Shown here piece by piece: positions 1 to 64,000 of a stretch of DNA of 64,000 bases. Under the pieces are notes generated by a model. It had not been told where the DNA came from. It did no database searches and saw only the letters and a list, made by a program, of their open reading frames with translations. Position numbers and translations under genes: made by a program. Source of the stretch: Parcubacteria group bacterium (GTDB lineage: Bacteria; Patescibacteriota; Minisyncoccia; 2-02-FULL-40-12); contig JACPLU010000003.1 in assembly GCA_016186395.1 (NCBI GenBank), forward strand, positions 148,022 through 212,021. The letters run 5' to 3'. Numbering within the stretch: position 1 is the first letter of the stretch; the number at the start of each line of letters is the position of its first letter.

Positions 1-82
1 AATCTAGTTGTTGATATTGAAATTCCACGGGTACAATCTACATCAAATACATGTTTTTGTTAAGTGTTTTTATCTGAGCTTA

Positions 83-278
83 GTGAATAATACTCTTTCT
101 CTTTCTTCGCAAACCCCAGCGTGGTTTACTCAGGGGTTGAGCCCTTCGCTCTTTCTCTGTCTGGACTAGTAAATCCAGACAGAGAAAACCATGCCCGTCC
201 CGATTTCTGCTCCGCAGAATCGAGGATCCTCGATAGCATCGGGACTACGGGCTCAAAACCCGTTCAAGAGTATTATTC
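83..278 (+). mobile_element. MITE-like element copy 1. It has 16-bp TIRs (GGTGAATAATACTCTT / AAGAGTATTATTCACC family) and two central hairpins.
   Basis: The conserved left arm (TCTCTTTCTTCGCAAACCCCAGCGTGGTTTACTCAGGGGTTGAGCCCTTCGCTC) and right arm (GGGCTCAAAACCCGTTCAAGAGTATTATTC) match those of four other copies in the window. The central hairpin is ctctgtctgga...tccagacagag. Confidence 0.75.
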
Positions 279-287
279 CGTTAAGAG

Positions 288-1367
288 TCATTTAAACCAC
301 TTCCTTATTTCTTCGGGTTTAATTTTTGCTCTTTTCATAATTTCCTTTCTTTTTTGAAGCATTTCAGGAATCAATTTTAGAAGTTTGGGTATTTCTAATA
401 ACACTTGGGGTTCAAAAAGAATTGTGTACCCAAGGATTAAAATTTCTCTTTTTAAAACATACGGAAGGTCTTTCAGAATATTTATAAAAAAATCGTTTTT
501 CATAATAGTTAATCTCATGTTACGCCAATCAAGACGGCGTTTGTGGATAGGAATTTGTTTTCGTATCTTTAATCTTTTAAAATAATCAATCCAATCTTTT
601 TTAATTCCTTTTGTAGTAGATCGGTCGTGCCACAACAAGGCTTTTGGTATCAGATATTGTTCCCAGCCAAAAATTCTCATACGCCAAACAAGGTCCAAGT
701 CATCTACATACCAGAAATAGTTCTCATCGGATAATTCACAAAAGGTCTGATTTTGAAAATTATATTTATAATCACAGAGTCTGCTTTGTTCTAGCGCTTT
801 ACGTCTGAATACTACGCAAGCTCCTTCTACCCCAAAAATTTCTTCTGGTTTGTCATATTGTCCGATATCTTTCTCTCCGTGCCCTTTATTGATTAAACGT
901 CTGGATTTATAGATTTGGAAACCGACCGTATCAATTAAATCGGTTTTTATCGCTTGCCCATTTTTATCTATATTCCATTGCATAATTTTTCCCTGAACTG
1001 CGCCAACTTTCTGATTTTTATCCATAGCCTCAATAGTTTCTTTTAGAAAATTTTTATCCAAAATTATGTCTACGCTTAGAAAAACTGCATATTCTGTGTT
1101 TGTTAACGAAAGAGACCTTGAAAATGCTGGCCAAGCGCCAAAGTTTTCCGGAGATTTATAAAGTCGGAATTTCGGATATTCGTTTTCAATGATAGCTTTA
1201 GTTTGATCATTTGAGTTGTTATCAAAAATTATAACCCCAAAATCTTTAAAGGTTTGAGCTTTTAAAGAGTCTAAACAATGGCGAATATATTTTTCGCCAT
1301 TACGAACAATAAGATGGATGGTTACTCTTGACATATTTGTTAAATAGATGATAACATAAAGCGGCAA
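288..1367 (-). CDS. Glycosyltransferase family 2
   Basis: The N-terminus has a GT-A fold signature: IVRNGEKYIRHCLDSLKAQTFKDFGVIIFDNNSNDQT, with a DxD-like motif. Confidence 0.8.
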   Translation of the reverse strand: MPLYVIIYLTNMSRVTIHLIVRNGEKYIRHCLDSLKAQTFKDFGVIIFDNNSNDQTKAIIENEYPKFRLYKSPENFGAWPAFSRSLSLTNTEYAVFLSVDIILDKNFLKETIEAMDKNQKVGAVQGKIMQWNIDKNGQAIKTDLIDTVGFQIYKSRRLINKGHGEKDIGQYDKPEEIFGVEGACVVFRRKALEQSRLCDYKYNFQNQTFCELSDENYFWYVDDLDLVWRMRIFGWEQYLIPKALLWHDRSTTKGIKKDWIDYFKRLKIRKQIPIHKRRLDWRNMRLTIMKNDFFINILKDLPYVLKREILILGYTILFEPQVLLEIPKLLKLIPEMLQKRKEIMKRAKIKPEEIRKWFK

Positions 1368-1394
1368 ATTAACAAATTTTTAGGAGAGGACTTT

Positions 1395-1625
1395 ATGCCA
1401 TCAGCAGACGATTTTCAACCCTACGTAGAATCTCCAAAATTAATAAAAATAAATGATATAGCCGATGTGAAACTAAAGTATATTCCGGTACCAGTTAGGG
1501 CAAAAGTGATTGGTTTTTATGAAGGAGAACCTATTTTTGAAAGAGTTGATTCAAGTGGCAAGCACGTTCCCTACCCCCGAATTCATCAGGACGCTTATGA
1601 CTATTATCTAAAAGTAGAGGCTTGA
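1395..1625 (+). CDS. Hypothetical small protein (76 aa)
   Basis: ORF only. It is tightly linked to the next small ORF through a stop/start overlap (TGAAATG). Confidence 0.3.
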   Translation: MPSADDFQPYVESPKLIKINDIADVKLKYIPVPVRAKVIGFYEGEPIFERVDSSGKHVPYPRIHQDAYDYYLKVEA

Positions 1626-1626
1626 A

Positions 1627-1935
1627 ATGGCCACAAAGAAAATAACTGATGCAGAATTTGACGAGAATGTGATAAGGATTGTCTCACTTTACGAGATCAA
1701 GATTTTTATGTCAGATCGGTTTCCCCACGTGCTGATATTGCATGGCTTATTATTTACAGATCAGGAATTGCTAGCGTCGCTGGATAGATTATTAGCTAAA
1801 GTTTTTATTCAAAAACCGTTAAAACCGATAGATATTGATATGTTTCGTAATTCACCAATACCCGTTATTTTTAACGATGAAAAAGTAAAGGATTTTCTTT
1901 TAGATTCTGAATTCGTGACTGCCGAAAGAGATTAA
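1627..1935 (+). CDS. Hypothetical small protein (102 aa)
   Basis: ORF only, translationally coupled to the upstream ORF. Confidence 0.3.
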   Translation: MATKKITDAEFDENVIRIVSLYEIKIFMSDRFPHVLILHGLLFTDQELLASLDRLLAKVFIQKPLKPIDIDMFRNSPIPVIFNDEKVKDFLLDSEFVTAERD

Positions 1936-1948
1936 AAGGAGGAGAAAA

Positions 1949-3523
1949 TTAGTTTACAGAGTCGGGATCAATCCCGCTCTTTTTGTTTAAAATCGCAAGG
2001 TTTAAAGTAACCATTGAGGTAAACATCAAGAAAGAGCGTTCATCAGTTAATGCGGCGTCAGTGAGACTGTAAAGTAAAACCCAAACGTAAGAAATTAAGA
2101 AATAAAAATGGGTACTCGTTTGTATAGAATTTTTTAGTTTCTGCGTCTGTTTTAAATAAGTATAGATTTTTCTAAATATTAACCAAAAAAGCCACATAAA
2201 AAGTAAACCGCCTATGATTCCAATTTCAGCTAAAAAATTTAAATAAAGGTTATGAGCTGAAGAACCAGCCTTAGCAAGTTCGATCTTTTGATTTAAAACA
2301 ACCGGAAAATTCCCTATTCCGACACCCAATAAGGGGTGTTTTTTAATTGATTCAAGTGTGGCTTTCCAGATTAAAATTCGACCGCTGTTTGAAAGTTCGG
2401 ACGCATCTAAAAGAGATTTAATTCTTGTGTTAATAAGATCAAGTCCGCCGTGAACCTTAAATTGGGCCGTTGAAAAAATAAAATAAGTTAAACCGAAAGC
2501 AATCAAAAAGATTATAATTAATTTCCCGCCTAATTTTGCGTATTCTTTATACCCTTTTACCCAATAGTAAATCGTTAAGAGGATTGGCCCCAAAAATGCA
2601 AGCCAAATGCCACGGGTACCGGTGAGGACTATAGCTAGTAGGAATACGAAACATAAAACTTGAAACATTAAACTTGAAACATGGGACACAGAATTTTTTA
2701 TGGTATTTTTTATGTAAAACAAACCCGGAAGGGTCATAATTAGAAACATTGGGAAGCTATGAGAATCTGGAAATGATGAAAACATTCTTAAAACTAGTTT
2801 CTCGCCAAAATACGCGAACCAAGTGTTTGCATTCAATGCCGTTTTTCCCCATTCAAAACCATATAAGTTAGTGTCTATTTTTAAAGCCCAAAACTTTAAA
2901 AAACTATCCGGATCCATAAAATAAGTCATACCTAACTGGATAAAACCGATCATAACTGCAATAGCCCCGGCTATTAAAGACACCTTTAAAATTTTTTCAT
3001 AAAACAACTTTCCCCTTTTTACTTCAAAGTAAATTACTGTGGGTATGATTAAAATATTAGCGAAGTAAATTATTCTTTTTATAGCTGCAAATTTGTCTGG
3101 AGCAACAAAAACAGAAAGTACACAAATGATAAATAGTAGAATTATTAGGGAAGAGATTTTGTGTTCTCTAAAGAATAAAACGGGTTTTTTAAAGACTAGA
3201 ACTAGTTGATTAAAGAAATTTAATATTATATATCTTTGGAAAAACCATTTTAAAAAGATTAAACCGGCTATAATACGCCATATATTAAAGTTGTCAAAGT
3301 TTGGGGTTATGGGTAAGGCGATAAATAACGGAATGGATTGAATAAAAAGGGTTATTAGGTTGCCAAAGTGGTGTTTAAAAATGAAAATAACCCAGAATAA
3401 AAGCAACAAAAAAGCCCAGTGGCGATCAAGTATGCCAAGGGCGACAAGGGGTACTATAATGAGTTCAATCAAAAAAATGGTCTTGGAACTAATATATCTA
3501 AGCATTTGATTTTCCACATGCAC
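1949..3523 (-). CDS. O-antigen ligase / polymerase-like polytopic membrane protein (Wzy_C-like)
   Basis: It has many transmembrane helices and a motif resembling the Wzy_C periplasmic loop (TGTRGIWLAFLGPILL). It sits inside a glycosyltransferase cluster. Confidence 0.55.
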   Translation of the reverse strand: MHVENQMLRYISSKTIFLIELIIVPLVALGILDRHWAFLLLLFWVIFIFKHHFGNLITLFIQSIPLFIALPITPNFDNFNIWRIIAGLIFLKWFFQRYIILNFFNQLVLVFKKPVLFFREHKISSLIILLFIICVLSVFVAPDKFAAIKRIIYFANILIIPTVIYFEVKRGKLFYEKILKVSLIAGAIAVMIGFIQLGMTYFMDPDSFLKFWALKIDTNLYGFEWGKTALNANTWFAYFGEKLVLRMFSSFPDSHSFPMFLIMTLPGLFYIKNTIKNSVSHVSSLMFQVLCFVFLLAIVLTGTRGIWLAFLGPILLTIYYWVKGYKEYAKLGGKLIIIFLIAFGLTYFIFSTAQFKVHGGLDLINTRIKSLLDASELSNSGRILIWKATLESIKKHPLLGVGIGNFPVVLNQKIELAKAGSSAHNLYLNFLAEIGIIGGLLFMWLFWLIFRKIYTYLKQTQKLKNSIQTSTHFYFLISYVWVLLYSLTDAALTDERSFLMFTSMVTLNLAILNKKSGIDPDSVN

Positions 3524-3638
3524 TAGACAGGTTTGGCCTATCTAGTGTGGGGTTTCGTTCTATGAAATTCTTTCTGGAAAAAGGTTACGGCTACCACATT
3601 AGGATATCTAATGCGGTACTTAATAAAGCCGTGGAGCT

Positions 3639-4001
3639 TCACATTGCTTGACTACATTTTTCGATTTCAAATATAATCTCAAATCTTTTTTGTGGGCCAA
3701 CTACAATTAGATAGTCTATATTTTCTTTAGTAGCCTCGACAATTTTTGTTTTTGAGGCTACATCATGTGGTAAGCATTCTTCTATTTTATCCAGCATTAT
3801 ATTAAGATATTTTTTAACGCGACGGGATCGTTTTAAGAATTTACTTTTTTCTTTTTCAATACACTCTCCGGTTTCTTGATTTTCTCCAGTGTAGAATATT
3901 CTAATTTCAATTAATTTACACTTTTTCTTTCGTTTAGGCCTTTCAGTGTTATCTTTCATTGGCCACCTTTGTAAAGTTCTATCTTGTGTTAAGCTTGGCA
4001 T
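3639..4001 (-). CDS. Hypothetical basic protein (120 aa)
   Basis: ORF only, with a lysine/arginine-rich N-terminus. Confidence 0.25.
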   Translation of the reverse strand: MPSLTQDRTLQRWPMKDNTERPKRKKKCKLIEIRIFYTGENQETGECIEKEKSKFLKRSRRVKKYLNIMLDKIEECLPHDVASKTKIVEATKENIDYLIVVGPQKRFEIIFEIEKCSQAM

Positions 4002-5215
4002 ATATTGTTGGCGGTCTCAAGTATCTTTTCAACATGGTTATGCCAATTAAATTTGGACAACATCATGTTGTTATTGTTGATAATATTTTTTTGTTTTTCG
4101 ATATCTTCTAACGCCGATTTTAATGCTTCGTATATTGAATCGGGATTATCCGGGTTTTTAACAAAGAAAGCTAAATTATCAAAAATCTCTTTTGATAATT
4201 CGTTTTCTGCCACTAGTATCGGTGTTCCGCAAGCAAGGGCTTCTAAGGGTGGCAGTCCTTGTGCTTCAGATGAGGAAATATAAAGCAGGATTTTTGCTTC
4301 TTGATAAAGCTGGATTAGTTCGTTGTCACTGACATCATCAATTTTTGTTATTGCATTATAACTAAGTTCTTGGTTTTTAACTTTAATTAAATTATCAAGA
4401 ATTGGAGGGCGATATTTATCTTTTCCAACGATAATAAGTTTTAATTTGTTGACCGAATTTTTAGAAAATATGCAAAAGGCTTCAATAATTTCTTTAGTCA
4501 TTCTTCTTGGAAAACATTGGCCTACGTTTAATATAAAATTGCCTTTTTTGGATCCTTGGGACGGTTTAAACTTTTGATTATCAACACCAAGAGGATTAAC
4601 AATAATTTTGTCGGCAGTCCTCGGAAATAATTTTGCAAGTTCCTTTTTAGAGTATTCGCTGTTGGTGGTTATTTTGGTAGCATGTCTCATGGCCCAAGTT
4701 GAAAGAACTTTATAGCCAATCTTATGTCTTAAAGCAAGATTGCCGTGTTTAATTTCAAAAAAAACATCGACGGGAAGATGAACTATTGATCTGCCAAAGT
4801 ATAAAATTGGCAACATATTAGCTGGAAAAAACATAACATCAACCTTATCGATTTTAGCCCTTAACGGTAAAAGAACGTTATAGTAAAGAGAAAATGAAGG
4901 TTTTATTAATTTTAAAACTCTTTTTTTAAAAACACTGTTTTTCAAAAAATTCTCTTCGGGTACACGATTTTTGAAGTATAAGAAAAATTCGTTTCCTTTT
5001 TGAAACTCAGAATTTTCCGCGACAGTCTTTAGGATATACTCAATTTGTCTTCCTATTCCCCATCGGGGAGTTTGTTCGAAGTCGTGGCAATCAATACCGA
5101 TTCTCATAAAGCTCTCCAAACAATGGTAGTAAATATGTTTTTCAGCACGCCAGATTTTTCCTGCGAAAATTTGGCTAAGTGCGATTATAAAATCTCTCGA
5201 CATACTCGAGACCAA
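3989..5215 (-). CDS. Glycosyltransferase family 1 (GT4-like)
   Basis: The C-terminal GT-B motif (EAQGLPPLEALACGTPIL) is typical of GT4 enzymes. Confidence 0.8.
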   Translation of the reverse strand: MVSSMSRDFIIALSQIFAGKIWRAEKHIYYHCLESFMRIGIDCHDFEQTPRWGIGRQIEYILKTVAENSEFQKGNEFFLYFKNRVPEENFLKNSVFKKRVLKLIKPSFSLYYNVLLPLRAKIDKVDVMFFPANMLPILYFGRSIVHLPVDVFFEIKHGNLALRHKIGYKVLSTWAMRHATKITTNSEYSKKELAKLFPRTADKIIVNPLGVDNQKFKPSQGSKKGNFILNVGQCFPRRMTKEIIEAFCIFSKNSVNKLKLIIVGKDKYRPPILDNLIKVKNQELSYNAITKIDDVSDNELIQLYQEAKILLYISSSEAQGLPPLEALACGTPILVAENELSKEIFDNLAFFVKNPDNPDSIYEALKSALEDIEKQKNIINNNNMMLSKFNWHNHVEKILETANNICQA

Positions 5216-5257
5216 GCATTTTATAATCGCAATTACTTCAAAACATATTTACTACCA

Positions 5258-6232
5258 TTATTCTATTTTCCCGAATCTATTTTTGTAAAAGTCAATCACC
5301 CCATTAAGTATAGCTAGCGATTCTTTTTTGTTTCTGCCAATTAAAATTTTCAAGGTTTGTTTAAAGATTACCCAAAGACTCCAGGGCCACAAAAGAATCT
5401 TTACCAATATTGGGCCATGTTTTTTATTAAAATAAAGGGCATTTCGGAAGTGATAACGTAAAAGTAGTGGAGAGCCAAGCTTTGAGGTAGAAGATGAAAC
5501 TTTATGCTTTATTTTAGCATCTTCAGCTACTTTGATTTTAAATCCTGCCTTTTGTGCATGTAAGCAAAAATCGGCGTCCTCAAAATATAAAAAATATTCA
5601 TTTGGTAACACTATTTTTTCAAAAACCTCTTTTTTGACTAGCATTGCGGCTCCGGGAATATAGAGATCTTGGGACTTGGATCTTGAGTCGTGAATCATGG
5701 ACTCAGGGTTTGTATTTTGTTCTCCGTGTTCCATATTCCACGTTCCATGTTTCAACTCTGATTTGAGCCATTGGATTCTTCCGCCTTCTACTATCCACCT
5801 ATCGTTATTTTGTGCGTATTCTTCTATAATAGGTCCGACTATGGCAACGTTATTTGATTCAATGGTATGAATTAGTCTTTCAATTGTATTTTTCTCAACC
5901 GCCGCATCATTATTTAGAACAAAAATGTAGTCAGCGTTATTTTCTAGAGCCTTAAGGATTCCAACATTATTTCCCCCGGCATAACCTAGGTTTTTTAGAT
6001 TTTGTATGAACTCTAACCTTGAACTATAGTGATTAGCTTGTTTTTGATAATTTTCAATAAATAACCTTAACTGTTTTGGGGACTCGTCTGTAGAGCCGTT
6101 ATCAATTACCATAATATCCAGATTAAAATTATCTGTTTTTGATTTTAATACCGATTCTATACAGTTAATCGTGTCTGGAAAGTCATTCCAGTTAAGAATA
6201 ATTACGGATGTTTTTTTGAGTAGATTTGGCAT
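5258..6232 (-). CDS. Glycosyltransferase family 2, carrying an in-frame CATG-element insertion
   Basis: The N-terminus (VIILNWNDFPDTINCIESVL ... DNGSTDES) is GT2-like. The low-complexity segment HGTWNMEHGEQNTNPESMIHDSR is encoded by a CATG-rich repeat. Confidence 0.8.
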   Translation of the reverse strand: MPNLLKKTSVIILNWNDFPDTINCIESVLKSKTDNFNLDIMVIDNGSTDESPKQLRLFIENYQKQANHYSSRLEFIQNLKNLGYAGGNNVGILKALENNADYIFVLNNDAAVEKNTIERLIHTIESNNVAIVGPIIEEYAQNNDRWIVEGGRIQWLKSELKHGTWNMEHGEQNTNPESMIHDSRSKSQDLYIPGAAMLVKKEVFEKIVLPNEYFLYFEDADFCLHAQKAGFKIKVAEDAKIKHKVSSSTSKLGSPLLLRYHFRNALYFNKKHGPILVKILLWPWSLWVIFKQTLKILIGRNKKESLAILNGVIDFYKNRFGKIE

Positions 6233-6234
6233 AT

Positions 6235-7389
6235 TTAAATTTTAGATTCGATAAAATCTAAAATTTGCTTTTTAAATCTTTCTTCTGAAAACTTTTCTGC
6301 ATGTTTTTTTAGCACAAGCGGGCTGTAGTAGCCTGTTTTTATTTTTTCATAGATTCTTCTGGCCCCATCCGCCAAAACTATTGGATTGGGATCATCAAAA
6401 AATTCACCGGTTACTCCTTCAATTATACTTTCTTTTGCTCCTCCACGGCGTAATGCTAATATCGGTTTACCATGACTCATAGATTCAACAGGCGTTATGC
6501 CAAAATCTTCTTCTTGGGGCATAACAAATGCGATTGAGTTTTGATACAAGGTTTGTAATTCTTGGTCATTTACAAAACCGGTAAAAAAGATATTTTTTGC
6601 ATCCAATCTTTTAGTCAAGCTTTTTAAAGAAGTTTTTTCTGGTCCCCGGCCAACAATAATCAACGGCCATTGAAGTTTGGCAAATGCTCGTATAGCAATA
6701 TCAATATTTTTATGTTTAAAAAGCTGGGAAACAATGAGAAAATAATCGGAAGAAACCCTTGAATCTTGAACCTTAAATCTTGGATCACTTTGGTCATGAT
6801 TCATGTTCCATGTTTCATGGTTTATGTTTACCGGAGGATAAATTACAGTGGTTTCTTGCCGGTAGTATTTCCTAATCCTTTGAGCGACATTTTTGGAGTT
6901 AGCTATAAAATAGTCAACCCTTGCGGAGGCAGCCTTATCCCAAATTCTAGCAAAGTGTTGGAACAAAGTTACGCCGACATATTTTAGTGGTCCTCTTTTT
7001 TTAAACTCTTGGTTGTATTCTGATGACCAATCCCAGAGCCAACGGGTTGGACTGTGGCAATAACAAATATGGCGCGTATGGGGTTTTAAAATAACTCCTT
7101 TGCTAAATGCGATGTTAGAAGAAATGACTAAATCATATGAATCAAATCTGAAAGCTTCGGCGGCCAAGGGCATTAAAAATGGTAAGTAAGGGTAGATTTT
7201 TAAAATAAATGGTATTTTTTGAAGAATTGAGGGAACTATTTTTGCATTAGGCAAATATTTTTTAGTGAATTCTTTCGAATAAACCAGGGTATATATGGGT
7301 GCTTCGGGGAAAATTTTATGTAAGGCAATGATAACGCGCTCGGCGCCGCCAAGATTTAAAAGCCAGTCATGTATTAGTGCTACTTTCAA
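6235..7389 (-). CDS. Glycosyltransferase family 1 (GT4-like), carrying an in-frame CATG-element insertion; apparent TTG start
   Basis: MKVALIHDWLLNLGGAERV is a GT4 N-terminus. The segment HETWNMNHDQSDPRFKVQDSR parallels the insert in the neighbouring GT2 gene. Confidence 0.8.
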   Translation of the reverse strand: MKVALIHDWLLNLGGAERVIIALHKIFPEAPIYTLVYSKEFTKKYLPNAKIVPSILQKIPFILKIYPYLPFLMPLAAEAFRFDSYDLVISSNIAFSKGVILKPHTRHICYCHSPTRWLWDWSSEYNQEFKKRGPLKYVGVTLFQHFARIWDKAASARVDYFIANSKNVAQRIRKYYRQETTVIYPPVNINHETWNMNHDQSDPRFKVQDSRVSSDYFLIVSQLFKHKNIDIAIRAFAKLQWPLIIVGRGPEKTSLKSLTKRLDAKNIFFTGFVNDQELQTLYQNSIAFVMPQEEDFGITPVESMSHGKPILALRRGGAKESIIEGVTGEFFDDPNPIVLADGARRIYEKIKTGYYSPLVLKKHAEKFSEERFKKQILDFIESKI

Positions 7390-7473
7390 AACTCAAAATT
7401 TAAAAGTTGGAAGTCAAAATTTTTATTTTTGACTTGAATTTTTGAATTTTACTTTTTGCCTTTTGATTTAATT

Positions 7474-8481
7474 CTATCGTCTGGTCATCACATTCCTTTT
7501 ATAGAGTTCTAAGTTATCCAAGACAGCACCGGTGCCTTTTGCAACACAAACTAGTGGGTCGTCAGCAATTCTTGCCGGAACTCCAGTAACTCGCGTTATA
7601 AGAATATCCATATTTTTAAGCATGCCACCCCCCCCAGAGATAACAATACCTCTTTCCATAACGTCTGCGCAAAGTTCTGGTGGAGTATCTTGAAGAACGT
7701 TTTTAATAGTTTGAATAATTTCTCTTAGTTGTTCCTGAATTGCTTCTATAATTTCATTTGTAGTAACATCTATGGTTTTAGGAAATCCAGTTGCTAAGTC
7801 TCTTCCTCTTACAGATACAGTTTCTTCATTGTTTTGTCTTACAGCCGAACCAATTGCTATTTTAATTCCCTCGGCGCTTCTTTCCCCTACGGCTAGATTG
7901 TGTTTTTTCTTCATATGTTCAGCTATGGCTTGGTCCATTTTGTTACCTCCTATTCTCACTGAAGAGGAAGTAACAATTCCTCCTAAGCTAATAATAGCAA
8001 CTTCTGTTGTTCCCCCACCAATATTTACAATCATATTTCCATAAGCGGAATTTATTGGGATTCCTGCTCCTATTGCAGCAAGGACAGGTTCTTTTACTAA
8101 ATAAACCGCCTTTGCCCCAGCACTGATTCCAGCTTCAATTACTGCCCTTCTTTCTGTAGAAGTTATTCCGGCTGGTACGGAAATCATAACTTCTGGTTTC
8201 CCGAATTTAATTTTTCCAACTGCCCGTTCAATAAAATATTTAAGCATTGCTTGAGTAATTCTATAGTCCGCAATGACCCCATCTTTAAGAGGTCTAGAAA
8301 CAACAATGCTTTCCGGAGCACGACCGATCATTTCTTTTGCTTGAGCTCCCACTGCCAGAATTTTATTATCTAATATTGATATCGCAACTACGGTCGGTTC
8401 GCGTACCACAATGCCTCGCTTTGGTACAAAAACGAGTGTATTTGTTGTTCCAAGGTCTATACCAACTTTTTTTATAAACAC
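7474..8481 (-). CDS. mreB: Rod shape-determining protein MreB (GTG start)
   Basis: The N-terminus (GIDLGTTNTLVFV) is the actin-fold phosphate-1 motif, and similarity to MreB runs the full length. Confidence 0.9.
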   Translation of the reverse strand: MFIKKVGIDLGTTNTLVFVPKRGIVVREPTVVAISILDNKILAVGAQAKEMIGRAPESIVVSRPLKDGVIADYRITQAMLKYFIERAVGKIKFGKPEVMISVPAGITSTERRAVIEAGISAGAKAVYLVKEPVLAAIGAGIPINSAYGNMIVNIGGGTTEVAIISLGGIVTSSSVRIGGNKMDQAIAEHMKKKHNLAVGERSAEGIKIAIGSAVRQNNEETVSVRGRDLATGFPKTIDVTTNEIIEAIQEQLREIIQTIKNVLQDTPPELCADVMERGIVISGGGGMLKNMDILITRVTGVPARIADDPLVCVAKGTGAVLDNLELYKRNVMTRR

Positions 8482-8849
8482 GTAGGAAAGTTAAAATTTA
8501 AAATGCAAAATTCAAAATTTAAAACTTGGAATTTACATAGTAAATTTTATCCGTACTTTTGCTTTTTACTTTTTGCCGCCTTTGGTCCAGCCTCGCCTCT
8601 CGCTTACGGCGGGGCTAGTCTTAGACGGCCGGCGGGAGTTTTAATTTATCAATCTAGCAGTTTATTATAAACCTCTCAAGTCCAGCACCACTTTTTTGAA
8701 AAAAGTGGTGCTGGGCAAGCCCCGCACCCCCGCCTGCCGGACGGGCAGGGAGTCCAGCACTGGTTTTCTGTACCCCCATACCTTTTGTTTTACAAAATGT
8801 GTGGGACTGTTCTGGATCTGGTGACGGGGACAAACAAACTAGTTTGGTA

Positions 8850-9003
8850 AAAATAATACTCTTGAACGGGTTTTGAGCCCGTAGCGGGCATGGTTTATCC
8901 CGCCCCAGTTTATTTAAATAAACTGGGGCGGGATAAGAGCGAAGGGCTCAACCTCTGAGCAAACCACGCTGGGGTTTGCGAAGGAAGAGAAAGAGTGTTA
9001 TTT
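8850..9003 (-). mobile_element. MITE-like element copy 2 (reverse orientation)
   Basis: It is the reverse complement of the conserved arms. Its central hairpin (cccgccccagtttatttaaataaactggggcggg) is nearly identical to that of copy 3. Confidence 0.75.
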
Positions 9004-9059
9004 ACCAAACCAACAGACTGATTCTAGCCAAAGACAAAGTTTTATGGTAGTATGAAAAA

Positions 9060-10088
9060 ATGCATAGAATTTCAAGAAGAATAATTTTTTGGATAGCAGT
9101 AGTATTATTTTTATTTGGGAGCTATACGATTATTAAATATGCTCAAGGTTACAGATTTGAAATTCAGGAAATGAGTTTTATAAAAACCGGGGCAATTTTA
9201 CTAAAGACTTTTCCTAAAAAAAGTGAAGTTTTTATTAATCAAAAATTTGTTGATACAACCTCATTAATCAGTGGAGAGTTTACAAAACGTTTTTTGTTGC
9301 CGGATACATACAGTGTTGAGATTAAAAAGAGTGGAAAACAATTATGGCGTAAACAAATTCAGGTTAAAGCGTCAGAAGTGTCTCAATTTTTAAGTATTTA
9401 TTTACCTCCAGAATCTTTAGATTTTAAAAAATCAGATTCGACTGAAGAATATCTGACGAAATCCGTTTCTTTAAACTTTATCACGGAAAGATATTCATTC
9501 AACTCTAGAGATAGAAGGATATATCATTTAAAGGAAAATGGTCAATTAGAAGATATTGAATTGGATGTCCAAAAGGTTATAGATTTTTCAGCGTTACCAT
9601 TTTCTTCTCAATATAGATTTTGGGAGGTTGGTTTTGGTAAGAACAATTTAACCTTTGTTATTTCAAAAGTATCTGCGAAATCAGAAAGTGGTGTCTTGTT
9701 TGTGTTGGAAAATGGTGTGTGGAAACTAATAAATGGTAATGTAAGATCGGTATTTTTATCTAGAGATCAAAAGAAAATTGCAATACTTGGTAAAAATGAA
9801 ATTCTAATTTATTGGTTTGAGGACGAGTTGATACCACCAAATTACTATAAAGGTCAGTTAGAGTTAATAGTTAGGAGATCAGATTCGGTTTCAAAACTTT
9901 TTTGGTTTGATGATGAACATTTACTTTTTCTGTCTGGAGGGAATGTTTTACTTACGGAGGTTGATACAAGGGGTACTAGAAATACCTACGAGTTAGCAAA
10001 AGGGGTAGATGATTTTTTTTACGATCGAGATGGTAACTTGTTAGTTATCAAAAAAGACGGCGAAACATTAATGACTAATTTTGATTAA
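9060..10088 (+). CDS. Hypothetical membrane-anchored protein (342 aa)
   Basis: It has an N-terminal transmembrane helix and no recognisable catalytic motif. Confidence 0.4.
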   Translation: MHRISRRIIFWIAVVLFLFGSYTIIKYAQGYRFEIQEMSFIKTGAILLKTFPKKSEVFINQKFVDTTSLISGEFTKRFLLPDTYSVEIKKSGKQLWRKQIQVKASEVSQFLSIYLPPESLDFKKSDSTEEYLTKSVSLNFITERYSFNSRDRRIYHLKENGQLEDIELDVQKVIDFSALPFSSQYRFWEVGFGKNNLTFVISKVSAKSESGVLFVLENGVWKLINGNVRSVFLSRDQKKIAILGKNEILIYWFEDELIPPNYYKGQLELIVRRSDSVSKLFWFDDEHLLFLSGGNVLLTEVDTRGTRNTYELAKGVDDFFYDRDGNLLVIKKDGETLMTNFD

Positions 10089-10162
10089 TCTAAATACTAT
10101 ACGGGACTGCATCGGGTTCGTTATTTGTTAGACTAAACAGCTTAGAAAGATCCTGTTACTTT

Positions 10163-10720
10163 CTATCGTTTACTCCATTGCGGTGCCCTTCTTGCTTTTT
10201 TGAGGCCATATTTGCGTCTTTCTTTTTCTCTTGGGTCACGAGTTAAAAGTCCGGCTTTTCTAAGCTTCTTTTTATAGTTTTGATCAAATTCTACCAGAGT
10301 TCTAGCTAAGCCATGTTTAATTGCTGCTGCTTGGCCGCTTAGTCCACCTCCATTGACCATCGCTTTTGCTTTAAATCTATTTAATGATTTGAGTTTCTTT
10401 AAAGGTTCTTCAACTATTAATTGAAGTTCTTTATTTGAAAAATAACTTTGATACGGTTTATTGTTGACTTCAATTAAACCTTGATTTTCTGGTATCTCGT
10501 CAGTTGCTTTTTTGGTATAGAGACGAACTCTGGCGGTGGATTCTTTTCTTCTGCCAATTGCTTCAAAATACCTTTCTTTTTCTTTGGTGTCATCCAGTTC
10601 GACCGTTTCGAGTTCTTCAGGCGAATCAATAACTTCAGTTATATCTTTGTTTGGTTTGCTTTCTGTTTTGAGTTTAGTCTTTTTTGTTTCTTTTTTAGTT
10701 GTTGGTTTTTTTACTGTCAT
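10163..10720 (-). CDS. rpsI: 30S ribosomal protein S9 with a lysine-rich N-terminal extension of about 55 aa
   Basis: The C-terminus (GGGLSGQAAAIKHGLARTL...KARRAPQWSKR) is the S9 signature. Confidence 0.9.
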   Translation of the reverse strand: MTVKKPTTKKETKKTKLKTESKPNKDITEVIDSPEELETVELDDTKEKERYFEAIGRRKESTARVRLYTKKATDEIPENQGLIEVNNKPYQSYFSNKELQLIVEEPLKKLKSLNRFKAKAMVNGGGLSGQAAAIKHGLARTLVEFDQNYKKKLRKAGLLTRDPREKERRKYGLKKARRAPQWSKR

Positions 10721-11063
10721 TTTTATAAATTTCTAAGTTTTTAATAATTTTTGACCTAAGTCTGTTTTTAGGCAACATGGCTAAAACTGTTTGTTTAACT
10801 AATTTTCTTGAGTCCTTTTTTACGACTTTCTCTAGACTTTCTGCCTTAATTCCACCTGGGTATCCAGTGTATCTGTAGTAGATTTTATTTTTTAGTTTTT
10901 TACCAGTAAATTTTAGTTTATCAGTGTTAACAACTATTACTTTTGTTTGAGGTAGTATATTGTATTCAAAAGAAGGTTTATTTTTGTCGCGTAAAAGTAT
11001 AGCAATTTGAGTTGCTAATCTTCCTAATACTTGATTTGTGGCATCTATTTTAACTTCGGTCAT
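10695..11063 (-). CDS. rplM: 50S ribosomal protein L13
   Basis: GRLATQIAILLRDKNKPSF...YYRYTGYPGGIK matches L13. The ATG at 11063 is preferred over the TTG start in the ORF track. Confidence 0.85.
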   Translation of the reverse strand: MTEVKIDATNQVLGRLATQIAILLRDKNKPSFEYNILPQTKVIVVNTDKLKFTGKKLKNKIYYRYTGYPGGIKAESLEKVVKKDSRKLVKQTVLAMLPKNRLRSKIIKNLEIYKNDSKKTNN

Positions 11064-11165
11064 GCGCGATACCAATATACTAACGCATACTAATTATACT
11101 CATAAGATTCGTCGCGTCAGACGCGATTCGTATCATTAGTATCAATTCGTATATTTGAATCGAAT
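11064..11165. repeat. Alpha-operon intergenic structured repeat, copy a
   Basis: It shares about 95 nt with copies b and c: GATACCAATATACTAA(C/T)(G/A)CATACTAATTATACTCATAAGATTCGTCGCGTCAGACGCGATTCGTATCATTAGTATCAATTCGTATATTTG. Confidence 0.8.
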
Positions 11166-11513
11166 TCAGATAAATTCTATTTTTGCCATTTTTGCTCCAT
11201 CACTTAATCTCGGAGGCAGTTTGTGGATTCTTGTATACCCACCACCGCGCTCTTTATATCTGGGGGCAATTTGGTTTATTAACTTTTGTGTTATTGGTTC
11301 GGTGAGAGATTTTCTTAGTAATCTTATTTTTGATAGAGACCCATTTCGGGCATGAGTTATTAATTTTTCAATTTTTGGTCTCATTGCTTTAATCTTTGTT
11401 TCGGTACTAATTATGCTTTCACTGAGTATAAATGAAGAAATAAGGCTTTTCATTAGAGCTTTTCTTTGGGGTTTTATCCTGCCAAATTTCTTTTGTTTTC
11501 TCTGCTTACGCAA
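11166..11513 (-). CDS. rplQ: 50S ribosomal protein L17 (TTG start)
   Basis: MRKQRKQKKFGRIKPQRKALMKSL and the C-terminus GGGYTRI are L17 signatures. Confidence 0.9.
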   Translation of the reverse strand: MRKQRKQKKFGRIKPQRKALMKSLISSFILSESIISTETKIKAMRPKIEKLITHARNGSLSKIRLLRKSLTEPITQKLINQIAPRYKERGGGYTRIHKLPPRLSDGAKMAKIEFI

Positions 11514-11615
11514 ATGCGCGATACCAATATACTAATACATACTAATTATACTCATAAGATTCGTCGCGTCAGACGCGATTCGTATCATTAGTATCAATTC
11601 GTATATTTGAATCGG
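11514..11615. repeat. Alpha-operon intergenic structured repeat, copy b
   Basis: Nearly identical to copy a. It fills the entire rpoA-rplQ gap. Confidence 0.8.
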
Positions 11616-12386
11616 TTATCGTTTCTTTGTAACTCTCTTTTTCTTCACTACTTTTTCTTTCGGTATTTTTTGAATTAAATCTTGTTTTTCCAGTTCTTCA
11701 ATACTTTCTTTTGATCCGCGAATGATTTCGAAATGTTGAACAAGTAAATCCCCCGCTTTTTTAAGTGCTACTTCTGGTGAAACACTTCCGTCTGTCTCAA
11801 CTTCCAGTATTAATTTATTAAAATCAGTTCTTTGTCCAACACGGATGGTATCTACTTTGCAGTTTACGTGTTTACAAGGGCTAAAAATTGAATCAAGAGC
11901 GATGCTTCCGATTGGAACTTTTTCTTTTTGATGCATTTCGGATGGTACAAAACCCATTCCTTTTTGAACATCCAACTCAATATTAAATTCAGCCTTTTTA
12001 TCTGTTAGGTTAGCTATGTGTTGATTTTTATTGACGATTTCAACATCAGCTGTGGTTTGAATATCGCCTGCAGTCACCTTTCTTTTACCCGTGGCTTCAA
12101 GTTTTAGAGTCACTGGTTCTTGACCGTAAAATTTGAAACGAACCATTTTTAGGTTTAATACTATGTCTACAACATCTTCCAGGACATAAGGTATGGTTGT
12201 GAATTCGTGGGTTGCACTTTTGATCCTAATCATAGTTATAGCTGCACCTTCAATGGATGAGATTAAAATGCGGCGAAGGGCATTTCCAACTGTTACCCCA
12301 TACCCCGGAGATAAGGGCGCTATTTCAAAAATTGTTTTATTTCCTTCTTTTTGTATGATTTTTGGTTCGGCTGGAAGTATAATCAA
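11616..12386 (-). CDS. rpoA: DNA-directed RNA polymerase alpha subunit, N-terminal domain only (256 aa; TTG start)
   Basis: GYGVTVGNALRRILISSIEGAAI is the alpha-NTD motif. The protein ends in a lysine-rich tail, and no alpha-CTD helix-hairpin-helix segment is present. Confidence 0.85.
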   Translation of the reverse strand: MIILPAEPKIIQKEGNKTIFEIAPLSPGYGVTVGNALRRILISSIEGAAITMIRIKSATHEFTTIPYVLEDVVDIVLNLKMVRFKFYGQEPVTLKLEATGKRKVTAGDIQTTADVEIVNKNQHIANLTDKKAEFNIELDVQKGMGFVPSEMHQKEKVPIGSIALDSIFSPCKHVNCKVDTIRVGQRTDFNKLILEVETDGSVSPEVALKKAGDLLVQHFEIIRGSKESIEELEKQDLIQKIPKEKVVKKKRVTKKR

Positions 12387-12389
12387 AAA

Positions 12390-12490
12390 ATAGTGATACC
12401 AATATACTAATGCATACTAATTATACTTATAAGATTCGTCGCGTCAGACGCGGTTCGTATCATTAGTATCAATTCGTATATTTGCATCGG
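12390..12490. repeat. Alpha-operon intergenic structured repeat, copy c
   Basis: It matches copies a and b with a few substitutions. It fills the rpsD-rpoA gap. Confidence 0.8.
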
Positions 12491-13126
12491 TTACCTTGAG
12501 TAATATTCAATGATCATTTGTAAATCTCTTGGATCAATACCGGAGTCTTCTGATAATGGAGACTCATCAATTTTACATATTAGATTATTTTTGTCAAGTT
12601 TTATCCACTTTGGCGGATCGTATTTTTTAATACTGGTTGGGAGTATAGAGGAAAAATATTTATTATTTTTTTTGTCGTTCTTTATGGAAATTGTATCGCC
12701 TGTTTTTGTTTGAAATGATGGAATTGATATTTTTTTGTTGTTTACCATTATATGTCCGTGACTTACCAATTGTCTTGCTAAATCACGAGCATCCGCGAAA
12801 CCGCACCTAAAAACAATATTATCTAATCTTGTTTCAAGAAGTTTGACTAAAACATCTCCACTATTAAGTTTACTTTCAATTGCTTCTTTTACATAATTTT
12901 TAAATTGTTTTTCAAGAATTTTATAAATATGTTTTATTTTTTGCTTTGCTGAAAGCTGGGCTCCAAATTCCGAAAACCGACGTATTCCTTTCGGGCCATG
13001 CATTCCCGGAGGGTAAGGTTTTTTAACCATGGCTGCTTTTGGAGAGTATGAACGCTCACCCTTTAAAAAGAGTTTTTGTCCAATTCTTCTTTCTAATTTT
13101 TCTTTTGGTCCTGTGTAGCGAGCCAT
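12491..13126 (-). CDS. rpsD: 30S ribosomal protein S4
   Basis: MARYTGPKEKLERRIGQKLFLKGERS is the S4 N-terminus, and an S4 RNA-binding domain follows. Confidence 0.9.
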   Translation of the reverse strand: MARYTGPKEKLERRIGQKLFLKGERSYSPKAAMVKKPYPPGMHGPKGIRRFSEFGAQLSAKQKIKHIYKILEKQFKNYVKEAIESKLNSGDVLVKLLETRLDNIVFRCGFADARDLARQLVSHGHIMVNNKKISIPSFQTKTGDTISIKNDKKNNKYFSSILPTSIKKYDPPKWIKLDKNNLICKIDESPLSEDSGIDPRDLQMIIEYYSR

Positions 13127-13332
13127 GCGAATTATGTCTACAAGCGTAGCGCGTAGCTACAGAATTCAGCACCCAGCTCCACTTTTACCATTTCAACATA
13201 AGCTTACTACTATAAAGACTACATAAGGCTATTTAGCCCGGCAATTTAAAGCTTTAAATTGCCGTTATTCAAATAGTAAAAGTGGGGCTGGGTAACTTTT
13301 TGTAGCTCCTCGACAAGCTCGGAGACAAAAAA

Positions 13333-13776
13333 TTATACCCTTCTTGGTTTTGCTGGTTTGCATCCATTATGTGGTATTGGTGTTGCGTCTATAATCGCGT
13401 TTAATTCTATTCCGGCTGATGCTATTCCTCGAATTGCGGCATCTCTTCCTGGTCCAACGCCTTTTACATAAACAGTAACCTCGGCAAGTCCGAAAGATTT
13501 TGCTTTTTCTGCGGCTATTCTTGCGGCCGTTGTTGCTGCGTAAGGCGTAGATTTTCTTGTTCCTGAAAAACCGGTGTTACCAGAAGAAGCCCAAGTGATG
13601 GTTCCTCCCTGGGTGTCGGTAATAGTAATAATTGTGTTGTTATAGGAAGCATGAATATATACTGTTCCTTTAAAAACTTTTCTTTTTGATGATTTTTTTT
13701 GCAACCGAATACCCTCTCCGTTTGCTCCGGAGTTATTGCTTTCACCTGGTTTTGCAATAATACGTTTTTTGCCCAT
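13333..13776 (-). CDS. rpsK: 30S ribosomal protein S11
   Basis: GTVYIHASYNNTIITITD...AAEKAKSFGL...VYVKGVGPGRDAAIRG matches S11. Confidence 0.9.
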   Translation of the reverse strand: MGKKRIIAKPGESNNSGANGEGIRLQKKSSKRKVFKGTVYIHASYNNTIITITDTQGGTITWASSGNTGFSGTRKSTPYAATTAARIAAEKAKSFGLAEVTVYVKGVGPGRDAAIRGIASAGIELNAIIDATPIPHNGCKPAKPRRV

Positions 13777-14162
13777 TAGGTTGGTGATGTTGCTGGTCGT
13801 CTTCCAGAGCCCATAGTTTTTCTAAGGTTACCTCTTAGAGTTCTAGAGTTAGTTTTAGTTCTGCCACGAATTGGAAGTTTTCTAGCATGGCGGGACCCTC
13901 TCCATGAGCCAGCATCTTTTAATCTTCTAATATTATCTGCAATCTGTCTTCGTAGGTTTCCTTCTATTGGGTAACTCTTTTCTATGATATTTTGGATCTT
14001 ATTAATTTCCTCGGACGTTAAATCTTTGGCCCTTCGGTTCAAAGGTATATTTGCTGATAGTAGTATTTTTTTACTCAAAGTTAAACCAACTCCATAAATA
14101 TAGGTCAGTGAGGTCTGAATATTTTTATTTTCTGGAATATTTATTCCTGCTATACGCGGCAA
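13776..14162 (-). CDS. rpsM: 30S ribosomal protein S13 (TTG start)
   Basis: PRIAGINIPENK...YGVGLTLSKKIL matches S13. Confidence 0.9.
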   Translation of the reverse strand: MPRIAGINIPENKNIQTSLTYIYGVGLTLSKKILLSANIPLNRRAKDLTSEEINKIQNIIEKSYPIEGNLRRQIADNIRRLKDAGSWRGSRHARKLPIRGRTKTNSRTLRGNLRKTMGSGRRPATSPT

Positions 14163-14235
14163 AATAAAATTAAAATTTAAAAATCAGAGGTCAAAATTAA
14201 TTTTGCTTTTTGATTTTTGAATTATGCATTACTTT

Positions 14236-14349
14236 TTAGCCTTGTCTTTGTTTGTGCTTTTTATTTTCACATATACAATAAAGTCGTCCTTTTCTACGCA
14301 CGATTTTGCACTTATTGCATATTTTTTTAACTGATGCACGTACTTTCAC
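14236..14349 (-). CDS. rpmJ: 50S ribosomal protein L36 (37 aa, GTG start); missed by the 60-aa ORF cutoff
   Basis: Manual minus-strand translation gives (M)[36 protein letters not shown]. This is the canonical L36 zinc-ribbon sequence, in the expected position between infA and rpsM. Confidence 0.75.
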
Positions 14350-14488
14350 CCCCACACCATAACAAGGATAAATATCTTACAGAATTAACTTCAGTATTAT
14401 ATGCATTTCCGTGTTATGGAAAGTTATCCCCCTACAATTCAAATTTTGGACTAAATCCTTGTTTGGTGTGGGGGTTCATTCTTAAAAC

Positions 14489-14695
14489 TTATAGTCTTCT
14501 TATAATTCTTCCTCTTTTTCCGTCCGGACCCAACTCTACTTGAACTTTATCTCCAGGGATAACCCGGATATAATTTAAACGCATTTTGCCAGCCAAATGG
14601 GCTAATATCTCCCTACCGTCGTCAAGCCGTACGTTAAAAGTCGTATCAGGCAGACTTTCTATGATTTGTCCTTGTAAAATTTGTTTTTGGTTCAC
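14489..14695 (-). CDS. infA: Translation initiation factor IF-1
   Basis: S1-like fold: GQIIESLPDTTFNVRLDDGREILAHLAGKMRLNYIRVIPGDKV. Confidence 0.85.
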   Translation of the reverse strand: MNQKQILQGQIIESLPDTTFNVRLDDGREILAHLAGKMRLNYIRVIPGDKVQVELGPDGKRGRIIRRL

Positions 14696-14780
14696 AAAAA
14701 TACTCTTCAGCTTAGATATTTATTGGCAAAAAGATATTAACAAAAAATGTTATTCCAGTCAATTGGATTGAGTATAACTT

Positions 14781-16514
14781 TTAAGGATTTACTACTTCTA
14801 CTGATATTTTTGATCTATTTTGGGGAATAGAGTGTTTCCAAAATGGGGAAATCAATATTTTCACTTTTTCAATATCCGGGTAGTTTTTAAAGTAAGAGCC
14901 TATTTGTGCTTCATTAAATCCGCTAATTTCTTTGGTAATTTTTTGTGTATCTACATCTGTTACGGCTTCAAGTTCTGCATTGAGGTCAAAAGAAAAAGTT
15001 TTGTTCTGTGTGTCGAGTTTTTTTGCGATTATTTTGTATTTTAGGCTAGAAGGAATGAATTTTTTGAGTGTACCTTTCTTAGATAAATAGGTATTAATTA
15101 TTTTTTCAATATCTTTTTCCAGCAAACTCATGGCCCATATTTTACCAGATAGTTCTATTGTAAACTTTTCTCCTATGGTGTTCTCGACGGAGCTTTTTTC
15201 TGTTGGGCTGATAGAAATTTCCTCGGCGCCGTAACTATTTATCATTCCTTCTCCTTTTATTTTTGCCATTTCTTTCACTAAGTCTTCTTTTATCTGTTGG
15301 GTTAACTCATTTGTTATTTTATCTATATCTTCTTTGGTGGCAAATTTTGTTTTTCCTTTGAAACCATTTTTCATATCTGACTCGGATTCCGCCGAGAATT
15401 TATCATATTTTGATGTGCCAATAAATCCCGGTATTGTAAATTTTGTTGGAGCAATGTTGTATTCTACTCCAGTTTTGTCTGCTATAACGTCAGTTTTTAT
15501 ACTCCCTGGTATTAACGTTCCGTTTTCAAGCTGGGCGCCGGGAACAGTTACTGTTTTTGTGATTCTAAAAATTAAACCTTCTTTAGTCTGGAATCTTGTT
15601 GTGGCTACTAGTGTTTGGGGGGCCGAGGAAAAGGCGTTGTAAATAATAATAGAACCAGTTGATTTTTGCTCTAGAAATTTATCGCCGGTAGAATTAACAG
15701 TTTTACTTAATGTTTTTTGTACTTCTATTAATTTACCTAATAATTCTGTTTCATTTTTAGGATTTTCAGAGGCAACCAAAGCTATATTTATGGTTGCTTT
15801 TTCTTTTTGGGGAGTGATCGTTATTTTTGCTTTTTGATTACTATTAAGTACCGCAAATATAATAACAATAATAAAGACAGATAAAATAGCGTATAAGATT
15901 TTCTTTGAAAATCTTATGGTTTGTGGACTAATGCTTTTTTGTTTTGAGGGTCTGATAATTTCTTTTATTGGTCTTTGTGCTTCCGAGAGTATGTTTTTGG
16001 GATTATAAAGTTTTTCTAATTCTTCTTCTGCTCTGTAATATTTGATTGGAAAAGTAATCTCGTTATTTTGGAGATTTATTTTTTCTGTCGGAGTATCTGT
16101 TAAAATTTCAGGTTGATCTATATTAATGGGAATTTCCGTTTTCTTTTCTGGCACATCCTGAACTTCTAAGGTTTCTATCTCATCGGCCTTTGGGGATACT
16201 ATTTCTCTGACCGGCGTTTTGTGCATGCCTTTTTGTTTCTCTTGGGTTTGGGAACTCTTTTTATGCTCTTCTAAAACCCTAAATCCAGTTTCAGTTGCTT
16301 TAGCTATAATTCTCTGGTCGCTTGTTATAATTGTTATTGTTTTTTTAAGCTTGTTGGCTCTTTCTGATAATAATCCGATCGTTTCTAAATCAAGAAAAAC
16401 CTTATGAGATTTAGGTACAACGAAAAAGAACTCGCTAGCCTCGGAGTTGTCTATTATTTCAACTAAGTCATCTACTTTGTCGTCCTGCTCAATATTAATA
16501 ATTTTTGGAGCCAT
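14781..16514 (-). CDS. Hypothetical single-pass membrane protein (577 aa) with a cytoplasmic N-terminal domain and a large extracytoplasmic C-terminal region
   Basis: One transmembrane helix (ILYAILSVFIIVIIFAVL). No confident family assignment. Confidence 0.4.
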   Translation of the reverse strand: MAPKIINIEQDDKVDDLVEIIDNSEASEFFFVVPKSHKVFLDLETIGLLSERANKLKKTITIITSDQRIIAKATETGFRVLEEHKKSSQTQEKQKGMHKTPVREIVSPKADEIETLEVQDVPEKKTEIPINIDQPEILTDTPTEKINLQNNEITFPIKYYRAEEELEKLYNPKNILSEAQRPIKEIIRPSKQKSISPQTIRFSKKILYAILSVFIIVIIFAVLNSNQKAKITITPQKEKATINIALVASENPKNETELLGKLIEVQKTLSKTVNSTGDKFLEQKSTGSIIIYNAFSSAPQTLVATTRFQTKEGLIFRITKTVTVPGAQLENGTLIPGSIKTDVIADKTGVEYNIAPTKFTIPGFIGTSKYDKFSAESESDMKNGFKGKTKFATKEDIDKITNELTQQIKEDLVKEMAKIKGEGMINSYGAEEISISPTEKSSVENTIGEKFTIELSGKIWAMSLLEKDIEKIINTYLSKKGTLKKFIPSSLKYKIIAKKLDTQNKTFSFDLNAELEAVTDVDTQKITKEISGFNEAQIGSYFKNYPDIEKVKILISPFWKHSIPQNRSKISVEVVNP

Positions 16515-16756
16515 TCCCAGTGCTACAATCTCGACACGTCGTCAAGCCATTTAAGAAATGAGAAAATAACGTGCCAAAATTTATATTTTTAACTTTTGTC
16601 CCAGTGATACAGTACAACTTTCAGAAAATGCAGTCGAAATTGTAGCACTGGGCATTAAATATATTATAATTCAAAGTTATTTTATTTTCCATCACCTTTC
16701 ACATCTTTTTAAGATATCCTCTTTTTTGAATCAGGTTATTTTAGTATTATATTGAT

Positions 16757-17056
16757 ATGAGTAATGAGATTTTTTCTGGCAATCTTACTGGTTTTACTTT
16801 TTTCATTTTGATTATTTTGGTTGGTATTGGTGTTGCTGTTATTCCTCCATCTACTCCGCCAGAATTACCTAGCGAGGAACCGGGTATTCCAGTACCAACT
16901 TCTTCAAGTGTGCCTTCTTTTGAACCTTCTCCTACAACCCCAATCTCTTTCTGGCAGAAAGACTATATTTATTTTTTGGGAGATGCGATTGCTACAGTAA
17001 ATGTGGCCAGCAAAAGTCAGGAAAGTTTGTCACCCGCTCCTACACCATCACAATGA
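16757..17056 (+). CDS. Small proline-rich membrane protein (99 aa), first gene of the toxin locus
   Basis: It has an N-terminal transmembrane helix followed by a Pro/Ser/Thr-rich region. Its stop overlaps the next start. Confidence 0.35.
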   Translation: MSNEIFSGNLTGFTFFILIILVGIGVAVIPPSTPPELPSEEPGIPVPTSSSVPSFEPSPTTPISFWQKDYIYFLGDAIATVNVASKSQESLSPAPTPSQ

Positions 17057-17820
17057 AATTTAGTAGTAGAATAGCTTTATTTATAATTTTATTTTGTTCG
17101 CCGTTTTTTGTTTATGCAAAATCTTATGAGCTTAAACTTTTTGTTAGAGAAGATGGGGGCATTGTTTTTGACAGAGACTTTCAGCCGGCAATTAAGTTAG
17201 TTGAAGTTAATTTAAATTCGGCCGTTAGTCAGAGTGATTTTTATGTTGAACTGGTTAGTATCCAAGCTAAAACCCCGATTCTAATTTTACCTATTAATGT
17301 GCCGAATTTAGGTAAATTCGTTTTGAACTTACCATTTATTCCGGATGTCGGCAGTATAGAAATAAAAAAACAGCCCGAAGCTCAAGTTCTTTTTTCAACA
17401 AACGTCTCGTCTCTGGCGGTGTGTAATCTCAATGGCAAATGCGAATCAAATTTAAAGGAAAATAAGGATAATTGCTATGCTGATTGTTTGCTTGAGGGTT
17501 ATGTTGCGCCTGACGGGGCGATTGACTCTTCTCTTATAAAAGGATGCTATTCTAAGTTTACCTGTATCGAGTTTTATAAGAGTCCTTATTCTATTGTTGG
17601 TGGAGTTTTAATTTTATTGGGCGTGGCTGGTTTAGTTTTTATAATTAAAAGAAGAAAAAACAGGTCATTCAATCAGTTTCAGATAAGTGAAGGGCTTCCT
17701 TCCAGTATTCCTAGCGAGCCTCCAGCTTTTAAAAATGGGCAGGGAGAACAGATTTTAAATAATCGAAGTTCTCAAATAGATAAAACTTCACCAGTAGATA
17801 CTAATCCGCCCCAGGTATGA
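17053..17820 (+). CDS. Secreted cysteine-containing protein with a C-terminal transmembrane anchor (255 aa)
   Basis: It has a signal peptide, eight spaced cysteines, a transmembrane helix (GVLILLGVAGLVFII) and a basic stop-transfer segment. Its stop lies 3 nt before the giant ORF. Confidence 0.4.
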   Translation: MKFSSRIALFIILFCSPFFVYAKSYELKLFVREDGGIVFDRDFQPAIKLVEVNLNSAVSQSDFYVELVSIQAKTPILILPINVPNLGKFVLNLPFIPDVGSIEIKKQPEAQVLFSTNVSSLAVCNLNGKCESNLKENKDNCYADCLLEGYVAPDGAIDSSLIKGCYSKFTCIEFYKSPYSIVGGVLILLGVAGLVFIIKRRKNRSFNQFQISEGLPSSIPSEPPAFKNGQGEQILNNRSSQIDKTSPVDTNPPQV

Positions 17821-17823
17821 TTT

Positions 17824-25954: not shown

Positions 25955-27829
25955 TTACTCTTTTAGAATAGCTCTAACGCGCCTTATACCTGAACTAACG
26001 GCTTCTTCTCTGATGATTTTAAACTGGCCGATTTCTCCAGTATGAGTAACATGCGGTCCGCCGCAAAGTTCTCGACTGAAAGGAGGTCCTGAGCTAGTCG
26101 AAGGATCTGGTCCCACCGTATAAACTTTTACCACTGGTGGGTATTTTTGTTTGGAAAAGAATAATGCTCCAGATTTTTGGGCTTCTTCAAGTGGCATTTC
26201 TTTAAAAGTTACGGGTAGGTCTTTTTTTATAGCTTCGTTAATTAGATCCTCAACCTGTTTAATCTCTTCGTTTGTCATTTTTCTTGGAAATGTAAAATCA
26301 AAACGTAATCTTTCGGCTGTAATATCAGATCCTGCTTGTTTAACTTCGCCATCCAGTACTTTTCTTAATGCGGCCTGAAGCATATGAGTGGCAGTATGAA
26401 GTTTCGTGACTGTTTTTAATTCTTGTTCGTCAGCGGCCTTTAATTCTCCAGTATCAAGCAGTAACCCATGACCGCCGAATTTTTTTTCTATTCCGGCACG
26501 GGAGAGTTCCTGGTGTTTTTTAAATTCTTTATCAAAATCTTCTCGATTTAGATTTTTAGCTTTTTCTCCGCCTAACTCTTTTATTATTTCATAAGGCAAT
26601 CCAAAACTTTCATAAATTTTGAATGTTCCGGATGCATCAAAGACTGGAATTTTTGCTAATTCTTTGAGTCCACTTTTTAATGTTTTCTCGAATTTTTCTT
26701 TTTCATTGTCAAATTCGTGAATAATTAAATTTCTATCTAAATCATGATAAATTGGGCTGTAGATTTCGTGAATTTTTGCGAAAATATCATGCATAATTGT
26801 TAAATCCATTTTATGGATCTGACCGTAAGTTATAACCCTACGCATTAAACGGCGAAGTATGTAGCCTTGTTCTTTATTTGAAGGTCGTACTCCATCTGTA
26901 ATTAAAAAAGCAATGGCTCGACTGTGATCAGTAATAATTCTTTTTATTCTGGTGTCTTCTATTGGAATAAGGTTTAAAATTGGAGAAAATAGAGCCGTTT
27001 CAAAAATACTTTTTGTATTTTGTGCGATCATAACTAAGCGTTCTAGACCCATCCCCGTATCTATTCCGTTTTTTTCAAGTGGAGTAAGTTTTGTTTTATT
27101 GGAAAGAAGTTGTTCTCGTGAGCCGTTGCAAAAGAATTCGTTAAAAACTATATTCCAAATTTCAACATCCTGTCCTTGAGTATTTTTACAATAAATTTCG
27201 GTTGTTGGTCCACAAGGACCGGAGTTTCCGGTTGGTCCCCAAAATACATCTTCCATACCTTCCTCCCGAATGTCGGATACGCCTAATGATTGCCAGATTT
27301 TTTTTGATTCTTCATCTTTTGGAACAGTCGCTTGTCCTGAGCTTGTGGATTCGACAGGCTCACCACCCTGAGGCTTTGTCGAATGGGTCGAAGAAGATCC
27401 TTTAAAAACTGAAACATGAGAAATCGTTAGCCCCATTTCGTTGGTAATAAATTTATGAGCGTATTCAATCGCTTCTTTTTTAAAGTAGCTTGTCTTAAAT
27501 AGAGTTGAAGGGCCGCCCTTGGCCGAACCATTAGGTTTTAGGCCGAAACTAAAATTTCCAAGCATTTCAAAAAAAGTTAAATGTGATTCGTCCCCTATTT
27601 CGTCAATATCTGATGTGCGCATAGATTTTTGGATTGACACAGTATTTAAAGATCCAAAATCCTTCATTGGATCAGCTTCTCCAGTATAATAGGGTTTAAA
27701 TTGTTGCATTCCGGCAGTTGTAAAAAGAACCGACGGATCATCGGGTAAAAGCGAAGATGAAGGTACAATGGTGTGTCCTTTCTTTTCAAAGAAATCTAGA
27801 AACTTTTTACGGATTTCAGTATGAGTCAC
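25955..27829 (-). CDS. alaS: Alanine--tRNA ligase, compact form (624 aa). It has the catalytic and editing domains but no C-terminal C-Ala domain, and it carries a low-complexity in-frame insertion.
   Basis: FTTAGMQQFKPYY is the class II AlaRS motif. HTATHMLQAALRKVLG and CGGPHV are the editing-domain zinc motifs. The insert GSSSTHSTKPQGGEPVESTSSGQATV is encoded by a GC-rich palindromic element. Confidence 0.85.
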   Translation of the reverse strand: MTHTEIRKKFLDFFEKKGHTIVPSSSLLPDDPSVLFTTAGMQQFKPYYTGEADPMKDFGSLNTVSIQKSMRTSDIDEIGDESHLTFFEMLGNFSFGLKPNGSAKGGPSTLFKTSYFKKEAIEYAHKFITNEMGLTISHVSVFKGSSSTHSTKPQGGEPVESTSSGQATVPKDEESKKIWQSLGVSDIREEGMEDVFWGPTGNSGPCGPTTEIYCKNTQGQDVEIWNIVFNEFFCNGSREQLLSNKTKLTPLEKNGIDTGMGLERLVMIAQNTKSIFETALFSPILNLIPIEDTRIKRIITDHSRAIAFLITDGVRPSNKEQGYILRRLMRRVITYGQIHKMDLTIMHDIFAKIHEIYSPIYHDLDRNLIIHEFDNEKEKFEKTLKSGLKELAKIPVFDASGTFKIYESFGLPYEIIKELGGEKAKNLNREDFDKEFKKHQELSRAGIEKKFGGHGLLLDTGELKAADEQELKTVTKLHTATHMLQAALRKVLDGEVKQAGSDITAERLRFDFTFPRKMTNEEIKQVEDLINEAIKKDLPVTFKEMPLEEAQKSGALFFSKQKYPPVVKVYTVGPDPSTSSGPPFSRELCGGPHVTHTGEIGQFKIIREEAVSSGIRRVRAILKE

Positions 27830-28011
27830 AAATTAAGTGTATAAAAAAAGCCTCTTAGCGGCAAATAGTTAATCCTTAAATGAACTTTTTGAGTTTAGGC
27901 TTGAGGTATTCGTTTTTGGTTTAATAGAAATCTAAATATGGCAGGATTTTGACTTTTATGCTATAAATTTAGGAATAATCGTTTCGTATTTTAACAAAAA
28001 GGAGAGGATAA

Positions 28012-28509
28012 ATGTCCCAAACTCAATGCCGAAGGTTGAATTCACCTGTTATTTTTCAAAAAGAGCTAACCTTTAAGCCCAAAGAACAATTTGAAATTAT
28101 TGATATAACGGAAGAAATGCAGAAATTGGTTAGATCGATGCATATTACTATCGGTTTTATGCATCTGATTTCGATGCATACCACGACAGCGATTTTACTA
28201 AACGAGAATGAAAAGTTTTTATTGAATGACTTTCGTCATATTTTTCGATGTTTTCCTTTAGGCATTGTTCCGGATGGTTACCTATTTGGCCACAATGATC
28301 TTAAGATGCGTCGTATTACATCGCCAACCTTAGATGAAAGTGAGTGTCCCAATGCTGAAGCACATTGCTGCTCAATTTTCTTAAAAAATGATCAAATGCT
28401 TCATATTAAGTATGGAGAACTTATATTAGGTCGTTGGCAGAGAATTTTGTTGGTTGAGTTGGATAAGCCTAAGGAACGGCAGATTTCTGTTTTAATAATG
28501 GGAGGGTAA
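28012..28509 (+). CDS. YjbQ/UPF0047 family protein (secondary thiamine-phosphate synthase-like)
   Basis: TTAILLNENEKFLLNDFRHIFRCF...GRWQRILLVELDKPKERQISVLIMGG matches the conserved YjbQ fold. Confidence 0.7.
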   Translation: MSQTQCRRLNSPVIFQKELTFKPKEQFEIIDITEEMQKLVRSMHITIGFMHLISMHTTTAILLNENEKFLLNDFRHIFRCFPLGIVPDGYLFGHNDLKMRRITSPTLDESECPNAEAHCCSIFLKNDQMLHIKYGELILGRWQRILLVELDKPKERQISVLIMGG

Positions 28510-28525
28510 TTACCCTCTTTTTGTT
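28502..28525 (+). terminator. Rho-independent terminator overlapping the stop codon of the preceding gene
   Basis: The hairpin gagggtaattaccctc is followed by tttttgttgttt. Confidence 0.55.
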
Positions 28526-28628
28526 GTTTGAGGCATTCGTATTGGCTTGTCCTTCGATAGACTCAGGACCCTGAGCTTGTCGAATGGGTAGATTCGAATT
28601 GTATTGCTGTTTAGGTGGCCAAAGTTCT

Positions 28629-29915
28629 CTAAGTAATTATTCCCCCTCCTAAAACAATATCTTTTTGATAAATTACTGCAGATTGGCCAGGGGTTATGGC
28701 CTTTTGTGGCTTTAGGAACTTTATCGTTCCATTTTTTTTAACTATGGCTTCTTGATCTGGTTGGCGGTAACGAGTTTTAACTGTCACTTTGAACGGAAAG
28801 TCAGGATGGTTATTAGTCCAAGTCATGTTTTTTAATATGGCTGAAGTTTTAAATAATTGGCTTTCTTTGGTTAAGGTATCAACAAAGAGAGTATTTTTTT
28901 TAATATCTTTTCCAGAAACGAAATAAGTTTTTCCATTACCTTGAATATTTAAACCATGACGCTGGCCAATGGTGTAATAATAAATCCCATCGTGCTTACC
29001 GACGGTTTGACCGTTTTTGGCATAAACAATATTTCCCGGTTTTGGTTTTATATAATTTTTTAGAAATTCATTCATTTTTAAATCTCCGACAAAACAAACA
29101 CCTTGGCTCTCTTTTTTATCCCAATTTGGCAAACCGAATTTTTTAGCAAGTTTACGCACCTCTGGTTTGGTATAATCACCTATTGGAAATAAACAATGTT
29201 TTAACTCTTTTTGAGTCAGAGTATATAAAAAGTAAGATTGGTCTTTATTTTGATCCTTACCTTTGTGAAGCTCGAAAGTATAAGACGACAAGCTTTGTGA
29301 GGTAATTTGAGACGGCGCGGGCATGGTTCCGGGTAGAATACCTGGAGAGCGCCGGCTCAACTTAGAGAAATTCCTCGCTGGGGAATTTCTCGTGCCGAAC
29401 AAGACTTGTCGTCTTTTTATCCCGGCGTAATGACCGGTGGCAATATAATCCGCTCCTTCTTTTAATGCCTTTTTTAAAAAAGCCCCAAACTTTATGTGTT
29501 TATTACACATTACATCGGGGTTTGGGGTGAGACCTTGTCGGTATCCGTTAATCATGTAGTTAGTAACCTTTTTTTCATACTCATTTGACAAATCCCAAGT
29601 TAAAATAGGAATTCCTATTTTTGCAGCAACACGCACGGCATCCTCTCGATCTTGTTCCCACATGCAGTTAGTTGTTGGTTGATAGTTGTTCGTTGATAGT
29701 TGGCTTTGCCATGGTTTCATAAAAACTCCGACTACATTGTAGCCCCTAAACCCCTTTGGGGTCGGGCGACCAAATAATCTTTTAAAATTATTTGGTTTAG
29801 CCTGTTTTAGTAAAAAAGCGGCAACAGAGGAATCTACTCCACCAGACATTGCGACATAAACCGTTTTTTGTTCTGACCTTGACATAGTTTTATTTAAGTA
29901 ATAAGATAATATCAT
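28629..29915 (-). CDS. mnmA: tRNA-specific 2-thiouridylase MnmA, with a ~45-aa in-frame insertion
   Basis: The PP-loop SGGVDSSV and CNKHIKFGAFL...ATGHYA are MnmA signatures. The insertion 29282..29415 is bounded by an 11-bp inverted repeat (AAGACGACAAG / CTTGTCGTCTT). Confidence 0.85.
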   Translation of the reverse strand: MILSYYLNKTMSRSEQKTVYVAMSGGVDSSVAAFLLKQAKPNNFKRLFGRPTPKGFRGYNVVGVFMKPWQSQLSTNNYQPTTNCMWEQDREDAVRVAAKIGIPILTWDLSNEYEKKVTNYMINGYRQGLTPNPDVMCNKHIKFGAFLKKALKEGADYIATGHYAGIKRRQVLFGTRNSPARNFSKLSRRSPGILPGTMPAPSQITSQSLSSYTFELHKGKDQNKDQSYFLYTLTQKELKHCLFPIGDYTKPEVRKLAKKFGLPNWDKKESQGVCFVGDLKMNEFLKNYIKPKPGNIVYAKNGQTVGKHDGIYYYTIGQRHGLNIQGNGKTYFVSGKDIKKNTLFVDTLTKESQLFKTSAILKNMTWTNNHPDFPFKVTVKTRYRQPDQEAIVKKNGTIKFLKPQKAITPGQSAVIYQKDIVLGGGIIT

Positions 29916-29944
29916 AATTTAGCAATTTACCAAAGGAGAATCAA

Positions 29945-30238
29945 ATGAAAAAACTCGCTCTGGTTTTGATTTGTTGTACACTTTGGCTTTCTTCTTCTAT
30001 TTTTGGTTTAGGAATGGTGAATTATTACCTTATTGAGAAATATCATTATCACGATAATTTAACTTACGAAAAGATAAATCTATTTGTATATAGGAATTTA
30101 CTGGGTGTTGTAGCGATTATACCGGGGCCGATTATTTTAATTGTGTCTATTATAGAAGTAAGTCGTCGAGAAAATTTGCCTCATTCAAAGTGGGGTCTTG
30201 CCTATACAAAAAATATGACATGGCCTAAATATCATTAA
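29945..30238 (+). CDS. Hypothetical small membrane protein
   Basis: ORF with two hydrophobic helices and an SD-like AAAGGAGAA upstream. Confidence 0.35.
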   Translation: MKKLALVLICCTLWLSSSIFGLGMVNYYLIEKYHYHDNLTYEKINLFVYRNLLGVVAIIPGPIILIVSIIEVSRRENLPHSKWGLAYTKNMTWPKYH

Positions 30239-30321
30239 TAGACTTCCCGCCACGCTTTGCGCGGTTTTTTTGTCCTTCCTAAGCCTTGGCGGAGGAGAAT
30301 GATTTATGTATACTTTTAACT

Positions 30322-30831
30322 ATGTTAAAACTCAAAGTTGGTCAGAAAGCGCCAGATTTTAATTTACCAGATCAAAACGGGAAACTGCATAAGTTAAGTG
30401 ACTATAAAGGAAAAGGGGTTTTGCTTTATTTTTATCCTAAAGATGATACTCCAGGTTGTACAAAAGAAGCATGTGGGATACGGAATAGCTATAGTCGGTT
30501 TAAGAAACAAAAGTTGGTGGTGTTGGGAGTAAGTGTGGATTCGGTTAAAAAGCACGCTAAATTTGCTAAAAAATATAAACTGCCATTTACGCTGTTAGCA
30601 GATGAAGAGAAAAAAGTCGTTAATCTTTACGGAGTCTGGGCAAAAAAGAAGTATACCCTTCGCCCTCGCTCAGGGCGGGTGGGCCGGGAATACATGGGAA
30701 CTCTAAGAACCTCTTTTCTCATTGATTCTAAAGGAAGAATCGTAAAGATTTATGAAACCGTCAAACCCGAATTTCATGCCAAAGAAGTTCTAATTGACCT
30801 TAAGAGTCAGAAATATTCAAAAGTCTTTTAG
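30322..30831 (+). CDS. bcp: Peroxiredoxin Bcp (thiol peroxidase), with a ~11-aa in-frame GC-rich insertion
   Basis: [17 protein letters not shown]...[16 protein letters not shown] is the Bcp active site. The extra segment [11 protein letters not shown] is encoded by cccttcgccctcgctcagggcgggtgggccggg. Confidence 0.8.
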
Positions 30832-30833
30832 TT

Positions 30834-32201
30834 TTACTGTCCGTTTATTAAATCCTGTTCTATTTCAGCTGCTTTTTGCAAGACTAATCTGGCATAACTA
30901 TTGCAAATGGCTCTAGTACAAGTTGGGCTCCCGCTAACATAAGCTTTGGCGGCTCGGGTTTCACCATAAGCATTTTTGGAAGTTGCTCCTCCAGCGGCTA
31001 GCTTTATAGAAGCGCCCGTAAAAGCGTCTTCAATATTCCATGGATTTGGAGGATTATGCCCGGTTAAATTTGCTACTCGTGATTCATATCCAAGCCAGGT
31101 TGTTGGTATGAATTGAGCCGGTCCCATAGCGCCACCGCAGCCATAATTTGGTTCTCTAGAAACTTTTAATGTGTTTATATCAAGGTTAAGCTTGTTTACG
31201 ATTTGGAGTAATGCCGCTTTTTCTGCTTCTGCTCTGTCGCGTCTACCCAATCTTAAATAGCAGTTATACATATCGTCCAGCCAGTTGCCTGTTCCGACGT
31301 TTTGTCCCAATCTAGACTCTATTTCTAAAATTGCAAGCAGAAATGCCGGCCTTATTCCGGTTGCAATAGCGGCAAGCTGGCCGTATTTAATTGCGTCTTC
31401 GACAGTAATTCCTTGTTGAATTAAAAAAGTGATTTGGTTTTTTATACTTGTTATGTCTTTTTGGGACAGTTGAATTAATTTTTGAAATCGCGTTTCCTGG
31501 TTTTTAGTGTCTTTGAGAATTTTGTCTTTGCTTTGTTTAACCGAAGCCAAACTTTGTTTTTGTAATTCTTGGATTTTTTTCAATCTTAGTTGTTCTTCTT
31601 TTTGTGTTTCTAGTTGCTCTCTTTCATTTTCTAAATTCAATTTAAGATTTCTTAGTTGTTGAATATTGATTTGAGCCTGTTCCTGGGCGTTGCGTATGGC
31701 ATCAGAGTTGTTGAAAAACTCTGAAATGCTGTTGTGTTTAAGCAGTAAGGCTACTAAACTAATTTGATCATTTGATTCCGTGAATCTAATAAATTCAGCA
31801 ATAGCAGTTTTTAGTTTATCAGTTTTAATTAATGAGGTTTGAATTTGGTCATTAGTCTCTTGGATACCAAGGGAGGTATTATCTATAGCCAGGGTTAAAC
31901 TTTTGATTTCAAGCTGGATTCCTTGAATTTGATTGTTCAATTTGGATACCTCGTTTTCTAATGTTCTGGCTAATCCCTTATTTTGATCAATTTTTTGTTG
32001 ATAATCCGCAATCTGTTTTTCAAGCTCTTCAATCTGTTTTTGTCTAGCGTTAATTTCATCTTGAACTGCAGCGTAAGCCTGGGGTTGATAATATAAAATC
32101 AGACCTACAATTGAGGTTACAATGATAAAAAAACTAATAAAAATAGGGAATTTCCTCACTATTTTTATTTTACAATATTTTAAAAATTGGCAATATGGCA
32201 T
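30834..32201 (-). CDS. Membrane-anchored coiled-coil protein with a C-terminal lytic transglycosylase (SLT-like) domain
   Basis: N-terminal transmembrane helix, long coiled coil, then LAILEIESRLG and GPAQFIPTTW, which resemble SLT catalytic motifs. Confidence 0.6.
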   Translation of the reverse strand: MPYCQFLKYCKIKIVRKFPIFISFFIIVTSIVGLILYYQPQAYAAVQDEINARQKQIEELEKQIADYQQKIDQNKGLARTLENEVSKLNNQIQGIQLEIKSLTLAIDNTSLGIQETNDQIQTSLIKTDKLKTAIAEFIRFTESNDQISLVALLLKHNSISEFFNNSDAIRNAQEQAQINIQQLRNLKLNLENEREQLETQKEEQLRLKKIQELQKQSLASVKQSKDKILKDTKNQETRFQKLIQLSQKDITSIKNQITFLIQQGITVEDAIKYGQLAAIATGIRPAFLLAILEIESRLGQNVGTGNWLDDMYNCYLRLGRRDRAEAEKAALLQIVNKLNLDINTLKVSREPNYGCGGAMGPAQFIPTTWLGYESRVANLTGHNPPNPWNIEDAFTGASIKLAAGGATSKNAYGETRAAKAYVSGSPTCTRAICNSYARLVLQKAAEIEQDLINGQ

Positions 32202-32236
32202 AGGTAAAAAAATTATTTTAATGTATTATTAAGTTA

Positions 32237-32647
32237 ATGGGATTTTTTATCAAACTATTATTATTTTTAGGCGTTATTGCCGGCATCTATTCATTTTTTG
32301 GCGGCAATACTTTTTCTAATCTAAAAGGGAAAATTATAGAAGTGGTTAGTCCCCCGTCACCTAGAGAAAAACTCGTTAGCAATTTGAGTAATAACTTTAA
32401 TAATTTAGAAGCTCTTATAAACAAATTGGGGTCTGACAGTATTTCTGTCCAAGAAAAGTTCAGTCTTAGCGGTGAGGCTCAAAAACTCGTTCATCAAACA
32501 GAGGATCTGGTTTCTGACCTAAACAATCTTGCTAAAAGTTCTGATAACGGAATATTTAAGACTGTTCTAAATAAAGTTTTGCCACAAACACAAAGTCCTA
32601 CACCCACTAGCGGTTTACAAGTTCAGTGTATTGAGCCTGGTGAATAA
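32237..32647 (+). CDS. Hypothetical secreted protein (136 aa). Its last codons and stop lie within the left TIR of MITE copy 4.
   Basis: N-terminal hydrophobic helix. The ORF ends ...PGE-TAA inside GGTGAATAA. Confidence 0.35.
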   Translation: MGFFIKLLLFLGVIAGIYSFFGGNTFSNLKGKIIEVVSPPSPREKLVSNLSNNFNNLEALINKLGSDSISVQEKFSLSGEAQKLVHQTEDLVSDLNNLAKSSDNGIFKTVLNKVLPQTQSPTPTSGLQVQCIEPGE

Positions 32648-32784
32648 TACTCTTTCTCTTTCTTCGCAAACCCCAGCGTGATTTGCTCAGGGGTTGAGCC
32701 CTTCGCTCTTCCCAAGCTCTTTCTAAAGAGCTTGGAAAACCATGCCCGCTACGGGCTCAAAACCCGTTCAAGAGTATTATTCAC
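32639..32784 (+). mobile_element. MITE-like element copy 4
   Basis: Perfect 16-bp TIRs (GGTGAATAATACTCTT / AAGAGTATTATTCACC). The central hairpin is ccaagctctttctaaagagcttgg. Confidence 0.8.
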
Positions 32785-32986
32785 CAAGTTAAAAGATTTA
32801 ATCGTTTAGTTTGAAAATAATTTAAATACATGTTACGGTGTGGGGATGAATCCCGTAGTGAAAATTCGAATAGATTTACATATGCTAAGTCACTATGGGG
32901 TTTAAGAGATACAATATAAAAGGAGTTTGGATAGTGTTATATAGATTCTAAAAATCATAAAGCATTATTCGAATTTCTACTACGGG

Positions 32987-33229
32987 ATGAAGTCATCCAT
33001 ACACCCAAAATACTATCCGGAATCTTCAGTAAAGTGTGTTTGTGGTAACACGTTTAAAGTTGGCTCGACAAAGTCAAATCTTGAGATAGAAATTTGCTCT
33101 AATTGCCATCCTTTCTATACGGGTCATGAAAAAGTTTTAGATACCCGAGGAAGAGTAGAAAGGTTCAAAAAACGTCTTGAAAAGAAACAAACTCTTGTTT
33201 CAAAGAAAGGTCTCAAGAAGAAAAAGTAA
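32987..33229 (+). CDS. rpmE: 50S ribosomal protein L31
   Basis: MKSSIHPKYYPESSVKCVCGNTFKVGSTKSNLEIEICSNCHPFYTG is the L31 zinc ribbon. Confidence 0.85.
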   Translation: MKSSIHPKYYPESSVKCVCGNTFKVGSTKSNLEIEICSNCHPFYTGHEKVLDTRGRVERFKKRLEKKQTLVSKKGLKKKK

Positions 33230-33276
33230 TTAACCTTGATTGAAATATAGTATTAAGTAAACTTTTAACACAGGAC

Positions 33277-34149
33277 ATGGCTCTAGAAAAAGAATTAGAT
33301 GAAATAAATCAACAACTCGGCCAGCCCGAGGTTTTTTCAGATTATAAAAAGTCTGCAGAATTGTTAAAACGAAAAGCAGAGTTAGAGAGACTTCAAAATA
33401 CAGATGCCTCTGAAATCGGTGCAAATGAAGTAATAGTTGAAATAAGGCCTGGTGTTGGAGGGGATGAAGCAACTTTGTTTGCGGGTAACCTTTACAATAT
33501 GTATAGGAAATATGCTCAAAATAAAGGATGGCAGGTTCATCTTTTAGATTATTCTCAAAATAACATTGGTGGTTACAAGAATATTACTTTTGAAATTTCA
33601 GGGAGAGATGTTTATAAGCATCTTATAATGGAAAGCGGAGTTCATAGGGTTCAGCGAGTTCCAGAAACCGAAAAAAGCGGTAGGGTTCATACTTCAACCG
33701 CTACGGTAGCGGTTCTACAAAAAGCAAAAGAGACGGATATAGAGTTAAAAACAGAAGATTTAGAAATTTCATTTTTTCGTTCTGGCGGTCCTGGCGGGCA
33801 AAATGTAAATAAGGTTGAAACAGCTGTGAGGATCATTCATAAACCTTCTGGATTGGTGGTTGCTTCCCAAGAAGAGAGATCCCAGCAAAGAAATAGAGAA
33901 AAAGCAGTGGAGATTTTGAAAACAAAACTTTTAGATATGAAAAAACGTGAAGAGGCTGAAAAAACAACTGAAGCTAGGAAAAACCAAATTGGGGGCGCAG
34001 AAAGATCGGAGAAAATTAGAACTTATAATTTTCCTCAAGACAGAATTACTGACCATAGGGTTAATAAAAACTGGAGCAATATTGAAAGTATAATGGACGG
34101 GAATTTAGACAAGGTTATTGATTCTTTAGTTATTTCGGGTAAGTATTAG
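33277..34149 (+). CDS. prfA: Peptide chain release factor 1, short form
   Basis: VPETEKSGRVHTS is the RF1-type PxT tripeptide region, and SGGPGGQNVNKVETAVRIIH is the GGQ motif. There is no SPF motif. Confidence 0.8.
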   Translation: MALEKELDEINQQLGQPEVFSDYKKSAELLKRKAELERLQNTDASEIGANEVIVEIRPGVGGDEATLFAGNLYNMYRKYAQNKGWQVHLLDYSQNNIGGYKNITFEISGRDVYKHLIMESGVHRVQRVPETEKSGRVHTSTATVAVLQKAKETDIELKTEDLEISFFRSGGPGGQNVNKVETAVRIIHKPSGLVVASQEERSQQRNREKAVEILKTKLLDMKKREEAEKTTEARKNQIGGAERSEKIRTYNFPQDRITDHRVNKNWSNIESIMDGNLDKVIDSLVISGKY

Positions 34150-34170
34150 TCTATTCGACAAGCTCAGTTT

Positions 34171-34674
34171 ATGATGACAAAAAAGGAAGAAGATTTTAAA
34201 TATCAGCCAATGCTTGGTCCGGAATTTGAACCCGGTCCTGGTTGGGGCAAGAAATTTTCAAGTTGGTTTAAGTCTGTAATACCAAAGAGACTTTTTCCAC
34301 TGATTGCGGTTCTGTTTTTGGTTCTTGGTTTGTATTCGTTTCTCTCTGTTGTAAATATTCCCTATAATGATAGTCAGCTTTCGTATCAAAGTGCAGAATT
34401 TATCTCTATTTTAGTTCAGCCGTCAGACGGTTTTATCAAGGTTGCAAGACGGGCTTTAGATCAGTTTCTCGTTCAAAACGAAACTTTTGCCGATAAATTG
34501 GGACCAGAACAAAAGTTGTTTATAGAGCAATATTTATACGATAAGAATCGTCAAGTATCTGTTATTGTTGGGCAGGAAGTTAAAATATTGGCTACTGATT
34601 TAGAAGAGGCTATTGCTTCTGCTTTGGTTTTGCCAGAACATACTCTTGCTAGATGGCGTGAATATTTAAAATAG
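34171..34674 (+). CDS. Hypothetical membrane protein (167 aa)
   Basis: ORF with one transmembrane helix (LFPLIAVLFLVLGLYSFLSVV). Confidence 0.35.
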   Translation: MMTKKEEDFKYQPMLGPEFEPGPGWGKKFSSWFKSVIPKRLFPLIAVLFLVLGLYSFLSVVNIPYNDSQLSYQSAEFISILVQPSDGFIKVARRALDQFLVQNETFADKLGPEQKLFIEQYLYDKNRQVSVIVGQEVKILATDLEEAIASALVLPEHTLARWREYLK

Positions 34675-34676
34675 AC

Positions 34677-34700
34677 CCCGGCTTTAGTCGGGGTTTACTT
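34677..34700. terminator. Hairpin between convergent genes
   Basis: ccccggctttagtcgggg is followed by a T-rich run. Confidence 0.4.
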
Positions 34701-34725
34701 TAAAATTAGTCACAGATTTTCTAAA

Positions 34726-35376
34726 TTAAGTTTTTATTTCCTCACTAGGTTCTTCTTCTTTTTTCTCTTTCTTTATAATTTCTACTTCTTCTGGGGTTGC
34801 AACCGTTTCTTCTTCTTTTTCTTCGGCTCTAGGCGCCTGAACCTTAGCAATCGTAGTCTCAAGGTCAATTGCTATTTCAACATTTTTGGGAATTAAAATA
34901 TCTTTAATTAATAGAGAATCACCGAAATTTTTAAGTTTGGATATGTCGACAGTTAGTTCGTGGGGTAAGTCAATCGGCAATGCTTTGACTTCAACTTCGT
35001 CTATTATTCTAACCAGTATTCCGCCCAATTCTTTAACTGCAGGAGACTCTCCAATGAATATTAATTTTACTGGAGCATTAATTTTTTCGTCCATCCTGAC
35101 CTTATAAAAATCGACATGAATTGGCGCATTCCTAATAGCTTCATGTTGAACCTCATGGATAATTACAGGGTAAAAGTTTTCGTTAATTTTAAGAGATATT
35201 AGACTTGATTCACCTGCTTTTTTGTAGACCTTTTCAAAATCTTTAGTCAATACTTTAAGAGGTATATTTTTAAAGTCATGGCCATAAATTATACCAGGCA
35301 AAAGACCGGTTTTTCTTAGGCTGTTAGTATTTAAATTTATGTCTCGTTGTTCACTATTTAGTTCAATTTTTTCCAT
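34726..35376 (-). CDS. rplY: 50S ribosomal protein L25 / general stress protein Ctc
   Basis: RKTGLLPGIIYG...PVKLIFIGESPAVKELGGIL matches the L25/Ctc beta-barrel. It has an acidic C-terminal tail. Confidence 0.8.
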   Translation of the reverse strand: MEKIELNSEQRDINLNTNSLRKTGLLPGIIYGHDFKNIPLKVLTKDFEKVYKKAGESSLISLKINENFYPVIIHEVQHEAIRNAPIHVDFYKVRMDEKINAPVKLIFIGESPAVKELGGILVRIIDEVEVKALPIDLPHELTVDISKLKNFGDSLLIKDILIPKNVEIAIDLETTIAKVQAPRAEEKEEETVATPEEVEIIKKEKKEEEPSEEIKT

Positions 35377-35439
35377 AGAGCCTAGCTTACCATAAGTTTA
35401 GTAAACTGAAAAGCCTCCTATATACGGAGGCTTTAAGGC

Positions 35440-36960
35440 CTATTGTTCATTTGGATCTTTTCTGTCCAAGAAAATATCAGGTGTTCCCAGTCTGCCATCA
35501 GCCCAAACAATGAAAGCTATCCCATCTAACACTTCAGCGTTGATGTAATCTCCAAAGTTTAAAAATCTTTCTTCAGATTTAGTTTTTAACCAGTCCGAAG
35601 ATACGTCTGTAATTCTTTTGTTTTGTCCAAATGTTACCCCATCATCAAAAGAAAAGGCAGCGTACACATCGGTAATAGCCGGAAGGGTTGTTGTCGCACT
35701 TCTCCTATCGTACCAAACAGCAACAACAACGTTATTTTCCTGGTCTGCGCTAATCCATGGGAAAAATTGATATTTTCCGCTGGCATCATCATTTATGGGT
35801 TTTTCAGCTATGTTCCAAGTCTTACCCGTGTCGGTTGATCTTGCCACATAAATATCAGGATCTCCAGAAACATTCCCGCCTATAAAAGAAATTAGAATTG
35901 TGCCTTGAGGCGTAATCGTAATTGAGGGAAATTCGTTAATAGATCCCCGGCTGTAACCTACAGGTGGTCTATTAGAAATTTTATTGATTTTAGCTACAAA
36001 CTTAGTCGGTTCAAAAGTTTTGCCATGATCACTGGATTTAGATATCCAAATTTCAGGGTTAGGTCCGTGCCAGTCGCGTTGCCATGTAACATGCAAAGTT
36101 CCATTTGGTGCGACTGCCGGGTAAGAACCCTGATTTATTTTATCCTCTTCCTCGCTATGTACAATTACAGGTTTCGACCAGGTTTCGCCTCCGTCTTCGC
36201 TTTTTACTAATTCAATTTGGCCGTTAGACATTAGCTCTGGAAATCTTGTGTAGCTAACGTAAATTGTTGTCTGTTCGGTTTTTGTGTCTATGGTTAGGTA
36301 TGGTTTATCCAAAAAATCTCGAGAAAAAACCGTTACTTTAGGTTGACCGAACACTATTTTTTTCAATTCAGTATTTACTTCGCCGGTTGATAATGATATT
36401 GCGTAAAAACCGCTTTGAGCGTCAAGCCTTGGCCAAAGTAAGCTCGATACACGAAAGCGTTTTCCGTCACTTTTAACTCCAGGATCCCCAAAAAACATTT
36501 GAGGCGTATTTTCAGCTCCTGGCAGTTTGCCTTGATCTTGAAAAGTAATGCCGCCGTCAAAAGAATAGGCCATTCCAGTAAAAGAACCTAAAGTAGATTT
36601 GCTGTAAATGCCCTCTGAAGTATTGAAATTACTTAATATGACTTTTTCATCGTTTTCAAGTCTCATAACGCCTATTGAAGGTTCTTGTTGGTTTATACCA
36701 ATTCTGGTTATATCATTTACTAAAACATTTTTATCTTCCGTTTGACTTGGAGATTCCCGTCCTTTTTTTATTTCTGCTTTAAATTTTTTCTGTTGTAAAA
36801 AGTACGATTGAACGGCAGAAGAAAAACGTTCAAACTCATTATTATTGAGTGTTGGTGTTTCAATGTTTTTTTGTGGTTCGGTTTGCGCATAGACTTCAGA
36901 ACTTCCAAAAACTAAAATGATTAATAATATGTAATTTGTTACGATTTTATAATATCTCAT
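35440..36960 (-). CDS. Secreted BNR/Asp-box repeat protein (sialidase-like beta-propeller)
   Basis: Signal peptide plus repeated S-x-D-x-G-x-T-W motifs: SEDGGETWS, SSDHGKTFE, STDTGKTWN. Confidence 0.6.
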   Translation of the reverse strand: MRYYKIVTNYILLIILVFGSSEVYAQTEPQKNIETPTLNNNEFERFSSAVQSYFLQQKKFKAEIKKGRESPSQTEDKNVLVNDITRIGINQQEPSIGVMRLENDEKVILSNFNTSEGIYSKSTLGSFTGMAYSFDGGITFQDQGKLPGAENTPQMFFGDPGVKSDGKRFRVSSLLWPRLDAQSGFYAISLSTGEVNTELKKIVFGQPKVTVFSRDFLDKPYLTIDTKTEQTTIYVSYTRFPELMSNGQIELVKSEDGGETWSKPVIVHSEEEDKINQGSYPAVAPNGTLHVTWQRDWHGPNPEIWISKSSDHGKTFEPTKFVAKINKISNRPPVGYSRGSINEFPSITITPQGTILISFIGGNVSGDPDIYVARSTDTGKTWNIAEKPINDDASGKYQFFPWISADQENNVVVAVWYDRRSATTTLPAITDVYAAFSFDDGVTFGQNKRITDVSSDWLKTKSEERFLNFGDYINAEVLDGIAFIVWADGRLGTPDIFLDRKDPNEQ

Positions 36961-37137
36961 TTTCTCATCTCCATTTTTAGTTTTTAAAGAACAAAAGCCA
37001 GAAACTTCTACACTAAACCTAGCTAACCTAGGAATAGAGTCGAAATTTCTGGCTTTTTAGCACAGAAGATGCCCTTTTCTTTCCAGTTGACTCAAATATA
37101 CCGTACGAATAAAAAAGTGAAACTTTACAATTTAACT

Positions 37138-38001
37138 TTATTGGGTTTTAATAAAAAATCTGGTTTTTTGTTTAACAAGTTCTTTAACGGCTCTTATTGC
37201 TGATGCGAGATATTTATAGGGCGTGGTTTCCTCCGGTTTTTGATGCAATGCTTCTTCTAAGCTTTCTTTGTAAGCAACCCTTAATTCTGTATTAAAATGT
37301 ATGTTCGATATTCCGTTATTAATGGAGTTTATTATATCTTGATCTTTCAGTCCTGACGCACCATGAAGAACTAAAAATACATCCGGAATAGTTAAAGATA
37401 TTTGTTGTAGTCGGTTTATATCTAGTTTTTCTTCTTGGTCTGTAACAATACCGTGAATGTTACCAAAAACGATAGCTAATCTGTCAACACCGGTTTTTTC
37501 TACGAATACTTTAGCTTCTTCGGGTTTGGTAAAATCTTCGGGTGTTATTTCTATTTTTTGTTGTACTTGGGAGGACCCTCTTAAATATCCGAGTTCCCCT
37601 TCAATAGAAACATCGGGATTTTTATTTTTAGCATACTCCAGAACTTTTTGGGTCAATTTAATGTTTTCCTCAAATTCAAGGGTTGAAGCATCAATAATAA
37701 TAGAATCATAGCCTTCATCTATGGCTGTTTTGCATTTTTCAAAACTTTTGAAGTGATCGGCATTTAGAAAAACCGGAAAATTATAATCTTCTCTGATAGC
37801 TCTTACCAGAGCTACAGCTTCTTTTAAGCCAAGGAAACTTGCTTCACCTTCAGATGTACCGACCATAACAGCTTTTGCTCCAGCCTCTTTTGATCCTTCA
37901 ACTATAGCCCTTAAAACGTCTGCAGTTGCAAAGTTAAAATGTCCAATTGCTTCTTGTTTTTCTTTTGTCTGTTGAAGATAATTATTAAGATTATTTTTCA
38001 T
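37138..38001 (-). CDS. fba: Class II fructose/tagatose-bisphosphate aldolase
   Basis: GHFNF...AVMVGTSEGE...LNADHFKS...IIDAS are class II aldolase zinc-site motifs. Confidence 0.8.
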   Translation of the reverse strand: MKNNLNNYLQQTKEKQEAIGHFNFATADVLRAIVEGSKEAGAKAVMVGTSEGEASFLGLKEAVALVRAIREDYNFPVFLNADHFKSFEKCKTAIDEGYDSIIIDASTLEFEENIKLTQKVLEYAKNKNPDVSIEGELGYLRGSSQVQQKIEITPEDFTKPEEAKVFVEKTGVDRLAIVFGNIHGIVTDQEEKLDINRLQQISLTIPDVFLVLHGASGLKDQDIINSINNGISNIHFNTELRVAYKESLEEALHQKPEETTPYKYLASAIRAVKELVKQKTRFFIKTQ

Positions 38002-38059
38002 GTTTTATGTTTTATGCCGTCTACGGTTCCAGTCTTAGCTTTGGTGGGCTCCGTATGTT

Positions 38060-39319
38060 TTAAAGTTCAACAAATCCATTAATAATGTTTTCTGTAATCA
38101 GGCTATTCATGCGTTCACGGCCAAGATGTTCAGAAAAAAGTTTATTCCACAAAGCTTCTTGTTGGTGATATAAATATTTTATTTGCCCCTTTTTAACCAG
38201 CGACATTATAAGATCTATCAGGTCAAAACTAACCAGTTGCTCTTCCCCATTTTTATTTTTGAAGAAATCTCCTATAAAATCTAGACCAGCCCAATAACCT
38301 AAATTTAATTTTCCTTCTTCTTTGCCTACAATTCTTGATAGGCGCCCTAAATCTTCTTCGACTTTAAACCAATGTTCGGCCTCGGGATTTATATGTTGTT
38401 CTGACAATCTAAAATCATTTGGGTCATCCTTTGCTAAATATCTTTGTACTACACGCCATACGGTTTTGTCTCCATCTGGAAGTTTATTCTCCGAAACATC
38501 ACCACGCAATAATGATTTAAGTTTTGTTGAAAAATCCTTATCATTTGCAAATTTGTAGAAAAGTCCGGAATAAAAAGGCACCTCATGCAGGTAGTGTATA
38601 ATTAAAGTAAAAAGTCTCAAGGTTTCTCCCGGAGTGTCGATTTTTAGGGGAATTATAAAAATTATCCCATATTCTTTTAAGTGGCTTACGTTATGATACT
38701 TTTTTTCTAGAAATTTTTCTGCTACTTTGAGCCAATTTTCGTCTAAAACATGTAAGGTTACTTCTCGTTCCTCAAAATCTTTAATAGTCAGTTCGGTATA
38801 GGCTTTGTCAAAAAAATTGTGCATCCACTCGGTCGTTTGAGTAAAACGTAGAGCACTGGCTATAGAGGCAAATTCTTCCTTTTCAACAAGCTCTTTAACG
38901 TCTTTGTATTGAAAATGATTAAGCAAGTTTTGAGGCGGGTCCTTTTCAAGCAGTTCTAAAAACTTTTCTTTTTTAATAAAAAGCCCCTTTGGCGGTGTAA
39001 ATACTCTAAAAGCCGTTTCGCAGAGTTTTCCGCAAACTTTTGACATATCGGCTAGATTTGGCCTATCTAAGATTTCAAAAAGATGAGAGTCAAGATGAAT
39101 TAATCTATCAACTAAAGCTTCGTAGACTTCTTCTGCTTTGGCTTCTCTAGTAAGACCGAGTTCACTTAGAGTTCTACCAACAATAATGTCATTTTCTTTT
39201 ATTATATCTTCTAATACTCCTTCTTGTCCGCTTAAAGCCGTCATTTTAGCATCTAGATTTAAAAGCACCTCTGGTGAGGTTCTAAGAATTCTAGCTAATT
39301 TATTGATTGGTTCTTGCAT
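38060..39319 (-). CDS. Hypothetical protein (419 aa), embedded in the sugar-phosphate gene cluster
   Basis: ORF with no recognisable motif. Confidence 0.35.
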   Translation of the reverse strand: MQEPINKLARILRTSPEVLLNLDAKMTALSGQEGVLEDIIKENDIIVGRTLSELGLTREAKAEEVYEALVDRLIHLDSHLFEILDRPNLADMSKVCGKLCETAFRVFTPPKGLFIKKEKFLELLEKDPPQNLLNHFQYKDVKELVEKEEFASIASALRFTQTTEWMHNFFDKAYTELTIKDFEEREVTLHVLDENWLKVAEKFLEKKYHNVSHLKEYGIIFIIPLKIDTPGETLRLFTLIIHYLHEVPFYSGLFYKFANDKDFSTKLKSLLRGDVSENKLPDGDKTVWRVVQRYLAKDDPNDFRLSEQHINPEAEHWFKVEEDLGRLSRIVGKEEGKLNLGYWAGLDFIGDFFKNKNGEEQLVSFDLIDLIMSLVKKGQIKYLYHQQEALWNKLFSEHLGRERMNSLITENIINGFVEL

Positions 39320-39328
39320 TAATACAAA

Positions 39329-40342
39329 CTATGAAAGATTTTTAATTTCCACTTTTACTAATGGCCACGGTCCCCAGTCGTCCTTTTTAAGTATTCCTTC
39401 TTTTGCACCAATCTTTGTTACAACCGATGAAGCGTTAGCTGTAGCAAATTGGATCGCTTTTATTATATCTTCTGTTGACGGTTGACGGTTGGTAGTTGTT
39501 CGTTGTGCGATTTGTGCCACAAATCCACTGCTAAATGCATCACCAGCCCCAGTTCTTTCAACTATTGGCGAATCCGGCACCCCGGCGCTATAAAGATTTT
39601 TTCCGTCTGAAACCGTTACTCCATTATGGCCTTTGGTCATAACAAAAATTCCTTCGATTGCTTCATCCATAAATTTAAATATTTCTTTTTCATTTTGATA
39701 ACTAATTCCGGAAAGTCCGGCGGCTTCTTCTTGATTCATAATAACAATATCAAAGTTTTTTAAAATAGGTTTTAGTTTTTCAAGGCCATGGGCAAGTTCT
39801 TTGCCTCCGGGATTAGTCGCTAGTTTAATTTTATTTTCTATTGCCCAATTTACAGATTTTTCAAGTAAGTCATAGTGGCCGCCAAGACTATCTAAAAATA
39901 ACCAATTTGTCTGAAGTTGGTCAAAATGTATTTTGTTAACATCAAAATGCTGGCTTTCACCTTTATAGCTTAAGATGGTTCGCTCGGCATTCGGTAAGGT
40001 AAGAATAACCGAATATGCAGTTTGGTCGTCATTGTGAATTTGAAAAATTGGTTCAACATTTTCTTTTTTTAGTTCCTCAACGATTTCTTTCCCATTTAAA
40101 TCCTCTCCTATCACACCAATACACGCAGTTTTTAGTCCTTGTCTAGCAAAGGTTACAGCAGAATTTGTTCCTCCTCCGCCAGTGGTGTTTACAATCTCTT
40201 TAATTTCTATTTTAGATCCTAAAGGTAAACAAATTTCTTCTCCTGTTGGTGAATCAGCGTGTTTTTGTAGTTCAAAATCTTCAGTTTTCAAAAAAACATC
40301 TTTTGTGGCAGAACCAATTGTAACTATATCGTACATAAGCAC
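39329..40342 (-). CDS. PfkB-family carbohydrate kinase (ribokinase-like)
   Basis: VTIGSATKDVF resembles the N-terminal GG-type motif. The C-terminus TGAGDAFSSGFV is the PfkB signature. Confidence 0.75.
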   Translation of the reverse strand: MLMYDIVTIGSATKDVFLKTEDFELQKHADSPTGEEICLPLGSKIEIKEIVNTTGGGGTNSAVTFARQGLKTACIGVIGEDLNGKEIVEELKKENVEPIFQIHNDDQTAYSVILTLPNAERTILSYKGESQHFDVNKIHFDQLQTNWLFLDSLGGHYDLLEKSVNWAIENKIKLATNPGGKELAHGLEKLKPILKNFDIVIMNQEEAAGLSGISYQNEKEIFKFMDEAIEGIFVMTKGHNGVTVSDGKNLYSAGVPDSPIVERTGAGDAFSSGFVAQIAQRTTTNRQPSTEDIIKAIQFATANASSVVTKIGAKEGILKKDDWGPWPLVKVEIKNLS

Positions 40343-40357
40343 TTTTATTCGTACGCA

Positions 40358-41017
40358 CTATTCGTTAAGTGTATCTACTTTTAATTCTTCTATTGCTTTG
40401 GCTATATTCTGGCTGTTAAAAATATAACTTCCGGAAATTAAAATTGACGCTCCAGAGGCGATACACATTTTAGCATTGTCGGGTGTCATACCGCCGTCAA
40501 CTTGAATTGGGGTATCTGGGTAAATCTCGTGCAGTTTTGAAATTCTGGATAAAGTATATCTTATAAATTCTCTTCCGTAAAAACCTGGATTTACACTCAT
40601 AAGTTGAACTCCATCTATATTATGAATGTGTTCATTTAAAATTTCCAGTTGTGTTTCCGGATTAATTGTAGGTATTATTTCTTTTCCCAGGCCATGTATA
40701 ATTTGGATGATTTCTCCAAAAGTTTCTTGGCTTGGTTCTAGATGGATTATAAACTTATTAACTGGCGTATCTAGCCAATCTAGGAAACGCTCTCTTGGGT
40801 CTTCAACCATCAAGTGGACTTCAAATTGAAGGTCTTTGTTTAATAAGTTTGGTATGAGCTGTTTAATTTCTAGCGGTCCGGCAATGGTTTGATTAGCAAC
40901 AAATTTACCATCCATTATATCTATGTGGACTCTACTAACATGAGGTTCAACTTTTTGAACCATAGTTTCAAGTTCTTCGTAAGTTTTTGCAATAATAGAA
41001 GGGATAATTTCAATCAT
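40358..41017 (-). CDS. rpe: Ribulose-phosphate 3-epimerase
   Basis: PSIIAKTYEEL...HIDIMDGKFV...FEVHLMVEDP...VDGGMTPDN match the Rpe TIM barrel. Confidence 0.85.
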   Translation of the reverse strand: MIEIIPSIIAKTYEELETMVQKVEPHVSRVHIDIMDGKFVANQTIAGPLEIKQLIPNLLNKDLQFEVHLMVEDPRERFLDWLDTPVNKFIIHLEPSQETFGEIIQIIHGLGKEIIPTINPETQLEILNEHIHNIDGVQLMSVNPGFYGREFIRYTLSRISKLHEIYPDTPIQVDGGMTPDNAKMCIASGASILISGSYIFNSQNIAKAIEELKVDTLNE

Positions 41018-41020
41018 AAT

Positions 41021-41293
41021 TTAGAAAGTTGTATGTCCTTCGTGTAGACGCACGGTTGTTTTTGCCTTGCAATCCAATCTTTGGCATTTCATTTTTATTT
41101 CTTCATCTTTACCTCCGTGTAAAATTTGGTGTTCACCGGGGATTTCTATAAAGTCGTGTCCTCCCAAAAAACACTGGAGCCTGTTGCCAATCTTTTTACA
41201 TTTCATTTTAGTTCTCTCAATAAAATCTACTTTTTGATCGAGGGCATTTTCGTTTTTCGAGTCATTTGGTAGCGATGGAATTTCAGATTTCAT
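41021..41293 (-). CDS. Small zinc-ribbon-like protein (90 aa)
   Basis: It carries two cysteine pairs: KCKKIGNRLQC and KCQRLDCKAK. Confidence 0.3.
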   Translation of the reverse strand: MKSEIPSLPNDSKNENALDQKVDFIERTKMKCKKIGNRLQCFLGGHDFIEIPGEHQILHGGKDEEIKMKCQRLDCKAKTTVRLHEGHTTF

Positions 41294-41299
41294 GTTTTT

Positions 41300-42289
41300 T
41301 TATTCAATGATATTAGGTGGTATATGACCTTCTAATGCTTCTATAATATTTTGTGCGGCAAGTTCAGCCATTTTATTGCGCGTTTCTTCTGTAGCAGAAG
41401 CAATATGAGGAGTAAGAATTATATTATCCAGCTTTAATAAATCAGGATTAACGTTTGGTTCGTTTTCAAAAACGTCTATGGCAGCTCCTTTGATCAAGCC
41501 CTTCGACAGGCTCAGGGCAAGCGCTGTTTCATCTACAATGGGTCCCCGTGAGGTATTAATTAAATAAGCGGTTGGTTTCATTTTTTTAAATCTATCTTCG
41601 TTAAATAAATGATGGGTTGAATCTAATAAAGGAACATGAATGGATACAAAATCGCAATATGGAAGCATATTATCAAGATTTTGATAATATACAGCGTTAT
41701 ATTCTTTTTCGAATTCTTCATTTCGTTTTGTATCATTATAAAGTACTTTCATTTGAAATCCTTTTACTGTATGATAAGCGACTCGCGTACCAATTCTGCC
41801 AAGCCCCACGATACCAAGAGTTTTCTTTGATACATCGGTTCCTAAAAGTAATTCCGGTCCCCAGGCTTTATACAATCCAGCTCTGGTAAATTTATCTGCT
41901 TCAGGGATGCGATGAGCAATTGAAAGCATTAAGGAAAATGTATGTTCAGCTACCGTATCTGTTAAGACCCCAGGAGTATTGGTAACCATGATTTTTCTTT
42001 CTTTAGCCGCCACAAGATCAATATTATCAAAGCCAACTGCATAATTGGCAATTATTTTTAAAGTTGGTAACCCGGCATCCATAATTTCAGCATCAATTTT
42101 TTCAGTAAGTATGGAAAGCAATGCATCGAAGGCTTTGCTTTCGCTCTGAGCTTGTCGAAGAGCAGTCACAATCTCTTCTTTTGTAGCTTCTCTATCTTTT
42201 GCTCCCTCATTTACAGTCACTTCATAGCCCTTATCTTTTAAGAGCTTGATACCGATTTGTGGTATTGGTCGTGTAATAAATATTTTCAT
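41300..42289 (-). CDS. D-isomer-specific 2-hydroxyacid dehydrogenase (glyoxylate/hydroxypyruvate reductase-like)
   Basis: GIVGLGRIGTRVA is the NAD-binding fold, along with a catalytic His/Glu/Arg arrangement. Two short GC-rich palindromic inserts lie in the CDS. Confidence 0.8.
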   Translation of the reverse strand: MKIFITRPIPQIGIKLLKDKGYEVTVNEGAKDREATKEEIVTALRQAQSESKAFDALLSILTEKIDAEIMDAGLPTLKIIANYAVGFDNIDLVAAKERKIMVTNTPGVLTDTVAEHTFSLMLSIAHRIPEADKFTRAGLYKAWGPELLLGTDVSKKTLGIVGLGRIGTRVAYHTVKGFQMKVLYNDTKRNEEFEKEYNAVYYQNLDNMLPYCDFVSIHVPLLDSTHHLFNEDRFKKMKPTAYLINTSRGPIVDETALALSLSKGLIKGAAIDVFENEPNVNPDLLKLDNIILTPHIASATEETRNKMAELAAQNIIEALEGHIPPNIIE

Positions 42290-42291
42290 AT

Positions 42292-42759
42292 TTAATTTTC
42301 TATTACGTTAATTTTTTCTATTCTTCTTTTGTGTCGTTCTTCATCTGAAAAAGGAGTCTCAAGCCAAAGTTTAATTGCATTTTTAGTTGTGTCTTCGTCT
42401 AAAAATGATGCGCCTAAAGCGAGGACGTTGGCGTTGTTATGTTCGCGGGAAAGTTTAATTACATTTTCATTGTGATCAGTTTTAGCTGGAGTGTAAAACA
42501 CAACTGCTCGAACTCCTTTAAATTTATTGGCTACCATTGCTTCACCTTGGCCTGAACCCCCAAGAACTACGGCTTTATTATTTTCTGTGTCTTCTGAAAC
42601 TTTTTGTGCTGCTTTAGATATGAAATCCGGATAGTCGTCTTCTGGGTTAAATTCAAACGCCCCGCAATCTTCAAATTCAAAACCCCACTGGCTCAACCAT
42701 TTTTTTATTTTTTCTTTTAATTCATAACCTCTATGGTCAGTGGCTAGATAAATCATCAT
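42292..42759 (-). CDS. rpiB: Ribose-5-phosphate isomerase B (RpiB/LacAB family)
   Basis: MMIYLATDHRGYELK...VLGGSGQGEAMVANKFKGVRAVV matches RpiB. The start was moved to the second Met; the upstream hydrophobic stretch is probably not translated. Confidence 0.75.
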   Translation of the reverse strand: MMIYLATDHRGYELKEKIKKWLSQWGFEFEDCGAFEFNPEDDYPDFISKAAQKVSEDTENNKAVVLGGSGQGEAMVANKFKGVRAVVFYTPAKTDHNENVIKLSREHNNANVLALGASFLDEDTTKNAIKLWLETPFSDEERHKRRIEKINVIEN

Positions 42760-43033
42760 TAAATAGTAAGAAATAATAAATATAAAATTGGAACTATAAC
42801 CAAAGTACCCAACATAAAACCCCATCTAAATTTTCGTTCTGTATAAAACCTCTGTAGTGGACTTGTTAAAATAAAAGGTAAGCTTAGTATGATCATGAGA
42901 AATAAAATTATTTGTGCATCATTTTCGTTGCGCAGGAAAAAATATTTAGAGGAAAAGCCAACAATACTAGCCCAGATTAGAGCAGCAATAAAACCCACGC
43001 TATATTTATTAATTTCTATTTTGGATTTTAAAT

Positions 43034-44017
43034 TTATTTTGGGTTAATGCTGAACTTATTTAAATATTGAACTGCACTTAATGTTGCAATGCAGCCTTGA
43101 CCAGCGGCAATAACAATTTGTTTAAATGGCACATCAGTTACATCCCCTGCGGCGTAAAGACCTGGAATATTTGTTTCGCAATTAGCATTTACTTTTATTT
43201 CTCCAAAGGCATTTTTTCCAACTTCAGCTGGTACAAGATTTGAATTAGGGATCATGCCAATATGAACAAAAATACCGTCTACTTTTAACTCTTGCTCTGC
43301 TCCAGCTTGATCTTTGTAGTTTAAGCTTGTTATGAATTGTTCGCCAACGATTTTAGTTGTCTGTGCATTATATATAATTTCAACATTCTTTTTAGATTTG
43401 AGATTGTCTATTAATACCTGGTCTCCTTTAAATTCAGGATTTTTATTTATTACATAAACTTTTGAAGCAATGTCAGCAAGCATAAGCCCAGATTCTAAAG
43501 CTGAATTGCCGCCACCGATAGTGGCAACAACTTTTCCTTGGAAAATTGGTCCATCACAAGTCGTACAATAACTTACCCCTTTATTTCTATATTCCTTTTC
43601 TCCGGGAACGTTTAACTCTCTCGGATGAACTCCAGTAGCAATAAGAACGGTTTTAGCTATATAATCGCAAGTTAACCCCCTTACCGTTTCTTCTTCTATC
43701 TTTTCTCCAGCCATGGTTATAGAGCCATCTTTTTTAGTAGTAATACAAAAAGTTCCGTCATTTTGTTTTGTAATTTTATCAACCCAAATACCTTCTTCAG
43801 GAACTACTTTATACAGTGCTAGGTGGTCTTTAAATTTTTGTGCCAAGGTTATACCGTCGGTTGTACCATCTCCCGGCCAATTACCAATTTCACCTGAAGT
43901 TGCTACTTCCCCACCAAAATCTTTAGAAATAATTTTGAAATTTAAATTCCTTCGCGTAGCATAAATACCGGCAGTTGTAGCCGCCGCAGAACCCCCTATG
44001 ATAATTAAATCAAACAT
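43034..44017 (-). CDS. trxB: Thioredoxin-disulfide reductase
   Basis: MFDLIIIGGSAAATTAG is the FAD motif and CTTCDGPIF the redox CxxC. It also has an NADPH-binding GGGNSA motif. Confidence 0.85.
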   Translation of the reverse strand: MFDLIIIGGSAAATTAGIYATRRNLNFKIISKDFGGEVATSGEIGNWPGDGTTDGITLAQKFKDHLALYKVVPEEGIWVDKITKQNDGTFCITTKKDGSITMAGEKIEEETVRGLTCDYIAKTVLIATGVHPRELNVPGEKEYRNKGVSYCTTCDGPIFQGKVVATIGGGNSALESGLMLADIASKVYVINKNPEFKGDQVLIDNLKSKKNVEIIYNAQTTKIVGEQFITSLNYKDQAGAEQELKVDGIFVHIGMIPNSNLVPAEVGKNAFGEIKVNANCETNIPGLYAAGDVTDVPFKQIVIAAGQGCIATLSAVQYLNKFSINPK

Positions 44018-44075
44018 GCCTCATTATTATAGCAAAAAACTTTTATATATAAAAAGCCGCATTATACATACGGCC

Positions 44076-44483
44076 TTAACAGCCAGGGTTATTTTGTAAT
44101 ATTCTACGCTTTTCAATATCTAGTTTTACAAAACTTTCCCATAACCTAGTTCTTTCCTTAGTGCAAAAAGGGGAATAATATCCAAGAAATCCTAAGCCGC
44201 AACTAAAAATAATCATTACAATTAAACTTATTTTCATCAACTCTGGATTTGAGAAAATCTGGTTTGAGTTTGAATTAAATCCTACAGCTAACACTAAACC
44301 GGATAAAATTAAGCCAAGTGCAGCGTCAACAAAAGCGCTAAGCCTTCTTTCTCCTTGTAGAACATATTTTAGTTGTTCTTTTTTTGCTTCTTGGAATTGT
44401 TTTTCTAACATTCTTGAATACTCTTGTTTGTTTACTCCACAATGTAGACAAATTTCCAATTCCGGAAGTAATATTTTTGCCAT
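44076..44483 (-). CDS. Hypothetical membrane protein with an N-terminal CxxC motif
   Basis: CLHCG is followed by two transmembrane helices. Confidence 0.3.
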   Translation of the reverse strand: MAKILLPELEICLHCGVNKQEYSRMLEKQFQEAKKEQLKYVLQGERRLSAFVDAALGLILSGLVLAVGFNSNSNQIFSNPELMKISLIVMIIFSCGLGFLGYYSPFCTKERTRLWESFVKLDIEKRRILQNNPGC

Positions 44484-44529
44484 AAACCCTCCTTTTCAAG
44501 TTTTTATTTTTAAGCTACGCTTTAAGAAT

Positions 44530-45921
44530 ATGCTAACAGATACAAAGAACTCGGTCAAATTATATTTATTTATTCTTATTGGATTAAGTCTTTTGACCAG
44601 GTTTATTTTTTTCTCCTATCCGGCAGAAACAGTATTTGACGAAGTTCATTTCGGGAAATTTATAAGTGCCTATTTTACGGGTGAGTACTATTTTGACATC
44701 CATCCCCCGCTTGGAAAAATGATGATTGCCGGAGTAGCTAAGTTGGTTAATTTCCATCCGGGATTCTCTTTTGAAAATATTGGCCAGAAATTTCCGGATG
44801 CGACTTATCAGTGGTTAAGGTTCCTACCCAAATTATTTGGCGCTGTTTTACCGGTTATTATTTTTCTGTTTGCCCTAGAACTTGGCATTTCTCCTTTATT
44901 TTCATTTCTTGCAGGTTTATTTTTAGTTTTAGATAACGCTTTAATTGCCCAGTCCAGATTTATACTTTTAGATTCTTTTCTTCTGGTTTTCGGTTTTACA
45001 TCTTTACTTTTTTATTTCAAGTCTCTAAAAAAAGAGAAAATTCTATATCTTTTGTTAAGCGGCGTATTTGCAGGCTTAGCCGTTTCTATTAAATGGACTG
45101 GGTTAACCTTTTTGGGGTTAATCTTTGTGGACTATTTTCTAAATCATTTTCAAGAAATTAAAAAGTCGTTATTAAGATTAGCTGTATTTTTAATTTTTAT
45201 TCCTCTGATTTTGTATTTTTCAATTTTTACAGTTCATTTTAAACTATTGCCTCATTCCGGGCCAGGAGATGCATTTCATACTCCGGAGTTTCAAAAAACC
45301 TTATTTGGATCTAAATATGCACTAGACAATAATGTTAAGTCATTGCCATTGCCAAAAAAGTTTATTGGGTTGAATAAGGAAATGTTTAGAGCAAATGCCG
45401 GGCTTGCCTCAACTCATCCATACGCCAGTAAATGGTATCAATGGCCGTTTATGACAAGACCGATTTATTATTGGAATGGAGCTGAAAATAATAACGCCAG
45501 GATTTACTTTTTTGGCAATCCTTTTATTTGGTGGGCCGCAACAGTTGGAATTATTATTTCGTTTTTAGAATTAATTAAGCAATTTTGGTTCTTTTTAAGA
45601 AGACAACAACCGATTTCGGGTATGTTTAGCGGGCCATTGTTAATACTTTTATTTGGGTATTGTTTAAATCTTTTACCTTTTATTGGGATTTCAAGAGTTA
45701 TGTTTTTGTATCATTATCTTTCAGCTCTTATTTTTTCTATTTTGATCTTAGCTCTTTTACTTGAGCAGAATAAAAACAGTAAATTTTTAAGTTTTCCTAT
45801 TTGGAAAGTTTTACTTGTTGGAGCTGTTGTGTTTTTCTTAATATTCTCTCCTTTGTCTTATGGATTACCTCTATTGCCTACAAACTACGAGCATTTAGTT
45901 TGGTTTCCAAGTTGGAGGTAG
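44530..45921 (+). CDS. PMT-family (GT39-like) lipid-carrier-dependent glycosyltransferase
   Basis: It is a polytopic membrane protein. AETVFDEVHFGKF...FDIHPPLGK is the PMT/ArnT-type loop-1 motif. Confidence 0.7.
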   Translation: MLTDTKNSVKLYLFILIGLSLLTRFIFFSYPAETVFDEVHFGKFISAYFTGEYYFDIHPPLGKMMIAGVAKLVNFHPGFSFENIGQKFPDATYQWLRFLPKLFGAVLPVIIFLFALELGISPLFSFLAGLFLVLDNALIAQSRFILLDSFLLVFGFTSLLFYFKSLKKEKILYLLLSGVFAGLAVSIKWTGLTFLGLIFVDYFLNHFQEIKKSLLRLAVFLIFIPLILYFSIFTVHFKLLPHSGPGDAFHTPEFQKTLFGSKYALDNNVKSLPLPKKFIGLNKEMFRANAGLASTHPYASKWYQWPFMTRPIYYWNGAENNNARIYFFGNPFIWWAATVGIIISFLELIKQFWFFLRRQQPISGMFSGPLLILLFGYCLNLLPFIGISRVMFLYHYLSALIFSILILALLLEQNKNSKFLSFPIWKVLLVGAVVFFLIFSPLSYGLPLLPTNYEHLVWFPSWR

Positions 45922-45972
45922 ACATCACGATTCTTGAAACTTGTAACTTAAAACATATAAGAAAAAAAATTT

Positions 45973-46323
45973 ATGATCAAACAAAACTTTCATCAAAATC
46001 TCAGGGATAAAATAAATACTTATATTCATTTAGTGTACAAAGTAACTAAAGAATTTCCTCGTGAGGAAACATACGGAGTGACGTCCCAACTAAGGAGGTC
46101 TGCACTTTCGGTTATGTTAAACTATATCGAGGGATACGCAAGATTTAAAACCAAAGTTCATAAGAACTTTTTAGAGATTGCTTACGGCTCACTTCAGGAG
46201 TCTAAATATATTCTTGAATTTTCGCTCGAAGAAGAATTTATGAAAAAAGATAAATATATAAAATTAGCCCACTTAGCAGATGAAATCGGAGTTATGTTGT
46301 GGGGAATTATTACTAAATTATGA
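45973..46323 (+). CDS. Four-helix-bundle protein
   Basis: YKVTKEFPREETYGVTSQLRRSALSVMLNYIEGYAR is characteristic of the family named after 23S rRNA intervening-sequence proteins. Confidence 0.7.
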   Translation: MIKQNFHQNLRDKINTYIHLVYKVTKEFPREETYGVTSQLRRSALSVMLNYIEGYARFKTKVHKNFLEIAYGSLQESKYILEFSLEEEFMKKDKYIKLAHLADEIGVMLWGIITKL

Positions 46324-46353
46324 TCATGTTTTATGATCTAAGTTTCAAGTTCC

Positions 46354-46692
46354 ATGTTACAAGGCTTTAAAGTCCCAAAAAATAACGGAAAATATTATTG
46401 GACTAATCACATAGTTCAGAAAATGGTCTATTATAAAATTTCACCCTCAAGGGTGAAACGTATTATCAGAGCACCAGATAGAGTTGAAGAAAGTATTGTT
46501 CCTGGACTTGTGGCGGCAATGAAAAAGTTTTCTAAGTCTGCCAAAGAAGAAATTTGGGCGATTTATCAAGTAGACCATAAAAAATTAAAACTTATATCAG
46601 CGTGGCGTTATCCAGGGAAAAGTTCAGAAAGAAATCCAATTCCACAGGAGATTTTAAGAGAAATAAAATTAGTCATAAATCTTGGAACTTGA
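46354..46692 (+). CDS. Hypothetical protein (112 aa); its start codon is supplied by a CATG-rich element
   Basis: ORF immediately preceded by catgttttatgatctaagtttcaagttccATG. Confidence 0.3.
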   Translation: MLQGFKVPKNNGKYYWTNHIVQKMVYYKISPSRVKRIIRAPDRVEESIVPGLVAAMKKFSKSAKEEIWAIYQVDHKKLKLISAWRYPGKSSERNPIPQEILREIKLVINLGT

Positions 46693-46760
46693 ATTTTAAA
46701 ACTCATCTCTGACCTGATCCTGACTTTCGACTTGCGATGTCGAAAGATCTTCGCACCAAT

Positions 46761-47372
46761 CTATAACTGTATATCTTTAACTTTTAAATACATTTCTTCC
46801 GCTTTACTCCAGTCAAAATTATGCCAGAAATCCTCAATATATTTTTTTCTATCAGAGCCGTAGTCCATAAAGTAAGCGTGTTCATAAACATCTAAAACAA
46901 TAATTGGAAGACATCCCCATACCCCGCCTTGATTGTGAGCATCGCCGTTGTAATGCCTTAAAGCGCCTATTTTGCTATCCCATGCTAATACTGACCAACC
47001 TCGAGAGGCCATAGCGCATTCTGAAAACCACTTGATTCCGTTTTCAACTGACCCCCATTTTTCTATCATAGCTTTTGACAACTCAGGTGCTTCTTCAGTA
47101 GCTCCTTTTCCACCCAAAACGTCAAAATACCATTCATGTAAATAAACGCCGTTAATAGCAAAGGTTTCTGCATCTTTTAAAGCTCTTAGTTCGCTATAAG
47201 TAGCATTACCCTCGGCTTTATTAGCCGCTCTCAATGCTTTAAGTTTTTCTAGTATCTCATTGCTTTTATTTACATAACCGACATAAAGCTTATCATGGTG
47301 GATTTGAACTGTTTTATCGGAAATTCCAGTTAATGGTTTTGAAAATGGAAGGGGTTTGGGTGAGTAAGGCAT
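46761..47372 (-). CDS. sod: Fe/Mn superoxide dismutase
   Basis: IHHDKLYVGYV...WEHAYFMDYGSDRKKYIEDFWHNFDW matches SodA/B. The start was placed at MPYS; the longer ORF-track start lies inside a CATG-rich leader element. Confidence 0.85.
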   Translation of the reverse strand: MPYSPKPLPFSKPLTGISDKTVQIHHDKLYVGYVNKSNEILEKLKALRAANKAEGNATYSELRALKDAETFAINGVYLHEWYFDVLGGKGATEEAPELSKAMIEKWGSVENGIKWFSECAMASRGWSVLAWDSKIGALRHYNGDAHNQGGVWGCLPIIVLDVYEHAYFMDYGSDRKKYIEDFWHNFDWSKAEEMYLKVKDIQL

Positions 47373-47592
47373 GAAGCATGGAACATAAAACATGAAACGT
47401 GGATCATAAAAATTCAGGTTTCAAGTTATAAGATCCAAGATTTAAGATTTAGGTCTCAAGTTACAAGATTCAAGAATTTATATTTGTATTTTTTCATTTT
47501 AAAGTTTAGTCTAAGTATAGCAGAAATAAGATTAATTCATAAGTTCTTTAAAATTGCAGTAGATTCGATAAACTCACTACAAGGAGGAACTG

Positions 47593-48459
47593 ATGAAAAC
47601 AAAGTTGAAATTTTTAGTTTGTATTGTTTTATTGGCTAGCTTAAGTCAACTATCTTTTTCCAGACAAATTGAACAAAAACAAATTTTGAACGATGCCATT
47701 TATCATTATTTTAACTCGGAGTCGGAGATTGCTATTGGCGAGGTTGATGCTTTACTAAAGATATCGCCAAATGATTTGTATTATCTTGATCTTAGAGCCG
47801 CGATAGCAAATGATTTGACGCTTAGGAGAACCAAGGGGGCGAATAAAGAAGAAAAACTAAAATTAGAAAATACTTATCGGTCATATTTGGACGAAGCAAT
47901 TTTAATAGGTGAGGAGCAAATAAAAACCCCGAGCGGTAAACAAAAGGACAATTGCTATGGACTTTTTAATCTGTCGTCCCTTTATGCCAGAAAGGCCAAT
48001 TTTTTGCATGATGCTGGTAAGGACTCTGAAGCCGTTGACGCAATGATTCAATCTATAAAATTTTCAAGGGAGTGTCTTCGGTTGAATCCAGAATTTCAGT
48101 TGCCCAATGGAATTTTAGGTATAGCTCAATATGAGCTTGGTGACATTTGGGGGCCTTTCAGATTTTTTGGTGGGTTTATATTTAAATATGTCAGAAGATT
48201 ATCGCGTGAGGTAAAACCAGACAAAAATGAAGGTTTGAAGAATCTTTTCTTGTCTGTTGAGTATCAGGGTAACGATTTTAGATTAAATGAGGCAAGGTGG
48301 GTTCTTGCCGAATATTTATTCAAAGAAAAAAGATATCTTCAGGCTTACACAACCGTTAAACTATTATCAGAGTGTTATCCTAAAAACTTAGATATAAAAG
48401 AGTTGTTATTTAAATGTGAGGCTAAATTATTCCTGGCAGTTGCAAGTTATGAAAACTAA
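47593..48459 (+). CDS. Hypothetical secreted protein (288 aa)
   Basis: Signal peptide plus an SD-like AAGGAGG upstream. Confidence 0.4.
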   Translation: MKTKLKFLVCIVLLASLSQLSFSRQIEQKQILNDAIYHYFNSESEIAIGEVDALLKISPNDLYYLDLRAAIANDLTLRRTKGANKEEKLKLENTYRSYLDEAILIGEEQIKTPSGKQKDNCYGLFNLSSLYARKANFLHDAGKDSEAVDAMIQSIKFSRECLRLNPEFQLPNGILGIAQYELGDIWGPFRFFGGFIFKYVRRLSREVKPDKNEGLKNLFLSVEYQGNDFRLNEARWVLAEYLFKEKRYLQAYTTVKLLSECYPKNLDIKELLFKCEAKLFLAVASYEN

Positions 48460-48719
48460 TAAAAGACAGCTTATTTAAAAGCCCAGCAATTATTACTGGG
48501 TTTTAGTTTGCTTAATTCTTATGTTAAATACAGCAAATCCTGTTCCTATAGAGGTTGAATAAAAAACTAAAAGTCCAATTGTAACCAAACCCCAGAATGG
48601 TCCAAAGATATCGGGACGAATTATTTTCATAGTTTGGTCAATAATACCGTTTACACCGATGACAACCAAAAGAATGGAAAATGAAAATTTAGCAGTTTGC
48701 TTGATAAATAGTTTCATAG

Positions 48720-49478
48720 TTATTGCCTCCTTCTAAAATTTGAATAGATATATTCTTCTTTTTTGTTTTCTTCTCTAACATTAAACAAAAACAATACTTT
48801 AAAGCGAAAATGATATTGGGCAGATACTCTTTTTAGCATTAGAATTTTATCTATCTCTTGAAATTCAACTTCAATCGTCATTGTGAAAAATTTAACTTGA
48901 TAACCTGTTCCGCTAATCTCGACTTCTCTACTAAGTTTTGCAGCAATTTTTATTGGCAATAAATCTTTTTGTCGTAGAATAACTATGCCTGTCATATTAT
49001 TTAAAACTACATCTCGACCTTCACTTACTGGCGGATTTTTAATTGGTTTAAAGCTTAATACTAAAAACCTCTCACCATTTTCATAAAATTCTTTTTCAAC
49101 ATTGAAGTCATAACGAGTATCAGAGAACATTTTATCGTCAACCGCGAATCTTGGTTTGGCCAATATCCATTGCGGTTTGGGATTTAACCTTCCGTCTCTT
49201 TCCAATAAATAGTGAAACTCTTTACCGTTTTCATGTTTTACAAGATATCTAAGAATTTCTCTTTTCTTTAAATCAAAATCACCTTTTAATTGGTCATTTA
49301 TTTTAATTTCTTCATGTTCATATTGAGTCCATTTTTTAACCGCTTCTTCTATTTTTTCACTCAATAACCTGCCAATAACTTTTTCTTGAAATACCGGTGG
49401 CGACTTTCCGTGAAAATTACATAGGTTATAAAAGAACAAAATTAAGATGGATAAAACCTTAAGGTGTTTTATACGCAT
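48720..49478 (-). CDS. Hypothetical secreted protein (252 aa)
   Basis: ORF with a signal peptide. Confidence 0.35.
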   Translation of the reverse strand: MRIKHLKVLSILILFFYNLCNFHGKSPPVFQEKVIGRLLSEKIEEAVKKWTQYEHEEIKINDQLKGDFDLKKREILRYLVKHENGKEFHYLLERDGRLNPKPQWILAKPRFAVDDKMFSDTRYDFNVEKEFYENGERFLVLSFKPIKNPPVSEGRDVVLNNMTGIVILRQKDLLPIKIAAKLSREVEISGTGYQVKFFTMTIEVEFQEIDKILMLKRVSAQYHFRFKVLFLFNVREENKKEEYIYSNFRRRQ

Positions 49479-49635
49479 CTAATCCTCCCTAAAACAAATT
49501 TGTTCGGACGAACATACGCCCTGGGCGTATGTTTTAGCCCTAACTACGATGGATTAAATAAGTAAAATGGTATAAAGAACTTACGTGTCTGTCAACACAA
49601 ACAAAAACTCCGTTTAAACGGGGTTTTTGTTTTAA

Positions 49636-52341
49636 TCAGTTCCTGATTGTTTCTTTAACTTGAACCTTAAATTCCTTATCGAAGTCAAGATATAAAATAG
49701 AGCCTTTCTCGGGTTCTTTGCCTAAAATTATTTCTGAAATTCTATTTTCTACGTTTTTTTGTATTACTCTTCTTAATTCTCTTGCTCCAAAATGAGGATC
49801 GTATCCGTCTTTTGCTAACTGATCTACTGCTTTTCTGCTGACTTCCAATTCTAAACCGCCGCTTTTTAATTTTCGGCGCAATTTGTCTAATTGTAAACTA
49901 ACTATTAATCGAATCTCATCTTCGCCCAAAGCTTTAAAAACAATAATTTCGTCAATACGATTTAGAAATTCTGGCCGAAATATGGATTTCAAGTTATTAA
50001 TCAAAGTGCTTTTCATACTTTCATAACTTACCCTATCTTCTTCTGGTTTATCAGCTTCTCGATAAATAATATCTGATCCGGCATTTGATGTAGCAATGAT
50101 AATTGTGTTAGTAAAATCTATCACTCTGCCCTGCCCGTCTGTTAATCGTCCATCTTCTAACACTTGAAGTAATGAGTTAAATACATCTGGATGGGCTTTT
50201 TCGATTTCGTCTAAAAGTATGATGGAATGAGGTCTGCGCCTGACAGCTTCTGTTAGTTGACCGCCTTCTTCAAAACCCACATATCCTGGTGGCGCACCAA
50301 TTAGACGAGAAACATTGTGTTTTTCCATATATTCGGACATATCAAGACGAACTATTGAACCCTCGTTGCTAAACATTATTTGAGCCAATGTACGGGTTAG
50401 TTCAGTCTTGCCAACTCCAGTAGGTCCAAGAAATAAAAATGAAGCAATAGGACGATTAATATCTCCCATTCCTGCGCGGCCGCGTCTTATTGCGTTAGCG
50501 ACTGCCTTTACCGCTTCTTCTTGGCCAATGAGTCTTTCGTGAATTCTTTCCTCCAGCTTTAGAAGTTTTTCTTTTTCTTCTTGGGTAAGTTCAGTTATTG
50601 GTATTCCAGTAAGTTTTGAAATAATTTCAGCTATGTTGGCTGTAGTAACTTCAGGAGTTAATTTAGCTTTCTTAGCTTCCCATTCTTCAAATAATTTATC
50701 CCTTTGAATTTTTAATTCAGTAATTTCTTTTTGTAGTTGAGCAACCCTTTTTGTTTGTTTTGAACGTTTTGAAGCATCCAATTCTTTTTCTAAATTTTTA
50801 ACCTGTGACTCTAAATTTTTAATTTCTTCAGGTTCATTGGTAAACTGAATTCTTACTCTTGCCGCTGCTTGGTCAATTAAGTCTATGGCTTTATCCGGTA
50901 AGAAACGATTAGAAATATAACGATGCGATAATTCTGCTGCTGCGATTAATGCCTCGTCAGAAATTTTAACCCTATGGTGGGATTCATATCTGTCTCTTAG
51001 GCCTCGCAAAATTTCAGCAGTTTCTTTAACTGACGGTTCTCCTACAAATACCGGCTGAAAACGGCGTTCCAATGCCGCATCTTTTTCAATATATTTTTGA
51101 TACTCTTTGAGTGTAGTCGCTCCAACCACATGAAGCTCGCCTCTTGCAAGAGCCGGTTTAAACATATTAGCCGCATCCATGACTGTTCCTTCGGCGCGGC
51201 CAGCCCCAACAAGAAGATGGATTTCGTCAATAAAGACGACTAATTTATCAGAATTTTCTCTTATCTCATCGACTATTCCTTTTAATCTTTCTTCAAATTG
51301 GCCTCTATATTGTGTGCCGGCAAGAATACCAGACAAATCAAGTTCAACAACTCGTTTACCTTGAAGTGGTTCTGGAACGTTTCCTGAAACAATTCTTTGG
51401 GCTAAACCTTCAACAATAGCCGTTTTACCAACACCAGGTTCACCAATTAATACAGGATTATTTTTAGTTCTACGGGCTAGAATTTCAATAATAGTTTCAA
51501 TTTCTTTTGCCCTGCCGATAACCGGATCAAGCTTGCCTTGGGCCGCTACTTTACTTAAATCTCTAGAAAATTGATCCAAATTTGGCGTGTTCATCATTGG
51601 TACAAAACCTTCTTTTGAACCGCGTCCAACTGTTTTCACGATTGCTTTTTGTAAAACCTCTTGACTAAGTTTTAGTCTTTTAAGTATTTGAGCGGCTAAA
51701 CCCTCTCCTTCTTCCATTAAAGCGAGAAGTAAGTGTTCTGGGCCAACATAGGTGTGTCTTAGATTTTGGGCAATTGGCAAAGCAATATCTAAAGCTCTTT
51801 TTAATCTCGGTGAATACTCAACTTGATAGGGCTCTTCATAACCTGTTTTAATTGATGATTTAACATCCATCTCCAGATTTTTAATATTTACTTTGGCCTG
51901 TTCTAATATTTTTTGTACGTTTGGTTCGTCAAGAAGTGCCAAAAGCAGGTGCTCTGTATCAACTTGATCATTTCTAAACCGACCAGCCAATCCAACCGCA
52001 CGTTGCAATGCCATTTGTCCTGATTCTGAAATATAGCTTTCAGTATCAACCCGTTCTTGAGTTTGCGGTTCTTGATTATTAAACATTTCCCCAAATAAAT
52101 CACCAAGTAAATCATCACCAAATATTCCACCTAATCCAAAGGGTGATTTATGGCTTTTATTTTTATCACTTTTTCTTGATTGATTAGGACCTGGTAAATT
52201 AAAGCTTATGCCTTTTGAAGCACAATTATCACAAAGATTCAGAGTTGAAGCTCTGCCGTTTATAATTCTTGTGATTTTTCTTGTTGCTTGATTTTTTTTG
52301 CAGTTATCGCATAGGGACATGGAACATGGAACACGAAGCAT
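49636..52341 (-). CDS. ClpC/ClpB-family double-ring AAA+ chaperone with an N-terminal ClpX-type C4 zinc finger
   Basis: There are two Clp N-domain repeats. NBD1 has GEPGVGKTAIVEGLA and NBD2 has GPTGVGKTELT and GYVGFEEGG. The N-terminus LCDNCKKNQATRKITRIINGRASTLNLCDNCASKG is ClpX-ZBD-like. Confidence 0.8.
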   Translation of the reverse strand: MLRVPCSMSLCDNCKKNQATRKITRIINGRASTLNLCDNCASKGISFNLPGPNQSRKSDKNKSHKSPFGLGGIFGDDLLGDLFGEMFNNQEPQTQERVDTESYISESGQMALQRAVGLAGRFRNDQVDTEHLLLALLDEPNVQKILEQAKVNIKNLEMDVKSSIKTGYEEPYQVEYSPRLKRALDIALPIAQNLRHTYVGPEHLLLALMEEGEGLAAQILKRLKLSQEVLQKAIVKTVGRGSKEGFVPMMNTPNLDQFSRDLSKVAAQGKLDPVIGRAKEIETIIEILARRTKNNPVLIGEPGVGKTAIVEGLAQRIVSGNVPEPLQGKRVVELDLSGILAGTQYRGQFEERLKGIVDEIRENSDKLVVFIDEIHLLVGAGRAEGTVMDAANMFKPALARGELHVVGATTLKEYQKYIEKDAALERRFQPVFVGEPSVKETAEILRGLRDRYESHHRVKISDEALIAAAELSHRYISNRFLPDKAIDLIDQAAARVRIQFTNEPEEIKNLESQVKNLEKELDASKRSKQTKRVAQLQKEITELKIQRDKLFEEWEAKKAKLTPEVTTANIAEIISKLTGIPITELTQEEKEKLLKLEERIHERLIGQEEAVKAVANAIRRGRAGMGDINRPIASFLFLGPTGVGKTELTRTLAQIMFSNEGSIVRLDMSEYMEKHNVSRLIGAPPGYVGFEEGGQLTEAVRRRPHSIILLDEIEKAHPDVFNSLLQVLEDGRLTDGQGRVIDFTNTIIIATSNAGSDIIYREADKPEEDRVSYESMKSTLINNLKSIFRPEFLNRIDEIIVFKALGEDEIRLIVSLQLDKLRRKLKSGGLELEVSRKAVDQLAKDGYDPHFGARELRRVIQKNVENRISEIILGKEPEKGSILYLDFDKEFKVQVKETIRN

Positions 52342-52393
52342 GAAACATAAAGTTGGATTTTAGGACTCACGATTCATGTTTTTACAAAAGTGT

Positions 52394-52422
52394 ATTATAG
52401 CAGAATTTCAAAAAAAAATCAA
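52394..52422 (-). promoter_or_regulatory. Sigma70-like promoter (TTGATT -17- TATAAT) for the Clp gene
   Basis: The minus strand reads TTGATTtttttttgaaattctgcTATAAT about 45 nt upstream of the CATG-rich leader and start codon. Confidence 0.5.
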
Positions 52423-52443
52423 AAAGCGGCCGAAAGACCGTTT

Positions 52444-53409
52444 TTAATATTTAACTGTAGTTATATATTTCTCATTTAAATCTTCATATTCACTTTTGCC
52501 CGTGATTAAATCGTCGTACTTTTCCATAAGTAATCTTGTAATCGGGCCAGGCTGATCGTCTCCTACTTTAAGAGTTGGTTTGGAAGTATTAAATTCATAA
52601 TCTTCAAAAAACGATATTTTTGTAATCGGTGTTACTTTTGTAGAGGTGCCCGTTAGAAAAAGTTCCCCGGCCGATCTTAGGTCAGAATCAGTCATTATTC
52701 CGGAATCATTTAATTTGATCCCGTTTTTTTTAGCCAGATTAATAATCGAATCTCTTGTAACCCCGGCAATTATCGGGAGACTTAATGATGGAGTGTAAAG
52801 TTGGCCGTTCCACACACCAAAAATATTCGCAAACGCAGATTCAAGAACTACGCCAGTGTGAGTTTTAAATAAAACAGTTGTAAAACCTTTTTGTATAGCA
52901 TTATTGTGAAGTATTGCTGGAACCGAATACTCGCCAGTAAGTTTTACCCTTCCAAAAACAGGATCTCTGGTATAGGGCACTATTGCTACTTTGGCAGGCA
53001 TTTTAAGAGGAATGTATTCTCGCATTTTATGAATACTTATTATAAGAGATGTTTGCTCATTTGAGTAATCGACAGCTTGCGGATGGCATGTAAAACAAAC
53101 TAAACGCATATCTATATATTGCGGACAAAGAAATTTATTGGCTTCCACAGTCTGAACAGCCATTCTTTTTATAGAATTAAAGGTTTCATTAGTTTTTAGA
53201 CAGCAAGTTCTCGCATTTTTGAGTAAGCGCTCAATATGTTGATCCAGCCTAAAAATTAAAGCTTTATTAGTATTCGCGTCGTAGAAAGCGTAAACGGCAT
53301 CAAATATACTAACACCTCTTAAAAATGAACTATTCAATAAGTGGTTTGTGTTTACTAACGGAGTTAAAAAATCATTTGAACAGATTATATGGCCAGTGTC
53401 CTTGTCCAT
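52444..53409 (-). CDS. Class IV aminotransferase (branched-chain / D-amino-acid aminotransferase family)
   Basis: SIFDAVYAFYD...RLDQHIERLLKNA and the C-terminal E...LTGTSTKVTPI match the fold-type IV PLP enzyme pattern. Confidence 0.65.
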   Translation of the reverse strand: MDKDTGHIICSNDFLTPLVNTNHLLNSSFLRGVSIFDAVYAFYDANTNKALIFRLDQHIERLLKNARTCCLKTNETFNSIKRMAVQTVEANKFLCPQYIDMRLVCFTCHPQAVDYSNEQTSLIISIHKMREYIPLKMPAKVAIVPYTRDPVFGRVKLTGEYSVPAILHNNAIQKGFTTVLFKTHTGVVLESAFANIFGVWNGQLYTPSLSLPIIAGVTRDSIINLAKKNGIKLNDSGIMTDSDLRSAGELFLTGTSTKVTPITKISFFEDYEFNTSKPTLKVGDDQPGPITRLLMEKYDDLITGKSEYEDLNEKYITTVKY

Positions 53410-53512
53410 TCCATCTTCCTGTATTGAAAAAGAGCTTAATTTAGACTAAATCAAATAGAAAATAATTTCAATAATAAATGGAGGTCGAAAAGTCAGCATT
53501 ATCCCAGAGAAT

Positions 53513-54190
53513 CTAGAGTATATCGTGGATATCCATTCCGGCCCACGCGCAAAATTCACAAGCCTGGTGTTTTGGAGGCAATGGTCCTTGTAAAAGCATA
53601 GACGCTTCATAAAATAGCTTTTTAGCGTCTTCTTTTGAGGTTTCAATTCTTTTAGGAACAATATCAAATTTAATAGTACTGTTATCTAAAATATCGGTTG
53701 GAGCAAAAAATACTAAATATCCAATATCTTTAGTTGGATAACCGTTTTCATCCAAAAGCCAAGTATATAAATTAAGCTGGTTTTGATGAAATATATGTGA
53801 GTCTTCTTTAATACTGGCTTTGGATTTGTAGTCTAATGGTATGAAAAAGTTATCATCTGTTATCAAGCAGTCATCCAGGGCGCTTACTAGTTGAACGTTT
53901 AATTCTTTATCAACATAGCTTGGTCCTGTTTTCCAAAAACGCCATTTTTTTAGCAATTCAAAGTTGTCGAAAAGTTGACCCTCAACAAGGCCTTCAAGTT
54001 GGGGTGGAAGTTTTCCCTCTGCTCGGAAACGATCAAAATATTCTTTTACCAGCAAATCCATCTTTGTATAAAGAGGCATTGGTATTCCTTGGGGCCTTTT
54101 AATATGTTCTTTTACTTGTAAATAAAAACAGCGTGGGCAGTCTTTGTATAGGGATAATGATGTAGCAGAAAGTGTAAGCAGACTTTTCAT
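53513..54190 (-). CDS. PD-(D/E)xK family nuclease (Cas4/RecB-like) with N- and C-terminal cysteine pairs
   Basis: DCPRCF near the N-terminus, the core IPLDYKSK (D...D/ExK), and the C-terminus CEFCAW. Confidence 0.5.
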   Translation of the reverse strand: MKSLLTLSATSLSLYKDCPRCFYLQVKEHIKRPQGIPMPLYTKMDLLVKEYFDRFRAEGKLPPQLEGLVEGQLFDNFELLKKWRFWKTGPSYVDKELNVQLVSALDDCLITDDNFFIPLDYKSKASIKEDSHIFHQNQLNLYTWLLDENGYPTKDIGYLVFFAPTDILDNSTIKFDIVPKRIETSKEDAKKLFYEASMLLQGPLPPKHQACEFCAWAGMDIHDIL

Positions 54191-54957
54191 TTTTTAATCA
54201 AGGATATTAAGAAAAAAACAATACTGGTTAAAACAACAATTGGGCCCGGAGGTAAGGAATACTGAAATGCGATCCAGACTCCCAGCCCAGTACTTAATGT
54301 TCCTATAACCATACTCCAAAAGCCGAAAGAACGAAAATTAGGACTGATATTTTTAGAAGTTGCCGCGGGAATTATAACCAGGGCACCCATTAAAAGACTA
54401 CCAACAACTTTTATTCCAAGCGCTACGATTATCGAAACAAGCATTAGAAAAATAAGATTAATCTTTGAAATATTAATGCCAGAGGCTTTGGCAAATTCTT
54501 CGGAAACGGTTCCTAAAATTAACTGTTTTGCAATGCGTCTCATTATAATCGTTACAATAACAGCAAGCACAATAGCCAAAATTGCATCTATTGGTTTAGT
54601 TTTTGAAATATCGCCAAACAAGGCTTCAAAAAGTTCTGGTTCCGGAGTAATTAAAATACCGATGGCTAAACTTGCAGTAAACATTATGCCAACCAGAGTT
54701 TCTACGGCTAGTTTAGTTTTTTGTTCCAATCGCCAAATAATTAGTGCCGCAACAAATAAAAATACAAACGCACCGATAAAAGGATTTATGTTAAGCAAAA
54801 AAGCAATACCAATACCAGGTAGAGCCACATGGGTTAAGGCATCACCTACTAGAGCCATTCTTTTTAGGATCATAAATGAACCTAAATATCCGGCTGCGGT
54901 GCCAGTAAATAAACCCACTATAAGACTTAGTTGAAAAGTTGAATCAAAATAACTCAT
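54187..54957 (-). CDS. Metal (Zn/Mn) ABC transporter permease, ABC-3 family (ZnuB-like)
   Basis: Eight transmembrane helices and the ABC-3 conserved region. Confidence 0.8.
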   Translation of the reverse strand: MSYFDSTFQLSLIVGLFTGTAAGYLGSFMILKRMALVGDALTHVALPGIGIAFLLNINPFIGAFVFLFVAALIIWRLEQKTKLAVETLVGIMFTASLAIGILITPEPELFEALFGDISKTKPIDAILAIVLAVIVTIIMRRIAKQLILGTVSEEFAKASGINISKINLIFLMLVSIIVALGIKVVGSLLMGALVIIPAATSKNISPNFRSFGFWSMVIGTLSTGLGVWIAFQYSLPPGPIVVLTSIVFFLISLIKK

Positions 54958-54964
54958 TTAACAA

Positions 54965-55114
54965 GGTGAATAATACTCTTTCTCTTTCTTCGCAAACCCC
55001 AACGTGGTTTGCTCAGGGATTGAGCCCTTCGCTCTTCCACCATCTGATTTAAAACCAGATGGTGAAAACCATGCCCACTACGGGCTCAAAACCCGTTCAA
55101 AAGTATTATTCACC
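54965..55114 (+). mobile_element. MITE-like element copy 5, inserted between znuC-like and znuB-like genes of the same operon
   Basis: Perfect TIRs GGTGAATAATACTCTT / AAAAGTATTATTCACC. The central hairpin is caccatctgatttaaaaccagatggtg. Confidence 0.8.
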
Positions 55115-55119
55115 AAACT

Positions 55120-55881
55120 TTAGAACTCACTATGTTTATGTAAATAAACCGAGGTGTCTTTTCCATACAGTTGGCTTAAGGACTCTTTGGTCAAAGCTTC
55201 TTCAGGAATTCCATGGCAAAGCATAGTTTTATTTAAACACATTACTTCATCTGTATAGTGATAAACAACATGTAAATCGTGTGAAATAAGAAGAATTGTT
55301 AGCTCCCTTTCTTTTTGGAGTTTATGAATCAAAGAATAAATTGATTCTTCCCCGCCAATATCAACACCAGCTGCTGGTTCGTCAAGTAATAATACAGTGG
55401 GCTCGTCCATAATTGTCCAGGCAACCAAAACTTTTTGGAATTCTCCACCGGATAAAATACCCAACCTCTTTTTTAAAAGATGATTTTCAAGGTGGTACTC
55501 ATCATGCCACCTGGGCTCAACTGATTTTAAAGCTCTAAATATGGATTCTTTATCTTTATTTTTAGATTTAAATTCTAAAAACTCACCAACCGTTAACGGA
55601 AGCTCTCTTTCAACGGTAAGTTTTTGAGGGACATATCCAATTTTTGCTTCTTTGGCCCAATGGACACTGCCCTTATGCGGTATTAAGCCAAGTAAAGCTC
55701 TAAATAAAACTGTTTTTCCGGCTCCATTTGGCCCAACAATTCCTAGAGTTTTCCCTTGTTCCAATTCAAACGACAAATCCCCAATCACCTCCTGATCGTT
55801 AAAGCTTACAGATAAATTTTGAACTTTTAGGATTAAGGGCATATTTTTAAAAAAAGCAGTCAATGTATAAAAGCTCCACAA
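55120..55881 (-). CDS. Metal ABC transporter ATP-binding protein (ZnuC-like)
   Basis: Walker A GPNGAGKT, the signature LSGGEFQKV and Walker B LLLDEP. Confidence 0.8.
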   Translation of the reverse strand: MWSFYTLTAFFKNMPLILKVQNLSVSFNDQEVIGDLSFELEQGKTLGIVGPNGAGKTVLFRALLGLIPHKGSVHWAKEAKIGYVPQKLTVERELPLTVGEFLEFKSKNKDKESIFRALKSVEPRWHDEYHLENHLLKKRLGILSGGEFQKVLVAWTIMDEPTVLLLDEPAAGVDIGGEESIYSLIHKLQKERELTILLISHDLHVVYHYTDEVMCLNKTMLCHGIPEEALTKESLSQLYGKDTSVYLHKHSEF

Positions 55882-55896
55882 GACTAAGACCGAATA

Positions 55897-58530
55897 CTAT
55901 TTCGGTAACTCTTCAACAGAAATTGTAAATTCTTCACCACGCTGGATTTGTTTATCTAAAATTTTTCTAGCTATTATTACTTCAACTGTATTTTGGATGA
56001 CTCTTTGCATTGGCCGGGCGCCGAATTGCGGATCAAAACCAATTTCCGAAATATAATCTATCAGTTTTTCGTTAGGAGCAAATAAATAACTTTGTTCTTT
56101 AAGTCGTTCGCTAAGTTTTTTAAGAAGAATTTTTGCGACTTCTTTAATCTGTTCTCTGGTTAATGGATGAAAAACTATTATCTCGTCAAAACGATTCAAT
56201 AGTTCAGGAGTAAATAAATGATTTTTTAATATATAATCCAGAATAAGTTCTTTTTCTTGAGCAGTATCCGTATTTTGCGTAACTAGTTGACGAATAAATT
56301 CAGAACCGGCATTTGATGTGGCAATGATAATATTTTGTTTTAGAGAAACGGTTTTACCAAAGGCGTCAGTCATTCTGGCTTCGTCAAAAACCGGTAAGAA
56401 AAGATTTAAAATATTCGGATGGGCCTTTTCAAATTCATCTAATAGCACAACTGAAAAAGGTGACTCTCTTAATTTATTTACAAACTGACCAGGTTCTTGA
56501 GTTCGCAGAGAACCTATAAATCTGTCCATTGACTCTGACTCTTGAAATTCAGACATATCAAAACGAATCATTTTGTCTTCACTGCCGAAATAAACCTTAG
56601 CTAAAATTTTGGCAGTAAGGGTTTTCCCTACCCCTGTTGGCCCCACAAATAAAAATACCCCGGCTGGTTTATCGCGCTTCATCAGGCCCACCCGTAGTCT
56701 TAACATTGTTTCAGCCACTCGTTTTACAGCCAGTTCTTGATTAACAATATCTTCATGCATTAATTTTTCCAGGTTATCTATTTTTTCTTTTTCTGAACCG
56801 GAAACCTCCCCTAAAGGAACATGTGTTTTTTGGGTTATGGTTTTATTTACATCCTCGGCTAGAACAAAACTTTTACCTTGTTTAGCGACACTAGATGCAA
56901 CTTCCGTTAAAAGATCAATGGCTTTTTCGGGAAACGGAACATTGGGAATAAAGAAGTCTGCCTTGTCCACAATATTTTTAAGAGCTTGGTGGGTAACAAA
57001 AACACCTTGCTGACGCTCAATGGCCGGTAAAACTGTTTGTAAAATTTGTGTGGTTTGAACTTTATTTGGCTCTTGTATATCTATCTTTTCAAATAAACGC
57101 ATTAGATCTACCCGAGGCTCAATATATTTGTGAAAATTTTGAGAGTCTGTCAGAGCAATTACCTGAAAACGACTTGAGCCTAAATACGGTTTTAGAACTT
57201 CTGAAATATCAATTTTACCAACACCTTGAGCCGCGCCAACAAAATTATGAATGTCATCAATAATTAAAATTATATTGCCGGCATGTTCAGCGTCCTTTAA
57301 TACTCTGATGAGAGTTGCCTCCATTTCCTGTGTAGTCGGGCTTGAGGAAGTCAATAAAGCCATATTTAATTCCAAAACTCTTTTGTACTTCAAGGCCGGC
57401 AGGGCTTTGCCCTTGGCGACTAGGTCTGTAAAACCATAAACTATGGTATGTTTTCCAATACCCGGTTCGCCAACAAGCAATACGTTATTATCTCCGCTTC
57501 GAGATAAAGTTATTTCAATTTGATTAATTATCTCCTGGCGGCTGATGAGTCTTACTTCTTTTTTTCCTGTTTCAAAATATTTTGAAACGTCAGTTGCAAA
57601 TCTATCAAGTAAAGGAGTATAACCATATACCCAATCAACTCCAATTGGGGAAGAACGAAGTAGGTTTTCTAGTTCCCAAAATCTTCTGTGTTTTTTTAGG
57701 TATCCAAGGTTTGCCTCAAACCAAAGTCCCAGATCTACTAAGTCATCTCTGTCAATGTTCATTTCAAGGAACATTTTTCTTAAGACCTCGTTAGTATCAA
57801 AAAGGGCAATTAGCAAATCGGTTACTAAAATTCTTTCACTTTTATGTTCTTCTCTTAGTTTTTGGCATATTTCAATACACTTTTGAGCCTGTTCATCTAG
57901 CTGCCAATTTACATCTGAAGACTTTAATAACGTACTTGTTTGACTAAATCCAAATGCTTCTAAAACTTGTTTTTCAAGAGTTGGAGGATAAATTTCAAGT
58001 CTTTGCCATAATGCTCTTGCCGCAGAATGTCCTACAAGCGCGGCAAAAAGAGCATTTGTTGAAATTGATAAGTTTTTTTCCGCGCTCATTAGAGCCGCTT
58101 TATAAAACACCTGGGCTGTATCAAAATCTAAATATTCCAGAGGTTCAGAATCGCCCTTAAGCTTAGGTTCTTTTAAATACAAAGCAATAAAAATTTCAAA
58201 GAATGCTAATGAAAAACCTAAAGGAATAAATATATATGCCAAACCTAAAAATAAATCTTCAAAATTTAATAATTTAGTTAAATCAATTTTATTTAATATC
58301 GGTAAGTAATAAGCGCTGTTAGGGTTAATAATTACTTCTAGCCCGTGGCTAATTCCCCAAATAGCAAGATTACCAAACCCGATAATAAGAAACAAAACTC
58401 TCCATATTTTTAAAAGTTTCGTAGGGAATTGATTTAAGAATTTTACCGATGAAATAATTTTAGGAGTCATTATAATAAAGAAAAACCCTGGGCTATTGAA
58501 AAAACTAATACAAGCGGCCAAAGAACCCAA
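55897..58530 (-). CDS. Membrane-anchored Clp-like double AAA+ ATPase with a degenerate NBD1
   Basis: Three to four N-terminal transmembrane helices. NBD1 has GEPGIGKHT and IIDDIH. NBD2 is canonical (GPTGVGKTLT, LLDEFEKAHP). Confidence 0.7.
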   Translation of the reverse strand: MGSLAACISFFNSPGFFFIIMTPKIISSVKFLNQFPTKLLKIWRVLFLIIGFGNLAIWGISHGLEVIINPNSAYYLPILNKIDLTKLLNFEDLFLGLAYIFIPLGFSLAFFEIFIALYLKEPKLKGDSEPLEYLDFDTAQVFYKAALMSAEKNLSISTNALFAALVGHSAARALWQRLEIYPPTLEKQVLEAFGFSQTSTLLKSSDVNWQLDEQAQKCIEICQKLREEHKSERILVTDLLIALFDTNEVLRKMFLEMNIDRDDLVDLGLWFEANLGYLKKHRRFWELENLLRSSPIGVDWVYGYTPLLDRFATDVSKYFETGKKEVRLISRQEIINQIEITLSRSGDNNVLLVGEPGIGKHTIVYGFTDLVAKGKALPALKYKRVLELNMALLTSSSPTTQEMEATLIRVLKDAEHAGNIILIIDDIHNFVGAAQGVGKIDISEVLKPYLGSSRFQVIALTDSQNFHKYIEPRVDLMRLFEKIDIQEPNKVQTTQILQTVLPAIERQQGVFVTHQALKNIVDKADFFIPNVPFPEKAIDLLTEVASSVAKQGKSFVLAEDVNKTITQKTHVPLGEVSGSEKEKIDNLEKLMHEDIVNQELAVKRVAETMLRLRVGLMKRDKPAGVFLFVGPTGVGKTLTAKILAKVYFGSEDKMIRFDMSEFQESESMDRFIGSLRTQEPGQFVNKLRESPFSVVLLDEFEKAHPNILNLFLPVFDEARMTDAFGKTVSLKQNIIIATSNAGSEFIRQLVTQNTDTAQEKELILDYILKNHLFTPELLNRFDEIIVFHPLTREQIKEVAKILLKKLSERLKEQSYLFAPNEKLIDYISEIGFDPQFGARPMQRVIQNTVEVIIARKILDKQIQRGEEFTISVEELPK

Positions 58531-58865
58531 ATAATTAATAAGGCAAAAAAGGTGGCGCTTAAAATTAGTTCGTAAATAAGACCGGCAATAACAATAGCTA
58601 AACGGATGACTGCGGCAACTATTCTAATATAAAAATCCACTACTCCATTTATTATTTTAGATCCAAAAGTTTGTTCTTCAGGCAGTTGTGAGGGCATAAC
58701 GCGATGCCATGCAGAAAATAAGGTTGCTAAGTGTCTTGTGATTAAAAAGCGATGCCAAGTGCTAATCAAATAATTATTTAAAACCCTCAAGATGCCGGAT
58801 GGGGCTACCATATAATGCCAATAAAAGTATTGGATGAAAGCCATGAATCTTGAAACATGAATCAC
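58470..58865 (-). CDS. Hypothetical membrane protein (131 aa; start uncertain)
   Basis: Hydrophobic ORF. Its 5' end lies in a CATG-rich element. Confidence 0.3.
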   Translation of the reverse strand: MIHVSRFMAFIQYFYWHYMVAPSGILRVLNNYLISTWHRFLITRHLATLFSAWHRVMPSQLPEEQTFGSKIINGVVDFYIRIVAAVIRLAIVIAGLIYELILSATFFALLIIWVLWPLVLVFSIAQGFSLL

Positions 58866-59255
58866 AAAACATAAAAAAACCTTAAGTTTCGGATTCGTGT
58901 CATTCTTAAACTAGGTTTACTATATTTATTATATCAAAATTTGGAGGTTTATAGAAGTCCACGGGCTTACCTTGCTTCGCCGAGGCTACGCAAGACGAGC
59001 GCCCGTGGTACTCCAAGGAGTACAGGATTGATTTTGAAAAGATATTGATGCTTTTCAAAATCAATCCTGACTTATATAATTTCCCTACGCTCGCTTGCGC
59101 TCGCTTCGGGGCTGTCATTCATCCCCGAGCTGACGCTCGGGGTTTTCTGACAGGAATTATAAAGTAGTCTATGTCCACACGCAAAACAATGTTTATTTGA
59201 CATAAAACTATTCTTATGTTATATAAATTACATTGCAATTTACCAACTTTAAGGA

Positions 59256-60536
59256 GTGAACATGGCCCAAGCTATGCGTGAATTAAATAATATAACAAAT
59301 GAAGTACGGGTTATCGAGGAAGTAACAAAGAACTCACAGTCCTCTTTTACATTTGAACAACTATCTCAAGAACAGCTTGAAAATGCGGCTAAACTGCTTT
59401 TAGAACACCCGGAATATTTGACTGACGAAACGCTTAATATGATAGCCCTTGAGATACTACGTAGGGATAGTAATATTAGAGCAACTCTTAATCCGACTGA
59501 AATAAGAAGATGGCGAGATGGAAACCCAGAACAAGCGGCTATTGCTGATATAATTCTGGAGGTAGCGGCAGGAGCACGTAATTTAATTCTAATGCCTTAT
59601 ACAAAAGAGTTGGGCGAAACAATTAATAATGGAATTAAAAATAATAAAAGTTTATGGAAAAGGTTGTTTTCTAAATCAAGAACAGAAATTATTAAAGATG
59701 CCTATGAATTATTGGCTGAAAGCCAGTTATTAAAAGAAGAGGTCGCTAAGTCTAAAGCTCAAGTCAAAGACAGTCAACAAAAAGCAGAACAAATTATTGA
59801 AGAAGCCGAAATAAAAGCTGAACAAATAATTCAGGAAGCTGAAGAAACAGCAAAAAGGAGATCGGACGAGATTGCTAGGGAAGCAAAAACTAGATTAGAA
59901 GAAATTAATTTTGAAATTAGCTTAAAGGAAGATATCAGCCGGAAACTTTCGGAAAATCCGAGGGTTGAAAAAGTTTTTCAAGAAACTGCTTCAAAACAAA
60001 AAAATGAAAAATTAAACCGTGAAATAGAAAGGTTCAAAAAATACCCCGGAAAATATAAAGATCTTGTGACCAGAGGTTGGACAAGTTTTGATATGTTAGA
60101 ATTTTTTTCGAATCTAATCCACGAACTCTCAAATTTTGAGCAAGACTTCGGAAAAACTAAAAGATGCGAGGTCGTTCGGGTTTTAGGTAGGGATTTTGGA
60201 TTTGAATTCATTGGTTTAAAGAATGTTGTGTTTTTTGAAACTTATTGTACGTTTCACAATGGAATATCGAATCATTATAATGAAAGGGGTTACAATTTAG
60301 ATGTTTCTAAATTTCGCGGTTTGTTAATGAATTTACTTAGTAAAGAGAAAACCGATCTTAGTTTGTTGTTAAAAGAGTGGGATGAAAAAACAAAAGAACT
60401 GGCAAAAATGGCAAGGAAAATTGTGCAATGCAAGACCAAAGAAGAGATAGATGCCTGCAAGATGGAATTGGCAAGAATCCCGATACTTTGTGAAATAATA
60501 GAAAATTGCAGATTTGATTCAGTAATAGGAGAATAA
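59256..60536 (+). CDS. Hypothetical coiled-coil protein (426 aa)
   Basis: ORF with an SD-like AAGGAG upstream. Confidence 0.4.
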   Translation: MNMAQAMRELNNITNEVRVIEEVTKNSQSSFTFEQLSQEQLENAAKLLLEHPEYLTDETLNMIALEILRRDSNIRATLNPTEIRRWRDGNPEQAAIADIILEVAAGARNLILMPYTKELGETINNGIKNNKSLWKRLFSKSRTEIIKDAYELLAESQLLKEEVAKSKAQVKDSQQKAEQIIEEAEIKAEQIIQEAEETAKRRSDEIAREAKTRLEEINFEISLKEDISRKLSENPRVEKVFQETASKQKNEKLNREIERFKKYPGKYKDLVTRGWTSFDMLEFFSNLIHELSNFEQDFGKTKRCEVVRVLGRDFGFEFIGLKNVVFFETYCTFHNGISNHYNERGYNLDVSKFRGLLMNLLSKEKTDLSLLLKEWDEKTKELAKMARKIVQCKTKEEIDACKMELARIPILCEIIENCRFDSVIGE

Positions 60537-60540
60537 AATT

Positions 60541-60807
60541 ATGGTGCAGTTTCTTATTGTAGCATTAGTTATTAGTTTACTTTTTTCTTTTTTAGCGATT
60601 TCGCTTTATACGCGTAGTTTAAAAGCAAGGCGTAAAAATTTCGAAAGGCGAGTTCGGGAAATCCCGAATCGCCAAAAAGTTTTTCAAACCGATCCTGAAG
60701 TATTTAAGACTTTTTATTTAGAGAATCCACATGATGATTTAGATAGAAAAATAAATGAACGAATAGCAAATAATCAATCAGTTACAGAAAGTGATCTGAT
60801 AAATTAA
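60541..60807 (+). CDS. Small membrane protein (88 aa)
   Basis: ORF lying 4 nt after the upstream gene. Confidence 0.3.
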   Translation: MVQFLIVALVISLLFSFLAISLYTRSLKARRKNFERRVREIPNRQKVFQTDPEVFKTFYLENPHDDLDRKINERIANNQSVTESDLIN

Positions 60808-60811
60808 AATA

Positions 60812-60833
60812 GACCCTTATGGGTCTTTTTATA
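60812..60833 (+). terminator. Rho-independent terminator
   Basis: agacccttatgggtct is followed by ttttatat. Confidence 0.6.
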
Positions 60834-60990
60834 TACTTAAATTTTGCGTTCTTGGTTGAATCCTTTATACGGTTCTTTTATCGGTTTTCCATCTAAATCT
60901 ATTCCAGTAGATTTTAGAAAAAGCATAAAAATTAGAAAAACAAAGATTAAAATAATAATTAAAAAAAACTTTTTCATTTGTCCTCTTTAT

Positions 60991-61740
60991 TTACAATACT
61001 GTTACTAAGACAACACTTGAAACTGTAAAGTTGAAAAAAAAGTCATGAGCAATTGCATGAATCATATGAACACCAGGTTCAATTGGTGCCGGAATTGGCA
61101 TCGAATAAATCCCGTCAAAGTTAGTTTCACCTAAGGAGCTGACGAGTTTATTGTCCCAATAAACGTCAACCGCCGATATGCCTATATCATCCTTAGCGTC
61201 AACCTTTACTGTTAAAGGCGCGTAGCGATTAACTCTTTGTTGATAATTAGGAGATAACAGTTTAACTTCCGGCGGTTTACGATCAAAATTTTGATACGGT
61301 ATCACTGCAATTGGGACTGCATTGAAAAAAGATAAACCATCACTTGTTCTCGCGTTTATTGCCAGCAACGTTCCGGCGCCGTTCTGAAATTCTGATGGAA
61401 GAGAGCGGGCAAAAAAATGAATCTGTGCAAATCCAGGATTTAATGGAGACGTAGTGAATTGAGCTCTATCAACGTAAATGCTTAAGGGATAAAAAATGTT
61501 GCCGTTTTTCATTTTTAATCCAAATACTTGGTTAATTGATAAGTTTACGTTTACCTGTTGGTGAGGAAATGGCGGGTCAAGACTTACGGTCAAATGACTC
61601 CACATTCTTTCTTGAATCGTAATTTGAGCCGGGGAAACAGAAATACCAGAAGCTTGTTGGGCATTTGCCTTCACTATAAACAGCATCGTTGATAAGCTGA
61701 TAAAGCTGACTAGTTGAAACAAAAGTTTTGATAAACTCAT
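60991..61740 (-). CDS. Hypothetical secreted protein (249 aa)
   Basis: ORF with a signal peptide. Confidence 0.35.
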   Translation of the reverse strand: MSLSKLLFQLVSFISLSTMLFIVKANAQQASGISVSPAQITIQERMWSHLTVSLDPPFPHQQVNVNLSINQVFGLKMKNGNIFYPLSIYVDRAQFTTSPLNPGFAQIHFFARSLPSEFQNGAGTLLAINARTSDGLSFFNAVPIAVIPYQNFDRKPPEVKLLSPNYQQRVNRYAPLTVKVDAKDDIGISAVDVYWDNKLVSSLGETNFDGIYSMPIPAPIEPGVHMIHAIAHDFFFNFTVSSVVLVTVL

Positions 61741-61844
61741 TGTTTTCTCCTTGTTTTTTAAGTTGTTAAGGATAAAAAAGAAGGTACCATATACTCATTG
61801 GTATTGTCAAGATACTAGACAATCCTTTTTGTTATAATAGATAT

Positions 61845-62399
61845 ATGTCAATTCAAATAATTTTCTTAATAATTGTCATTGTTTTAGTTTTATGGCTTAT
61901 AGGTGTTTTTAATTCTTTGATTCGCTCCCGAAATCGAGTAAAAGAAGCTTGGTCTGATATAGACGTTCAACTAAAACGTCGATATGATTTAATCCCAAAT
62001 TTAGTCGAAACCGTAAAGGGATATGCGGCGCATGAAAGCCAAACGTTTGAAAAGGTTATTCAAGCTCGATCAGCGGCCATGTCTGCACAGACAGTTCAAG
62101 AACACGGACAAGCCGAAAACATGCTTTCCGGTGCTTTAAAAAGTTTGTTTGCTTTAGCCGAGGCTTATCCCCAACTTCGTGCTGTTGAAAGCTTTACTAA
62201 ACTTCAAGACGAATTAAGCGACACTGAAAATAAAATTCAAGCCGCTAGACGCTTCTACAATACAAATGTTCTTAATTTAAATAACAAAGTAGAACAATTC
62301 CCCAGTAATTTAATCGCTGGAATATTTGGCTTTAAAAAAGAAACCTTTTTTGAACTTGGTTCTGAACAAGAATCAAAACCAGTCCAAGTAAGGTTTTAA
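61845..62399 (+). CDS. lemA: LemA family protein
   Basis: An N-terminal transmembrane helix followed by the conserved LemA core SLIRSRNRVKEAWSDIDVQLKRRYDLIPNLVETVKGYAAHESQTF. Confidence 0.8.
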   Translation: MSIQIIFLIIVIVLVLWLIGVFNSLIRSRNRVKEAWSDIDVQLKRRYDLIPNLVETVKGYAAHESQTFEKVIQARSAAMSAQTVQEHGQAENMLSGALKSLFALAEAYPQLRAVESFTKLQDELSDTENKIQAARRFYNTNVLNLNNKVEQFPSNLIAGIFGFKKETFFELGSEQESKPVQVRF

Positions 62400-62653
62400 T
62401 ATTAGTTCATGGTTACATCCCCAGAAAAATTAGATGAAATTAAAGAAAGTAATAGAAGTATTGAAGACATTGAAAATGAACTAAGAATTTGGAAAATGCA
62501 AGAAAATGAAATCCTAGAAGCAATGAAAGTTGAACAAAAAAAAGCTTGAACGTACGCAAACTAGAATTAAAGAATTGCTTTCAAAATTAAACGTAAAAGA
62601 AGTAGAAGCTTTTGAAGAAAGGGGTATAAAAATGTCAGGTTAAGTTAAATTTT

Positions 62654-62992
62654 ATGTCAAAAATTAAAAAGGTTACAGTTGAAAAATTAGCAGAGATGGT
62701 TCAAGGAGGTTTCAACGAAGTTCATGATAAAATGGATAGAGGTTTTAAAGATGTTTATGATAAAATGGACAAAAATTTTGGTGAGGTTAACAGTAGACTC
62801 GGTAGGCTAGAAGAAAAAGTAAATGCTAACACTACTTCTATACAAGTATTATCTGGAGAAATTGCAGAGCTTAAGGTAACAATAGAAGACCAGGATCATG
62901 AAGGTAAACTCCGCAAACATGAGGTTCAACTTCAACATCATGATCGGCGTATTCGTAAGTTAGAAGAAACCATTCGCCCCATTAAACATTAA
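62654..62992 (+). CDS. Hypothetical coiled-coil protein (112 aa)
   Basis: ORF only. Confidence 0.3.
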   Translation: MSKIKKVTVEKLAEMVQGGFNEVHDKMDRGFKDVYDKMDKNFGEVNSRLGRLEEKVNANTTSIQVLSGEIAELKVTIEDQDHEGKLRKHEVQLQHHDRRIRKLEETIRPIKH

Positions 62993-62997
62993 ATTTT

Positions 62998-63885
62998 ATG
63001 AACCTCTACACTCAAAAAGATTCAAATATCAGAAAGACATGGTTTCTTATAACCATGTCTTTAGTCTTAGTCATCTTTTTAGGCTGGGTATTTAGTCTGT
63101 ATTTACAAGAACCGGGTATTTTATACTTTGCGGTTTTATTCAGTTTAGTAATGAACTTCGTCGCCTATTGGCATTCAGACAAAATTGCTTTATCGATGTC
63201 TGGAGCAAAACCGATTACCAAAGAACAGAATGCATATCTTTATAGAATTATAGAGAATTTATCCATAACTGCTGGCTTACCAATGCCACGGGTGTTTATT
63301 ATACAGGCGCCTCAAATAAATGCTTTTGCTACTGGCCGTGATCCAAAACACGCAGCAGTGGCTGTAACAACTGGCGCATTAGAAAAATTAGAAAATGAAG
63401 AACTTGAAGGAGTTTTAGCTCATGAGCTTTCCCATGTTGGAAATCGAGACATATTAGTTTCTACTGTAGTTATAGTTTTAGCAGGTATTATTTCTACCTT
63501 GGCGGATTGGTTTTTACGAATGACTTTTTTTGGCAGAGGCCGGGACAATGATCGCGTAGGCAATATTTTTGCCATTCTTGCTTTAGTTGGCGCCGTACTT
63601 GCACCAATTGCGGCAACTTTGATTCATCTCGCCGTATCTCGTAAAAGAGAGTTTTTAGCTGATGCATCTGGCGCGCTTTTAACCCGTTATCCGGATGGCT
63701 TGGCAAACGCACTTGAGAAAATAAAATTTGATCAATCCCCCATGCCTCATGCCCATAGCGCCACCGCTCACTTATTCTTATCTAACCCCTTTAAAGGTCG
63801 CCAAGGCCAAAGTTGGTTTACAAAACTTTTTATGACTCACCCACCTTTAGATGAAAGAATCAGAATACTAAGAGGAATGAGATAA
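62998..63885 (+). CDS. htpX: Zinc metalloprotease HtpX (M48 family)
   Basis: Four transmembrane helices and HELSHVGNRD (HExxH). LemA-HtpX adjacency is common. Confidence 0.85.
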   Translation: MNLYTQKDSNIRKTWFLITMSLVLVIFLGWVFSLYLQEPGILYFAVLFSLVMNFVAYWHSDKIALSMSGAKPITKEQNAYLYRIIENLSITAGLPMPRVFIIQAPQINAFATGRDPKHAAVAVTTGALEKLENEELEGVLAHELSHVGNRDILVSTVVIVLAGIISTLADWFLRMTFFGRGRDNDRVGNIFAILALVGAVLAPIAATLIHLAVSRKREFLADASGALLTRYPDGLANALEKIKFDQSPMPHAHSATAHLFLSNPFKGRQGQSWFTKLFMTHPPLDERIRILRGMR

Positions 63886-63898
63886 AAAGGATTTATAA

Positions 63899-63922
63899 AA
63901 AACCGATTTTACTCGGTTTACA
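63899..63922 (+). terminator. Putative terminator hairpin
   Basis: aaaccgattttactcggttt lies after the htpX stop. Confidence 0.4.

Positions 63923-64000: not shown

Follow-up and report, generated by a model that had tools for sequence, protein, structure and literature searches.

How a short repeat can keep nearly identical arms around a hairpin that is unlike from copy to copy, yet perfectly paired, is the question raised by a 64-kb stretch of a groundwater Parcubacteria (CPR) genome. This stretch of 64,000 nt, called the window here, stems from a short-read MAG. It contains five full-length copies of a non-coding element of ~150 bp (146–198 nt), distributed over both strands. Copy 1 (c1, 83..280), copy 3 (c3, 23480..23635), copy 4 (c4, 32639..32785) and copy 5 (c5, 54965..55114) lie in + orientation, the one used in the preliminary description of the locus; copy 2 (c2, 8848..9005) is inverted (-). 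A 37-nt left-arm and a 29-nt right-arm probe each matched five sites only (up to three mismatches; 0 expected by chance). With nhmmer, profiles of each arm recovered the same five full-length copies in the window (E-values 1e-13 to 1e-26) but neither solo nor degenerate arms, and a self-BLAST of the window agreed. Six-frame peptides of the element matched no predicted protein. These searches confirm the five places given in the preliminary description and its view of a MITE-like, dispersed, non-coding repeat bounded by terminal inverted repeats (TIRs). No further copies were found in any collection scanned outside the window. In a short-read MAG, it is copies with unique centres that an assembler can bridge, which may bias the sample.

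A single arm measures 48–75 nt, with ~115 nt of arm per element, and the arms are ~98% identical to their own consensus (2.4% of positions differ). All five copies have a 13-bp core TIR, GAATAATACTCTT / AAGAGTATTATTC, with nine of ten ends within one mismatch, and the TIR was confined to the five copies within the window. As an inverted repeat, the 13 bp of GAATAATACTCTT are perfect in 4/5 copies, with one single-arm mismatch each in c2 and c5. The inverted repeat extends over 17 bp in c4, 15 bp in c3 and 16 bp with one mismatch in c5, and is interrupted in c1 and c2. The TIRs had been described as perfect over 16 bp in every copy. Their presence stands; the uniform perfect length does not, given a core of 13 bp, an extent of 13–17 bp and the mismatches in c2 and c5. 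The exact termini are uncertain because the outer 4–10 nt differ between copies.

The junctions between arms and centre are alike in all copies (…GCTCTT, centre, AAACC…), and none of the five copies has an empty centre. Four types of perfect hairpin that look unrelated make up the centres, and c2 and c3 have one type in common. The apical hairpin of c1 (152..187) is formed by TTTCTCTGTCTGGA / TCCAGACAGAGAAA with a stem of 14 bp and a loop of 8 nt, that of c4 (32712..32735) by CCAAGCTCTTT / AAAGAGCTTGG with a stem of 11 bp, and that of c5 (55038..55064) by CACCATCTG / CAGATGGTG with a stem of 9 bp, to which one G·U pair and A-U pairs are added on the reverse strand. The centre of c2 (8895..8936) is a 42-nt perfect palindrome with the halves TTATCCCGCCCCAGTTTATTT and AAATAAACTGGGGCGGGATAA and a stem of 21 bp. 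In c3 (23549..23589, stem 20 bp), the same type differs by one compensated pair (C:G versus T:A) and one loop base fewer. A different, perfectly paired centre per copy and its sharing by c2 and c3 had been recognised before and hold, with the refinement that the shared centres are not identical. Unpaired positions in the central stems numbered 0, compared with ~3.5 (3.4–3.7) expected at the arm rate (p ~0.03). With arms 2.4% off their consensus, this supports the earlier view that conserved arms around a variable paired centre are not the outcome of simple decay. The four tip types cannot be aligned by identity, and their identity similarity is not significant. The left halves of the four tips have a purine/pyrimidine pattern in common (shuffle p 0.03–0.05), but homology among the tip types is only weakly suggested; unrelated modules may have replaced one another. 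The extra hairpin reported for c1 is a nested structured insert of 47 nt (198..244) within the loop of the right-arm hairpin GCCCG-CTA-CGGGC; the outer stem of the insert, TCCCGAT/ATCGGGA, surrounds a pair of small hairpins. The module sequences H1–H5 had no match outside the element in the 64-kb window and 12 fetched loci (~35 kb); H2 was found twice, each time inside the element. A T-run after the central hairpin is absent on both strands in all five copies.

Each copy is predicted to fold as one long branched stem-loop. The predicted architecture is the same in all copies, and the reverse strand is calculated to be more stable by 6–15 kcal/mol. The paired TIRs form P1 (13–17 bp), followed by the 11-bp helix P2 (GGGTTGAGCCC / GGGCTCA(AA)ACCC), the apical hairpin P3 and a 7-bp side hairpin P4 (GCAAACC / GGTTTGC). 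The 14 arm substitutions are all singletons, which gives a star phylogeny. All are transitions (nine G>A, two C>T, two T>C and one A>G), with an asymmetry of G>A versus C>T (Fisher p=0.008). In the orientation of the preliminary description, 96.1% of the stem cells pair and all six single-sided changes break pairs. On the reverse strand, 100% of the stem cells pair and the same six changes are G·U wobbles (6/6, binomial p 0.03). Three compensatory double changes were observed, two pairs in the stem set and a third between the tips of c2 and c3. The wobble strand is the strand expected in the neighbouring transcript for five of the six changes; the c4 change alone discriminates. Every statistic is marginal (p 0.008–0.03) because only five copies were available for study. 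That all six single-sided stem changes wobble on one strand only lends support to the earlier proposal that folding as a single strand is important, and one of the two strands is probably active in this state. The strand asymmetry could result from strand-specific cytosine deamination and not from selection on the fold, or it could result from selection in host mRNAs.

The copies are located at gene ends and in spacers. The first, c1, lies ~10 nt downstream of the stop of a GT2 glycosyltransferase gene (288-1367, - strand; Pfam), and c2 in the spacer that separates mreB (7474-8481, -) from a divergent ORF at 9060-10088 (+). The start of c3 is 11 nt past the stop of an RHS-repeat ORF (17824-23469, +), with an ORF at 23664-24905 (+) on the other side. 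The left end of c4 provides the codons G-E-stop (TAA) of the ORF 32237-32647, with the L31 gene downstream. The 162-nt spacer between an ABC-3 permease gene (54187-54957, -) and an ABC ATPase gene (55120-55881, -) is filled by c5. The gene contexts described earlier, after the RHS gene, between the transporter genes and over the stop of 32237..32647, were thus recovered. Relative to neighbouring transcription, the sense copies are c1, c5 and probably c2, the antisense copies c3 and c4.

At two of the five loci, c5 (L004, L005) and c4 (L010), relatives keep the gene order yet lack the element. These relatives, with 93% and 80% protein identity, are different species, not strains. At the c5 site, the ZnuB-like protein of the relative is 93% identical and its two transporter genes abut, with TAA directly followed by ATG. 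The window reads TAA-element-TAA-ATG. With TAA(A) on both sides of the element versus a single TAA before ATG in the relative, c5 is flanked by a duplication relative to the empty site. At the c4 site, a relative with a 134-aa protein (80% identical) has the same gene order without the element or a hairpin. Its protein ends MDK-stop, that of the window IEPGE-stop, with the stop lying within the element. Because relatives have empty sites at c4 and c5, the elements, hairpins included, were inserted there; the hairpins therefore arrive together with the element. A clear target-site duplication was found at one copy only, c5. The 3–4 nt flanks of the others are similar and not identical (c1 TGA/TAA, c2 TGA/TAA, c3 CGA/TTA and c4 TTG/TAG), and no fixed flanking tetranucleotide is common to the five copies.

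A second, unrelated repeat family behaves like the ~150-bp element. Of this 101-nt repeat, three copies are found within the ribosomal operon, and a fourth lies shortly beyond the window. Its flanks are identical at 17/17 and 20/21 nt. Its 13-nt central hairpin has three compensated pair swaps and one wobble at constant length, and the fourth copy carries a ~44-nt structured insert.

A lineage-specific family of non-autonomous, MITE-like foldback mobile elements, with arms constrained in sequence and a tip constrained in pairing, has in our estimate slightly more than an even chance of being the correct explanation. The arms would be read by a trans-acting transposase or other protein, and the apical hairpin would be constrained only to stay a perfect hairpin. 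Because of this difference in constraint, active lineages would keep identical arms while their tips diverge. Divergence may proceed via compensated changes, length changes and occasional extra hairpins in loops, with the c1 insert as an example. Since c2 and c3 share a tip, the tip is inherited on transposition, neither made anew each time nor taken from the target. The earlier suggestion of a hairpin regenerated at each transposition does not agree with this pair, whose tips at separate loci have diverged about as much as their arms. The relevant folded form would be the single strand complementary to the orientation of the preliminary description, as ssDNA or as a transcript. We infer mobilisation in trans, the nature of the constraint on the arms and the route by which new tips arise. 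No cognate transposase or autonomous element was found in the window, and Pfam detected no transposase domain in the window ORFs scanned. The sequence constraint over ~115 nt of arm speaks against the MITE-like reading; in MITEs normally the TIRs alone matter, and an arm-long constraint is unusual.

It is quite unlikely that, in this CPR lineage, the tip of foldback elements is a self-correcting, fast-evolving palindrome and that a DNA-level process rewrites it yet keeps perfect pairing. Candidate processes are hairpin-templated copying or repair and the loop-targeted insertion of tiny palindromic units, and strand-specific cytosine deamination may feed the rewriting. If true, otherwise frozen mobile elements would harbour a hypervariable cassette of a new kind, with two or more unrelated families affected and perhaps further intergenic RNAs with hairpins in this genome.

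Other explanations of the tips and of their pairing have to be weighed against the MITE-like family. The c1 insert is placed precisely within another hairpin's loop and itself resembles hairpins nested in a hairpin. Together with the structured insert in the fourth copy of the 101-nt family, it would fit tips that are separate, very small palindromic modules, inserting into or replacing apex loops with the MITE as a preferred landing site. Elhai and colleagues reportedly described in 2008 such small dispersed repeats of 21–27 nt inside minitransposons of Nostoc. The tip types that cannot be aligned despite constant arm junctions point in the same direction, as do the consensus arms shared by copies with different tips. 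Independent modules nevertheless seem unlikely: their sequences were confined to the element in the window and the fetched loci, an empty centre was not seen among the five copies, the purine/pyrimidine pattern is common to the left halves of the tips, and the tip of the 101-nt family varies by compensated point changes at constant length, which is divergence and not insertion. The compensated pairs and the restriction of changes to wobbles on one strand may also reflect a host-recruited structured RNA, such as an mRNA stabiliser, a processing site or an sRNA scaffold, in which RNA selection would keep the pairing and the tip would be a free expansion segment. The wobble strand is indeed that of the adjacent transcript for c1, c5 and probably c2, copies occur at gene ends and within an operon, and a weak hairpin with a T-run motif is present on the wobble strand. 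However, c3 and c4 lie antisense to their flanking genes, the c4 wobble is on the non-transcribed strand, and the central hairpin itself lacks a T-run behind it. The absence from orthologous sites of relatives and from the scanned collections, where nothing similar was found, is unexpected for a conserved RNA. Rfam gave no match at gathering thresholds over the whole window, and permissive scans yielded chance miRNA-like hairpins only. With this result and a mixed orientation (three sense, including c2 as probable, and two antisense), a host-recruited RNA is improbable, and the modular structured RNA of the preliminary description is not supported.

The preliminary description had also considered an IS200/IS605-type, palindrome-associated ancestry. 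A REPIN- or PATE-like element moved as ssDNA by an IS200/IS605- or RAYT-type HUH (Y1) transposase would account for folding that is conserved strand-specifically (100% versus 96.1% of stem cells paired), and strand-biased C>T changes would fit an exposed single strand. REPINs are REP doublets that form hairpins, with conserved ends and a less conserved spacer in which the ability to pair is critical and is kept by common compensatory changes (Bertels & Rainey 2011, PMC3116915). The element resembles them in that its conserved ends form the base of a hairpin, in a paired spacer with compensatory changes and in the evidence for a single-stranded folded form. Yet a REPIN is bounded by two inverted REP palindromes, which a RAYT recognises, and a classical TIR with duplication is not part of it. 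The element here has plain TIRs, a 3–4-bp duplication at one site, arms that are not mirror images (P4) and tips that differ far more than REPIN spacers. Its true TIRs pair with each other; counted from the end of the 13-bp core TIR, the nearest self-hairpin starts 24 nt inwards, and a GTAG-type head is absent. The IS200/IS605 family makes no target duplication, in contrast to the TAA(A) at c5, and the flanks lack a fixed tetranucleotide. The window ORFs scanned with Pfam also contained no Y1_Tnp or RAYT-like domain. On the features examined, there is little chance that an HUH enzyme of this kind was involved. It is very improbable that the palindromic centres or copy variants were made by a short-read assembler resolving a collapsed repeat. 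The source is a short-read MAG, and Logan assemblies of several SRR121134xx runs contain the flanking genes and never traverse the element: contigs end 31 nt, the k-mer length, inside it at c4 and c5, support these two junctions only and do not cross its interior. Such breaks are the behaviour expected of a genuine multi-copy repeat. The arms are, however, shorter than typical short reads (read length assumed), and reads from flank to centre can place every centre. A fold-back error would give an arm and its reverse complement, whereas the copies have two unlike arms with a novel palindrome between them. All five places show identical boundaries, assembly errors are not expected to take the form of copy-specific compensated changes, and the protein across the c4 junction is identical in three independent samples.

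Within this small sample, the element is a variation on known bacterial miniature transposons. Like Correia elements, ERIC/IRU, RUP and Nezha, it is a non-coding, multi-copy repeat of ~150 bp, bounded by TIRs, with a stem-loop over the whole unit. Intergenic and intra-operon sites, the supply of stop codons and presence or absence between relatives are further common properties. It differs in arms that are near-identical over their full length, in strand-asymmetric, wobble-only substitutions, in the lack of a partner IS found in the window and in its host, an ultra-small CPR genome. A further difference is the unlike, perfectly paired tip in nearly every copy between almost identical arms. The small dispersed repeats in cyanobacterial minitransposons are alike as very short hairpin units in MITEs and in nested hairpins (c1 and the 101-nt inserts). 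They are said, again after Elhai and colleagues, to be families whose 21–27-nt sequence recurs in many contexts. Here, in contrast, modules were found inside the element only, and three of four central types occurred once only (64 kb plus ~35 kb). BOX elements and BIMEs have a similar modular build with a variable middle between conserved ends. What varies in their middle is how many of a few fixed modules occur, or in which order; the element varies instead in the sequence of a single, always perfect hairpin. The combination of sequence-constrained and pairing-only parts in one 150-bp element with a one-strand wobble signature makes it a compact natural test case for whether small bacterial repeats act as ssDNA or RNA and for how perfect palindromes persist.

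CPR/Patescibacteria genomes of ~1 Mb are regarded as streamlined. In the 64-kb window, the element reaches ~78 copies/Mb, and ~125/Mb when the second repeat family is counted too. This is comparable to the top values of a survey of 183,232 genomes, with Wolbachia at 123/Mb (PMC11602168). A density rivalling Wolbachia is unexpected in a streamlined CPR genome, and no description of MITEs in CPR genomes was found in the literature searched. Likewise unexpected for CPR, and not described for the group in the literature searched, are elements inside essential operons (ribosomal proteins, metal ABC transporter) that rewrite gene ends. Such repeats break short-read assemblies, as in the Logan contigs, all of which end 31 nt into the element, and add to the fragmentation of CPR MAGs.

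The main repeat has the same build in all five places where it was read. A 69-nt left arm, counted from the 13-bp core of the terminal inverted repeat (TIR), or 75 nt when its variable outer end is counted, is followed by a variable centre and a right arm of 46–53 nt. The copies are located at 83–280 (c1), 8848–9005 (c2, inverted), 23480–23635 (c3), 32639–32785 (c4) and 54965–55114 (c5). Probes from the left arm (37 nt) and the right arm (29 nt) each matched exactly these copies in the window with at most three mismatches; no match was expected by chance. Profile searches with the arms recovered the same full-length copies but neither solo nor decayed arms in the window, and a self-BLAST of the window was consistent with this number. 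The preliminary description of five copies at these places was thus borne out. The TIR GGTGAATAATACTCTT is confined to the five copies in the window, and a transposase sharing it was not found there. The TIRs had been described as perfect over 16 bp. All copies have a 13-bp inverted repeat in common, which is free of mismatches in c1, c3 and c4, whereas c2 and c5 have one mismatch each. A length of 16–17 bp holds for c4 and, with one mismatch, for c5, but not for the other copies. Both ends share a weak TRAG-like pattern 4–7 nt outside GGTG. A gapped pattern of both arms detected no further copies in GTDB genomes, IMG/VR and JGI metagenomes, nor did 23–27-mers from single arms that all five copies share. 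Among 5.8 billion proteins, none matched a concatenated six-frame peptide query, and a blastn search against plasmids and phages yielded no copy.

The centre of each copy is a perfectly paired stem, as first described. A perfect-hairpin scan located stems of 14 bp in c1 (152–187), 21 bp in c2 (8895–8936), 20 bp in c3 (23549–23589), 11 bp in c4 (32712–32735) and 9 bp in c5 (55038–55064). These stems total 138–150 nt and have 0 unpaired positions versus 3.4–3.7 expected at the arm substitution rate (p about 0.03; n = 5 copies). The tips of c2 and c3 had been reported as the same hairpin. They are of the same type but not identical, being one compensated pair and one loop base apart. Their divergence (2/37 nt) is about that of the arms (8/115), so this tip was inherited normally and not remade with each move. 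The four tip types are unalignable by identity. Aligned from the stem base, they share the purine/pyrimidine pattern YYYYYRYYY (shuffle p 0.03–0.05), a weak hint that they may represent one hairpin diverged through compensated transitions. The extra hairpin noticed in c1 is a 47-nt structured insert at 198–244, exactly within the loop of the right-arm hairpin GCCCG-CTA-CGGGC. A function of the central hairpins as intrinsic terminators is ruled out, since no T-run follows them on either strand. The only terminator-like score, a weak one, was obtained for the small GCCCG hairpin on the reverse strand.

All five copies share a predicted branched stem-loop. Helix P1 consists of the paired TIRs, P2 of GGGTTGAGCCC paired with GGGCTCA(AA)ACCC, and P4 is a side hairpin, GCAAACC/GGTTTGC. 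The variable apical hairpin is P3; the TT that ends the left arm and the AA that begins the right arm belong to its base. The small GCCCG-CTA-CGGGC hairpin is an alternative that competes with P2. The predicted energy is 6–15 kcal/mol lower on the complement of the strand on which the repeat was first read, in 5/5 copies. The copies depart from the majority consensus by 14 substitutions over 115 arm positions, each of them a singleton, which indicates a star-like phylogeny. All 14 are transitions, in the orientation of the first reading G>A 9, C>T 2, T>C 2 and A>G 1. With 22 G and 34 C in each copy, G>A is significantly in excess of C>T (Fisher p = 0.008; five copies).

Pairs were counted for each strand in arms-only alignments. 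On the strand first read, 96.1% of the cells are paired and each of the six single-sided changes in stems disrupts a pair. Pairing is 100% on the reverse strand, where the same six changes are G·U wobbles (binomial p = 0.03; five copies). Compensated double changes on the reverse strand are G:C to A:U at the outer TIR pair of c2 and C:G to U:A in P2 of c3; a third compensated change separates the tips of c2 and c3. This pairing says that the single-stranded form of one particular strand would matter, with ssDNA and RNA undistinguished by the wobble data. Without any selection, the same pattern could arise from a bias in strand-specific deamination. The favoured strand is the expected neighbouring host transcript for five of the six wobble changes, and the wobble change in c4 alone argues for a strand intrinsic to the element. 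The orientation to transcription is mixed: c1, c5 and probably c2 are sense, c3 and c4 antisense.

Relatives have empty sites at the positions of c5 and c4. In a relative with a 93% identical permease (loci L004 and L005), the ATPase stop abuts the permease start, …TTTTAA/ATGGAG…. The c5 site in the window reads …TTCTAA-AGTTTGGTG…element…CACCTTGT-TAA-ATGAGT…, with a repeated TAA(A) flanking the element. At the c4 site of a relative (locus L010), the 136-aa protein has an orthologue with 80% identity, again with the L31 gene downstream, and neither element nor hairpin is present there. The protein ends in MDK before the stop in the relative versus IEPGE in the window. As the preliminary description stated, c4 lies over a stop codon; the last codons and the stop of the upstream ORF are inside the element. 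This ORF, 32237–32647, is 100% identical to the hypothetical protein HYW77_01865 of a Parcubacteria group bacterium. A target-site duplication is clean only at c5, as TAA(A). The flanking trinucleotides of c1 to c4 are similar but not identical (TGA/TAA, TGA/TAA, CGA/TTA and TTG/TAG). Insertion likely creates a T/A-rich duplication of 3–4 bp, seen once, at c5. Downstream of the c5 insertion, the permease N-terminus is MSYFDSTFQLS in the window (54955–54990) versus MENTYFQLS in the relative (L004 1545–1580), with a short TTTTSAWYCAAC-like duplication near the permease start. This duplication suggests that the start region was remodelled locally once the coupled TAA/ATG junction had been split. 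The non-coding stretch upstream of the L31 gene (32788–32990 versus L010 511–702) is about 80% conserved, while the neighbouring protein is also just 80% identical. It may be a conserved leader.

The flanking genes are also present in Logan contigs of SRR12113420, -22, -24, -30 and -31. All of these contigs stop exactly 31 nt inside the element, which is consistent with a k = 31 assembly meeting a true multi-copy repeat. An assembly artefact is unlikely; the independent witness of these contigs covers the flanks and the outer 31 nt, not the interiors. Short-read assembly may favour the bridging of copies with unique centres.

A MITE-like foldback element is the simplest model that fits the main repeat. 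The arms would be recognised sequence-specifically by a mobilising factor, and actively transposing lineages would retain consensus arms because the mobiliser reads them. The apex would be required merely as a stable hairpin and could drift rapidly as pairs change with compensation, the length varies and hairpins are added. The tips are slightly more perfect than expected from the arm rate, which leaves room for an active correction, e.g., hairpin-templated copying or repair. Recent replacement by small palindromic modules is an alternative source of perfect tips suggested by the c1 insert. An origin of the hairpins from the target is ruled out: the empty c5 and c4 sites of the relatives have no such hairpin, and the central hairpins thus arrived with the inserted elements. 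Independent deletion derivatives of an IS are ruled out by the palindromic centres and by junctions that are identical in all copies, and abutted IS ends in a circle junction by the variation of the centres among copies.

The foldback element resembles REPINs in the logic of conserved ends and a compensated spacer (PMC3116915). Unlike REPINs and IS200/IS605 PATEs, its ends are plain TIRs and not self-folding REPs or subterminal hairpins, a duplication is present at one site, and a fixed flanking tetranucleotide is missing. These differences, together with the lack of a Y1 gene in the window, speak against the IS200/IS605-type origin considered initially. The 50 scanned window ORFs of at least 100 aa had no transposase, HUH or reverse-transcriptase domain in Pfam. 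A modular structured RNA, the other initial proposal, was not supported either: the main repeat matched no known RNA family in Rfam, and its orientation to transcription is mixed. The feature is real and is a MITE or foldback repeat with REPIN-like logic. It is notable for its host and density and for lying in essential operons. Also notable is how sharply it divides into frozen arms and a tip that is free yet perfectly paired.

An unrelated second family behaves alike. This repeat of 95–101 nt has three copies with 96–98% identity and the same orientation in consecutive intergenic spacers of the L13/L17/RpoA/S4 operon (11062–11162, 11514–11614 and 12389–12489). It folds into a long stem-loop with the central palindrome CGCGTC-T-GACGCG. 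A fourth copy is located about 1.1 kb to the right of the window, where a Logan contig ends (L011 5958–6093). Of its flanking positions, 17/17 on one side and 20/21 on the other are identical. The 13-nt central hairpin is TGAGCTTAGCTCG; it is of unchanged length and differs in three pairs, each swapped with compensation, and in one wobble. A structured insert of about 44 nt is also present. Conserved arms, a variable paired centre and occasional nested hairpin inserts are therefore a property of the small repeats of this genome and not of one family. The statistics are based on n = 5 copies of the main repeat and n = 4 of the second family.

The window has a G+C content of about 35% and encodes housekeeping genes identified by Pfam, including MreB, ribosomal proteins, RpoA, AlaRS, a truncated release factor and ClpB, together with pentose-phosphate enzymes, glycosyltransferases, an RHS protein and a metal ABC transporter. 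The permease has its best homologues in named Parcubacteria/Paceibacteria lineages. The RHS/Kelch-repeat protein (1881 aa, 17824–23469, + strand) is followed by c3 and a 413-aa ORF (23664–24905, + strand), whose translation starts like a signal peptide and contains a DHLGSTR motif similar to the RHS core. An ORF at 45973–46323 (+ strand) matched PF05635 (23S rRNA intervening-sequence protein) and, weakly, bAvd-like proteins, a four-helix-bundle family that includes DGR accessory proteins; the scanned window ORFs included no reverse transcriptase.

Other hairpins were observed in intergenic regions. Unique perfect hairpins are located in short gaps at gene ends (13239–13264, 35410–35434 and 49511–49533); one example, AAAGCCTCC-TATATAC-GGAGGCTTT, is bidirectional-terminator-like. 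They resemble the element tips in their GC-rich base and AT-rich top and have no arm sequences nearby. Two G+C-rich blocks (8560–8830 and 58950–59160) are located in long intergenic regions of this 35% G+C genome. Both include a perfect hairpin with an AT tip (8682–8714, 16-bp stem; 59023–59069, 19-bp stem), and at the end of each block a hairpin precedes GGTTTTCTG on the + strand. Rfam found nothing in either block; they may be small RNAs of no known family or a further element type. The Logan contig L011 starts within the second block, at 59134. Three AT-rich segments of about 75 nt (7387–7460, 8506–8577 and 14166–14243) share 73–74% mutual identity. They lie directly upstream of the − strand gene starts of a glycosyltransferase, mreB and rpsM and are probably a shared promoter or leader.

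What the first reader, a model, noticed from the sequence alone, without database searches (positions are those of the whole stretch)
5665..6835. The same CATG-rich element occurs as in-frame insertions in two adjacent glycosyltransferase genes
Seen in the sequence: copies of the CATG-rich element lie inside the GT2 CDS at 5665-5756 and the GT4 CDS at 6758-6835.
- One is ...GATCTTGGGACTTGGATCTTGAGTCGTGAATCATGG...GTTCCATGTTTCAAC.
- The other is CTTGAATCTTGAACCTTAAATCTTGGATC...TCATGTTCCATGTTTCATGG.
- Both are translated in frame, as KHGTWNMEHGEQNTNPESMIHDSRSKSQD and NHETWNMNHDQSDPRFKVQDSRVSSD.

Two unrelated enzyme families thus carry the same ~25-30-aa low-complexity insert, which argues for element insertion rather than shared ancestry. 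Such in-frame mobile inserts are known from Rickettsia palindromic elements, but I cannot place them in CPR from memory.
Basis: seen in the sequence. Interest (0 to 1): 0.55.

Follow-up and report, generated by a model that had tools for sequence, protein, structure and literature searches.

The report
In-frame 7-base repeat arrays in genes
Two neighbouring sugar-transferase genes of an uncultured Parcubacteria bacterium carry the same short stretch of degenerate 7-base repeats, read in frame as floppy surface loops, and this is one case of a habit shared by the whole bacterial group.

Summary
GT2 (5258..6232 -) and GT4 (6235..7389 -) each carry an in-frame CATG-rich segment. It encodes KHGTWNME... 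in GT2 and NHETWNMN... in GT4.

Distant orthologues lack these segments: 65 of 77 distant GT4 orthologues have a 16-aa linker, against 31 aa here. AlphaFold2 places both segments in the only low-confidence coil of otherwise confident models.

The segments do not look like a defined palindromic mobile element.
- Read in 7-nt steps, each is one in-phase, degenerate heptanucleotide array of about 9-13 units.
- I found no fixed ends, terminal inverted repeats or target-site duplications by eye. Folding is no better than shuffled sequence.
- The sister species has already replaced most of each segment in place.

The pattern is clade-wide in Yanofskybacteria-like Parcubacteria.
- Period-7 tandem repeats occur at 286 per Mb, against 46 per Mb in non-CPR loci and 19 per Mb in shuffled sequence.
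- They fill gene spacers up to start codons and permissive protein loops.
- The same two GT sites vary greatly in length in many genomes. They carry other heptamer units or GC-rich hairpins.
- In at least four other genomes the GT2 loop and GT4 linker share one genome-specific sequence.

Best reading: repeat growth by slippage and template switching, with occasional copying between sites, filtered by reading frame and loop tolerance. This resembles Rickettsia palindromic elements in effect but is not a member of that family. I found no description of it in CPR.

The parts
5258..6232 (-). GT2 (GT-A fold) glycosyltransferase CDS, 324 aa, NCBI MBI2626940.1
   Evidence: ORF; Pfam PF00535; AF2 mean pLDDT 90.8; Foldseek hits GlfT2, TarP and GalNAc-T; accession
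5654..5751 (-). In-frame degenerate heptanucleotide array in GT2. About 13 in-phase units: AACATGG AACGTGG AATATGG AACACGG ... ACTCAAG ATCCAAG TCCCAAG. It encodes residues about 161-190.
   Evidence: 7-nt register and lag-7 match 0.55; pLDDT 57-66, coil between strands E161-166 and E196-200; orthologue loops mostly 10-16 aa; sister species keeps only the first 2-3 units
6235..7389 (-). GT4 (GT-B fold) glycosyltransferase CDS, 384 aa, NCBI MBI2626941.1
   Evidence: ORF; Pfam PF13439 + PF00534; AF2 mean pLDDT 89.4; Foldseek hits BshA and MshA
6737..6826 (-). In-frame degenerate heptanucleotide array in the GT4 interdomain linker: CCATGAA ACATGGA ACATGAA TCATGAC CAAAGTG ATCCAAG ATTTAAG GTTCAAG ATTCAAG. 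Residues about 188-215.
   Evidence: register and lag-7 match 0.49; pLDDT about 50, coil between E180-182 and E216-220; 16-aa linker in 65 of 77 distant orthologues; left part replaced in the sister species, right part shared
2645..2693 (-). Third in-frame copy, inside the Wzy_C/O-antigen-ligase-like CDS 1949..3523. T-rich strand is coding and gives the peptide SHVSSLMFQVLCFVF.
   Evidence: TRF period 7; Pfam PF04932; sister species lacks exactly 7 residues (21 nt) here, and the loop is hypervariable in the clade
47365..47476 (-). Intergenic array of 16 in-phase units running into the start codon of Fe/Mn superoxide dismutase (46761..47393)
   Evidence: lag-7 match 0.64; Pfam; fold z -2.2
52309..52379 (-). 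Intergenic array abutting the start of a ClpB/ClpC-like AAA+ gene (49636..52341). The last CATG unit supplies an ATG.
   Evidence: fold z -3.05
58835..58912 (-). Intergenic CATG/CAAG-type array abutting the start of ORF 58470..58865
46325..46362 (+). Short CATG-type array between ORF 45973..46323 and ORF 46354..46692. The ATG of the latter lies in the last TTCCATG unit.
37991..38016 (-). CATAAAA CATAAAA CATGAAA units running into the start codon of class-II fructose-bisphosphate aldolase (37138..38001)
7390..7473 (-). Array of a different heptamer flavour (TCAAAAT / ATTTTGA) filling the mreB-GT4 spacer from stop codon to TTG start. Similar arrays lie at 8485-8551 and 14161-14236.
   Evidence: fold z -2.4; 20-nt duplication difference from the sister species
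29669..29702 (-). In-frame heptamer array (CAACTAT CAACGAA CAACTAT CAACCAA) inside the housekeeping gene mnmA (28629..29915), peptide QLSTNNYQPTTN

Best explanation
The two 'inserts' are degenerate tandem arrays of 7-nt units, not copies of a discrete transposable palindrome.

In this Parcubacteria lineage, short heptanucleotide arrays (median about 4 units, up to about 16 here) and small hairpins keep arising and turning over. They occur wherever length change is tolerated.

Inferred mechanism:
- New units arise by replication slippage or tandem duplication of a local 7-mer seed. In GT2 the array begins in the conserved L-K-H codons TTGAAACAT. In GT4 it begins at the ancestral E-T codons GAAACA.
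- Fold-back or ectopic template switching, or gene conversion, sometimes creates inverted copies. The same process sometimes copies a sequence from one array or site to another.

Selection then filters the results. In genes, the surviving versions keep the reading frame and avoid stop codons. The unit that sits in the risky frame reads TGG, not TGA. Survivors also lie in surface loops or linkers and encode peptides suited to the context: hydrophilic in the two soluble enzymes, hydrophobic in the Wzy membrane protein. Between genes, the arrays fill the spacer from stop codon to next start codon.

Shown: array structure, lineage specificity, loop location, clade-wide period-7 excess, turnover between sister species, and recurrent sharing between the GT2 and GT4 sites.

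Inferred: slippage and template switching as the generating process, and neutrality of the encoded loops.
For: Array structure and local origin
- GT2 (13 units), GT4 (9-11 units) and the SOD-upstream copy (16 units) each sit in a single 7-nt register. Lag-7 identity is 0.49-0.64, against about 0.2-0.3 at other lags.
- I saw no fixed ends on reading the copies, and unit number varies between copies.
- The sister species (about 91% nt identity in flanks) shares only the first units of the GT2 array and then carries (ACAACCT)x4.
- In the sister species the left half of the GT4 array is replaced by two GC-rich hairpins.
- The sister's mreB-GT4 spacer differs by a 20-nt duplication, and its Wzy loop by exactly 21 nt.

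Clade-wide pattern
- Period-7 repeats occur at 286/Mb in clade loci, 96/Mb in other CPR, 46/Mb in non-CPR and 19/Mb in shuffled sequence. In non-CPR loci periods 9 and 12 dominate.
- 282 arrays carry 144 different units.
- Of 43 expanded GT4 linkers, 25 have their best lag at 7. Mean fold z is -2.83, against -0.16 for control CDS segments.

Selection filter
- 149 in-CDS arrays were found. 74% encode hydrophilic peptides (mean hydropathy -0.59). The opposite strand would give +0.56.
- AF2 places both inserts in the only low-pLDDT internal coil of each model.
- Arrays also occur in housekeeping genes such as mnmA.

Copying between sites
- Non-adjacent arrays in one genome share units more often than arrays in different genomes: 13.7% vs 8.2%. 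None of 300 permutations reached this value.
- The GT2 loop and GT4 linker share sequence in L103, L095, L119 and L116, each above the 99th percentile of cross-genome pairs. 0.4 such genomes were expected.
Against: - At least 8 sites in this window use the same CATGRAA / TCAAGAT-like units, which purely local birth does not explain.
- In relatives, a 145-nt GC-rich element in the GT4 linker is 92% identical but inverted between two genomes whose flanking CDS is only 80% identical. That points to real mobility, or strong constraint, for at least one class of insert.
- A 14-nt palindrome, TCGAGGATCCTCGA, is dispersed across 5 genomes in coding and non-coding contexts.
- Nothing explains why the unit is 7 nt.
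- No strain-level data show slippage in action. Indels between near-identical loci showed no excess of 7-nt steps, but there were few informative pairs.
- Gene calls used for the clade statistics are crude longest-ORF calls.
Confidence: 0.55

Rival explanations
1. An RPE-like non-autonomous mobile element. A discrete CATG-rich palindromic element transposed into GT2, GT4, Wzy and several spacers. In-frame copies in loops were kept, as in Rickettsia.
For: - The family is multi-copy within one genome: 11 in-phase chains against 0.06 expected.
- The same sequence sits in two unrelated genes here and, with other sequences, in L103, L095, L119 and L116.
- The element in L107 and L117 is 92% identical but inverted, while flanks are 80% identical.
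- TCGAGGATCCTCGA is dispersed in 5 genomes.
- L162 carries CATGGAA units at the same GT4 site although the sister species does not.
Against: - I saw no conserved ends, terminal inverted repeats or target-site duplications, and unit number and order vary. No dedicated search for them was run.
- The GT copies do not fold better than shuffles: z -1.07 and -0.64.
- The whole segment is one phase-continuous tandem array, and the array begins inside conserved codons.
- The sister species shows piecemeal turnover in place.
- Most arrays in a genome have different units.
- No transposase was found among the 29 window ORFs scanned.
Confidence: 0.25
2. A selected nucleic-acid or peptide feature. The arrays or hairpins in the GT4 linker and GT2 loop could act as RNA or DNA structures, for example a translational pause between the two Rossmann domains, an internal processing or termination site, or a shared protein-binding site co-regulating the gene pair. 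Alternatively the loops themselves could be functional.
For: - The same two sites carry structured or repetitive DNA in most clade members. 60% of expanded GT4 linkers have fold z below -2, against 7% of controls.
- Within a genome the two sites often carry the same sequence, with compensatory stem differences between genomes. Compare L103 and L095.
- Intergenic hairpins concentrate at gene 3' ends: mean z is -3.9 in convergent, -2.6 in tandem and -0.8 in divergent spacers.
Against: - Many clade members, and 65 of 77 distant orthologues, have the plain 16-aa linker, so the feature is dispensable.
- Sequences are unrelated between genomes.
- The copies in this window are not significantly structured.
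- The same kind of array occurs in unrelated housekeeping genes.
- There is no sense/antisense asymmetry in folding, which argues against RNA-level selection.
Confidence: 0.12
3. Phase-variable contingency repeats. Heptanucleotide tracts in surface-glycan genes would switch GT2, GT4 and Wzy on and off by gain or loss of single 7-nt units. Known parallels are the heptanucleotide repeats of neuO and the 7-bp repeats of the hmw1A promoter.
For: - The hosts are three cell-envelope glycan genes in a row.
- A 7-nt unit shifts the frame.
- Some relatives have perfect tracts, for example (AAGCTAC)x4.9 in the L089 GT4.
- Heptanucleotide phase variation is documented for NeuO and HMW1A (titles and abstracts listed).
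Against: - Units here are degenerate: no two adjacent units are identical in GT2.
- Tracts are short (median 4.3 units) and lie mid-gene.
- The same arrays occur in mnmA, in spacers before the ribosomal protein S13, SOD and aldolase genes, and in many other genes.
- All observed alleles are in frame.
- No 7-nt step polymorphism was seen between near-identical loci, though the data are sparse.
Confidence: 0.05

Closest known systems
Rickettsia palindromic elements (RPEs; Ogata et al. 2000 Science 290:347 and 2002 Genome Res 12:808, as summarised in PMC10969869)
   Same: Short repeated DNA is found both between genes and translated in frame inside unrelated, functional genes of a small-genome bacterium. 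The inserts lie where the protein fold tolerates them. No transposase is linked.
   Different: - RPEs are about 100-150-bp elements. They fall into about ten families, each with a conserved consensus, a conserved peptide and a clear palindromic fold.
- Here the segments are variable-length arrays of degenerate 7-nt units with no conserved consensus across genomes.
- The GT copies have no significant fold.
- There is evidence for growth and turnover in place.
- The taxon (CPR/Parcubacteria) and the sequences are unrelated.
Heptanucleotide coding repeats of the K1 capsule O-acetyltransferase NeuO, and 7-bp promoter repeats of Haemophilus hmw1A (phase-variable simple sequence repeats; PMC13001214 and PMC8262952 listed; details of NeuO from my own knowledge)
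   Same: The unit is 7 nt, so only multiples of three units keep the frame and three units encode a 7-residue peptide repeat. The host is a surface-glycan enzyme.
   Different: - Those tracts are long, perfect repeats at the 5' end or in the promoter, with documented unit-number switching.
- Here units are degenerate, few and mid-gene.
- They are spread over housekeeping genes and spacers of a whole clade.
REP/BIME and other small intergenic palindromes, and MITEs (PMC3184786, PMC3733652, PMC10969869)
   Same: Abundant small hairpin-forming repeats lie in spacers, preferentially at gene 3' ends. They are occasionally intragenic.
   Different: - I saw no conserved GTAG/CGTC tag, no terminal inverted repeats and no target-site duplications.
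- No RAYT or transposase was seen in the 29 window ORFs scanned.
- Sequence differs from site to site, and the elements are built on a 7-nt period.
PARCELs, palindromic amphipathic repeat coding elements of Mollicutes (PMC2996958)
   Same: Palindromic repeat DNA is translated as part of proteins in reduced genomes. Either strand can be read.
   Different: I did not read this paper. From its title and abstract start, PARCELs are a horizontally distributed repeat coding sequence in repeat proteins. From my own knowledge, they are longer modules that make up the bulk of dedicated surface proteins. The sequences here are short, non-conserved loop insertions in enzymes.

Membership tests
Rickettsia palindromic elements (RPE) | Discrete element of about 100-150 bp belonging to a family with a conserved nucleotide consensus and conserved encoded peptide | tested here: not met
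   Copies differ in unit number, order and length (about 25-112 nt). The only shared peptide is TWNM, in two copies. Orthologous sites in other genomes carry unrelated sequences.
Rickettsia palindromic elements (RPE) | Palindromic sequence predicted to form a stable stem-loop | tested here: not met
   For the two GT copies, RNA fold z-scores are -1.07 and -0.64 on the coding strand, and -1.12 and -0.44 on the other strand. The apparent symmetry comes from CATG/CAAG cores repeated every 7 nt. Some intergenic copies and many linkers in relatives do fold.
Rickettsia palindromic elements (RPE) | In-frame presence inside unrelated, apparently functional protein genes, at positions compatible with the fold | tested here: met
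   GT2, GT4 and Wzy ORFs are intact. The GT2 and GT4 inserts fall in low-pLDDT coil of confident models. They are absent from distant orthologues.
MITE (miniature inverted-repeat transposable element) | Terminal inverted repeats and flanking target-site duplication | tested here: not met
   None was visible at any of the copies aligned or printed. No dedicated TIR or TSD search was run. By contrast, the separate 170-nt family in the window does have 13-bp terminal inverted repeats.
Phase-variable simple sequence repeat (contingency locus) | Long tract of identical units whose number varies between close strains and switches the reading frame | tested here: inconclusive
   Units are degenerate and few (median 4.3 units in the clade), which argues against. 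Strain-level comparison had too few near-identical pairs, and no excess of 7-nt indels was seen. Read-level data were not available.
REP / RAYT-associated extragenic palindromes | 20-40-bp GC-rich palindrome with conserved GTAG/CGTC end, many near-identical copies, cognate RAYT gene | tested here: not met
   Arrays are AT-rich, differ from site to site and show no tag that I could see. Pfam scans of 29 window ORFs gave no Y1 transposase. The rest of the genome was not available.
Glycosyltransferase family 2 (GT-A) and family 4 (GT-B), the host genes | Pfam family match above the curated cut-off, plus matching fold | tested here: met
   GT2: PF00535 at 67.9 bits (cut-off 23.3). GT4: PF00534 at 110.2 bits and PF13439 at 50.1 bits. 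Foldseek gives GlfT2, TarP and GalNAc-T for GT2, and BshA and MshA for GT4.

The most novel reading that the evidence does not exclude
Yanofskybacteria-like Parcubacteria may possess a lineage-specific process that writes 7-nt tandem arrays and small hairpins into any tolerant DNA, protein loops included. The cause could be a replication or repair peculiarity or an unrecognised mobile agent. The process would also copy these sequences between sites, so that neighbouring genes such as GT4 and GT2 evolve their inserts in concert. That would be a new class of in-frame 'selfish simple repeat', distinct from RPEs, MITEs and contingency loci, and a steady source of new disordered loops in CPR proteins.
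Probability: 0.35. Interest if true: 0.75.

Novelty: new variant of a known kind. Interest (0 to 1): 0.6.

Why it matters
- Repeat DNA translated inside working genes has mainly been documented in Rickettsia. A second, mechanistically different case would show that reduced genomes can keep generating protein-loop novelty from simple repeats. Here that case spans a whole CPR clade and is built on an unusual 7-nt period.
- There are practical consequences. These arrays break metagenome assemblies: scaffold gaps lie next to them in L001 and L004. They inflate ORF N-termini because CATG units offer false start codons. They add low-complexity loops that confuse orthology and length comparisons of CPR proteins.
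- The strong 7-nt preference is a testable mutational signature. It may point to a peculiarity of CPR replication or repair.

Tried and rejected
- Rfam scan of the window: no family. tRNA scan: none.
- Hairpin hypothesis for the two GT copies: folding is not better than shuffles.
- RNA-level selection through G-U wobble: no sense/antisense asymmetry in 170 tandem spacers.
- Restriction-site explanation for the CATG richness: CATG observed/expected is 1.03 in the window.
- DnaA-box idea: perfect TTATCCACA...TGTGGATAA pairs flank the GT2 loop in L095, L097, L107 and L117. The left box is simply the conserved codons L-I-H and the right box (V-D-K) is its inverted copy. I read them as arms of a palindrome grown from coding sequence, not as origin elements.
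- Strain-level test for 7-nt step variation: too few near-identical loci, inconclusive.
- Search for a mobilising enzyme: Pfam on 29 window ORFs found no transposase, recombinase or reverse transcriptase. The rest of the 239-kb contig was not examined.
- Literature: four full-text searches found nothing on such repeats in CPR/Patescibacteria.
- Shine-Dalgarno comparison: SD-like motifs occur at 2% of starts next to arrays, against 15% of other starts. This rests on crude start calls, so I do not lean on it.
Full report
**What is there**

The window is a core chromosomal stretch of an uncultured Parcubacteria bacterium, 35.7% G+C. The two proteins are 100% identical to NCBI MBI2626940.1 and MBI2626941.1, 'MAG: Parcubacteria group bacterium', on a 239,152-bp contig. 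The nearest named relatives are Candidatus Yanofskybacteria.

ORF 5258..6232 (-) is a GT2 enzyme and ORF 6235..7389 (-) is a GT4 enzyme (Pfam). AlphaFold2 models are confident, with mean pLDDT 90.8 and 89.4. Foldseek matches them to GT-A and GT-B structures respectively.

Both quoted segments are present and in frame. GT2 residues 161-189 map to 5666-5752.

**Is it more than chance?**

The two segments share TGAAACATGGAAC(G/A)TG. They also share the peptide TWNM, which occurs in no other ORF of the window.

Chains of at least 3 in-phase CWYRRAW units occur 11 times in the window. Shuffles give 0.06 on average and never more than 1. The other copies are:
- one in frame inside the Wzy_C gene (2645-2693);
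- several in spacers at 37991-38016, 46325-46362, 46674-46694, 47365-47476, 52309-52379 and 58835-58912;
- a related CTTGAAA array at 45933-45954, found by TRF only.

In several spacer copies the array runs right up to the start codon, and the last CATG unit supplies the ATG. This holds for the SOD, ClpB-like and aldolase genes and for ORFs 46354 and 58470.

**Are they lineage-specific loop insertions?**

Yes. Of 77 GT4 orthologues from other CPR and from non-CPR bacteria, 65 have a 16-aa linker. Its pattern is V-[DE]-T-x-K-F-x-I-S-x4-D-Y-F, between invariant P186 and L218. The window has 31 aa there.

Most GT2 orthologues have 10-16 residues between the nearly invariant H162 and Y191. The window has 28.

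In both models the insert is the only internal low-confidence stretch and is coil.
- GT4 residues 190-215 have pLDDT about 50. They lie between the last strand of the N-domain and the first strand of the C-domain.
- GT2 residues 167-190 have pLDDT 57-66.

**What the segments really are**

Written in rows of 7 nt, each segment is one phase-continuous array.
- GT2: AACATGG AACGTGG AATATGG AACACGG AGAACAA AATACAA ACCCTGA GTCCATG ATTCACG ACTCAAG ATCCAAG TCCCAAG.
- GT4: CCATGAA ACATGGA ACATGAA TCATGAC CAAAGTG ATCCAAG ATTTAAG GTTCAAG ATTCAAG.
- The SOD-upstream copy has 16 in-phase units.

Identity at lag 7 is 0.49-0.64, against about 0.2-0.3 at other lags. The two 'arms' are diverged versions of one direct repeat. 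The look of a palindrome comes from the self-complementary CATG (and CAAG/CTTG) core recurring every 7 nt.

Accordingly the GT copies do not fold better than dinucleotide shuffles, with z of -1.07 and -0.64 on the coding strand. I saw no fixed ends, terminal inverted repeats or target-site duplications on reading the copies; no dedicated search for them was run.

**Turnover**

A sister species (L001-L004) is about 91% identical in the flanking coding DNA. It differs at each site as follows.
- GT2 loop: it keeps GAAACAT AAAACAT GGAATA and then carries (ACAACCT)x4.
- GT4 linker: the CATG half is replaced by two GC-rich hairpins, while the TTCAAGA units are kept.
- mreB-GT4 spacer: it differs by a 20-nt duplication.
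- Wzy loop: it differs by exactly 21 nt, which is 3 units.

The GT2 array begins inside the conserved L-K-H codons (TTG AAA CAT). The GT4 array begins at the position of the ancestral E-T codons (GAA ACA). These could be local seeds. That would also explain why L162, a GT4 only 48% identical, has CATGGAA units at the same site while the sister species does not.

**The clade-wide picture**

I fetched 80 metagenome loci and 80 genome loci around GT4 orthologues. In the Yanofskybacteria-like clade (45-57% identity) the GT4 linker ranges from 15 to 79 aa. It is built from two kinds of sequence:
- heptamer arrays with other units, such as AAATTCC, CTATACC x4, AATTACG, and AGTATCA/TAATACT;
- GC-rich perfect hairpins.

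Of 43 expanded linkers, 25 have their best autocorrelation at lag 7. Their mean folding z is -2.83, against -0.16 for control segments of the same genes.

TRF finds period-7 repeats at the following densities.

| Sequence set | Period-7 repeats per Mb |
|---|---|
| Clade loci | 286 |
| Other CPR loci | 96 |
| Non-CPR loci | 46 |
| Shuffled clade sequence | 19 |

In non-CPR loci periods 9 and 12 dominate, as expected for coding DNA.

The 282 arrays have 144 different canonical units. Some loci, such as L089, carry about one array per kb, both in spacers and inside genes.

With crude longest-ORF calls, about 40% of arrays lie in or straddle the 10% of sequence that is non-coding. They often end within 10 nt of a start codon.

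149 arrays lie well inside ORFs. Of these, 74% encode hydrophilic peptides, whereas the other strand would encode hydrophobic ones. In the window the Wzy membrane protein uses the T-rich, hydrophobic reading, and the two soluble enzymes use the A-rich one.

Spacer hairpins concentrate at gene 3' ends and show no strand asymmetry.

**Copying between sites**

Purely local birth is not the whole story.
- Non-adjacent arrays in one genome share units more often than arrays in different genomes: 13.7% against 8.2%. None of 300 permutations reached this value.
- The GT2 loop and the GT4 linker of the same genome share sequence in four genomes. Each is above the 99th percentile of cross-genome pairs, where 0.4 genomes were expected. 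They are L103 (41 nt, 93% identical), L095 (42 nt), L119 (26 nt, 100%) and L116.
- The window and L123 fall just under that threshold.
- L103 and L095 carry the same hairpin with compensatory stem differences, and each variant is present in both genes of its genome.
- A 145-nt GC-rich element in the GT4 linker is 92% identical between L107 and L117, but inverted. Their flanking CDS is only 80% identical.

So at least some inserts move or are copied.

**Interpretation**

I favour repeat growth in place by slippage or tandem duplication of 7-mers. Template switching or gene conversion would account for inverted copies and for sharing between sites. Selection for reading frame, absence of stop codons and loop tolerance would do the filtering (confidence 0.55).

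A discrete RPE-like transposing element is the main rival (0.25). It explains the dispersal and the inverted element in relatives. It does not explain the phase-continuous degenerate arrays, the missing ends or the piecemeal turnover.

A selected structural or regulatory role (0.12) and phase variation (0.05) are less likely. The feature is dispensable in many orthologues, its sequence is unconstrained, and it also occurs in housekeeping genes such as mnmA.

Nothing explains the preference for 7 nt.

**Comparison with what is known**

In effect this resembles Rickettsia palindromic elements: repeat DNA translated in frame in unrelated genes of a reduced genome (PMC10969869). It fails the defining tests of that family, namely a conserved consensus and peptide, a discrete size and a palindromic fold.

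It shares the 7-nt unit with the neuO and hmw1A phase-variable repeats, but not their perfection, position or host range.

Four full-text searches found no description of such repeats in CPR.

Noticed in passing
window 66-283, 8852-9008 (-), 23463-23638, 32623-32787, 54949-55116: Five copies of an element of about 170 nt. It has 13-bp terminal inverted repeats (GAATAATACTCTT ... AAGAGTATTATTC), two invariant GC-rich core blocks and an internal hairpin. The hairpin's sequence differs between copies but stays paired. There is no Rfam match. It could be a MITE or an unknown structured RNA. Copy 1 carries a nested insertion containing TCGAGGATCCTCGA.
   Followed up: partly
window 220-233; L001 1130-1143; L004 1857-1870; L089 11720-11733 and 16767-16780; L102 11408-11421: The 14-nt palindrome TCGAGGATCCTCGA (at most 1 mismatch) is dispersed in five genomes, against 0.35 hits expected. 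It lies inside coding loops (GT4 of the sister species, and two different genes of L089 with about 44 nt of identical context) and in non-coding DNA.
   Followed up: partly
window 7390-7473, 8485-8551, 14161-14236, 37991-38016, 46325-46362, 47365-47476, 52309-52379: Heptamer arrays fill spacers right up to the start codon of GT4, mreB, ribosomal protein S13, aldolase, SOD and a ClpB-like gene, with no Shine-Dalgarno motif. Other genes in the window have a clear GGAGG. CATG units also create false upstream ATGs that lengthen called ORFs (MFYVPCFM-PYSPK... for SOD). In the clade, 2% of starts next to arrays have an SD-like motif, against 15% of others, but the start calls are crude.
   Followed up: partly
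window 29669-29702 (mnmA, 28629..29915 -): An in-frame heptamer array (CAACTAT CAACGAA CAACTAT CAACCAA) lengthens the loop of the tRNA 2-thiouridylase between the PP-loop domain's 'FMKPW' motif and a cysteine (in NCMWEQD) that follows it, by my own comparison with E. coli MnmA. This shows that such arrays are not confined to envelope genes.
   Followed up: partly
window 11062-11162, 11514-11614, 12389-12489: Three 101-nt direct repeats, 92-98% identical. Each sits immediately upstream of one of three consecutive genes (L13, a 115-aa ORF and a 256-aa ORF), so the same leader or promoter is reused.
   Followed up: no
L107 10540-10700 vs L117 6030-6170 (GT4 linkers); also L097 and L135: A GC-rich palindromic element of about 145 nt (containing CCAGAGCGGGGACCCC) sits in the GT4 linker of four genomes. 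It is in frame in both orientations. Between L107 and L117 it is 92% identical but inverted, while the flanking CDS is 80% identical. L107 and L117 also share a nested 57-nt hairpin that L097, the closer relative of L107, lacks.
   Followed up: partly
GT2 loops of L095 (2375/2410), L097 (2956/2996), L107 (11669/11709), L117 (7183/7223): Perfect DnaA-box sequences in inverted pairs (TTATCCACA ... TGTGGATAA, 40 nt apart) flank the GT2 loop. The left one is the conserved codons L-I-H and the right one (V-D-K) is its inverted copy. This looks like a palindrome grown outward from coding sequence rather than a replication element.
   Followed up: partly
L004 about 1990-2000 and 3620; L001 about 1790: Scaffold gaps (runs of N) lie directly next to heptamer arrays in the sister-species contigs. 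One gap makes the GT4 gene look split into two ORFs. The arrays appear to break short-read assemblies.
   Followed up: no
window 45973..46323 (+): A gene for a 23S-rRNA-intervening-sequence / bAvd-like four-helix protein (PF05635, PF22296), flanked on both sides by CATG/CTTG heptamer arrays. No reverse transcriptase was seen in the ORFs scanned.
   Followed up: no

What the first reader, a model, noticed from the sequence alone, without database searches (positions are those of the whole stretch)
11064..12490. A ~100-nt structured repeat fills three consecutive intergenic gaps inside the ribosomal alpha operon
Seen in the sequence: near-identical copies lie at 11064-11165, 11514-11615 and 12390-12490. 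They occupy the complete rpsD-rpoA, rpoA-rplQ and rplQ-rplM spacers on the transcribed strand.
- Each copy contains nested inverted repeats: TACTAAT...ATTAGTA, the CGCGTC-AGA-CGCG palindrome, and termini CCAATATAC.../...GTATATTTG.
- Each is followed directly by a TTG start codon with no Shine-Dalgarno sequence.

These spacers are usually short in bacteria. The operon is known to be autoregulated by S4 and L17-type mechanisms and processed by RNases.

Inference: the element could be a mobile intergenic element that specifically colonises this operon, an RNase III or RNase E processing cassette, or a translation-initiation structure substituting for an SD sequence.
Basis: seen in the sequence. 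Interest (0 to 1): 0.65.

Follow-up and report, generated by a model that had tools for sequence, protein, structure and literature searches.

The report
Palindromic repeat invading ribosomal operon spacers
A 96-base hairpin-forming repeat sits in three neighbouring gene gaps of a ribosomal-protein/RNA-polymerase operon in one uncultured Parcubacteria genome and is absent from its closest relatives, so it looks like a recently spread small insertion element rather than a conserved regulatory RNA: real, but fairly ordinary.

Summary
Three copies of a 96-nt unit (2-5 differences) fill the rpsD|rpoA, rpoA|rplQ and rplQ|rplM spacers, in the gene orientation (minus strand). Nothing like them occurs elsewhere in the 64 kb. 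An independent assembly of the same strain reaches 34 nt into copy 1.

- **Anatomy:** each unit has 14-nt imperfect terminal inverted repeats (CGATWCMAATATAC), an 8-bp inner arm pair and a 23-nt GC hairpin core. It folds as one imperfect hairpin of about 32 bp (about -26 kcal/mol).
- **Not ancestral:** a sister lineage with 92-96% identical coding DNA lacks it. There rpoA and rplQ overlap by 4 nt. In four more distant relatives the rpoA|rplQ and rplQ|rplM spacers are 1-32 nt.
- **Not a known RNA:** there is no Rfam match and no covariation, because the copies are too alike. No full-length homologue was found in any collection searched.
- **"No Shine-Dalgarno" is the norm here:** 50 of 62 ORFs lack an SD-like motif. 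rplM starts with ATG, not TTG.

Best reading: a lineage-specific, MITE-like palindromic insertion that spread locally and is tolerated inside the operon. MITE membership is not proven, because there is no target-site duplication and no transposase, and the rest of the genome was not seen. Relatives carry unrelated palindromic repeats in the same operon, which is mildly interesting.

The parts
11067..11162 (-). Copy 1: the 96-nt unit between terminal inverted repeats, in the rplQ|rplM spacer (spacer 11064-11165).
   Evidence: The junction with rplM is confirmed in an independent assembly.
11519..11614 (-). Copy 2: the 96-nt unit in the rpoA|rplQ spacer (spacer 11514-11615). It differs from copy 1 at 2 positions.
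   Evidence: In the sister lineage rpoA and rplQ overlap by 4 nt at this position.
12394..12489 (-). Copy 3: the 96-nt unit in the rpsD|rpoA spacer (spacer 12387-12490). It differs from copies 1 and 2 at 5 positions each and has a different 3' flank.
11108..11130 (-). 23-nt GC hairpin core, CGAATCGCGTCTGACGCGACGAA. It is a 6-bp stem, with an AA bulge below it and further closing pairs. The same core lies at 11560-11582 and, with one mismatch, at 12435-12457.
   Evidence: The exact 22-23-mer also occurs in four unrelated low-GC contigs.
11093..11120 (-). Promoter-like site CTGACG-16 nt-TATAAT (10 of 12 matches). The same site lies at 11545-11572 and 12420-12447. The TATAAT ends 29-33 nt before the start codon.
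   Evidence: This is a consensus match only. Such sites are not enriched in the region (17 found against 13.3 expected).
11080..11136 (-). 18-codon mini-ORF (MIRIASDATNLMSIISMR*). It is also present at 11532-11588 and 12407-12463. All four substitutions between the copies change the amino acid.
   Evidence: It is probably fortuitous.
12491..13126 (-). rpsD (S4), upstream of copy 3.
11616..12386 (-). rpoA, with a TTG start. It is 256 aa and has N-terminal domains only. It lies between copies 3 and 2.
11166..11513 (-). rplQ (L17), with a TTG start. It lies between copies 2 and 1.
10695..11063 (-). rplM (L13), with an ATG start at 11063. It lies downstream of copy 1.

Best explanation
The repeat is a lineage-specific, non-coding palindromic insertion element of the MITE / Correia / ERIC kind. 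It is 96 nt long, with 14-nt imperfect terminal inverted repeats.

**When it arrived.** It entered this Parcubacteria lineage after the split from a sister lineage whose genes are still 92-96% identical in DNA. It then copied itself, or was copied, into three adjacent and originally very short spacers of the rpsD-rpoA-rplQ-rplM cluster. Removing the unit leaves spacers of 6, 6 and 8 nt.

**What it does (inferred).** It is carried along in the operon transcript, where it can fold into one imperfect hairpin. The base of that hairpin lies 1-3 nt after the upstream stop codon and 3-7 nt before the downstream start codon. The two genes therefore stay close in space, and the insertion is tolerated.

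**Shown and inferred.**
- Shown: the copies, their ends, their absence from relatives, their hairpin potential and independent assembly support.
- Inferred: the copying mechanism (a transposase acting in trans, or local recombination), co-transcription, and near-neutrality.
For: - **Three copies only.** Units of 96 nt with 2-5 differences occur in three consecutive spacers and nowhere else in the window.
- **Terminal inverted repeats.** They sit exactly at the six ends: 6 matches against 0.05 expected.
- **Presence/absence between relatives.** Homology blocks of 92-96% identity between the window and the sister lineage (L001, L015) stop at the gene ends. The element is missing from L001 and L015-L017, and rpoA and rplQ overlap there.
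- **Short ancestral spacers.** In L002, L004, L019 and L020, rpoA|rplQ is 2-32 nt and rplQ|rplM is 1-17 nt.
- **Recent spread.** Copy divergence of 2-5% does not exceed the 4-8% divergence of the flanking genes from the sister lineage.
- **The genome hosts such elements.** A second family of about 150 nt, with its own inverted repeats, has 5 dispersed copies in both orientations.
- **Relatives carry unrelated palindromic repeats in the same operon.** The sister lineage has an 84-nt AT-rich pair. L004 has a 183-nt inverted pair.
- **Not a known RNA family.** There is no Rfam match.
- **Consistent fold.** The same long hairpin is predicted for all three copies, with and without flanks.
- **Assembly behaviour.** Independent assembly contigs of the same strain break inside the repeats.
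Against: - There is no target-site duplication of 2 nt or more at any copy.
- No transposase or parent element with these inverted repeats was seen, although only 20 of about 62 ORFs were scanned.
- Only three copies are known. They lie within 1.4 kb and in one orientation, which fits local copying at least as well as transposition.
- Copies 1 and 2 share 5 nt (CGCAT) beyond the 3' inverted repeat. A unit cut at its inverted repeats would not carry these.
- The sister spacers are themselves replaced by other sequence, so no clean empty site exists.
- The rest of the genome could not be read.
Confidence: 0.6

Rival explanations
1. It is a locally copied spacer, not a transposable element. One spacer sequence was duplicated into its two neighbours by recombination, template switching or gene conversion, and is kept similar by conversion. 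No transposase is involved and there are no copies elsewhere in the genome.
For: - All three copies lie within 1.4 kb, in one orientation, in consecutive gaps. If 3 copies were dealt at random among the 61 gaps of the window, about 0.16% of deals would be consecutive (my calculation).
- There is no copy elsewhere in the 64 kb.
- No full-length homologue was found in the GTDB representative genomes, JGI metagenomes, IMG/VR, phages or plasmids.
- There is no target-site duplication.
- Copies 1 and 2 share CGCAT beyond the unit, and copies 2 and 3 share TAAC before it.
- The sister lineage also has one repeat in two consecutive spacers.
Against: - The unit has well-defined 14-nt terminal inverted repeats and the same 96-nt length in all copies, as transposase-defined units do.
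- The flanks differ right outside the unit.
- A clearly dispersed MITE-like family lives in the same genome.
- Only about a quarter of the 239-kb contig, and less of the genome, was seen.
Confidence: 0.2
2. It is an internal promoter cassette. Each copy supplies a sigma-70-type promoter (CTGACG, 16 nt, TATAAT), so that rpoA, rplQ and rplM are each transcribed from their own start, about 22-26 nt upstream of the start codon.
For: - The same 10-of-12 promoter-like site occurs in the sense orientation in each copy.
- The perfect TATAAT ends 29-33 nt before the start codon.
- All copies face the same way as the genes.
- Correia elements are known to create promoters (PMC2649163).
Against: - Promoter-like sites are not enriched in the region: 17 found against 13.3 +/- 3.7 expected.
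- TATAAT occurs about once per 1.3 kb per strand in this 36% GC window.
- The three sites are copies of one another, so they count as a single observation.
- Relatives express the same genes without the element.
- The promoter rules of these bacteria are unknown.
Confidence: 0.1
3. It is a functional RNA hairpin within the operon mRNA. It could be an RNase III/E processing or stabilising site that separates the polycistronic transcript. Alternatively it could be a structure that keeps termination-reinitiation coupling by holding the stop and start codons together at its base.
For: - An imperfect hairpin of about 32 bp is predicted for all copies and is robust to flanking sequence.
- The stop and start codons lie 1-7 nt from the base of the stem.
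- Four consecutive spacers of this operon hold long hairpins, including 13127-13332 with z = -7.06.
- Unrelated hairpin repeats occupy the same operon in two other lineages.
- Correia elements are cleaved by RNase III (PMC2649163, PMC10969869).
Against: - There is no covariation: 0 of 32 pairs change on both sides, and 29 never vary.
- Stability on the transcribed strand is unremarkable for two of the three copies (z = -1.6 and -1.9).
- The element is absent from close relatives.
- Any insertion with inverted-repeat ends in a very short spacer would show the same geometry without having a function.
Confidence: 0.1
4. It is an assembly artefact of the metagenome-assembled genome.
For: Repeats are a common cause of misassembly. 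The exact RpoA, S4 and L17 proteins are not on record in the index of public assemblies searched (ENA, JGI, NCBI and Logan).
Against: - An independent contig from SRR12113430 reproduces the rplM-element junction at 100% identity.
- Each copy has its own substitutions and flanks, and every flanking gene is intact.
- The missing proteins are what fragmentation at a repeat would cause.
Confidence: 0.02

Closest known systems
Correia repeat-enclosed elements (CREE/NEMIS) of Neisseria
   Same: They are non-coding units of roughly 100-150 bp with terminal inverted repeats. They sit next to or between genes and are co-transcribed. They fold as hairpins that RNase III can cleave, and they can create promoters at their ends (PMC2649163, PMC10969869).
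   Different: Correia elements occur in hundreds of dispersed copies, duplicate a TA target and carry an IHF site (the copy number and TA duplication are from my own knowledge). Here there are three clustered copies, no duplication and no sequence similarity. Cleavage and promoter activity were not tested.
ERIC / IRU (enterobacterial repetitive intergenic consensus)
   Same: These are imperfect palindromes of about 127 bp. They lie in transcribed intergenic regions, including inside operons, where the hairpin can alter mRNA stability (from my own knowledge; reviewed in PMC3184786).
   Different: ERIC is conserved across genera and dispersed. This element is confined to one lineage and one operon as far as could be seen, and its sequence is unrelated.
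Chunjie MITE of Geobacter uraniireducens
   Same: [quoted passage not shown]
   Different: Chunjie is 178-235 bp, has conserved direct repeats (target duplications) and has dozens of copies. None of this is shown here.
MIRU (mycobacterial interspersed repetitive units)
   Same: These are 46-100-bp repeats that fill spacers between genes of an operon, with ends at the flanking stop and start codons (from my own knowledge: Supply et al. 1997).
   Different: MIRUs are tandem direct repeats without terminal inverted repeats. Their small ORFs overlap the flanking genes and so allow translational coupling. Here the 18-codon ORF overlaps neither gene, and all its substitutions change the amino acid.
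Ribosomal-protein leader and autoregulatory RNAs (Rfam Alpha_RBS RF00140 and other ribosomal-protein leaders)
   Same: They occupy a position in front of ribosomal-protein genes of the alpha cluster.
   Different: There is no match at the three copies, even at E <= 5. The only weak Alpha_RBS match (21.7 bits against a gathering score of 38) lies at the rpsM start, 14130-14199. The element is not conserved in relatives.

Membership tests
MITE (miniature inverted-repeat transposable element) | Small (about 50-500 bp) and without a transposase gene. | tested here: met
   The unit is 96 nt and holds only an 18-codon ORF with no sign of constraint.
MITE (miniature inverted-repeat transposable element) | Terminal inverted repeats. 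| tested here: met
   CGATWCMAATATAC sits at both ends of each copy. The two arms agree at 12 of 14 positions (read from the sequences). There are 6 matches against 0.05 expected.
MITE (miniature inverted-repeat transposable element) | Target-site duplication flanking each copy. | tested here: not met
   The flanks are ATT/CGC, C/CGCAT and C/CTATTTT. No direct repeat of 2 nt or more is present.
MITE (miniature inverted-repeat transposable element) | Many copies dispersed over the genome. | tested here: inconclusive
   There are three copies, all within 1.4 kb, and none elsewhere in the 64 kb. The rest of the 239-kb contig and of the genome could not be read.
MITE (miniature inverted-repeat transposable element) | A parent insertion sequence or transposase with matching inverted repeats. 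| tested here: inconclusive
   No other match to the inverted repeats occurs in the window. No transposase was found among the 20 ORFs scanned. This was not tested genome-wide.
MITE (miniature inverted-repeat transposable element) | Presence/absence polymorphism between close relatives. | tested here: met
   The element is absent from L001 and L015-L017, whose coding DNA is 92-96% identical. There is no clean empty site, because those spacers hold other sequence.
Rfam ribosomal-protein leader / Alpha_RBS | A match to the family covariance model at the gathering score. | tested here: not met
   No match at the copies at E <= 5. No match in the window at gathering scores.
Conserved structured cis-regulatory RNA (generic) | Conservation in relatives, with compensatory base-pair changes. 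| tested here: not met
   The element is absent from all relatives examined. Among the three copies, 0 of 32 pairs change on both sides.
REP / BIME (RAYT-associated) | Palindromes of 20-40 nt in many dispersed copies, with an associated RAYT gene. | tested here: inconclusive
   The 23-nt core hairpin resembles a REP in size and recurs in unrelated contigs. In this window it occurs only inside the three copies. RAYT genes were not searched for genome-wide.
IS200/IS605-derived palindrome-associated elements | Subterminal hairpins instead of terminal inverted repeats, no duplication, insertion 3' of a fixed tetra- or pentanucleotide, and a strand bias. | tested here: inconclusive
   The lack of a duplication and the single orientation fit. 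However, the ends are true inverted repeats and the left flanks are not uniform (TAAC, TAAC, AATT). No tnpA or tnpB gene was seen.

The most novel reading that the evidence does not exclude
Hairpin-forming spacer modules may be recruited repeatedly, rather than merely tolerated, in the alpha operon of Parcubacteria.

- **Independent occupancy.** Three lineages carry four unrelated palindromic repeats in consecutive spacers of the same gene cluster: 96 nt x3 plus a 206-nt hairpin spacer in this window, 84 nt x2 in the sister lineage, and 183 nt x2 in L004.
- **Possible role.** These organisms have few Shine-Dalgarno sites and an RNA polymerase alpha subunit without its C-terminal domain. Such hairpins could therefore act as processing or decoupling punctuation. 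They could also preserve coupling by holding the stop and start codons together.
- **A shared core.** The 23-nt core hairpin recurs exactly in unrelated CPR-like contigs. It could be a shared protein-binding motif.
Probability: 0.12. Interest if true: 0.6.

Novelty: new member of a known kind. Interest (0 to 1): 0.33.

Why it matters
If the main reading holds, this is a documented case of small palindromic insertion elements turning over quickly inside a core, highly expressed operon of a reduced CPR genome. All six spacers compared in the cluster differ between two lineages whose genes are 92-96% identical.

- **Literature gap.** Two full-text searches found no paper describing MITE-like or REP-like repeats in CPR/Patescibacteria.
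- **Practical consequence.** Such repeats break short-read assemblies exactly at ribosomal-protein genes, which are the markers used for binning and phylogeny.
- **Annotation warning.** Operon-internal structured sequences in these genomes should not be read as regulatory RNAs without comparative support.
- **Biology.** The tightly coupled rpoA/rplQ junction (ATGA overlap) can be split by 100 nt without loss of the genes.

Tried and rejected
- **Rfam.** Scans of the region at E <= 5 and of the whole window at gathering scores gave nothing at the copies. L001, L004 and L009 gave nothing either.
- **Core-pattern scans.** GTDB representative genomes gave 1 hit, JGI metagenomes 6 and IMG/VR 0. All hits share only the 22-26-nt core. 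Their flanks are unrelated, and three hits are one high-GC coding gene. No full-length homologue was found.
- **BLAST against phages and plasmids.** No match.
- **Covariance model R1, filters off.** It found no further copy in the window. L009:1132-1231 scored 32 bits (E about 3e-5) as a larger hairpin around the same core with similar geometry. Most of that score comes from the core, and many outer pairs are non-standard. I do not count it as a family member.
- **Covariation among the copies.** Uninformative, because 29 of 32 pairs never vary.
- **Mini-ORF as a peptide or coupling device.** Rejected. All four substitutions change the amino acid, and the ORF overlaps neither neighbour.
- **SD substitute.** Rejected. 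Lack of an SD is the rule in this window and in relatives without the element.
- **Relic of the element in the sister rplQ|rplM spacer.** GTATATTCGTAT there resembles GTATATTGGTAT in the element. A match this short and AT-rich cannot be claimed.
- **Finding the rest of the source genome.** Exact-protein look-ups for RpoA, S4, L17 and P0121 are not on record. Only two flanking Logan contigs were obtained.
- **Target-site duplications and shared flanks.** None convincing.
Full report
**1. What is in the sequence**

All genes of the region lie on the minus strand, in this order:
- rpsM 13776-14162
- rpsK 13333-13776
- rpsD 12491-13126
- rpoA 11616-12386
- rplQ 11166-11513
- rplM 10695-11063
- rpsI 10163-10720

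The ORFs come and the Pfam assignments S13, S11, S4, RpoA, L17, L13 and S9. The three spacers rpsD|rpoA, rpoA|rplQ and rplQ|rplM are 104, 102 and 102 nt. They hold one repeat in the gene orientation. The repeat finder gives 3 copies of 101 nt at 98% and 92% identity.

The repeat is confined to these spacers:
- A 38-nt probe with up to 3 mismatches hits only these places, against 0 expected.
- The central palindrome occurs only there.
- A whole-window repeat search and a covariance model run with filters off find no other copy in the 64 kb.

The unit is defined by 14-nt imperfect terminal inverted repeats, CGATWCMAATATAC. These give six matches, exactly at the six ends, against 0.05 expected. 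The unit measures 96 nt in every copy, and the copies differ at 2, 5 and 5 positions. It starts 1-3 nt after the upstream stop codon and ends 3-7 nt before the downstream start codon. Without it the spacers would be 6, 6 and 8 nt.

On the transcribed strand the unit contains, from outside to inside:
- the terminal arms;
- an 8-bp pair, ATACTAAT/ATTAGTAT;
- an off-centre 23-nt GC hairpin, CGAATCGCGTCTGACGCGACGAA.

**2. Is it an artefact?**

No. RpoA of the window is 100% identical to MBI2626947.1 of a "Parcubacteria group bacterium" MAG, whose contig is 239,152 nt. Two contigs from an independent Logan assembly of run SRR12113430 are 100% identical to window 13272-23510 and 8973-11097. The second contig runs from a different repeat, through rpsI and rplM, and stops 34 nt inside copy 1. 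That is what a short-read assembler does at a repeat. Each copy also has its own substitutions and flanks.

**3.

- rplM starts with ATG at 11063. This follows from the alignment with the sister lineage and from the gene call in the independent contig. Only rplQ and rpoA start with TTG, and these starts lie 5 and 7 nt after the unit.
- "No Shine-Dalgarno" is correct but not special. Only 12 of 62 ORFs in the window have an SD-like motif. The same genes also lack one in relatives without the element.
- "Structured" holds in the sense that all copies give the same long imperfect hairpin of about 32 pairs, at about -26 kcal/mol, with or without flanks. On the transcribed strand, however, the z-scores are only -1.6, -1.9 and -3.7.
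- The copies are too alike to test the fold. Of 32 pairs, 29 never vary and none changes on both sides.

**4. Comparative evidence**

The nearest relatives are L001 and L015-L017, whose RpoA is about 93% identical to the window's. Their coding DNA aligns with the window at 92-96% identity. The aligned blocks stop exactly at the gene boundaries, and no spacer aligns.

| Spacer | Sister lineage (L001, L015-L017) |
|---|---|
| rpoA\|rplQ | genes overlap by 4 nt (ATGA) |
| rplQ\|rplM | 49 nt of unrelated sequence |
| rpsK\|rpsD and rpsD\|rpoA | two copies of a different, 84-nt AT-rich hairpin repeat |
| rplM\|rpsI | 210-nt insert; in the window these two genes overlap |

Four more distant relatives keep the same gene order (RpoA 58-62% identical):

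| Locus | rpsD\|rpoA | rpoA\|rplQ | rplQ\|rplM |
|---|---|---|---|
| L002 | 10 nt | 17 nt | 1 nt |
| L004 | 74 nt | 32 nt | 15 nt |
| L019 | 85 nt | 2 nt | 1 nt |
| L020 | 81 nt | 21 nt | 17 nt |

The element is therefore a derived insertion, younger than a split at about 4-8% DNA divergence. This agrees with the 2-5% divergence among the copies. For rpoA|rplQ and rplQ|rplM it is met. In rpsD|rpoA the relatives also lack the element, though that spacer is 10-86 nt there.

**5. Searches elsewhere**

- Rfam gave no match at the copies.
- Exact scans with the 21-23-nt core found no full-length relative. GTDB representative genomes gave 1 hit, JGI metagenomes 6 and IMG/VR 0.
- BLAST against phages and plasmids found nothing.
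- Two full-text literature searches found no paper describing MITE-like or REP-like repeats in CPR bacteria.

**6. Context**

This genome and its relatives are rich in palindromic intergenic repeats.
- The window holds a second family of about 150 nt, with inverted repeats GAATAATACTCTT/AAGAGTATTATTC. It has five dispersed copies in both orientations.
- The fourth consecutive spacer of the operon, rpsK|rpsD (13127-13332), is an unrelated 206-nt sequence. It folds as one hairpin at -80.6 kcal/mol, z = -7.06.
- L004 carries a 183-nt repeat as an inverted pair, 97% complementary, upstream of rpsM and in rpsK|rpsD. A single copy folds at -99 kcal/mol.

Three lineages therefore have unrelated hairpin repeats in adjacent spacers of the same cluster.

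**7. Interpretation**

The best-supported reading is a lineage-specific, non-autonomous palindromic insertion of the MITE / Correia / ERIC kind. It spread locally and is tolerated inside the operon (confidence 0.6).

I do not file it as a MITE, for these reasons:
- a target-site duplication was looked for and not found;
- no transposase or parent element was seen;
- only three clustered copies are known;
- copies 1 and 2 share 5 nt beyond the unit.

Local recombinational copying is therefore a serious rival (0.2). If three copies were dealt at random among the 61 gaps of the window, about 0.16% of deals would fall in consecutive gaps (my calculation). The clustering is thus real, whatever its cause.

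Functional readings are possible but unsupported:
- **Promoter cassette.** Each copy has CTGACG-16 nt-TATAAT. Such sites are not enriched, TATAAT is common in this 36% GC DNA, and the three sites are one observation copied three times.
- **RNase processing, stabilising or coupling hairpin.** The stop and start codons do lie at the base of the stem. However, that is the expected geometry for any insertion with inverted-repeat ends in a 6-8-nt spacer.
- **Mini-ORF.** The 18-codon ORF shows only amino-acid-changing substitutions and is probably fortuitous.

**8. Open oddity**

The exact 22-23-nt core occurs in four unrelated low-GC contigs: L007 (Candidatus Roizmanbacteria), L008, L009 and L013. 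By my estimate about 0.5 matches are expected by chance in the 596-Gb genome set. The expectation for the metagenome set is probably lower, though its size is not known to me.
- The core folds as a compact hairpin with an AA bulge.
- In L009 it sits in a larger hairpin of similar geometry.
- L008 holds a second variant with a compensatory C-G pair.

This may be an independent hairpin module.

**9. Verdict**

The finding is real and correctly located. Its "mobile element" reading is the right direction, and its regulatory readings are unsupported. It is a new member of a known kind of sequence. It is of modest interest by itself, and somewhat more so as part of a pattern of rapid spacer turnover in the ribosomal operons of CPR bacteria.

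Noticed in passing
window 13127-13332 (minus strand, rpsK|rpsD spacer): This is the fourth consecutive spacer of the operon. It is an unrelated 206-nt sequence that folds as one long hairpin (-80.6 kcal/mol, z = -7.06; none of 200 shuffles folds as well). The independent Logan contig L014 ends inside it, at 13272. It has no match elsewhere in the window or in Rfam.
   Followed up: partly
window 66-283, about 8850-9005, 23483-23633, 32648-32787, 54958-55119: A second repeat family of about 150 nt, with inverted repeats GAATAATACTCTT/AAGAGTATTATTC, has five dispersed copies in both orientations. The central hairpin differs between copies. It looks like a classical MITE. Both Logan contigs start inside copies of it.
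   Followed up: partly
L004:1971-2153 and L004:3066-3248: In a relative (RpoA 58% identical), a 183-nt repeat occurs as an inverted pair, 97% complementary. One copy lies upstream of rpsM and the other in rpsK|rpsD, so the pair brackets rpsM-rpsK. A single copy folds at -99 kcal/mol. An invertible or recombining segment is conceivable.
   Followed up: partly
L001:2592-2675 and 3315-3398 (the same in L015-L017); L001:4926-5135: The sister lineage has its own 84-nt AT-rich hairpin repeat of the form (CAAAAT)n/(ATTTTG)n in two consecutive spacers, rpsK|rpsD and rpsD|rpoA. It also has a 210-nt insert between rplM and rpsI, which overlap in the window. Similar AT-rich sequences lie in the window at 7387-7432, 8485-8551 and 14164-14209, directly upstream of start codons.
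   Followed up: partly
L007:3280-3300, L008:751-773 and 814-849, L009:1165-1187, L013:437-462: The exact 22-26-nt core hairpin of the element (CGAATCGCGTCTGACGCGACGAA) recurs in unrelated low-GC contigs, one of them from Candidatus Roizmanbacteria. This is more often than I estimate for chance. L008 holds a second variant with a compensatory stem pair. In L009 the core sits in a larger hairpin inside a tandem scaffold repeat.
   Followed up: partly
window 11616-12386 (rpoA): RpoA is only 256 aa, with the dimerisation and insert domains (PF01193, PF01000) and no alpha C-terminal domain (PF03118). Most close homologues (240-270 aa) are the same, while a minority of 310-330 aa keep the C-terminal domain.
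   Followed up: no
window 14130-14199 (minus strand, start of rpsM): There is a weak, sub-threshold Rfam match to Alpha_RBS (RF00140): 21.7 bits against a gathering score of 38, E = 0.075. It rests mostly on the conserved first codons of rpsM, so it is probably not a real S4 operator.
   Followed up: no
window, upstream of ORF starts at 9060, 16757, 35376, 44017 and 61845, among others: Only 12 of 62 ORFs have an SD-like motif. Several have an extended -10-like TGnTAnnnT ending 6-8 nt before the start codon, which suggests leaderless mRNAs. The positional peak is weak (7 genes at a distance of 6 nt).
   Followed up: partly
window 11502-11513 compared with L001:4175-4186; window 12491-12508 compared with L001:3298-3315: The codons next to the insertions are unusually diverged from the sister lineage. 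Six of the first 12 nt of rplQ differ (ATG AGA AAA GAA in the sister against TTG CGT AAG CAG here). Five of the six last positions of rpsD (five sense codons and the stop) carry silent changes. Elsewhere the genes are 92-96% identical.
   Followed up: no
L007:4197-4232: A perfect 30-nt palindrome, ATGTACCAATGTATT/AATACATTGGTACAT, lies after an ORF. It resembles the two terminal arms of the element joined without the interior (10 of 12 positions identical to GTATATTGGTAT). It is in the same locus as a core match. The evidence is weak (E about 0.05).
   Followed up: no

Follow-up and report, generated by a model that had tools for sequence, protein, structure and literature searches.

A REP-like repeat family inside genes of a Parcubacteria-group bacterium that is predicted to be translated

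A 64-kb stretch of DNA from a Parcubacteria-group bacterium of the Candidate Phyla Radiation (CPR), which was analysed as a whole and is called the window, raises the question why one short GC-rich sequence recurs both between and within its genes. The initial annotation had listed at least eight sites of a 14-mer and had regarded them as one family of tiny mobile palindromes, which remodel protein loops in this lineage in the manner of Rickettsia palindromic elements. The 14-mer TTCGACAAGCTCAG was counted in the window with up to two mismatches, and the result was compared with 100 shuffles. Eight matches were found versus 0.38 expected, and none of the 100 shuffles attained eight, so that the recurrence was borne out. 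In an unbiased k-mer scan with large repeats masked, TCGACAAGCTC/GAGCTTGTCGA was the most enriched 11-mer, with four exact copies versus 0.008 expected. A short stem-loop repeat rich in GC is present about ten times in the window, as copies or as fragments. The 14-mer scan matched the three intergenic sites as they had been described (13309-13322, 28571-28584 and 34154-34167) as well as coding sites at 27337-27363, 41502-41515 and 42146-42159, but the mnmA site was not matched and the bcp site corresponded only to a gapped variant. The features are as follows.

13305 to 13325, plus strand: degenerate unit CTCC-TCGACAAGCTC-GGAG between rpsK (S11) and rpsD (S4)
26087 to 26105, minus strand: AlaRS site C, single forward unit TCC-TTCGACTAGCTCA-GGA, peptide PSTSSG
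27329 to 27391, minus strand: AlaRS site B, 63-nt in-frame insertion, residues 147-167, STHSTKPQGGEPVESTSSGQA
28544 to 28588, minus strand: intergenic pair between the convergent UPF0047 and mnmA genes
29282 to 29415, minus strand: MnmA insert, palindromic, 134 nt long, terminal inverted repeats of 12 bp
30655 to 30678, plus strand: Bcp, clean 24-nt, 8-aa insertion TLRPRSGR, residues 124-131
34154 to 34167, plus strand: exact 14-mer in the 21-nt spacer from a release-factor gene to the next ORF
41498 to 41524, plus strand: dehydrogenase site 2, GCCC-TTCGACAGGCTCA-GGGC-AAGCGC, read as ALALSLSKG on the coding (minus) strand
42143 to 42163, minus strand: dehydrogenase site 1, forward unit GCTC-TTCGACAAGCTCA-GAGC, read as ALRQAQS

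The unit consists of a conserved 13-nt loop, TTCGACA(A/G)GCTCA, and a variable closing stem of 3-4 bp that co-varies. Among 282 instances, the flank positions 1, 2 and 3 paired in 95, 97 and 94%, with CG, GC and TA swaps, versus 68, 61 and 20% in a shifted control. Two units in inverted orientation form an intergenic two-arm element of about 80 nt, whose plan resembles that of REPs and BIMEs, with the order CCGTTCG-stem-loop-stem, spacer, stem-loop-stem-CGAACGG. In non-CPR genomes 86 such reverse-forward dimers were found, 79 of them heterodimers, with a median spacer of 27 nt. Their triplets paired locally in 99, 96 and 94%, but across the arms in only 79, 9 and 14%. Because the stem triplets pair locally and sit inside a conserved CCGTTCG...CGAACGG frame, they are not target-derived. 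Neither the window nor 16 full-element loci matched an Rfam covariance model at the gathering threshold, and ARAGORN detected no tRNA-like cloverleaf in 12 full-element loci or in the window.

Single units, with their stem of 3-4 bp, are not thermodynamically stable, and thus the description of the copies as palindromic hairpins had to be abandoned. The alaS and dehydrogenase copies folded like shuffles (z from -0.1 to +1.9); of the claim that each coding copy forms a hairpin, what stood were the mnmA insert (dG -33 kcal/mol, z -6.6) and, weakly, the bcp copy (z -2.1). As single units do not form stable hairpins, a structure-specific recognition of the CPR copies is doubtful. The unit can be read without a stop in five of six frames, and the resulting peptides (PSTSSG, LRQAQ, LSLSK, PELVEG) are small, polar or compatible with a helix. 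A 21-nt cassette with a GCC/GGC stem reads A-LRQAQ-G in one direction and A-LSLSK-G in the other, and the frame is unchanged.

As had been proposed, every coding copy keeps the reading frame, and the host gene is intact and conserved. The repeat-bearing coding copies add or replace 4-21 amino acids in housekeeping genes: four copies add residues (AlaRS +21 and +4, Bcp +8 and D-glycerate dehydrogenase +7), and the fifth, dehydrogenase site 2, substitutes a helix without a change in length. Comparison with homologues verified the extra peptides that had been predicted for AlaRS (residues 147-167), MnmA (about 37-43 aa), Bcp (8 aa) and dehydrogenase site 1 (7 aa). The added residues of AlaRS and Bcp were lacking in 119-150 homologues, and the seven residues of the dehydrogenase were lacking in two thirds.

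AlaRS site B combines three units, forward (with a loop of 15 nt), reverse and forward, and it terminates in GGACAAGCG. It is lacking in 119 CPR AlaRS homologues (occupancy 0.03) and also in the Aquifex AlaRS, and its fold has a z of -0.09. A further copy in alaS (26090-26102, one mismatch) had been overlooked in the initial annotation. It belongs to site C, which adds four amino acids (residues 576-579) immediately ahead of the conserved ELCGGPHV motif. This insertion was private to the source genome in comparison with the 119 homologues, and in the same loop GPELVEGQHPSSSNSSGPPF or GPELAEGRNSSTSSEPPF is present in other CPR AlaRS. Another GC-rich insert in alaS, at 27491-27541, is a singleton that is unrelated to the repeat family.

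The Bcp insertion has the layout A-CCC-TTCGCCCTCGCTCA-GGG-CGG, with a perfect CCC/GGG stem and a loop of 14 nt, and is probably a divergent unit. This loop variant occurs nowhere else among the sequences examined; of the claimed 14-mer copy the in-frame 8-aa insertion remained, with only a gapped match. Residues 124-131 had an occupancy of 0-3% among 150 representative homologues, a PDB alignment agreed on the insertion, and its codon-aware GC excess reached a z of 4.0.

The two dehydrogenase sites had both been taken for insertions, but this applies only to site 1, while the segment at 41495-41526 is swapped for one of equal length. The site 1 unit has the tail CGAAAGC and belongs to the +7 aa allele ALRQAQSESKAF, which is present in 40 of 120 CPR homologues, and the unit forms the end of a predicted helix (residues 37-49 of the structure model). 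Site 2 substitutes A(K/A/E)ALK(E/N)G in 25 of 120 homologues, corresponds to helix 254-262 of the model, and has a codon-aware GC excess of z 4.2. Both units are predicted to be helical, with 10-residue blocks averaging a pLDDT of 88-94, and therefore it is not loops alone that are remodelled. Copies of site 2 decay at synonymous sites in relatives, showing that this copy is old and not recently mobile.

The mnmA site turned out to be a different, single-copy palindrome of 134 nt with the terminal inverted repeats AAGACGACAAG.../...CTTGTCGTCTT, and further GC-rich inserts of alaS and mnmA are unrelated as well, so that one family does not cover all eight sites. As a candidate member of the 13-nt-loop family it was rejected: the 14-mer has no match with up to two mismatches, and the best match, with four, is at chance level. 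The insert reads as about 37-43 aa, with a gap at residues 170-212 in a PDB alignment, and folds with a dG of -33.1 kcal/mol. A second copy was sought in the window and a target duplication at its ends, and neither was found. The position is a hot-spot that is filled in 60 of 120 CPR MnmA proteins, with unrelated peptides.

Among the intergenic copies, the pair at 28544-28588 has the layout CCCA-TTCGACAAGCTCA-GGG abutting TCC-TGAGTCTATCGAA-GGA-CAAGCC, i.e., a forward and a reverse unit (dG -7.3, z -1.8). It is related to AlaRS site B, which lies 1.2 kb away, and an extended nested arrangement is common to both. The degenerate unit between the ribosomal protein genes had a fold z of -1.2. The exact 14-mer at 34154-34167 lacks a closing stem and is apparently a truncated unit.

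The family extends far beyond the window. Another 225 kb of CPR DNA contained 11 units versus 0.27 expected, 10 of them within ORFs of at least 150 aa, and the density of units was 0.125 per kb for the window, compared with 0.05 per kb for relatives. An exact 21-mer was found in more than 120 stretches versus about two expected by our own estimate. These stretches represent 10 or more phyla or classes, and IMG/VR contained another 12; exact 21-mers span Sphingomonadales, Dehalococcoidia, Acidobacteriota and CPR. The paired two-unit elements are known from Proteobacteria, Chloroflexota and Acidobacteriota, among other phyla. By far most 8-kb loci carry one exact match, and cultivable carriers such as Sphingobium have up to 20 copies per replicon of about 1 Mb. 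The restriction to "this lineage" did not hold: the extended motif is common to many phyla, and the dehydrogenase and RpiB copies are common to many CPR lineages. The CPR DNA analysed yielded fragments only, as single units or abutted pairs that are mostly intragenic, and the pairs in the window are exclusively abutted forward-reverse units. The full two-arm element with its outer CCGTTCG/CGAACGG stem was not found in 289 kb of CPR DNA. The 63 ORFs of the window include no transposase, RAYT or integrase, and no protein family recurred as a neighbour across 132 element loci. Cassettes were also detected in unrelated CPR genes, e.g., as THSTSSGQAT in an ORF of 1059 aa and as AALRQAQGKPGG in an ORF of 626 aa (loci L124 and L071), and the cassette with a CCCA prefix and a CAAGC tail recurs in different CPR within unrelated genes.

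Certain coding copies, namely those in the dehydrogenase and RpiB, are old and common to several CPR lineages. In both proteins the alleles vary patchily over CPR lineages, between filled and empty as well as between forward (ALRQAQG) and reverse (ALSLSKG); a single RpiB site contains ALSLSKG, ALRQAQD, TLRLAQG or nothing, depending on the lineage. The allele states agreed in 85-89% of pairs that are at least 90% identical and were random below 90%, and parsimony required 29 and 21 changes versus 34 and 23 with shuffled labels. Between relatives P0164 and P0200, blocks with 98-100% identity lie beside blocks with 78%, with an identity dip at site 1, and P0126 and P0164 share 75% identity overall and 93-96% at site 1. 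The dehydrogenase genes are thus seen to be mosaics: the segment that bears the element has another history than the remaining gene, and homologous recombination between lineages demonstrably moves their alleles. The scattered filled and empty alleles together with the mosaic genes are direct evidence of frequent recombination between diverged CPR lineages. At three sites, comparison of filled and empty alleles revealed segment replacement rather than clean insertion, and the native site 1 of distant dehydrogenase homologues resembles the filled allele at both ends. The core units showed no target-site duplication when filled and empty sites were compared. Taken together with the lack of a transposase in the window, the replacement alleles speak against insertion by a simple mobile element. 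The closest genomes compared, at 65-80% protein identity, revealed no recent insertion event at the DNA level.

The best overall explanation, to which we assign about an even chance, is that a shared stem-loop unit has left fragments in CPR genomes, which are predicted to be translated, to be near-neutral and to be spread by recombination. CPR genomes have very little intergenic DNA. Units would survive inside genes because five of six frames are open and the peptides are tolerable, and the coding copies would be translated and selectively near-neutral. Homologous recombination after DNA uptake would spread them among CPR lineages. New copies could arise by a candidate trans-acting enzyme that recognises the stem-loop, as a RAYT does for REPs, or by templated patch conversion where the flanks already resemble the element. 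A more far-reaching reading is possible, but at best tentative: the element of about 80 nt would be an undescribed, structure-constrained cross-phylum element recognised by a conserved protein, and the 21-nt CPR unit an orientation-symmetric cassette for protein editing. The element may then have an outer 7-bp stem, two 3-bp hairpins and mutually complementary invariant 13-nt loops, and the cassette (A-LRQAQ-G/A-LSLSK-G) would time and again be introduced into, inverted within and removed from the helices and loops of core enzymes, and then passed on by recombination.

An origin of the CPR copies as dead fragments of foreign DNA is unlikely. In this reading they would have been patched in by illegitimate or microhomology-mediated recombination from DNA scavenged from co-resident GC-rich bacteria, in which the two-arm element is very abundant, and would be devoid of mobility within the CPR genome. 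Such an origin would agree with the missing outer stem, the replacement-type filled alleles, the unrelated singleton inserts in the same genes (alaS 27491-27541, mnmA 29282-29415) and site 1 tails of the dehydrogenase reading CGAAGGG, 1-2 mismatches from the proteobacterial CGAACGG arm. However, 8-10 copies of one motif in 64 kb are hard to obtain by random scavenging, the nested arrangement shared by AlaRS site B and the intergenic pair suggests a duplication within the genome, and the CCCA-prefixed, CAAGC-tailed cassette lies in unrelated genes of different CPR. Slightly less probable still is a functional cis-element, a protein-bound RNA or single-stranded DNA hairpin under nucleotide-level selection, whose coding copies would be regulatory and not selfish. 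The compensatory stem covariation is strong and the 13-nt loop is conserved across phyla, and at dehydrogenase site 1 the window, P0126 and P0164 all have the codons CTT CGA CAA GCT CAG, while the stem changes in compensation (GCTC/GAGC to GCCC/GGGT); in P0128 and P0126, the two filled relatives for which it was determined, third-position identity to the window was no more than 42-47%. Yet site 2 and locus L142 drift synonymously, many codons are two-fold degenerate and thus the excess conservation is modest, and recombination explains the local identity peak equally well. Moreover, single units fold unstably, closely related genomes lack the element at the same sites, and the Rfam search of the window and the 16 loci was negative.

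A DNA uptake signal in the manner of the Haemophilus USS or the Neisseria DUS, for which preferred uptake and allele replacement would act as a molecular drive into tolerated coding frames, is improbable. Filled alleles do substitute resident sequence, one copy with its length unchanged, they are phylogenetically scattered in genes that are recombination mosaics, and the copies occupy poorly conserved protein positions in both orientations, but the density is 0.05-0.13 per kb, the sequence is abundant in unrelated phyla as structured two-arm elements, and stem covariation is unexpected for a motif read in double-stranded DNA. Foreign GC-rich reads built into the contig by assembly or binning were considered as well, as the window stems from a metagenome-assembled genome and co-occurring bacteria commonly carry the motif; this is very improbable indeed, since every coding copy keeps its frame in an intact gene, and equivalent copies at the same protein sites occur in independent NCBI, ENA, JGI and Logan assemblies with lineage-specific synonymous differences.

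For the preferred reading, a shared unit whose CPR fragments spread by recombination, several consequences follow. AlaRS, MnmA, Bcp, RpiB and the dehydrogenase of CPR would possess insertion hot-spots filled by several repeat families, which matter for aligning, modelling and phylogenies of CPR proteins. An unannotated element with clear structural covariation, for which Rfam and the searchable literature gave no match, has exact 21-mers common to Alphaproteobacteria, Chloroflexota and CPR. Its cultivable carriers, such as Sphingobium, make the binding partner and the mode of spread directly testable.

How does the family compare with known systems? Yeast mitochondrial GC clusters and "byp" elements are small GC-rich palindromes that have invaded both the AT-rich genome and its protein-coding genes; both are organellar and eukaryotic, and byps are skipped by the ribosome. 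In contrast, the CPR inserts are in frame and free of stop codons, which suggests ordinary translation. PARCELs are similar in being coding DNA with dyad symmetry, a patchy occurrence among distant microbes and predicted helical peptides, but they consist of tandem repeats of 25 residues and belong to accessory surface proteins, and the CPR copies are single 5-7-residue cassettes in conserved enzymes. Integron attC sites have R''/R' core sites of the consensus RYYYAAC/GTTRRRY, alternate with cassettes in arrays and have IntI close by; this candidate was rejected, as CCGTTCG/CGAACGG is off consensus, 8-kb loci mostly have one match and the window has no integrase. The core units also differ from MITEs, which have terminal inverted repeats, target-site duplications and a related autonomous IS, as target-site duplications are absent and no IS was found in the window. 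Known uptake sequences (USS/DUS) occur roughly once per kb; like the family, they consist of a short motif that is over-represented in either orientation, that is tolerated in certain frames where the protein is variable, and that spreads by homologous allele replacement, but the CPR motif is about ten-fold sparser (0.125 and 0.05 per kb) and is found in many phyla instead of one lineage, and its co-varying stem implies a folded single strand, unlike USS/DUS.

The proposed likeness to Rickettsia palindromic elements (RPEs; Ogata et al., 2000, as listed in PMC3184786) was correct in part. Common to both are repeats in frame in housekeeping genes of a small AT-rich genome, which add peptides lacking in orthologues and leave the gene intact, as in AlaRS, Bcp, MnmA and the dehydrogenase. 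Size, folding and lineage restriction differ: RPEs are palindromes of about 105-146 bp confined to Rickettsia, among which RPE-4 and RPE-6 belong to the REPs with a CGTC tag (PMC3733652), while the core-family copies are untagged units of 20-65 nt with a 3-4 bp stem, fold at z -0.1 to +1.9 instead of forming a stable hairpin of 100-150 bp, and have a core common to many phyla. Only the unrelated mnmA singleton has RPE-like size and folding (134 nt, dG -33). If true, the concept of "selfish DNA inside genes" known from Rickettsia would extend to the Candidate Phyla Radiation.

REP families seldom extend beyond one or a few species, but identical 21-mers of this family are common to several phyla. 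REPs have a GTAG or CGTC tag, stems of 6-9 bp and mostly very short loops of 2-5 nt (PMC3733652). The cross-phylum family has no unpaired GTAG or CGTC/TGTC, but CCGTTCG/CGAACGG or CAAGC flanks, a stem of 3, sometimes 4 bp, and a 13-nt loop in which, rather than in the stem, the conservation resides; in addition, no RAYT was found among the 63 ORFs of the window and no recurrent neighbour at the 132 element loci. Nevertheless, like REPs, BIMEs and REPINs, it comprises short GC-rich multi-copy stem-loops that are mostly intergenic and occasionally intragenic, and that form inverted heterodimers with variable spacers (PMC3733652), the latter in non-CPR genomes. Judged from its sequence, it is a REP-like repeat family inside CPR genes, where it is predicted to be translated.

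The window has a GC content of about 35%, and its ORFs encode ordinary housekeeping proteins: ribosomal proteins, RpoA, MreB, glycosyltransferases, pentose-phosphate enzymes and ClpB-like ATPases. No tRNA gene and no Rfam match at the gathering threshold was found in it, and among the ORFs of these 64 kb, the part of the source genome that was covered, there was no transposase, integrase or RAYT. The initial annotation had placed a GC-rich 14-mer at eight sites. With up to two mismatches, TTCGACAAGCTCAG is present eight times versus 0.38 expected, and in an unbiased k-mer scan with the larger repeats masked GAGCTTGTCGA was the top-ranked 11-mer (four copies versus 0.008 expected). The enrichment of the core motif was thus verified, but the 14-mer is missing from two of the eight sites. 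The mnmA insert does not carry it; by our own count its best match has four mismatches and is thus at the level of chance. The bcp site also lacks the 14-mer itself, but it contains a gapped variant of the motif. An additional alaS copy (26090-26102) had been overlooked. The core-motif copies lie at the following positions:

13309
26090, the additional copy in alaS
27338, 27350 and 27371, three units within one insert
28553 and 28572
34154
41502, D-glycerate dehydrogenase gene, site 2
42147, D-glycerate dehydrogenase gene, site 1

The family had been regarded as specific for this lineage, which was refuted by the 21-mer TTCGACAAGCTCAGGRCRARC: it was found exactly in at least 120 stretches from many phyla, versus about two expected by chance according to our own estimate, copy numbers and taxonomic range both being lower bounds. 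Among the matches listed are Sphingomonadales, Burkholderiales, Nitrosomonadales, Methylococcales, Moraxellaceae, Campylobacterota, Dehalococcoidia, Acidobacteriota, Planctomycetota, Elusimicrobia, Dadabacteria and Calditrichia; CPR is represented by Saccharibacteria and Paceibacterota. A related 21-mer was present in 12 viral contigs; BLAST yielded no match to cultured phages, and a viral scan did not detect the bcp loop variant. In Sphingobium replicons the element is multi-copy and was never annotated (plasmid BLAST). A tRNA-like identity was rejected by ARAGORN. Novelty was judged against Rfam and the open-access literature: 16 loci gave no Rfam match at the gathering threshold, searches with the DNA words of the motif and the derived peptides retrieved no relevant open-access paper, and a concept-level search retrieved only general papers on REPs and repeats.

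Outside of CPR genomes the motif makes up one arm of a two-arm element with the layout CCGTTCG-xyz-TGAGCYTGTCGAA-z'y'x', a spacer (median 27 nt), and abc-TTCGACAAGCTCA-c'b'a'-CGAACGG. The three bases flanking the 13-mer pair in 94-97% of 282 units, with several pair types, versus 20-68% in shifted controls. In 86 two-arm elements the triplets pair within the arm in 99, 96 and 94% and across the arms in 79, 9 and 14%, the outer heptamers pair across the arms in 85-95%, and 79 of the elements are heterodimers. The triplets lie inside a conserved frame, therefore this is true compensatory covariation, and an origin by insertion into palindromic targets (GCC|GGC) was ruled out for the two-arm elements; for the single units of CPR genomes such an origin is possible. 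The unit is a small hairpin, and its conservation resides in the loop and not in the stem. In some Betaproteobacteria and other genomes (loci L048 at 3789-3957, L084, L107 and L024) the unit is arranged differently from the two-arm element, including short tandem arrays or runs of GCTCAGGGCAAGC-like heptamer repeats; L048 has a short tandem array of units with a period of about 37 nt.

The full two-arm element was absent from 289 kb of CPR DNA; the units there were either single or abutted as forward-reverse pairs, with a CGAAGGG-like or CAAGC tail. In 225 kb of DNA from relatives, a sample in which some loci had been chosen through the motif or homology to the window, 11 units were found versus 0.27 expected, and 10 of them were located within ORFs of at least 150 aa. 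The copies of five low-GC proteobacterial loci were nearly all outside of long ORFs. The unit is open in five of its six frames, and those used in the window yield PSTSSG (twice, plus the variant STKPQG), GEPVE, LRQAQ and LSLSK, with LRPRSG in bcp; the FDKLR frame was not found in 360 CPR proteins. One and the same extended cassette is present in unrelated genes of other CPR genomes, encoding THSTSSGQAT (locus L124) and AALRQAQGKPGG (L071). Clustering of the neighboring genes of 132 motif-fetched loci revealed housekeeping synteny and no recurrent protein family, and thus no linked transposase.

The coding copies had been described as insertions. Additional residues were verified for AlaRS, Bcp, MnmA and site 1 of the dehydrogenase (an allele with 7 additional aa), but at site 2 the unit takes the place of a helix segment of equal length. 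Three segments of AlaRS are missing in 119 CPR homologues with 60-65% identity:

Residues 97-113, unrelated GC-rich DNA (27491-27541, minus strand; the 17-aa insertion LKPNGSAKGGPSTLFKT, without kinship to the motif)
Residues 147-167, three units
Residues 576-579, one unit

At these loops other CPR AlaRS have PELVEG..PSSSNSSG, PSTGSG or PSTMLRTS, and GYKPGEPVSPKG-type inserts occur in the loop of residues 97-113. Bcp contains a clean 8-aa insertion, TLRPRSGR, which is missing in 150 representative homologues; its 24 nt equal one stem-loop unit plus four bases. In MnmA about 37-43 residues are added at the insertion hot-spot most often used in CPR MnmA, where 60 of 120 homologues carry unrelated peptides. 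Among the coding inserts as a whole, GGEPVESTSSGQATVPK is an example of an encoded peptide that would span an insert junction. The CPR MnmA homologues (P0241-P0360) are 331-432 aa long, apart from one 303-aa fragment, and have hot-spots after residue 62 (41/120) and residue 162 (60/120), with GC-rich (SAEAASAAKAG, FDYAQG) or Asn/Lys/Ser-rich (NSKFKIQNSK) inserts. The N-terminal 18-aa segment AKPNNFKRLFGRPTPKGF of the window's MnmA (29757-29810) is a conserved subfamily feature and not a mobile insert.

Hairpin formation had been attributed to each coding copy. The mnmA insert is the sole strong hairpin (dG -33.1 kcal/mol, z -6.6), and the intergenic pair and bcp fold marginally (z about -2), but folding of the remaining single units did not exceed that of shuffled sequence. 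A blastn search against all DNA collected returned only self-matches for the mnmA insert, the AlaRS insert at residues 97-113 and the other GC-rich patches; the mnmA insert, being single-copy in the DNA searched, is therefore a different element.

The two dehydrogenase sites were compared in 120 CPR homologues with 68-80% identity. The ALRQAQGEGKPF allele of site 1 is present in 40 and ALSLSKG of site 2 in 25 of them, and all four combinations of states occur. On a masked-protein tree the two characters required 29 and 21 changes versus 34 and 23 with shuffled labels, so that both are nearly random. Because the NJ tree was weakly resolved, a tree-free pair test was added: the states agree in 85-89% of pairs that are at least 90% identical, and at 85-90% identity the agreement has already dropped to random. 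A metagenome scan for dehydrogenase relatives yielded three loci with more than 70% identity, and no relative above 65-80% protein identity came to light.

On the DNA level, eight relatives were compared. Filled site 1, with the unit, reads GCC CTT CGA CAA GCT CAG GGT GAA GGG AAG CCC TTC, and these 36 nt are identical between homologues P0126 and P0164; empty site 1 reads GGC GTA AAA GGA GTT. The two states are related by replacement and not by clean insertion. In more distant homologues the native site 1 (GCT TTG AGG CAA AAG GAA TAC GAT) is similar to the filled allele at both of its ends. The element bases retained at site 2 differ from lineage to lineage, and a perfect unit emerges in their consensus, therefore this copy is old and decaying. 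P0164 and P0200 show alternating blocks of 98-100% and about 78% identity with a dip at site 1, and P0126 and P0164 are 75% identical overall versus 93-96% at site 1. These mosaic profiles show that homologous recombination between lineages moves the element-bearing segment. The rpiB gene, which adjoins the dehydrogenase gene, has a site without a unit in the window and in most relatives; locus L133 has a reverse unit there (GCC CTG AGC TTG TCG AAG GGC, ALSLSKG), and L135 and L134 have a forward unit (ALRQAQD and TLRLAQG). The 21-nt cassette is in frame either way round. A HicAB toxin-antitoxin pair lies directly upstream of the dehydrogenase gene in two relatives, L137 (267-763) and L138 (9482-9993), in L138 between rpiB and this gene, L137 being too short to reach rpiB; the window locus has no such pair. 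L138 also contains an intein with a LAGLIDADG domain in UDP-glucose dehydrogenase.

In an AlphaFold2 model of the dehydrogenase (mean pLDDT 85) ALRQAQS forms the end of helix 37-49, and ALALSLSKG (residues 255-263) essentially coincides with helix 254-262. Both units lie on predicted helices and would therefore build helices, and not the protein loops that had been proposed to be remodelled.

The window contains further repeats and GC-rich patches. A plain GC-island scan was uninformative (140 islands, mainly native Gly/Ala-rich motifs), and the result of GC3 windows varied with the reading frame; they were outperformed by a codon-aware GC-excess scan, which overlooked inserts encoding Pro/Gly/Ala.

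80-283, 8852-9008 (minus strand), 23476-23638, 32636-32787 and 54963-55116: second, larger intergenic repeat of about 150-200 nt, five copies
11062-11162, 11514-11614 and 12389-12489: 101-nt repeat, 92-98% identical
23907-23936, plus strand: GC-rich palindromic patch CCTCCGAAGCCTTGGCGAAGGAGG (ESSEALAKEE) with codon-aware GC excess, in a 413-aa ORF without Pfam match
57385-57426, minus strand: GC-rich palindromic patch GTCGCCAAGGGCAAAGCCCTGCCGGCCTTG (DLVAKGKALPALKY) with codon-aware GC excess, in a ClpB-like ORF
8572-8641, 8701-8766, 58957-59023 and 59080-59149: four GC-rich (65-82%) intergenic stretches

The larger repeat ends in inverted repeats of 13 nt (AATAATACTCTT / AAGAGTATTATT). Its 5′ and 3′ modules are conserved; its central hairpin is self-complementary in every copy and wholly different in sequence between copies, except that copies 2 and 3 have the same one. 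Copy 1 has an additional 47-nt palindromic insert. The repeat gave no Rfam match even at E <= 1; a MITE is one possible identity, a structured RNA whose stem is hypervariable another. The 101-nt repeat fills three consecutive spacers of the ribosomal-protein/rpoA operon (L13|L17, L17|RpoA, RpoA|S4). A word similar to the palindromic patches, AAGCCTTGGCGGAGGAG, is located at 30270-30297, just upstream of bcp. Several of the four intergenic stretches are apparently self-complementary by eye; they had no Rfam match at the gathering threshold. Two ORFs, at 45973-46323 (plus strand) and 53513-54190 (minus strand), match the 23S rRNA intervening-sequence family, with a bAvd-like match below the family cut-off, and a PD-(D/E)XK nuclease family, respectively; about 760 nt separate the latter from a copy of the larger repeat.

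Taken together, the best-supported reading is that of a REP-like repeat family with a wide distribution among bacteria. In CPR, most fragments of the repeat would persist within conserved proteins, as segments that are translated and near-neutral, and would be exchanged among lineages by recombination. Clean unit-sized insertions (Bcp, AlaRS) are found alongside replacement alleles at sites that were already element-like, and no target-site duplication was detected at the sites compared. The window had no transposase, and the 132 motif-fetched loci had no recurrent protein family as neighbor. These findings would fit a putative trans-acting enzyme with structure specificity, or else templated patch conversion. 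As rival explanations for the units, fragments scavenged from foreign DNA, a functional hairpin kept by selection, an uptake signal and an artefact of assembly were considered.

The two REP superfamilies are defined by a GTAG or CGTC tag, stems of 6-9 bp and mostly very short loops, and REPs occasionally occur within genes; RPE-4 and RPE-6 are CGTC REPs (PMC3733652). The present family has its plan in common with the REPs, i.e., GC-rich stem-loops, inverted heterodimers and variable spacers, but it differs in their defining features, having no tag, a 3-bp stem and a conserved loop of 13 nt.
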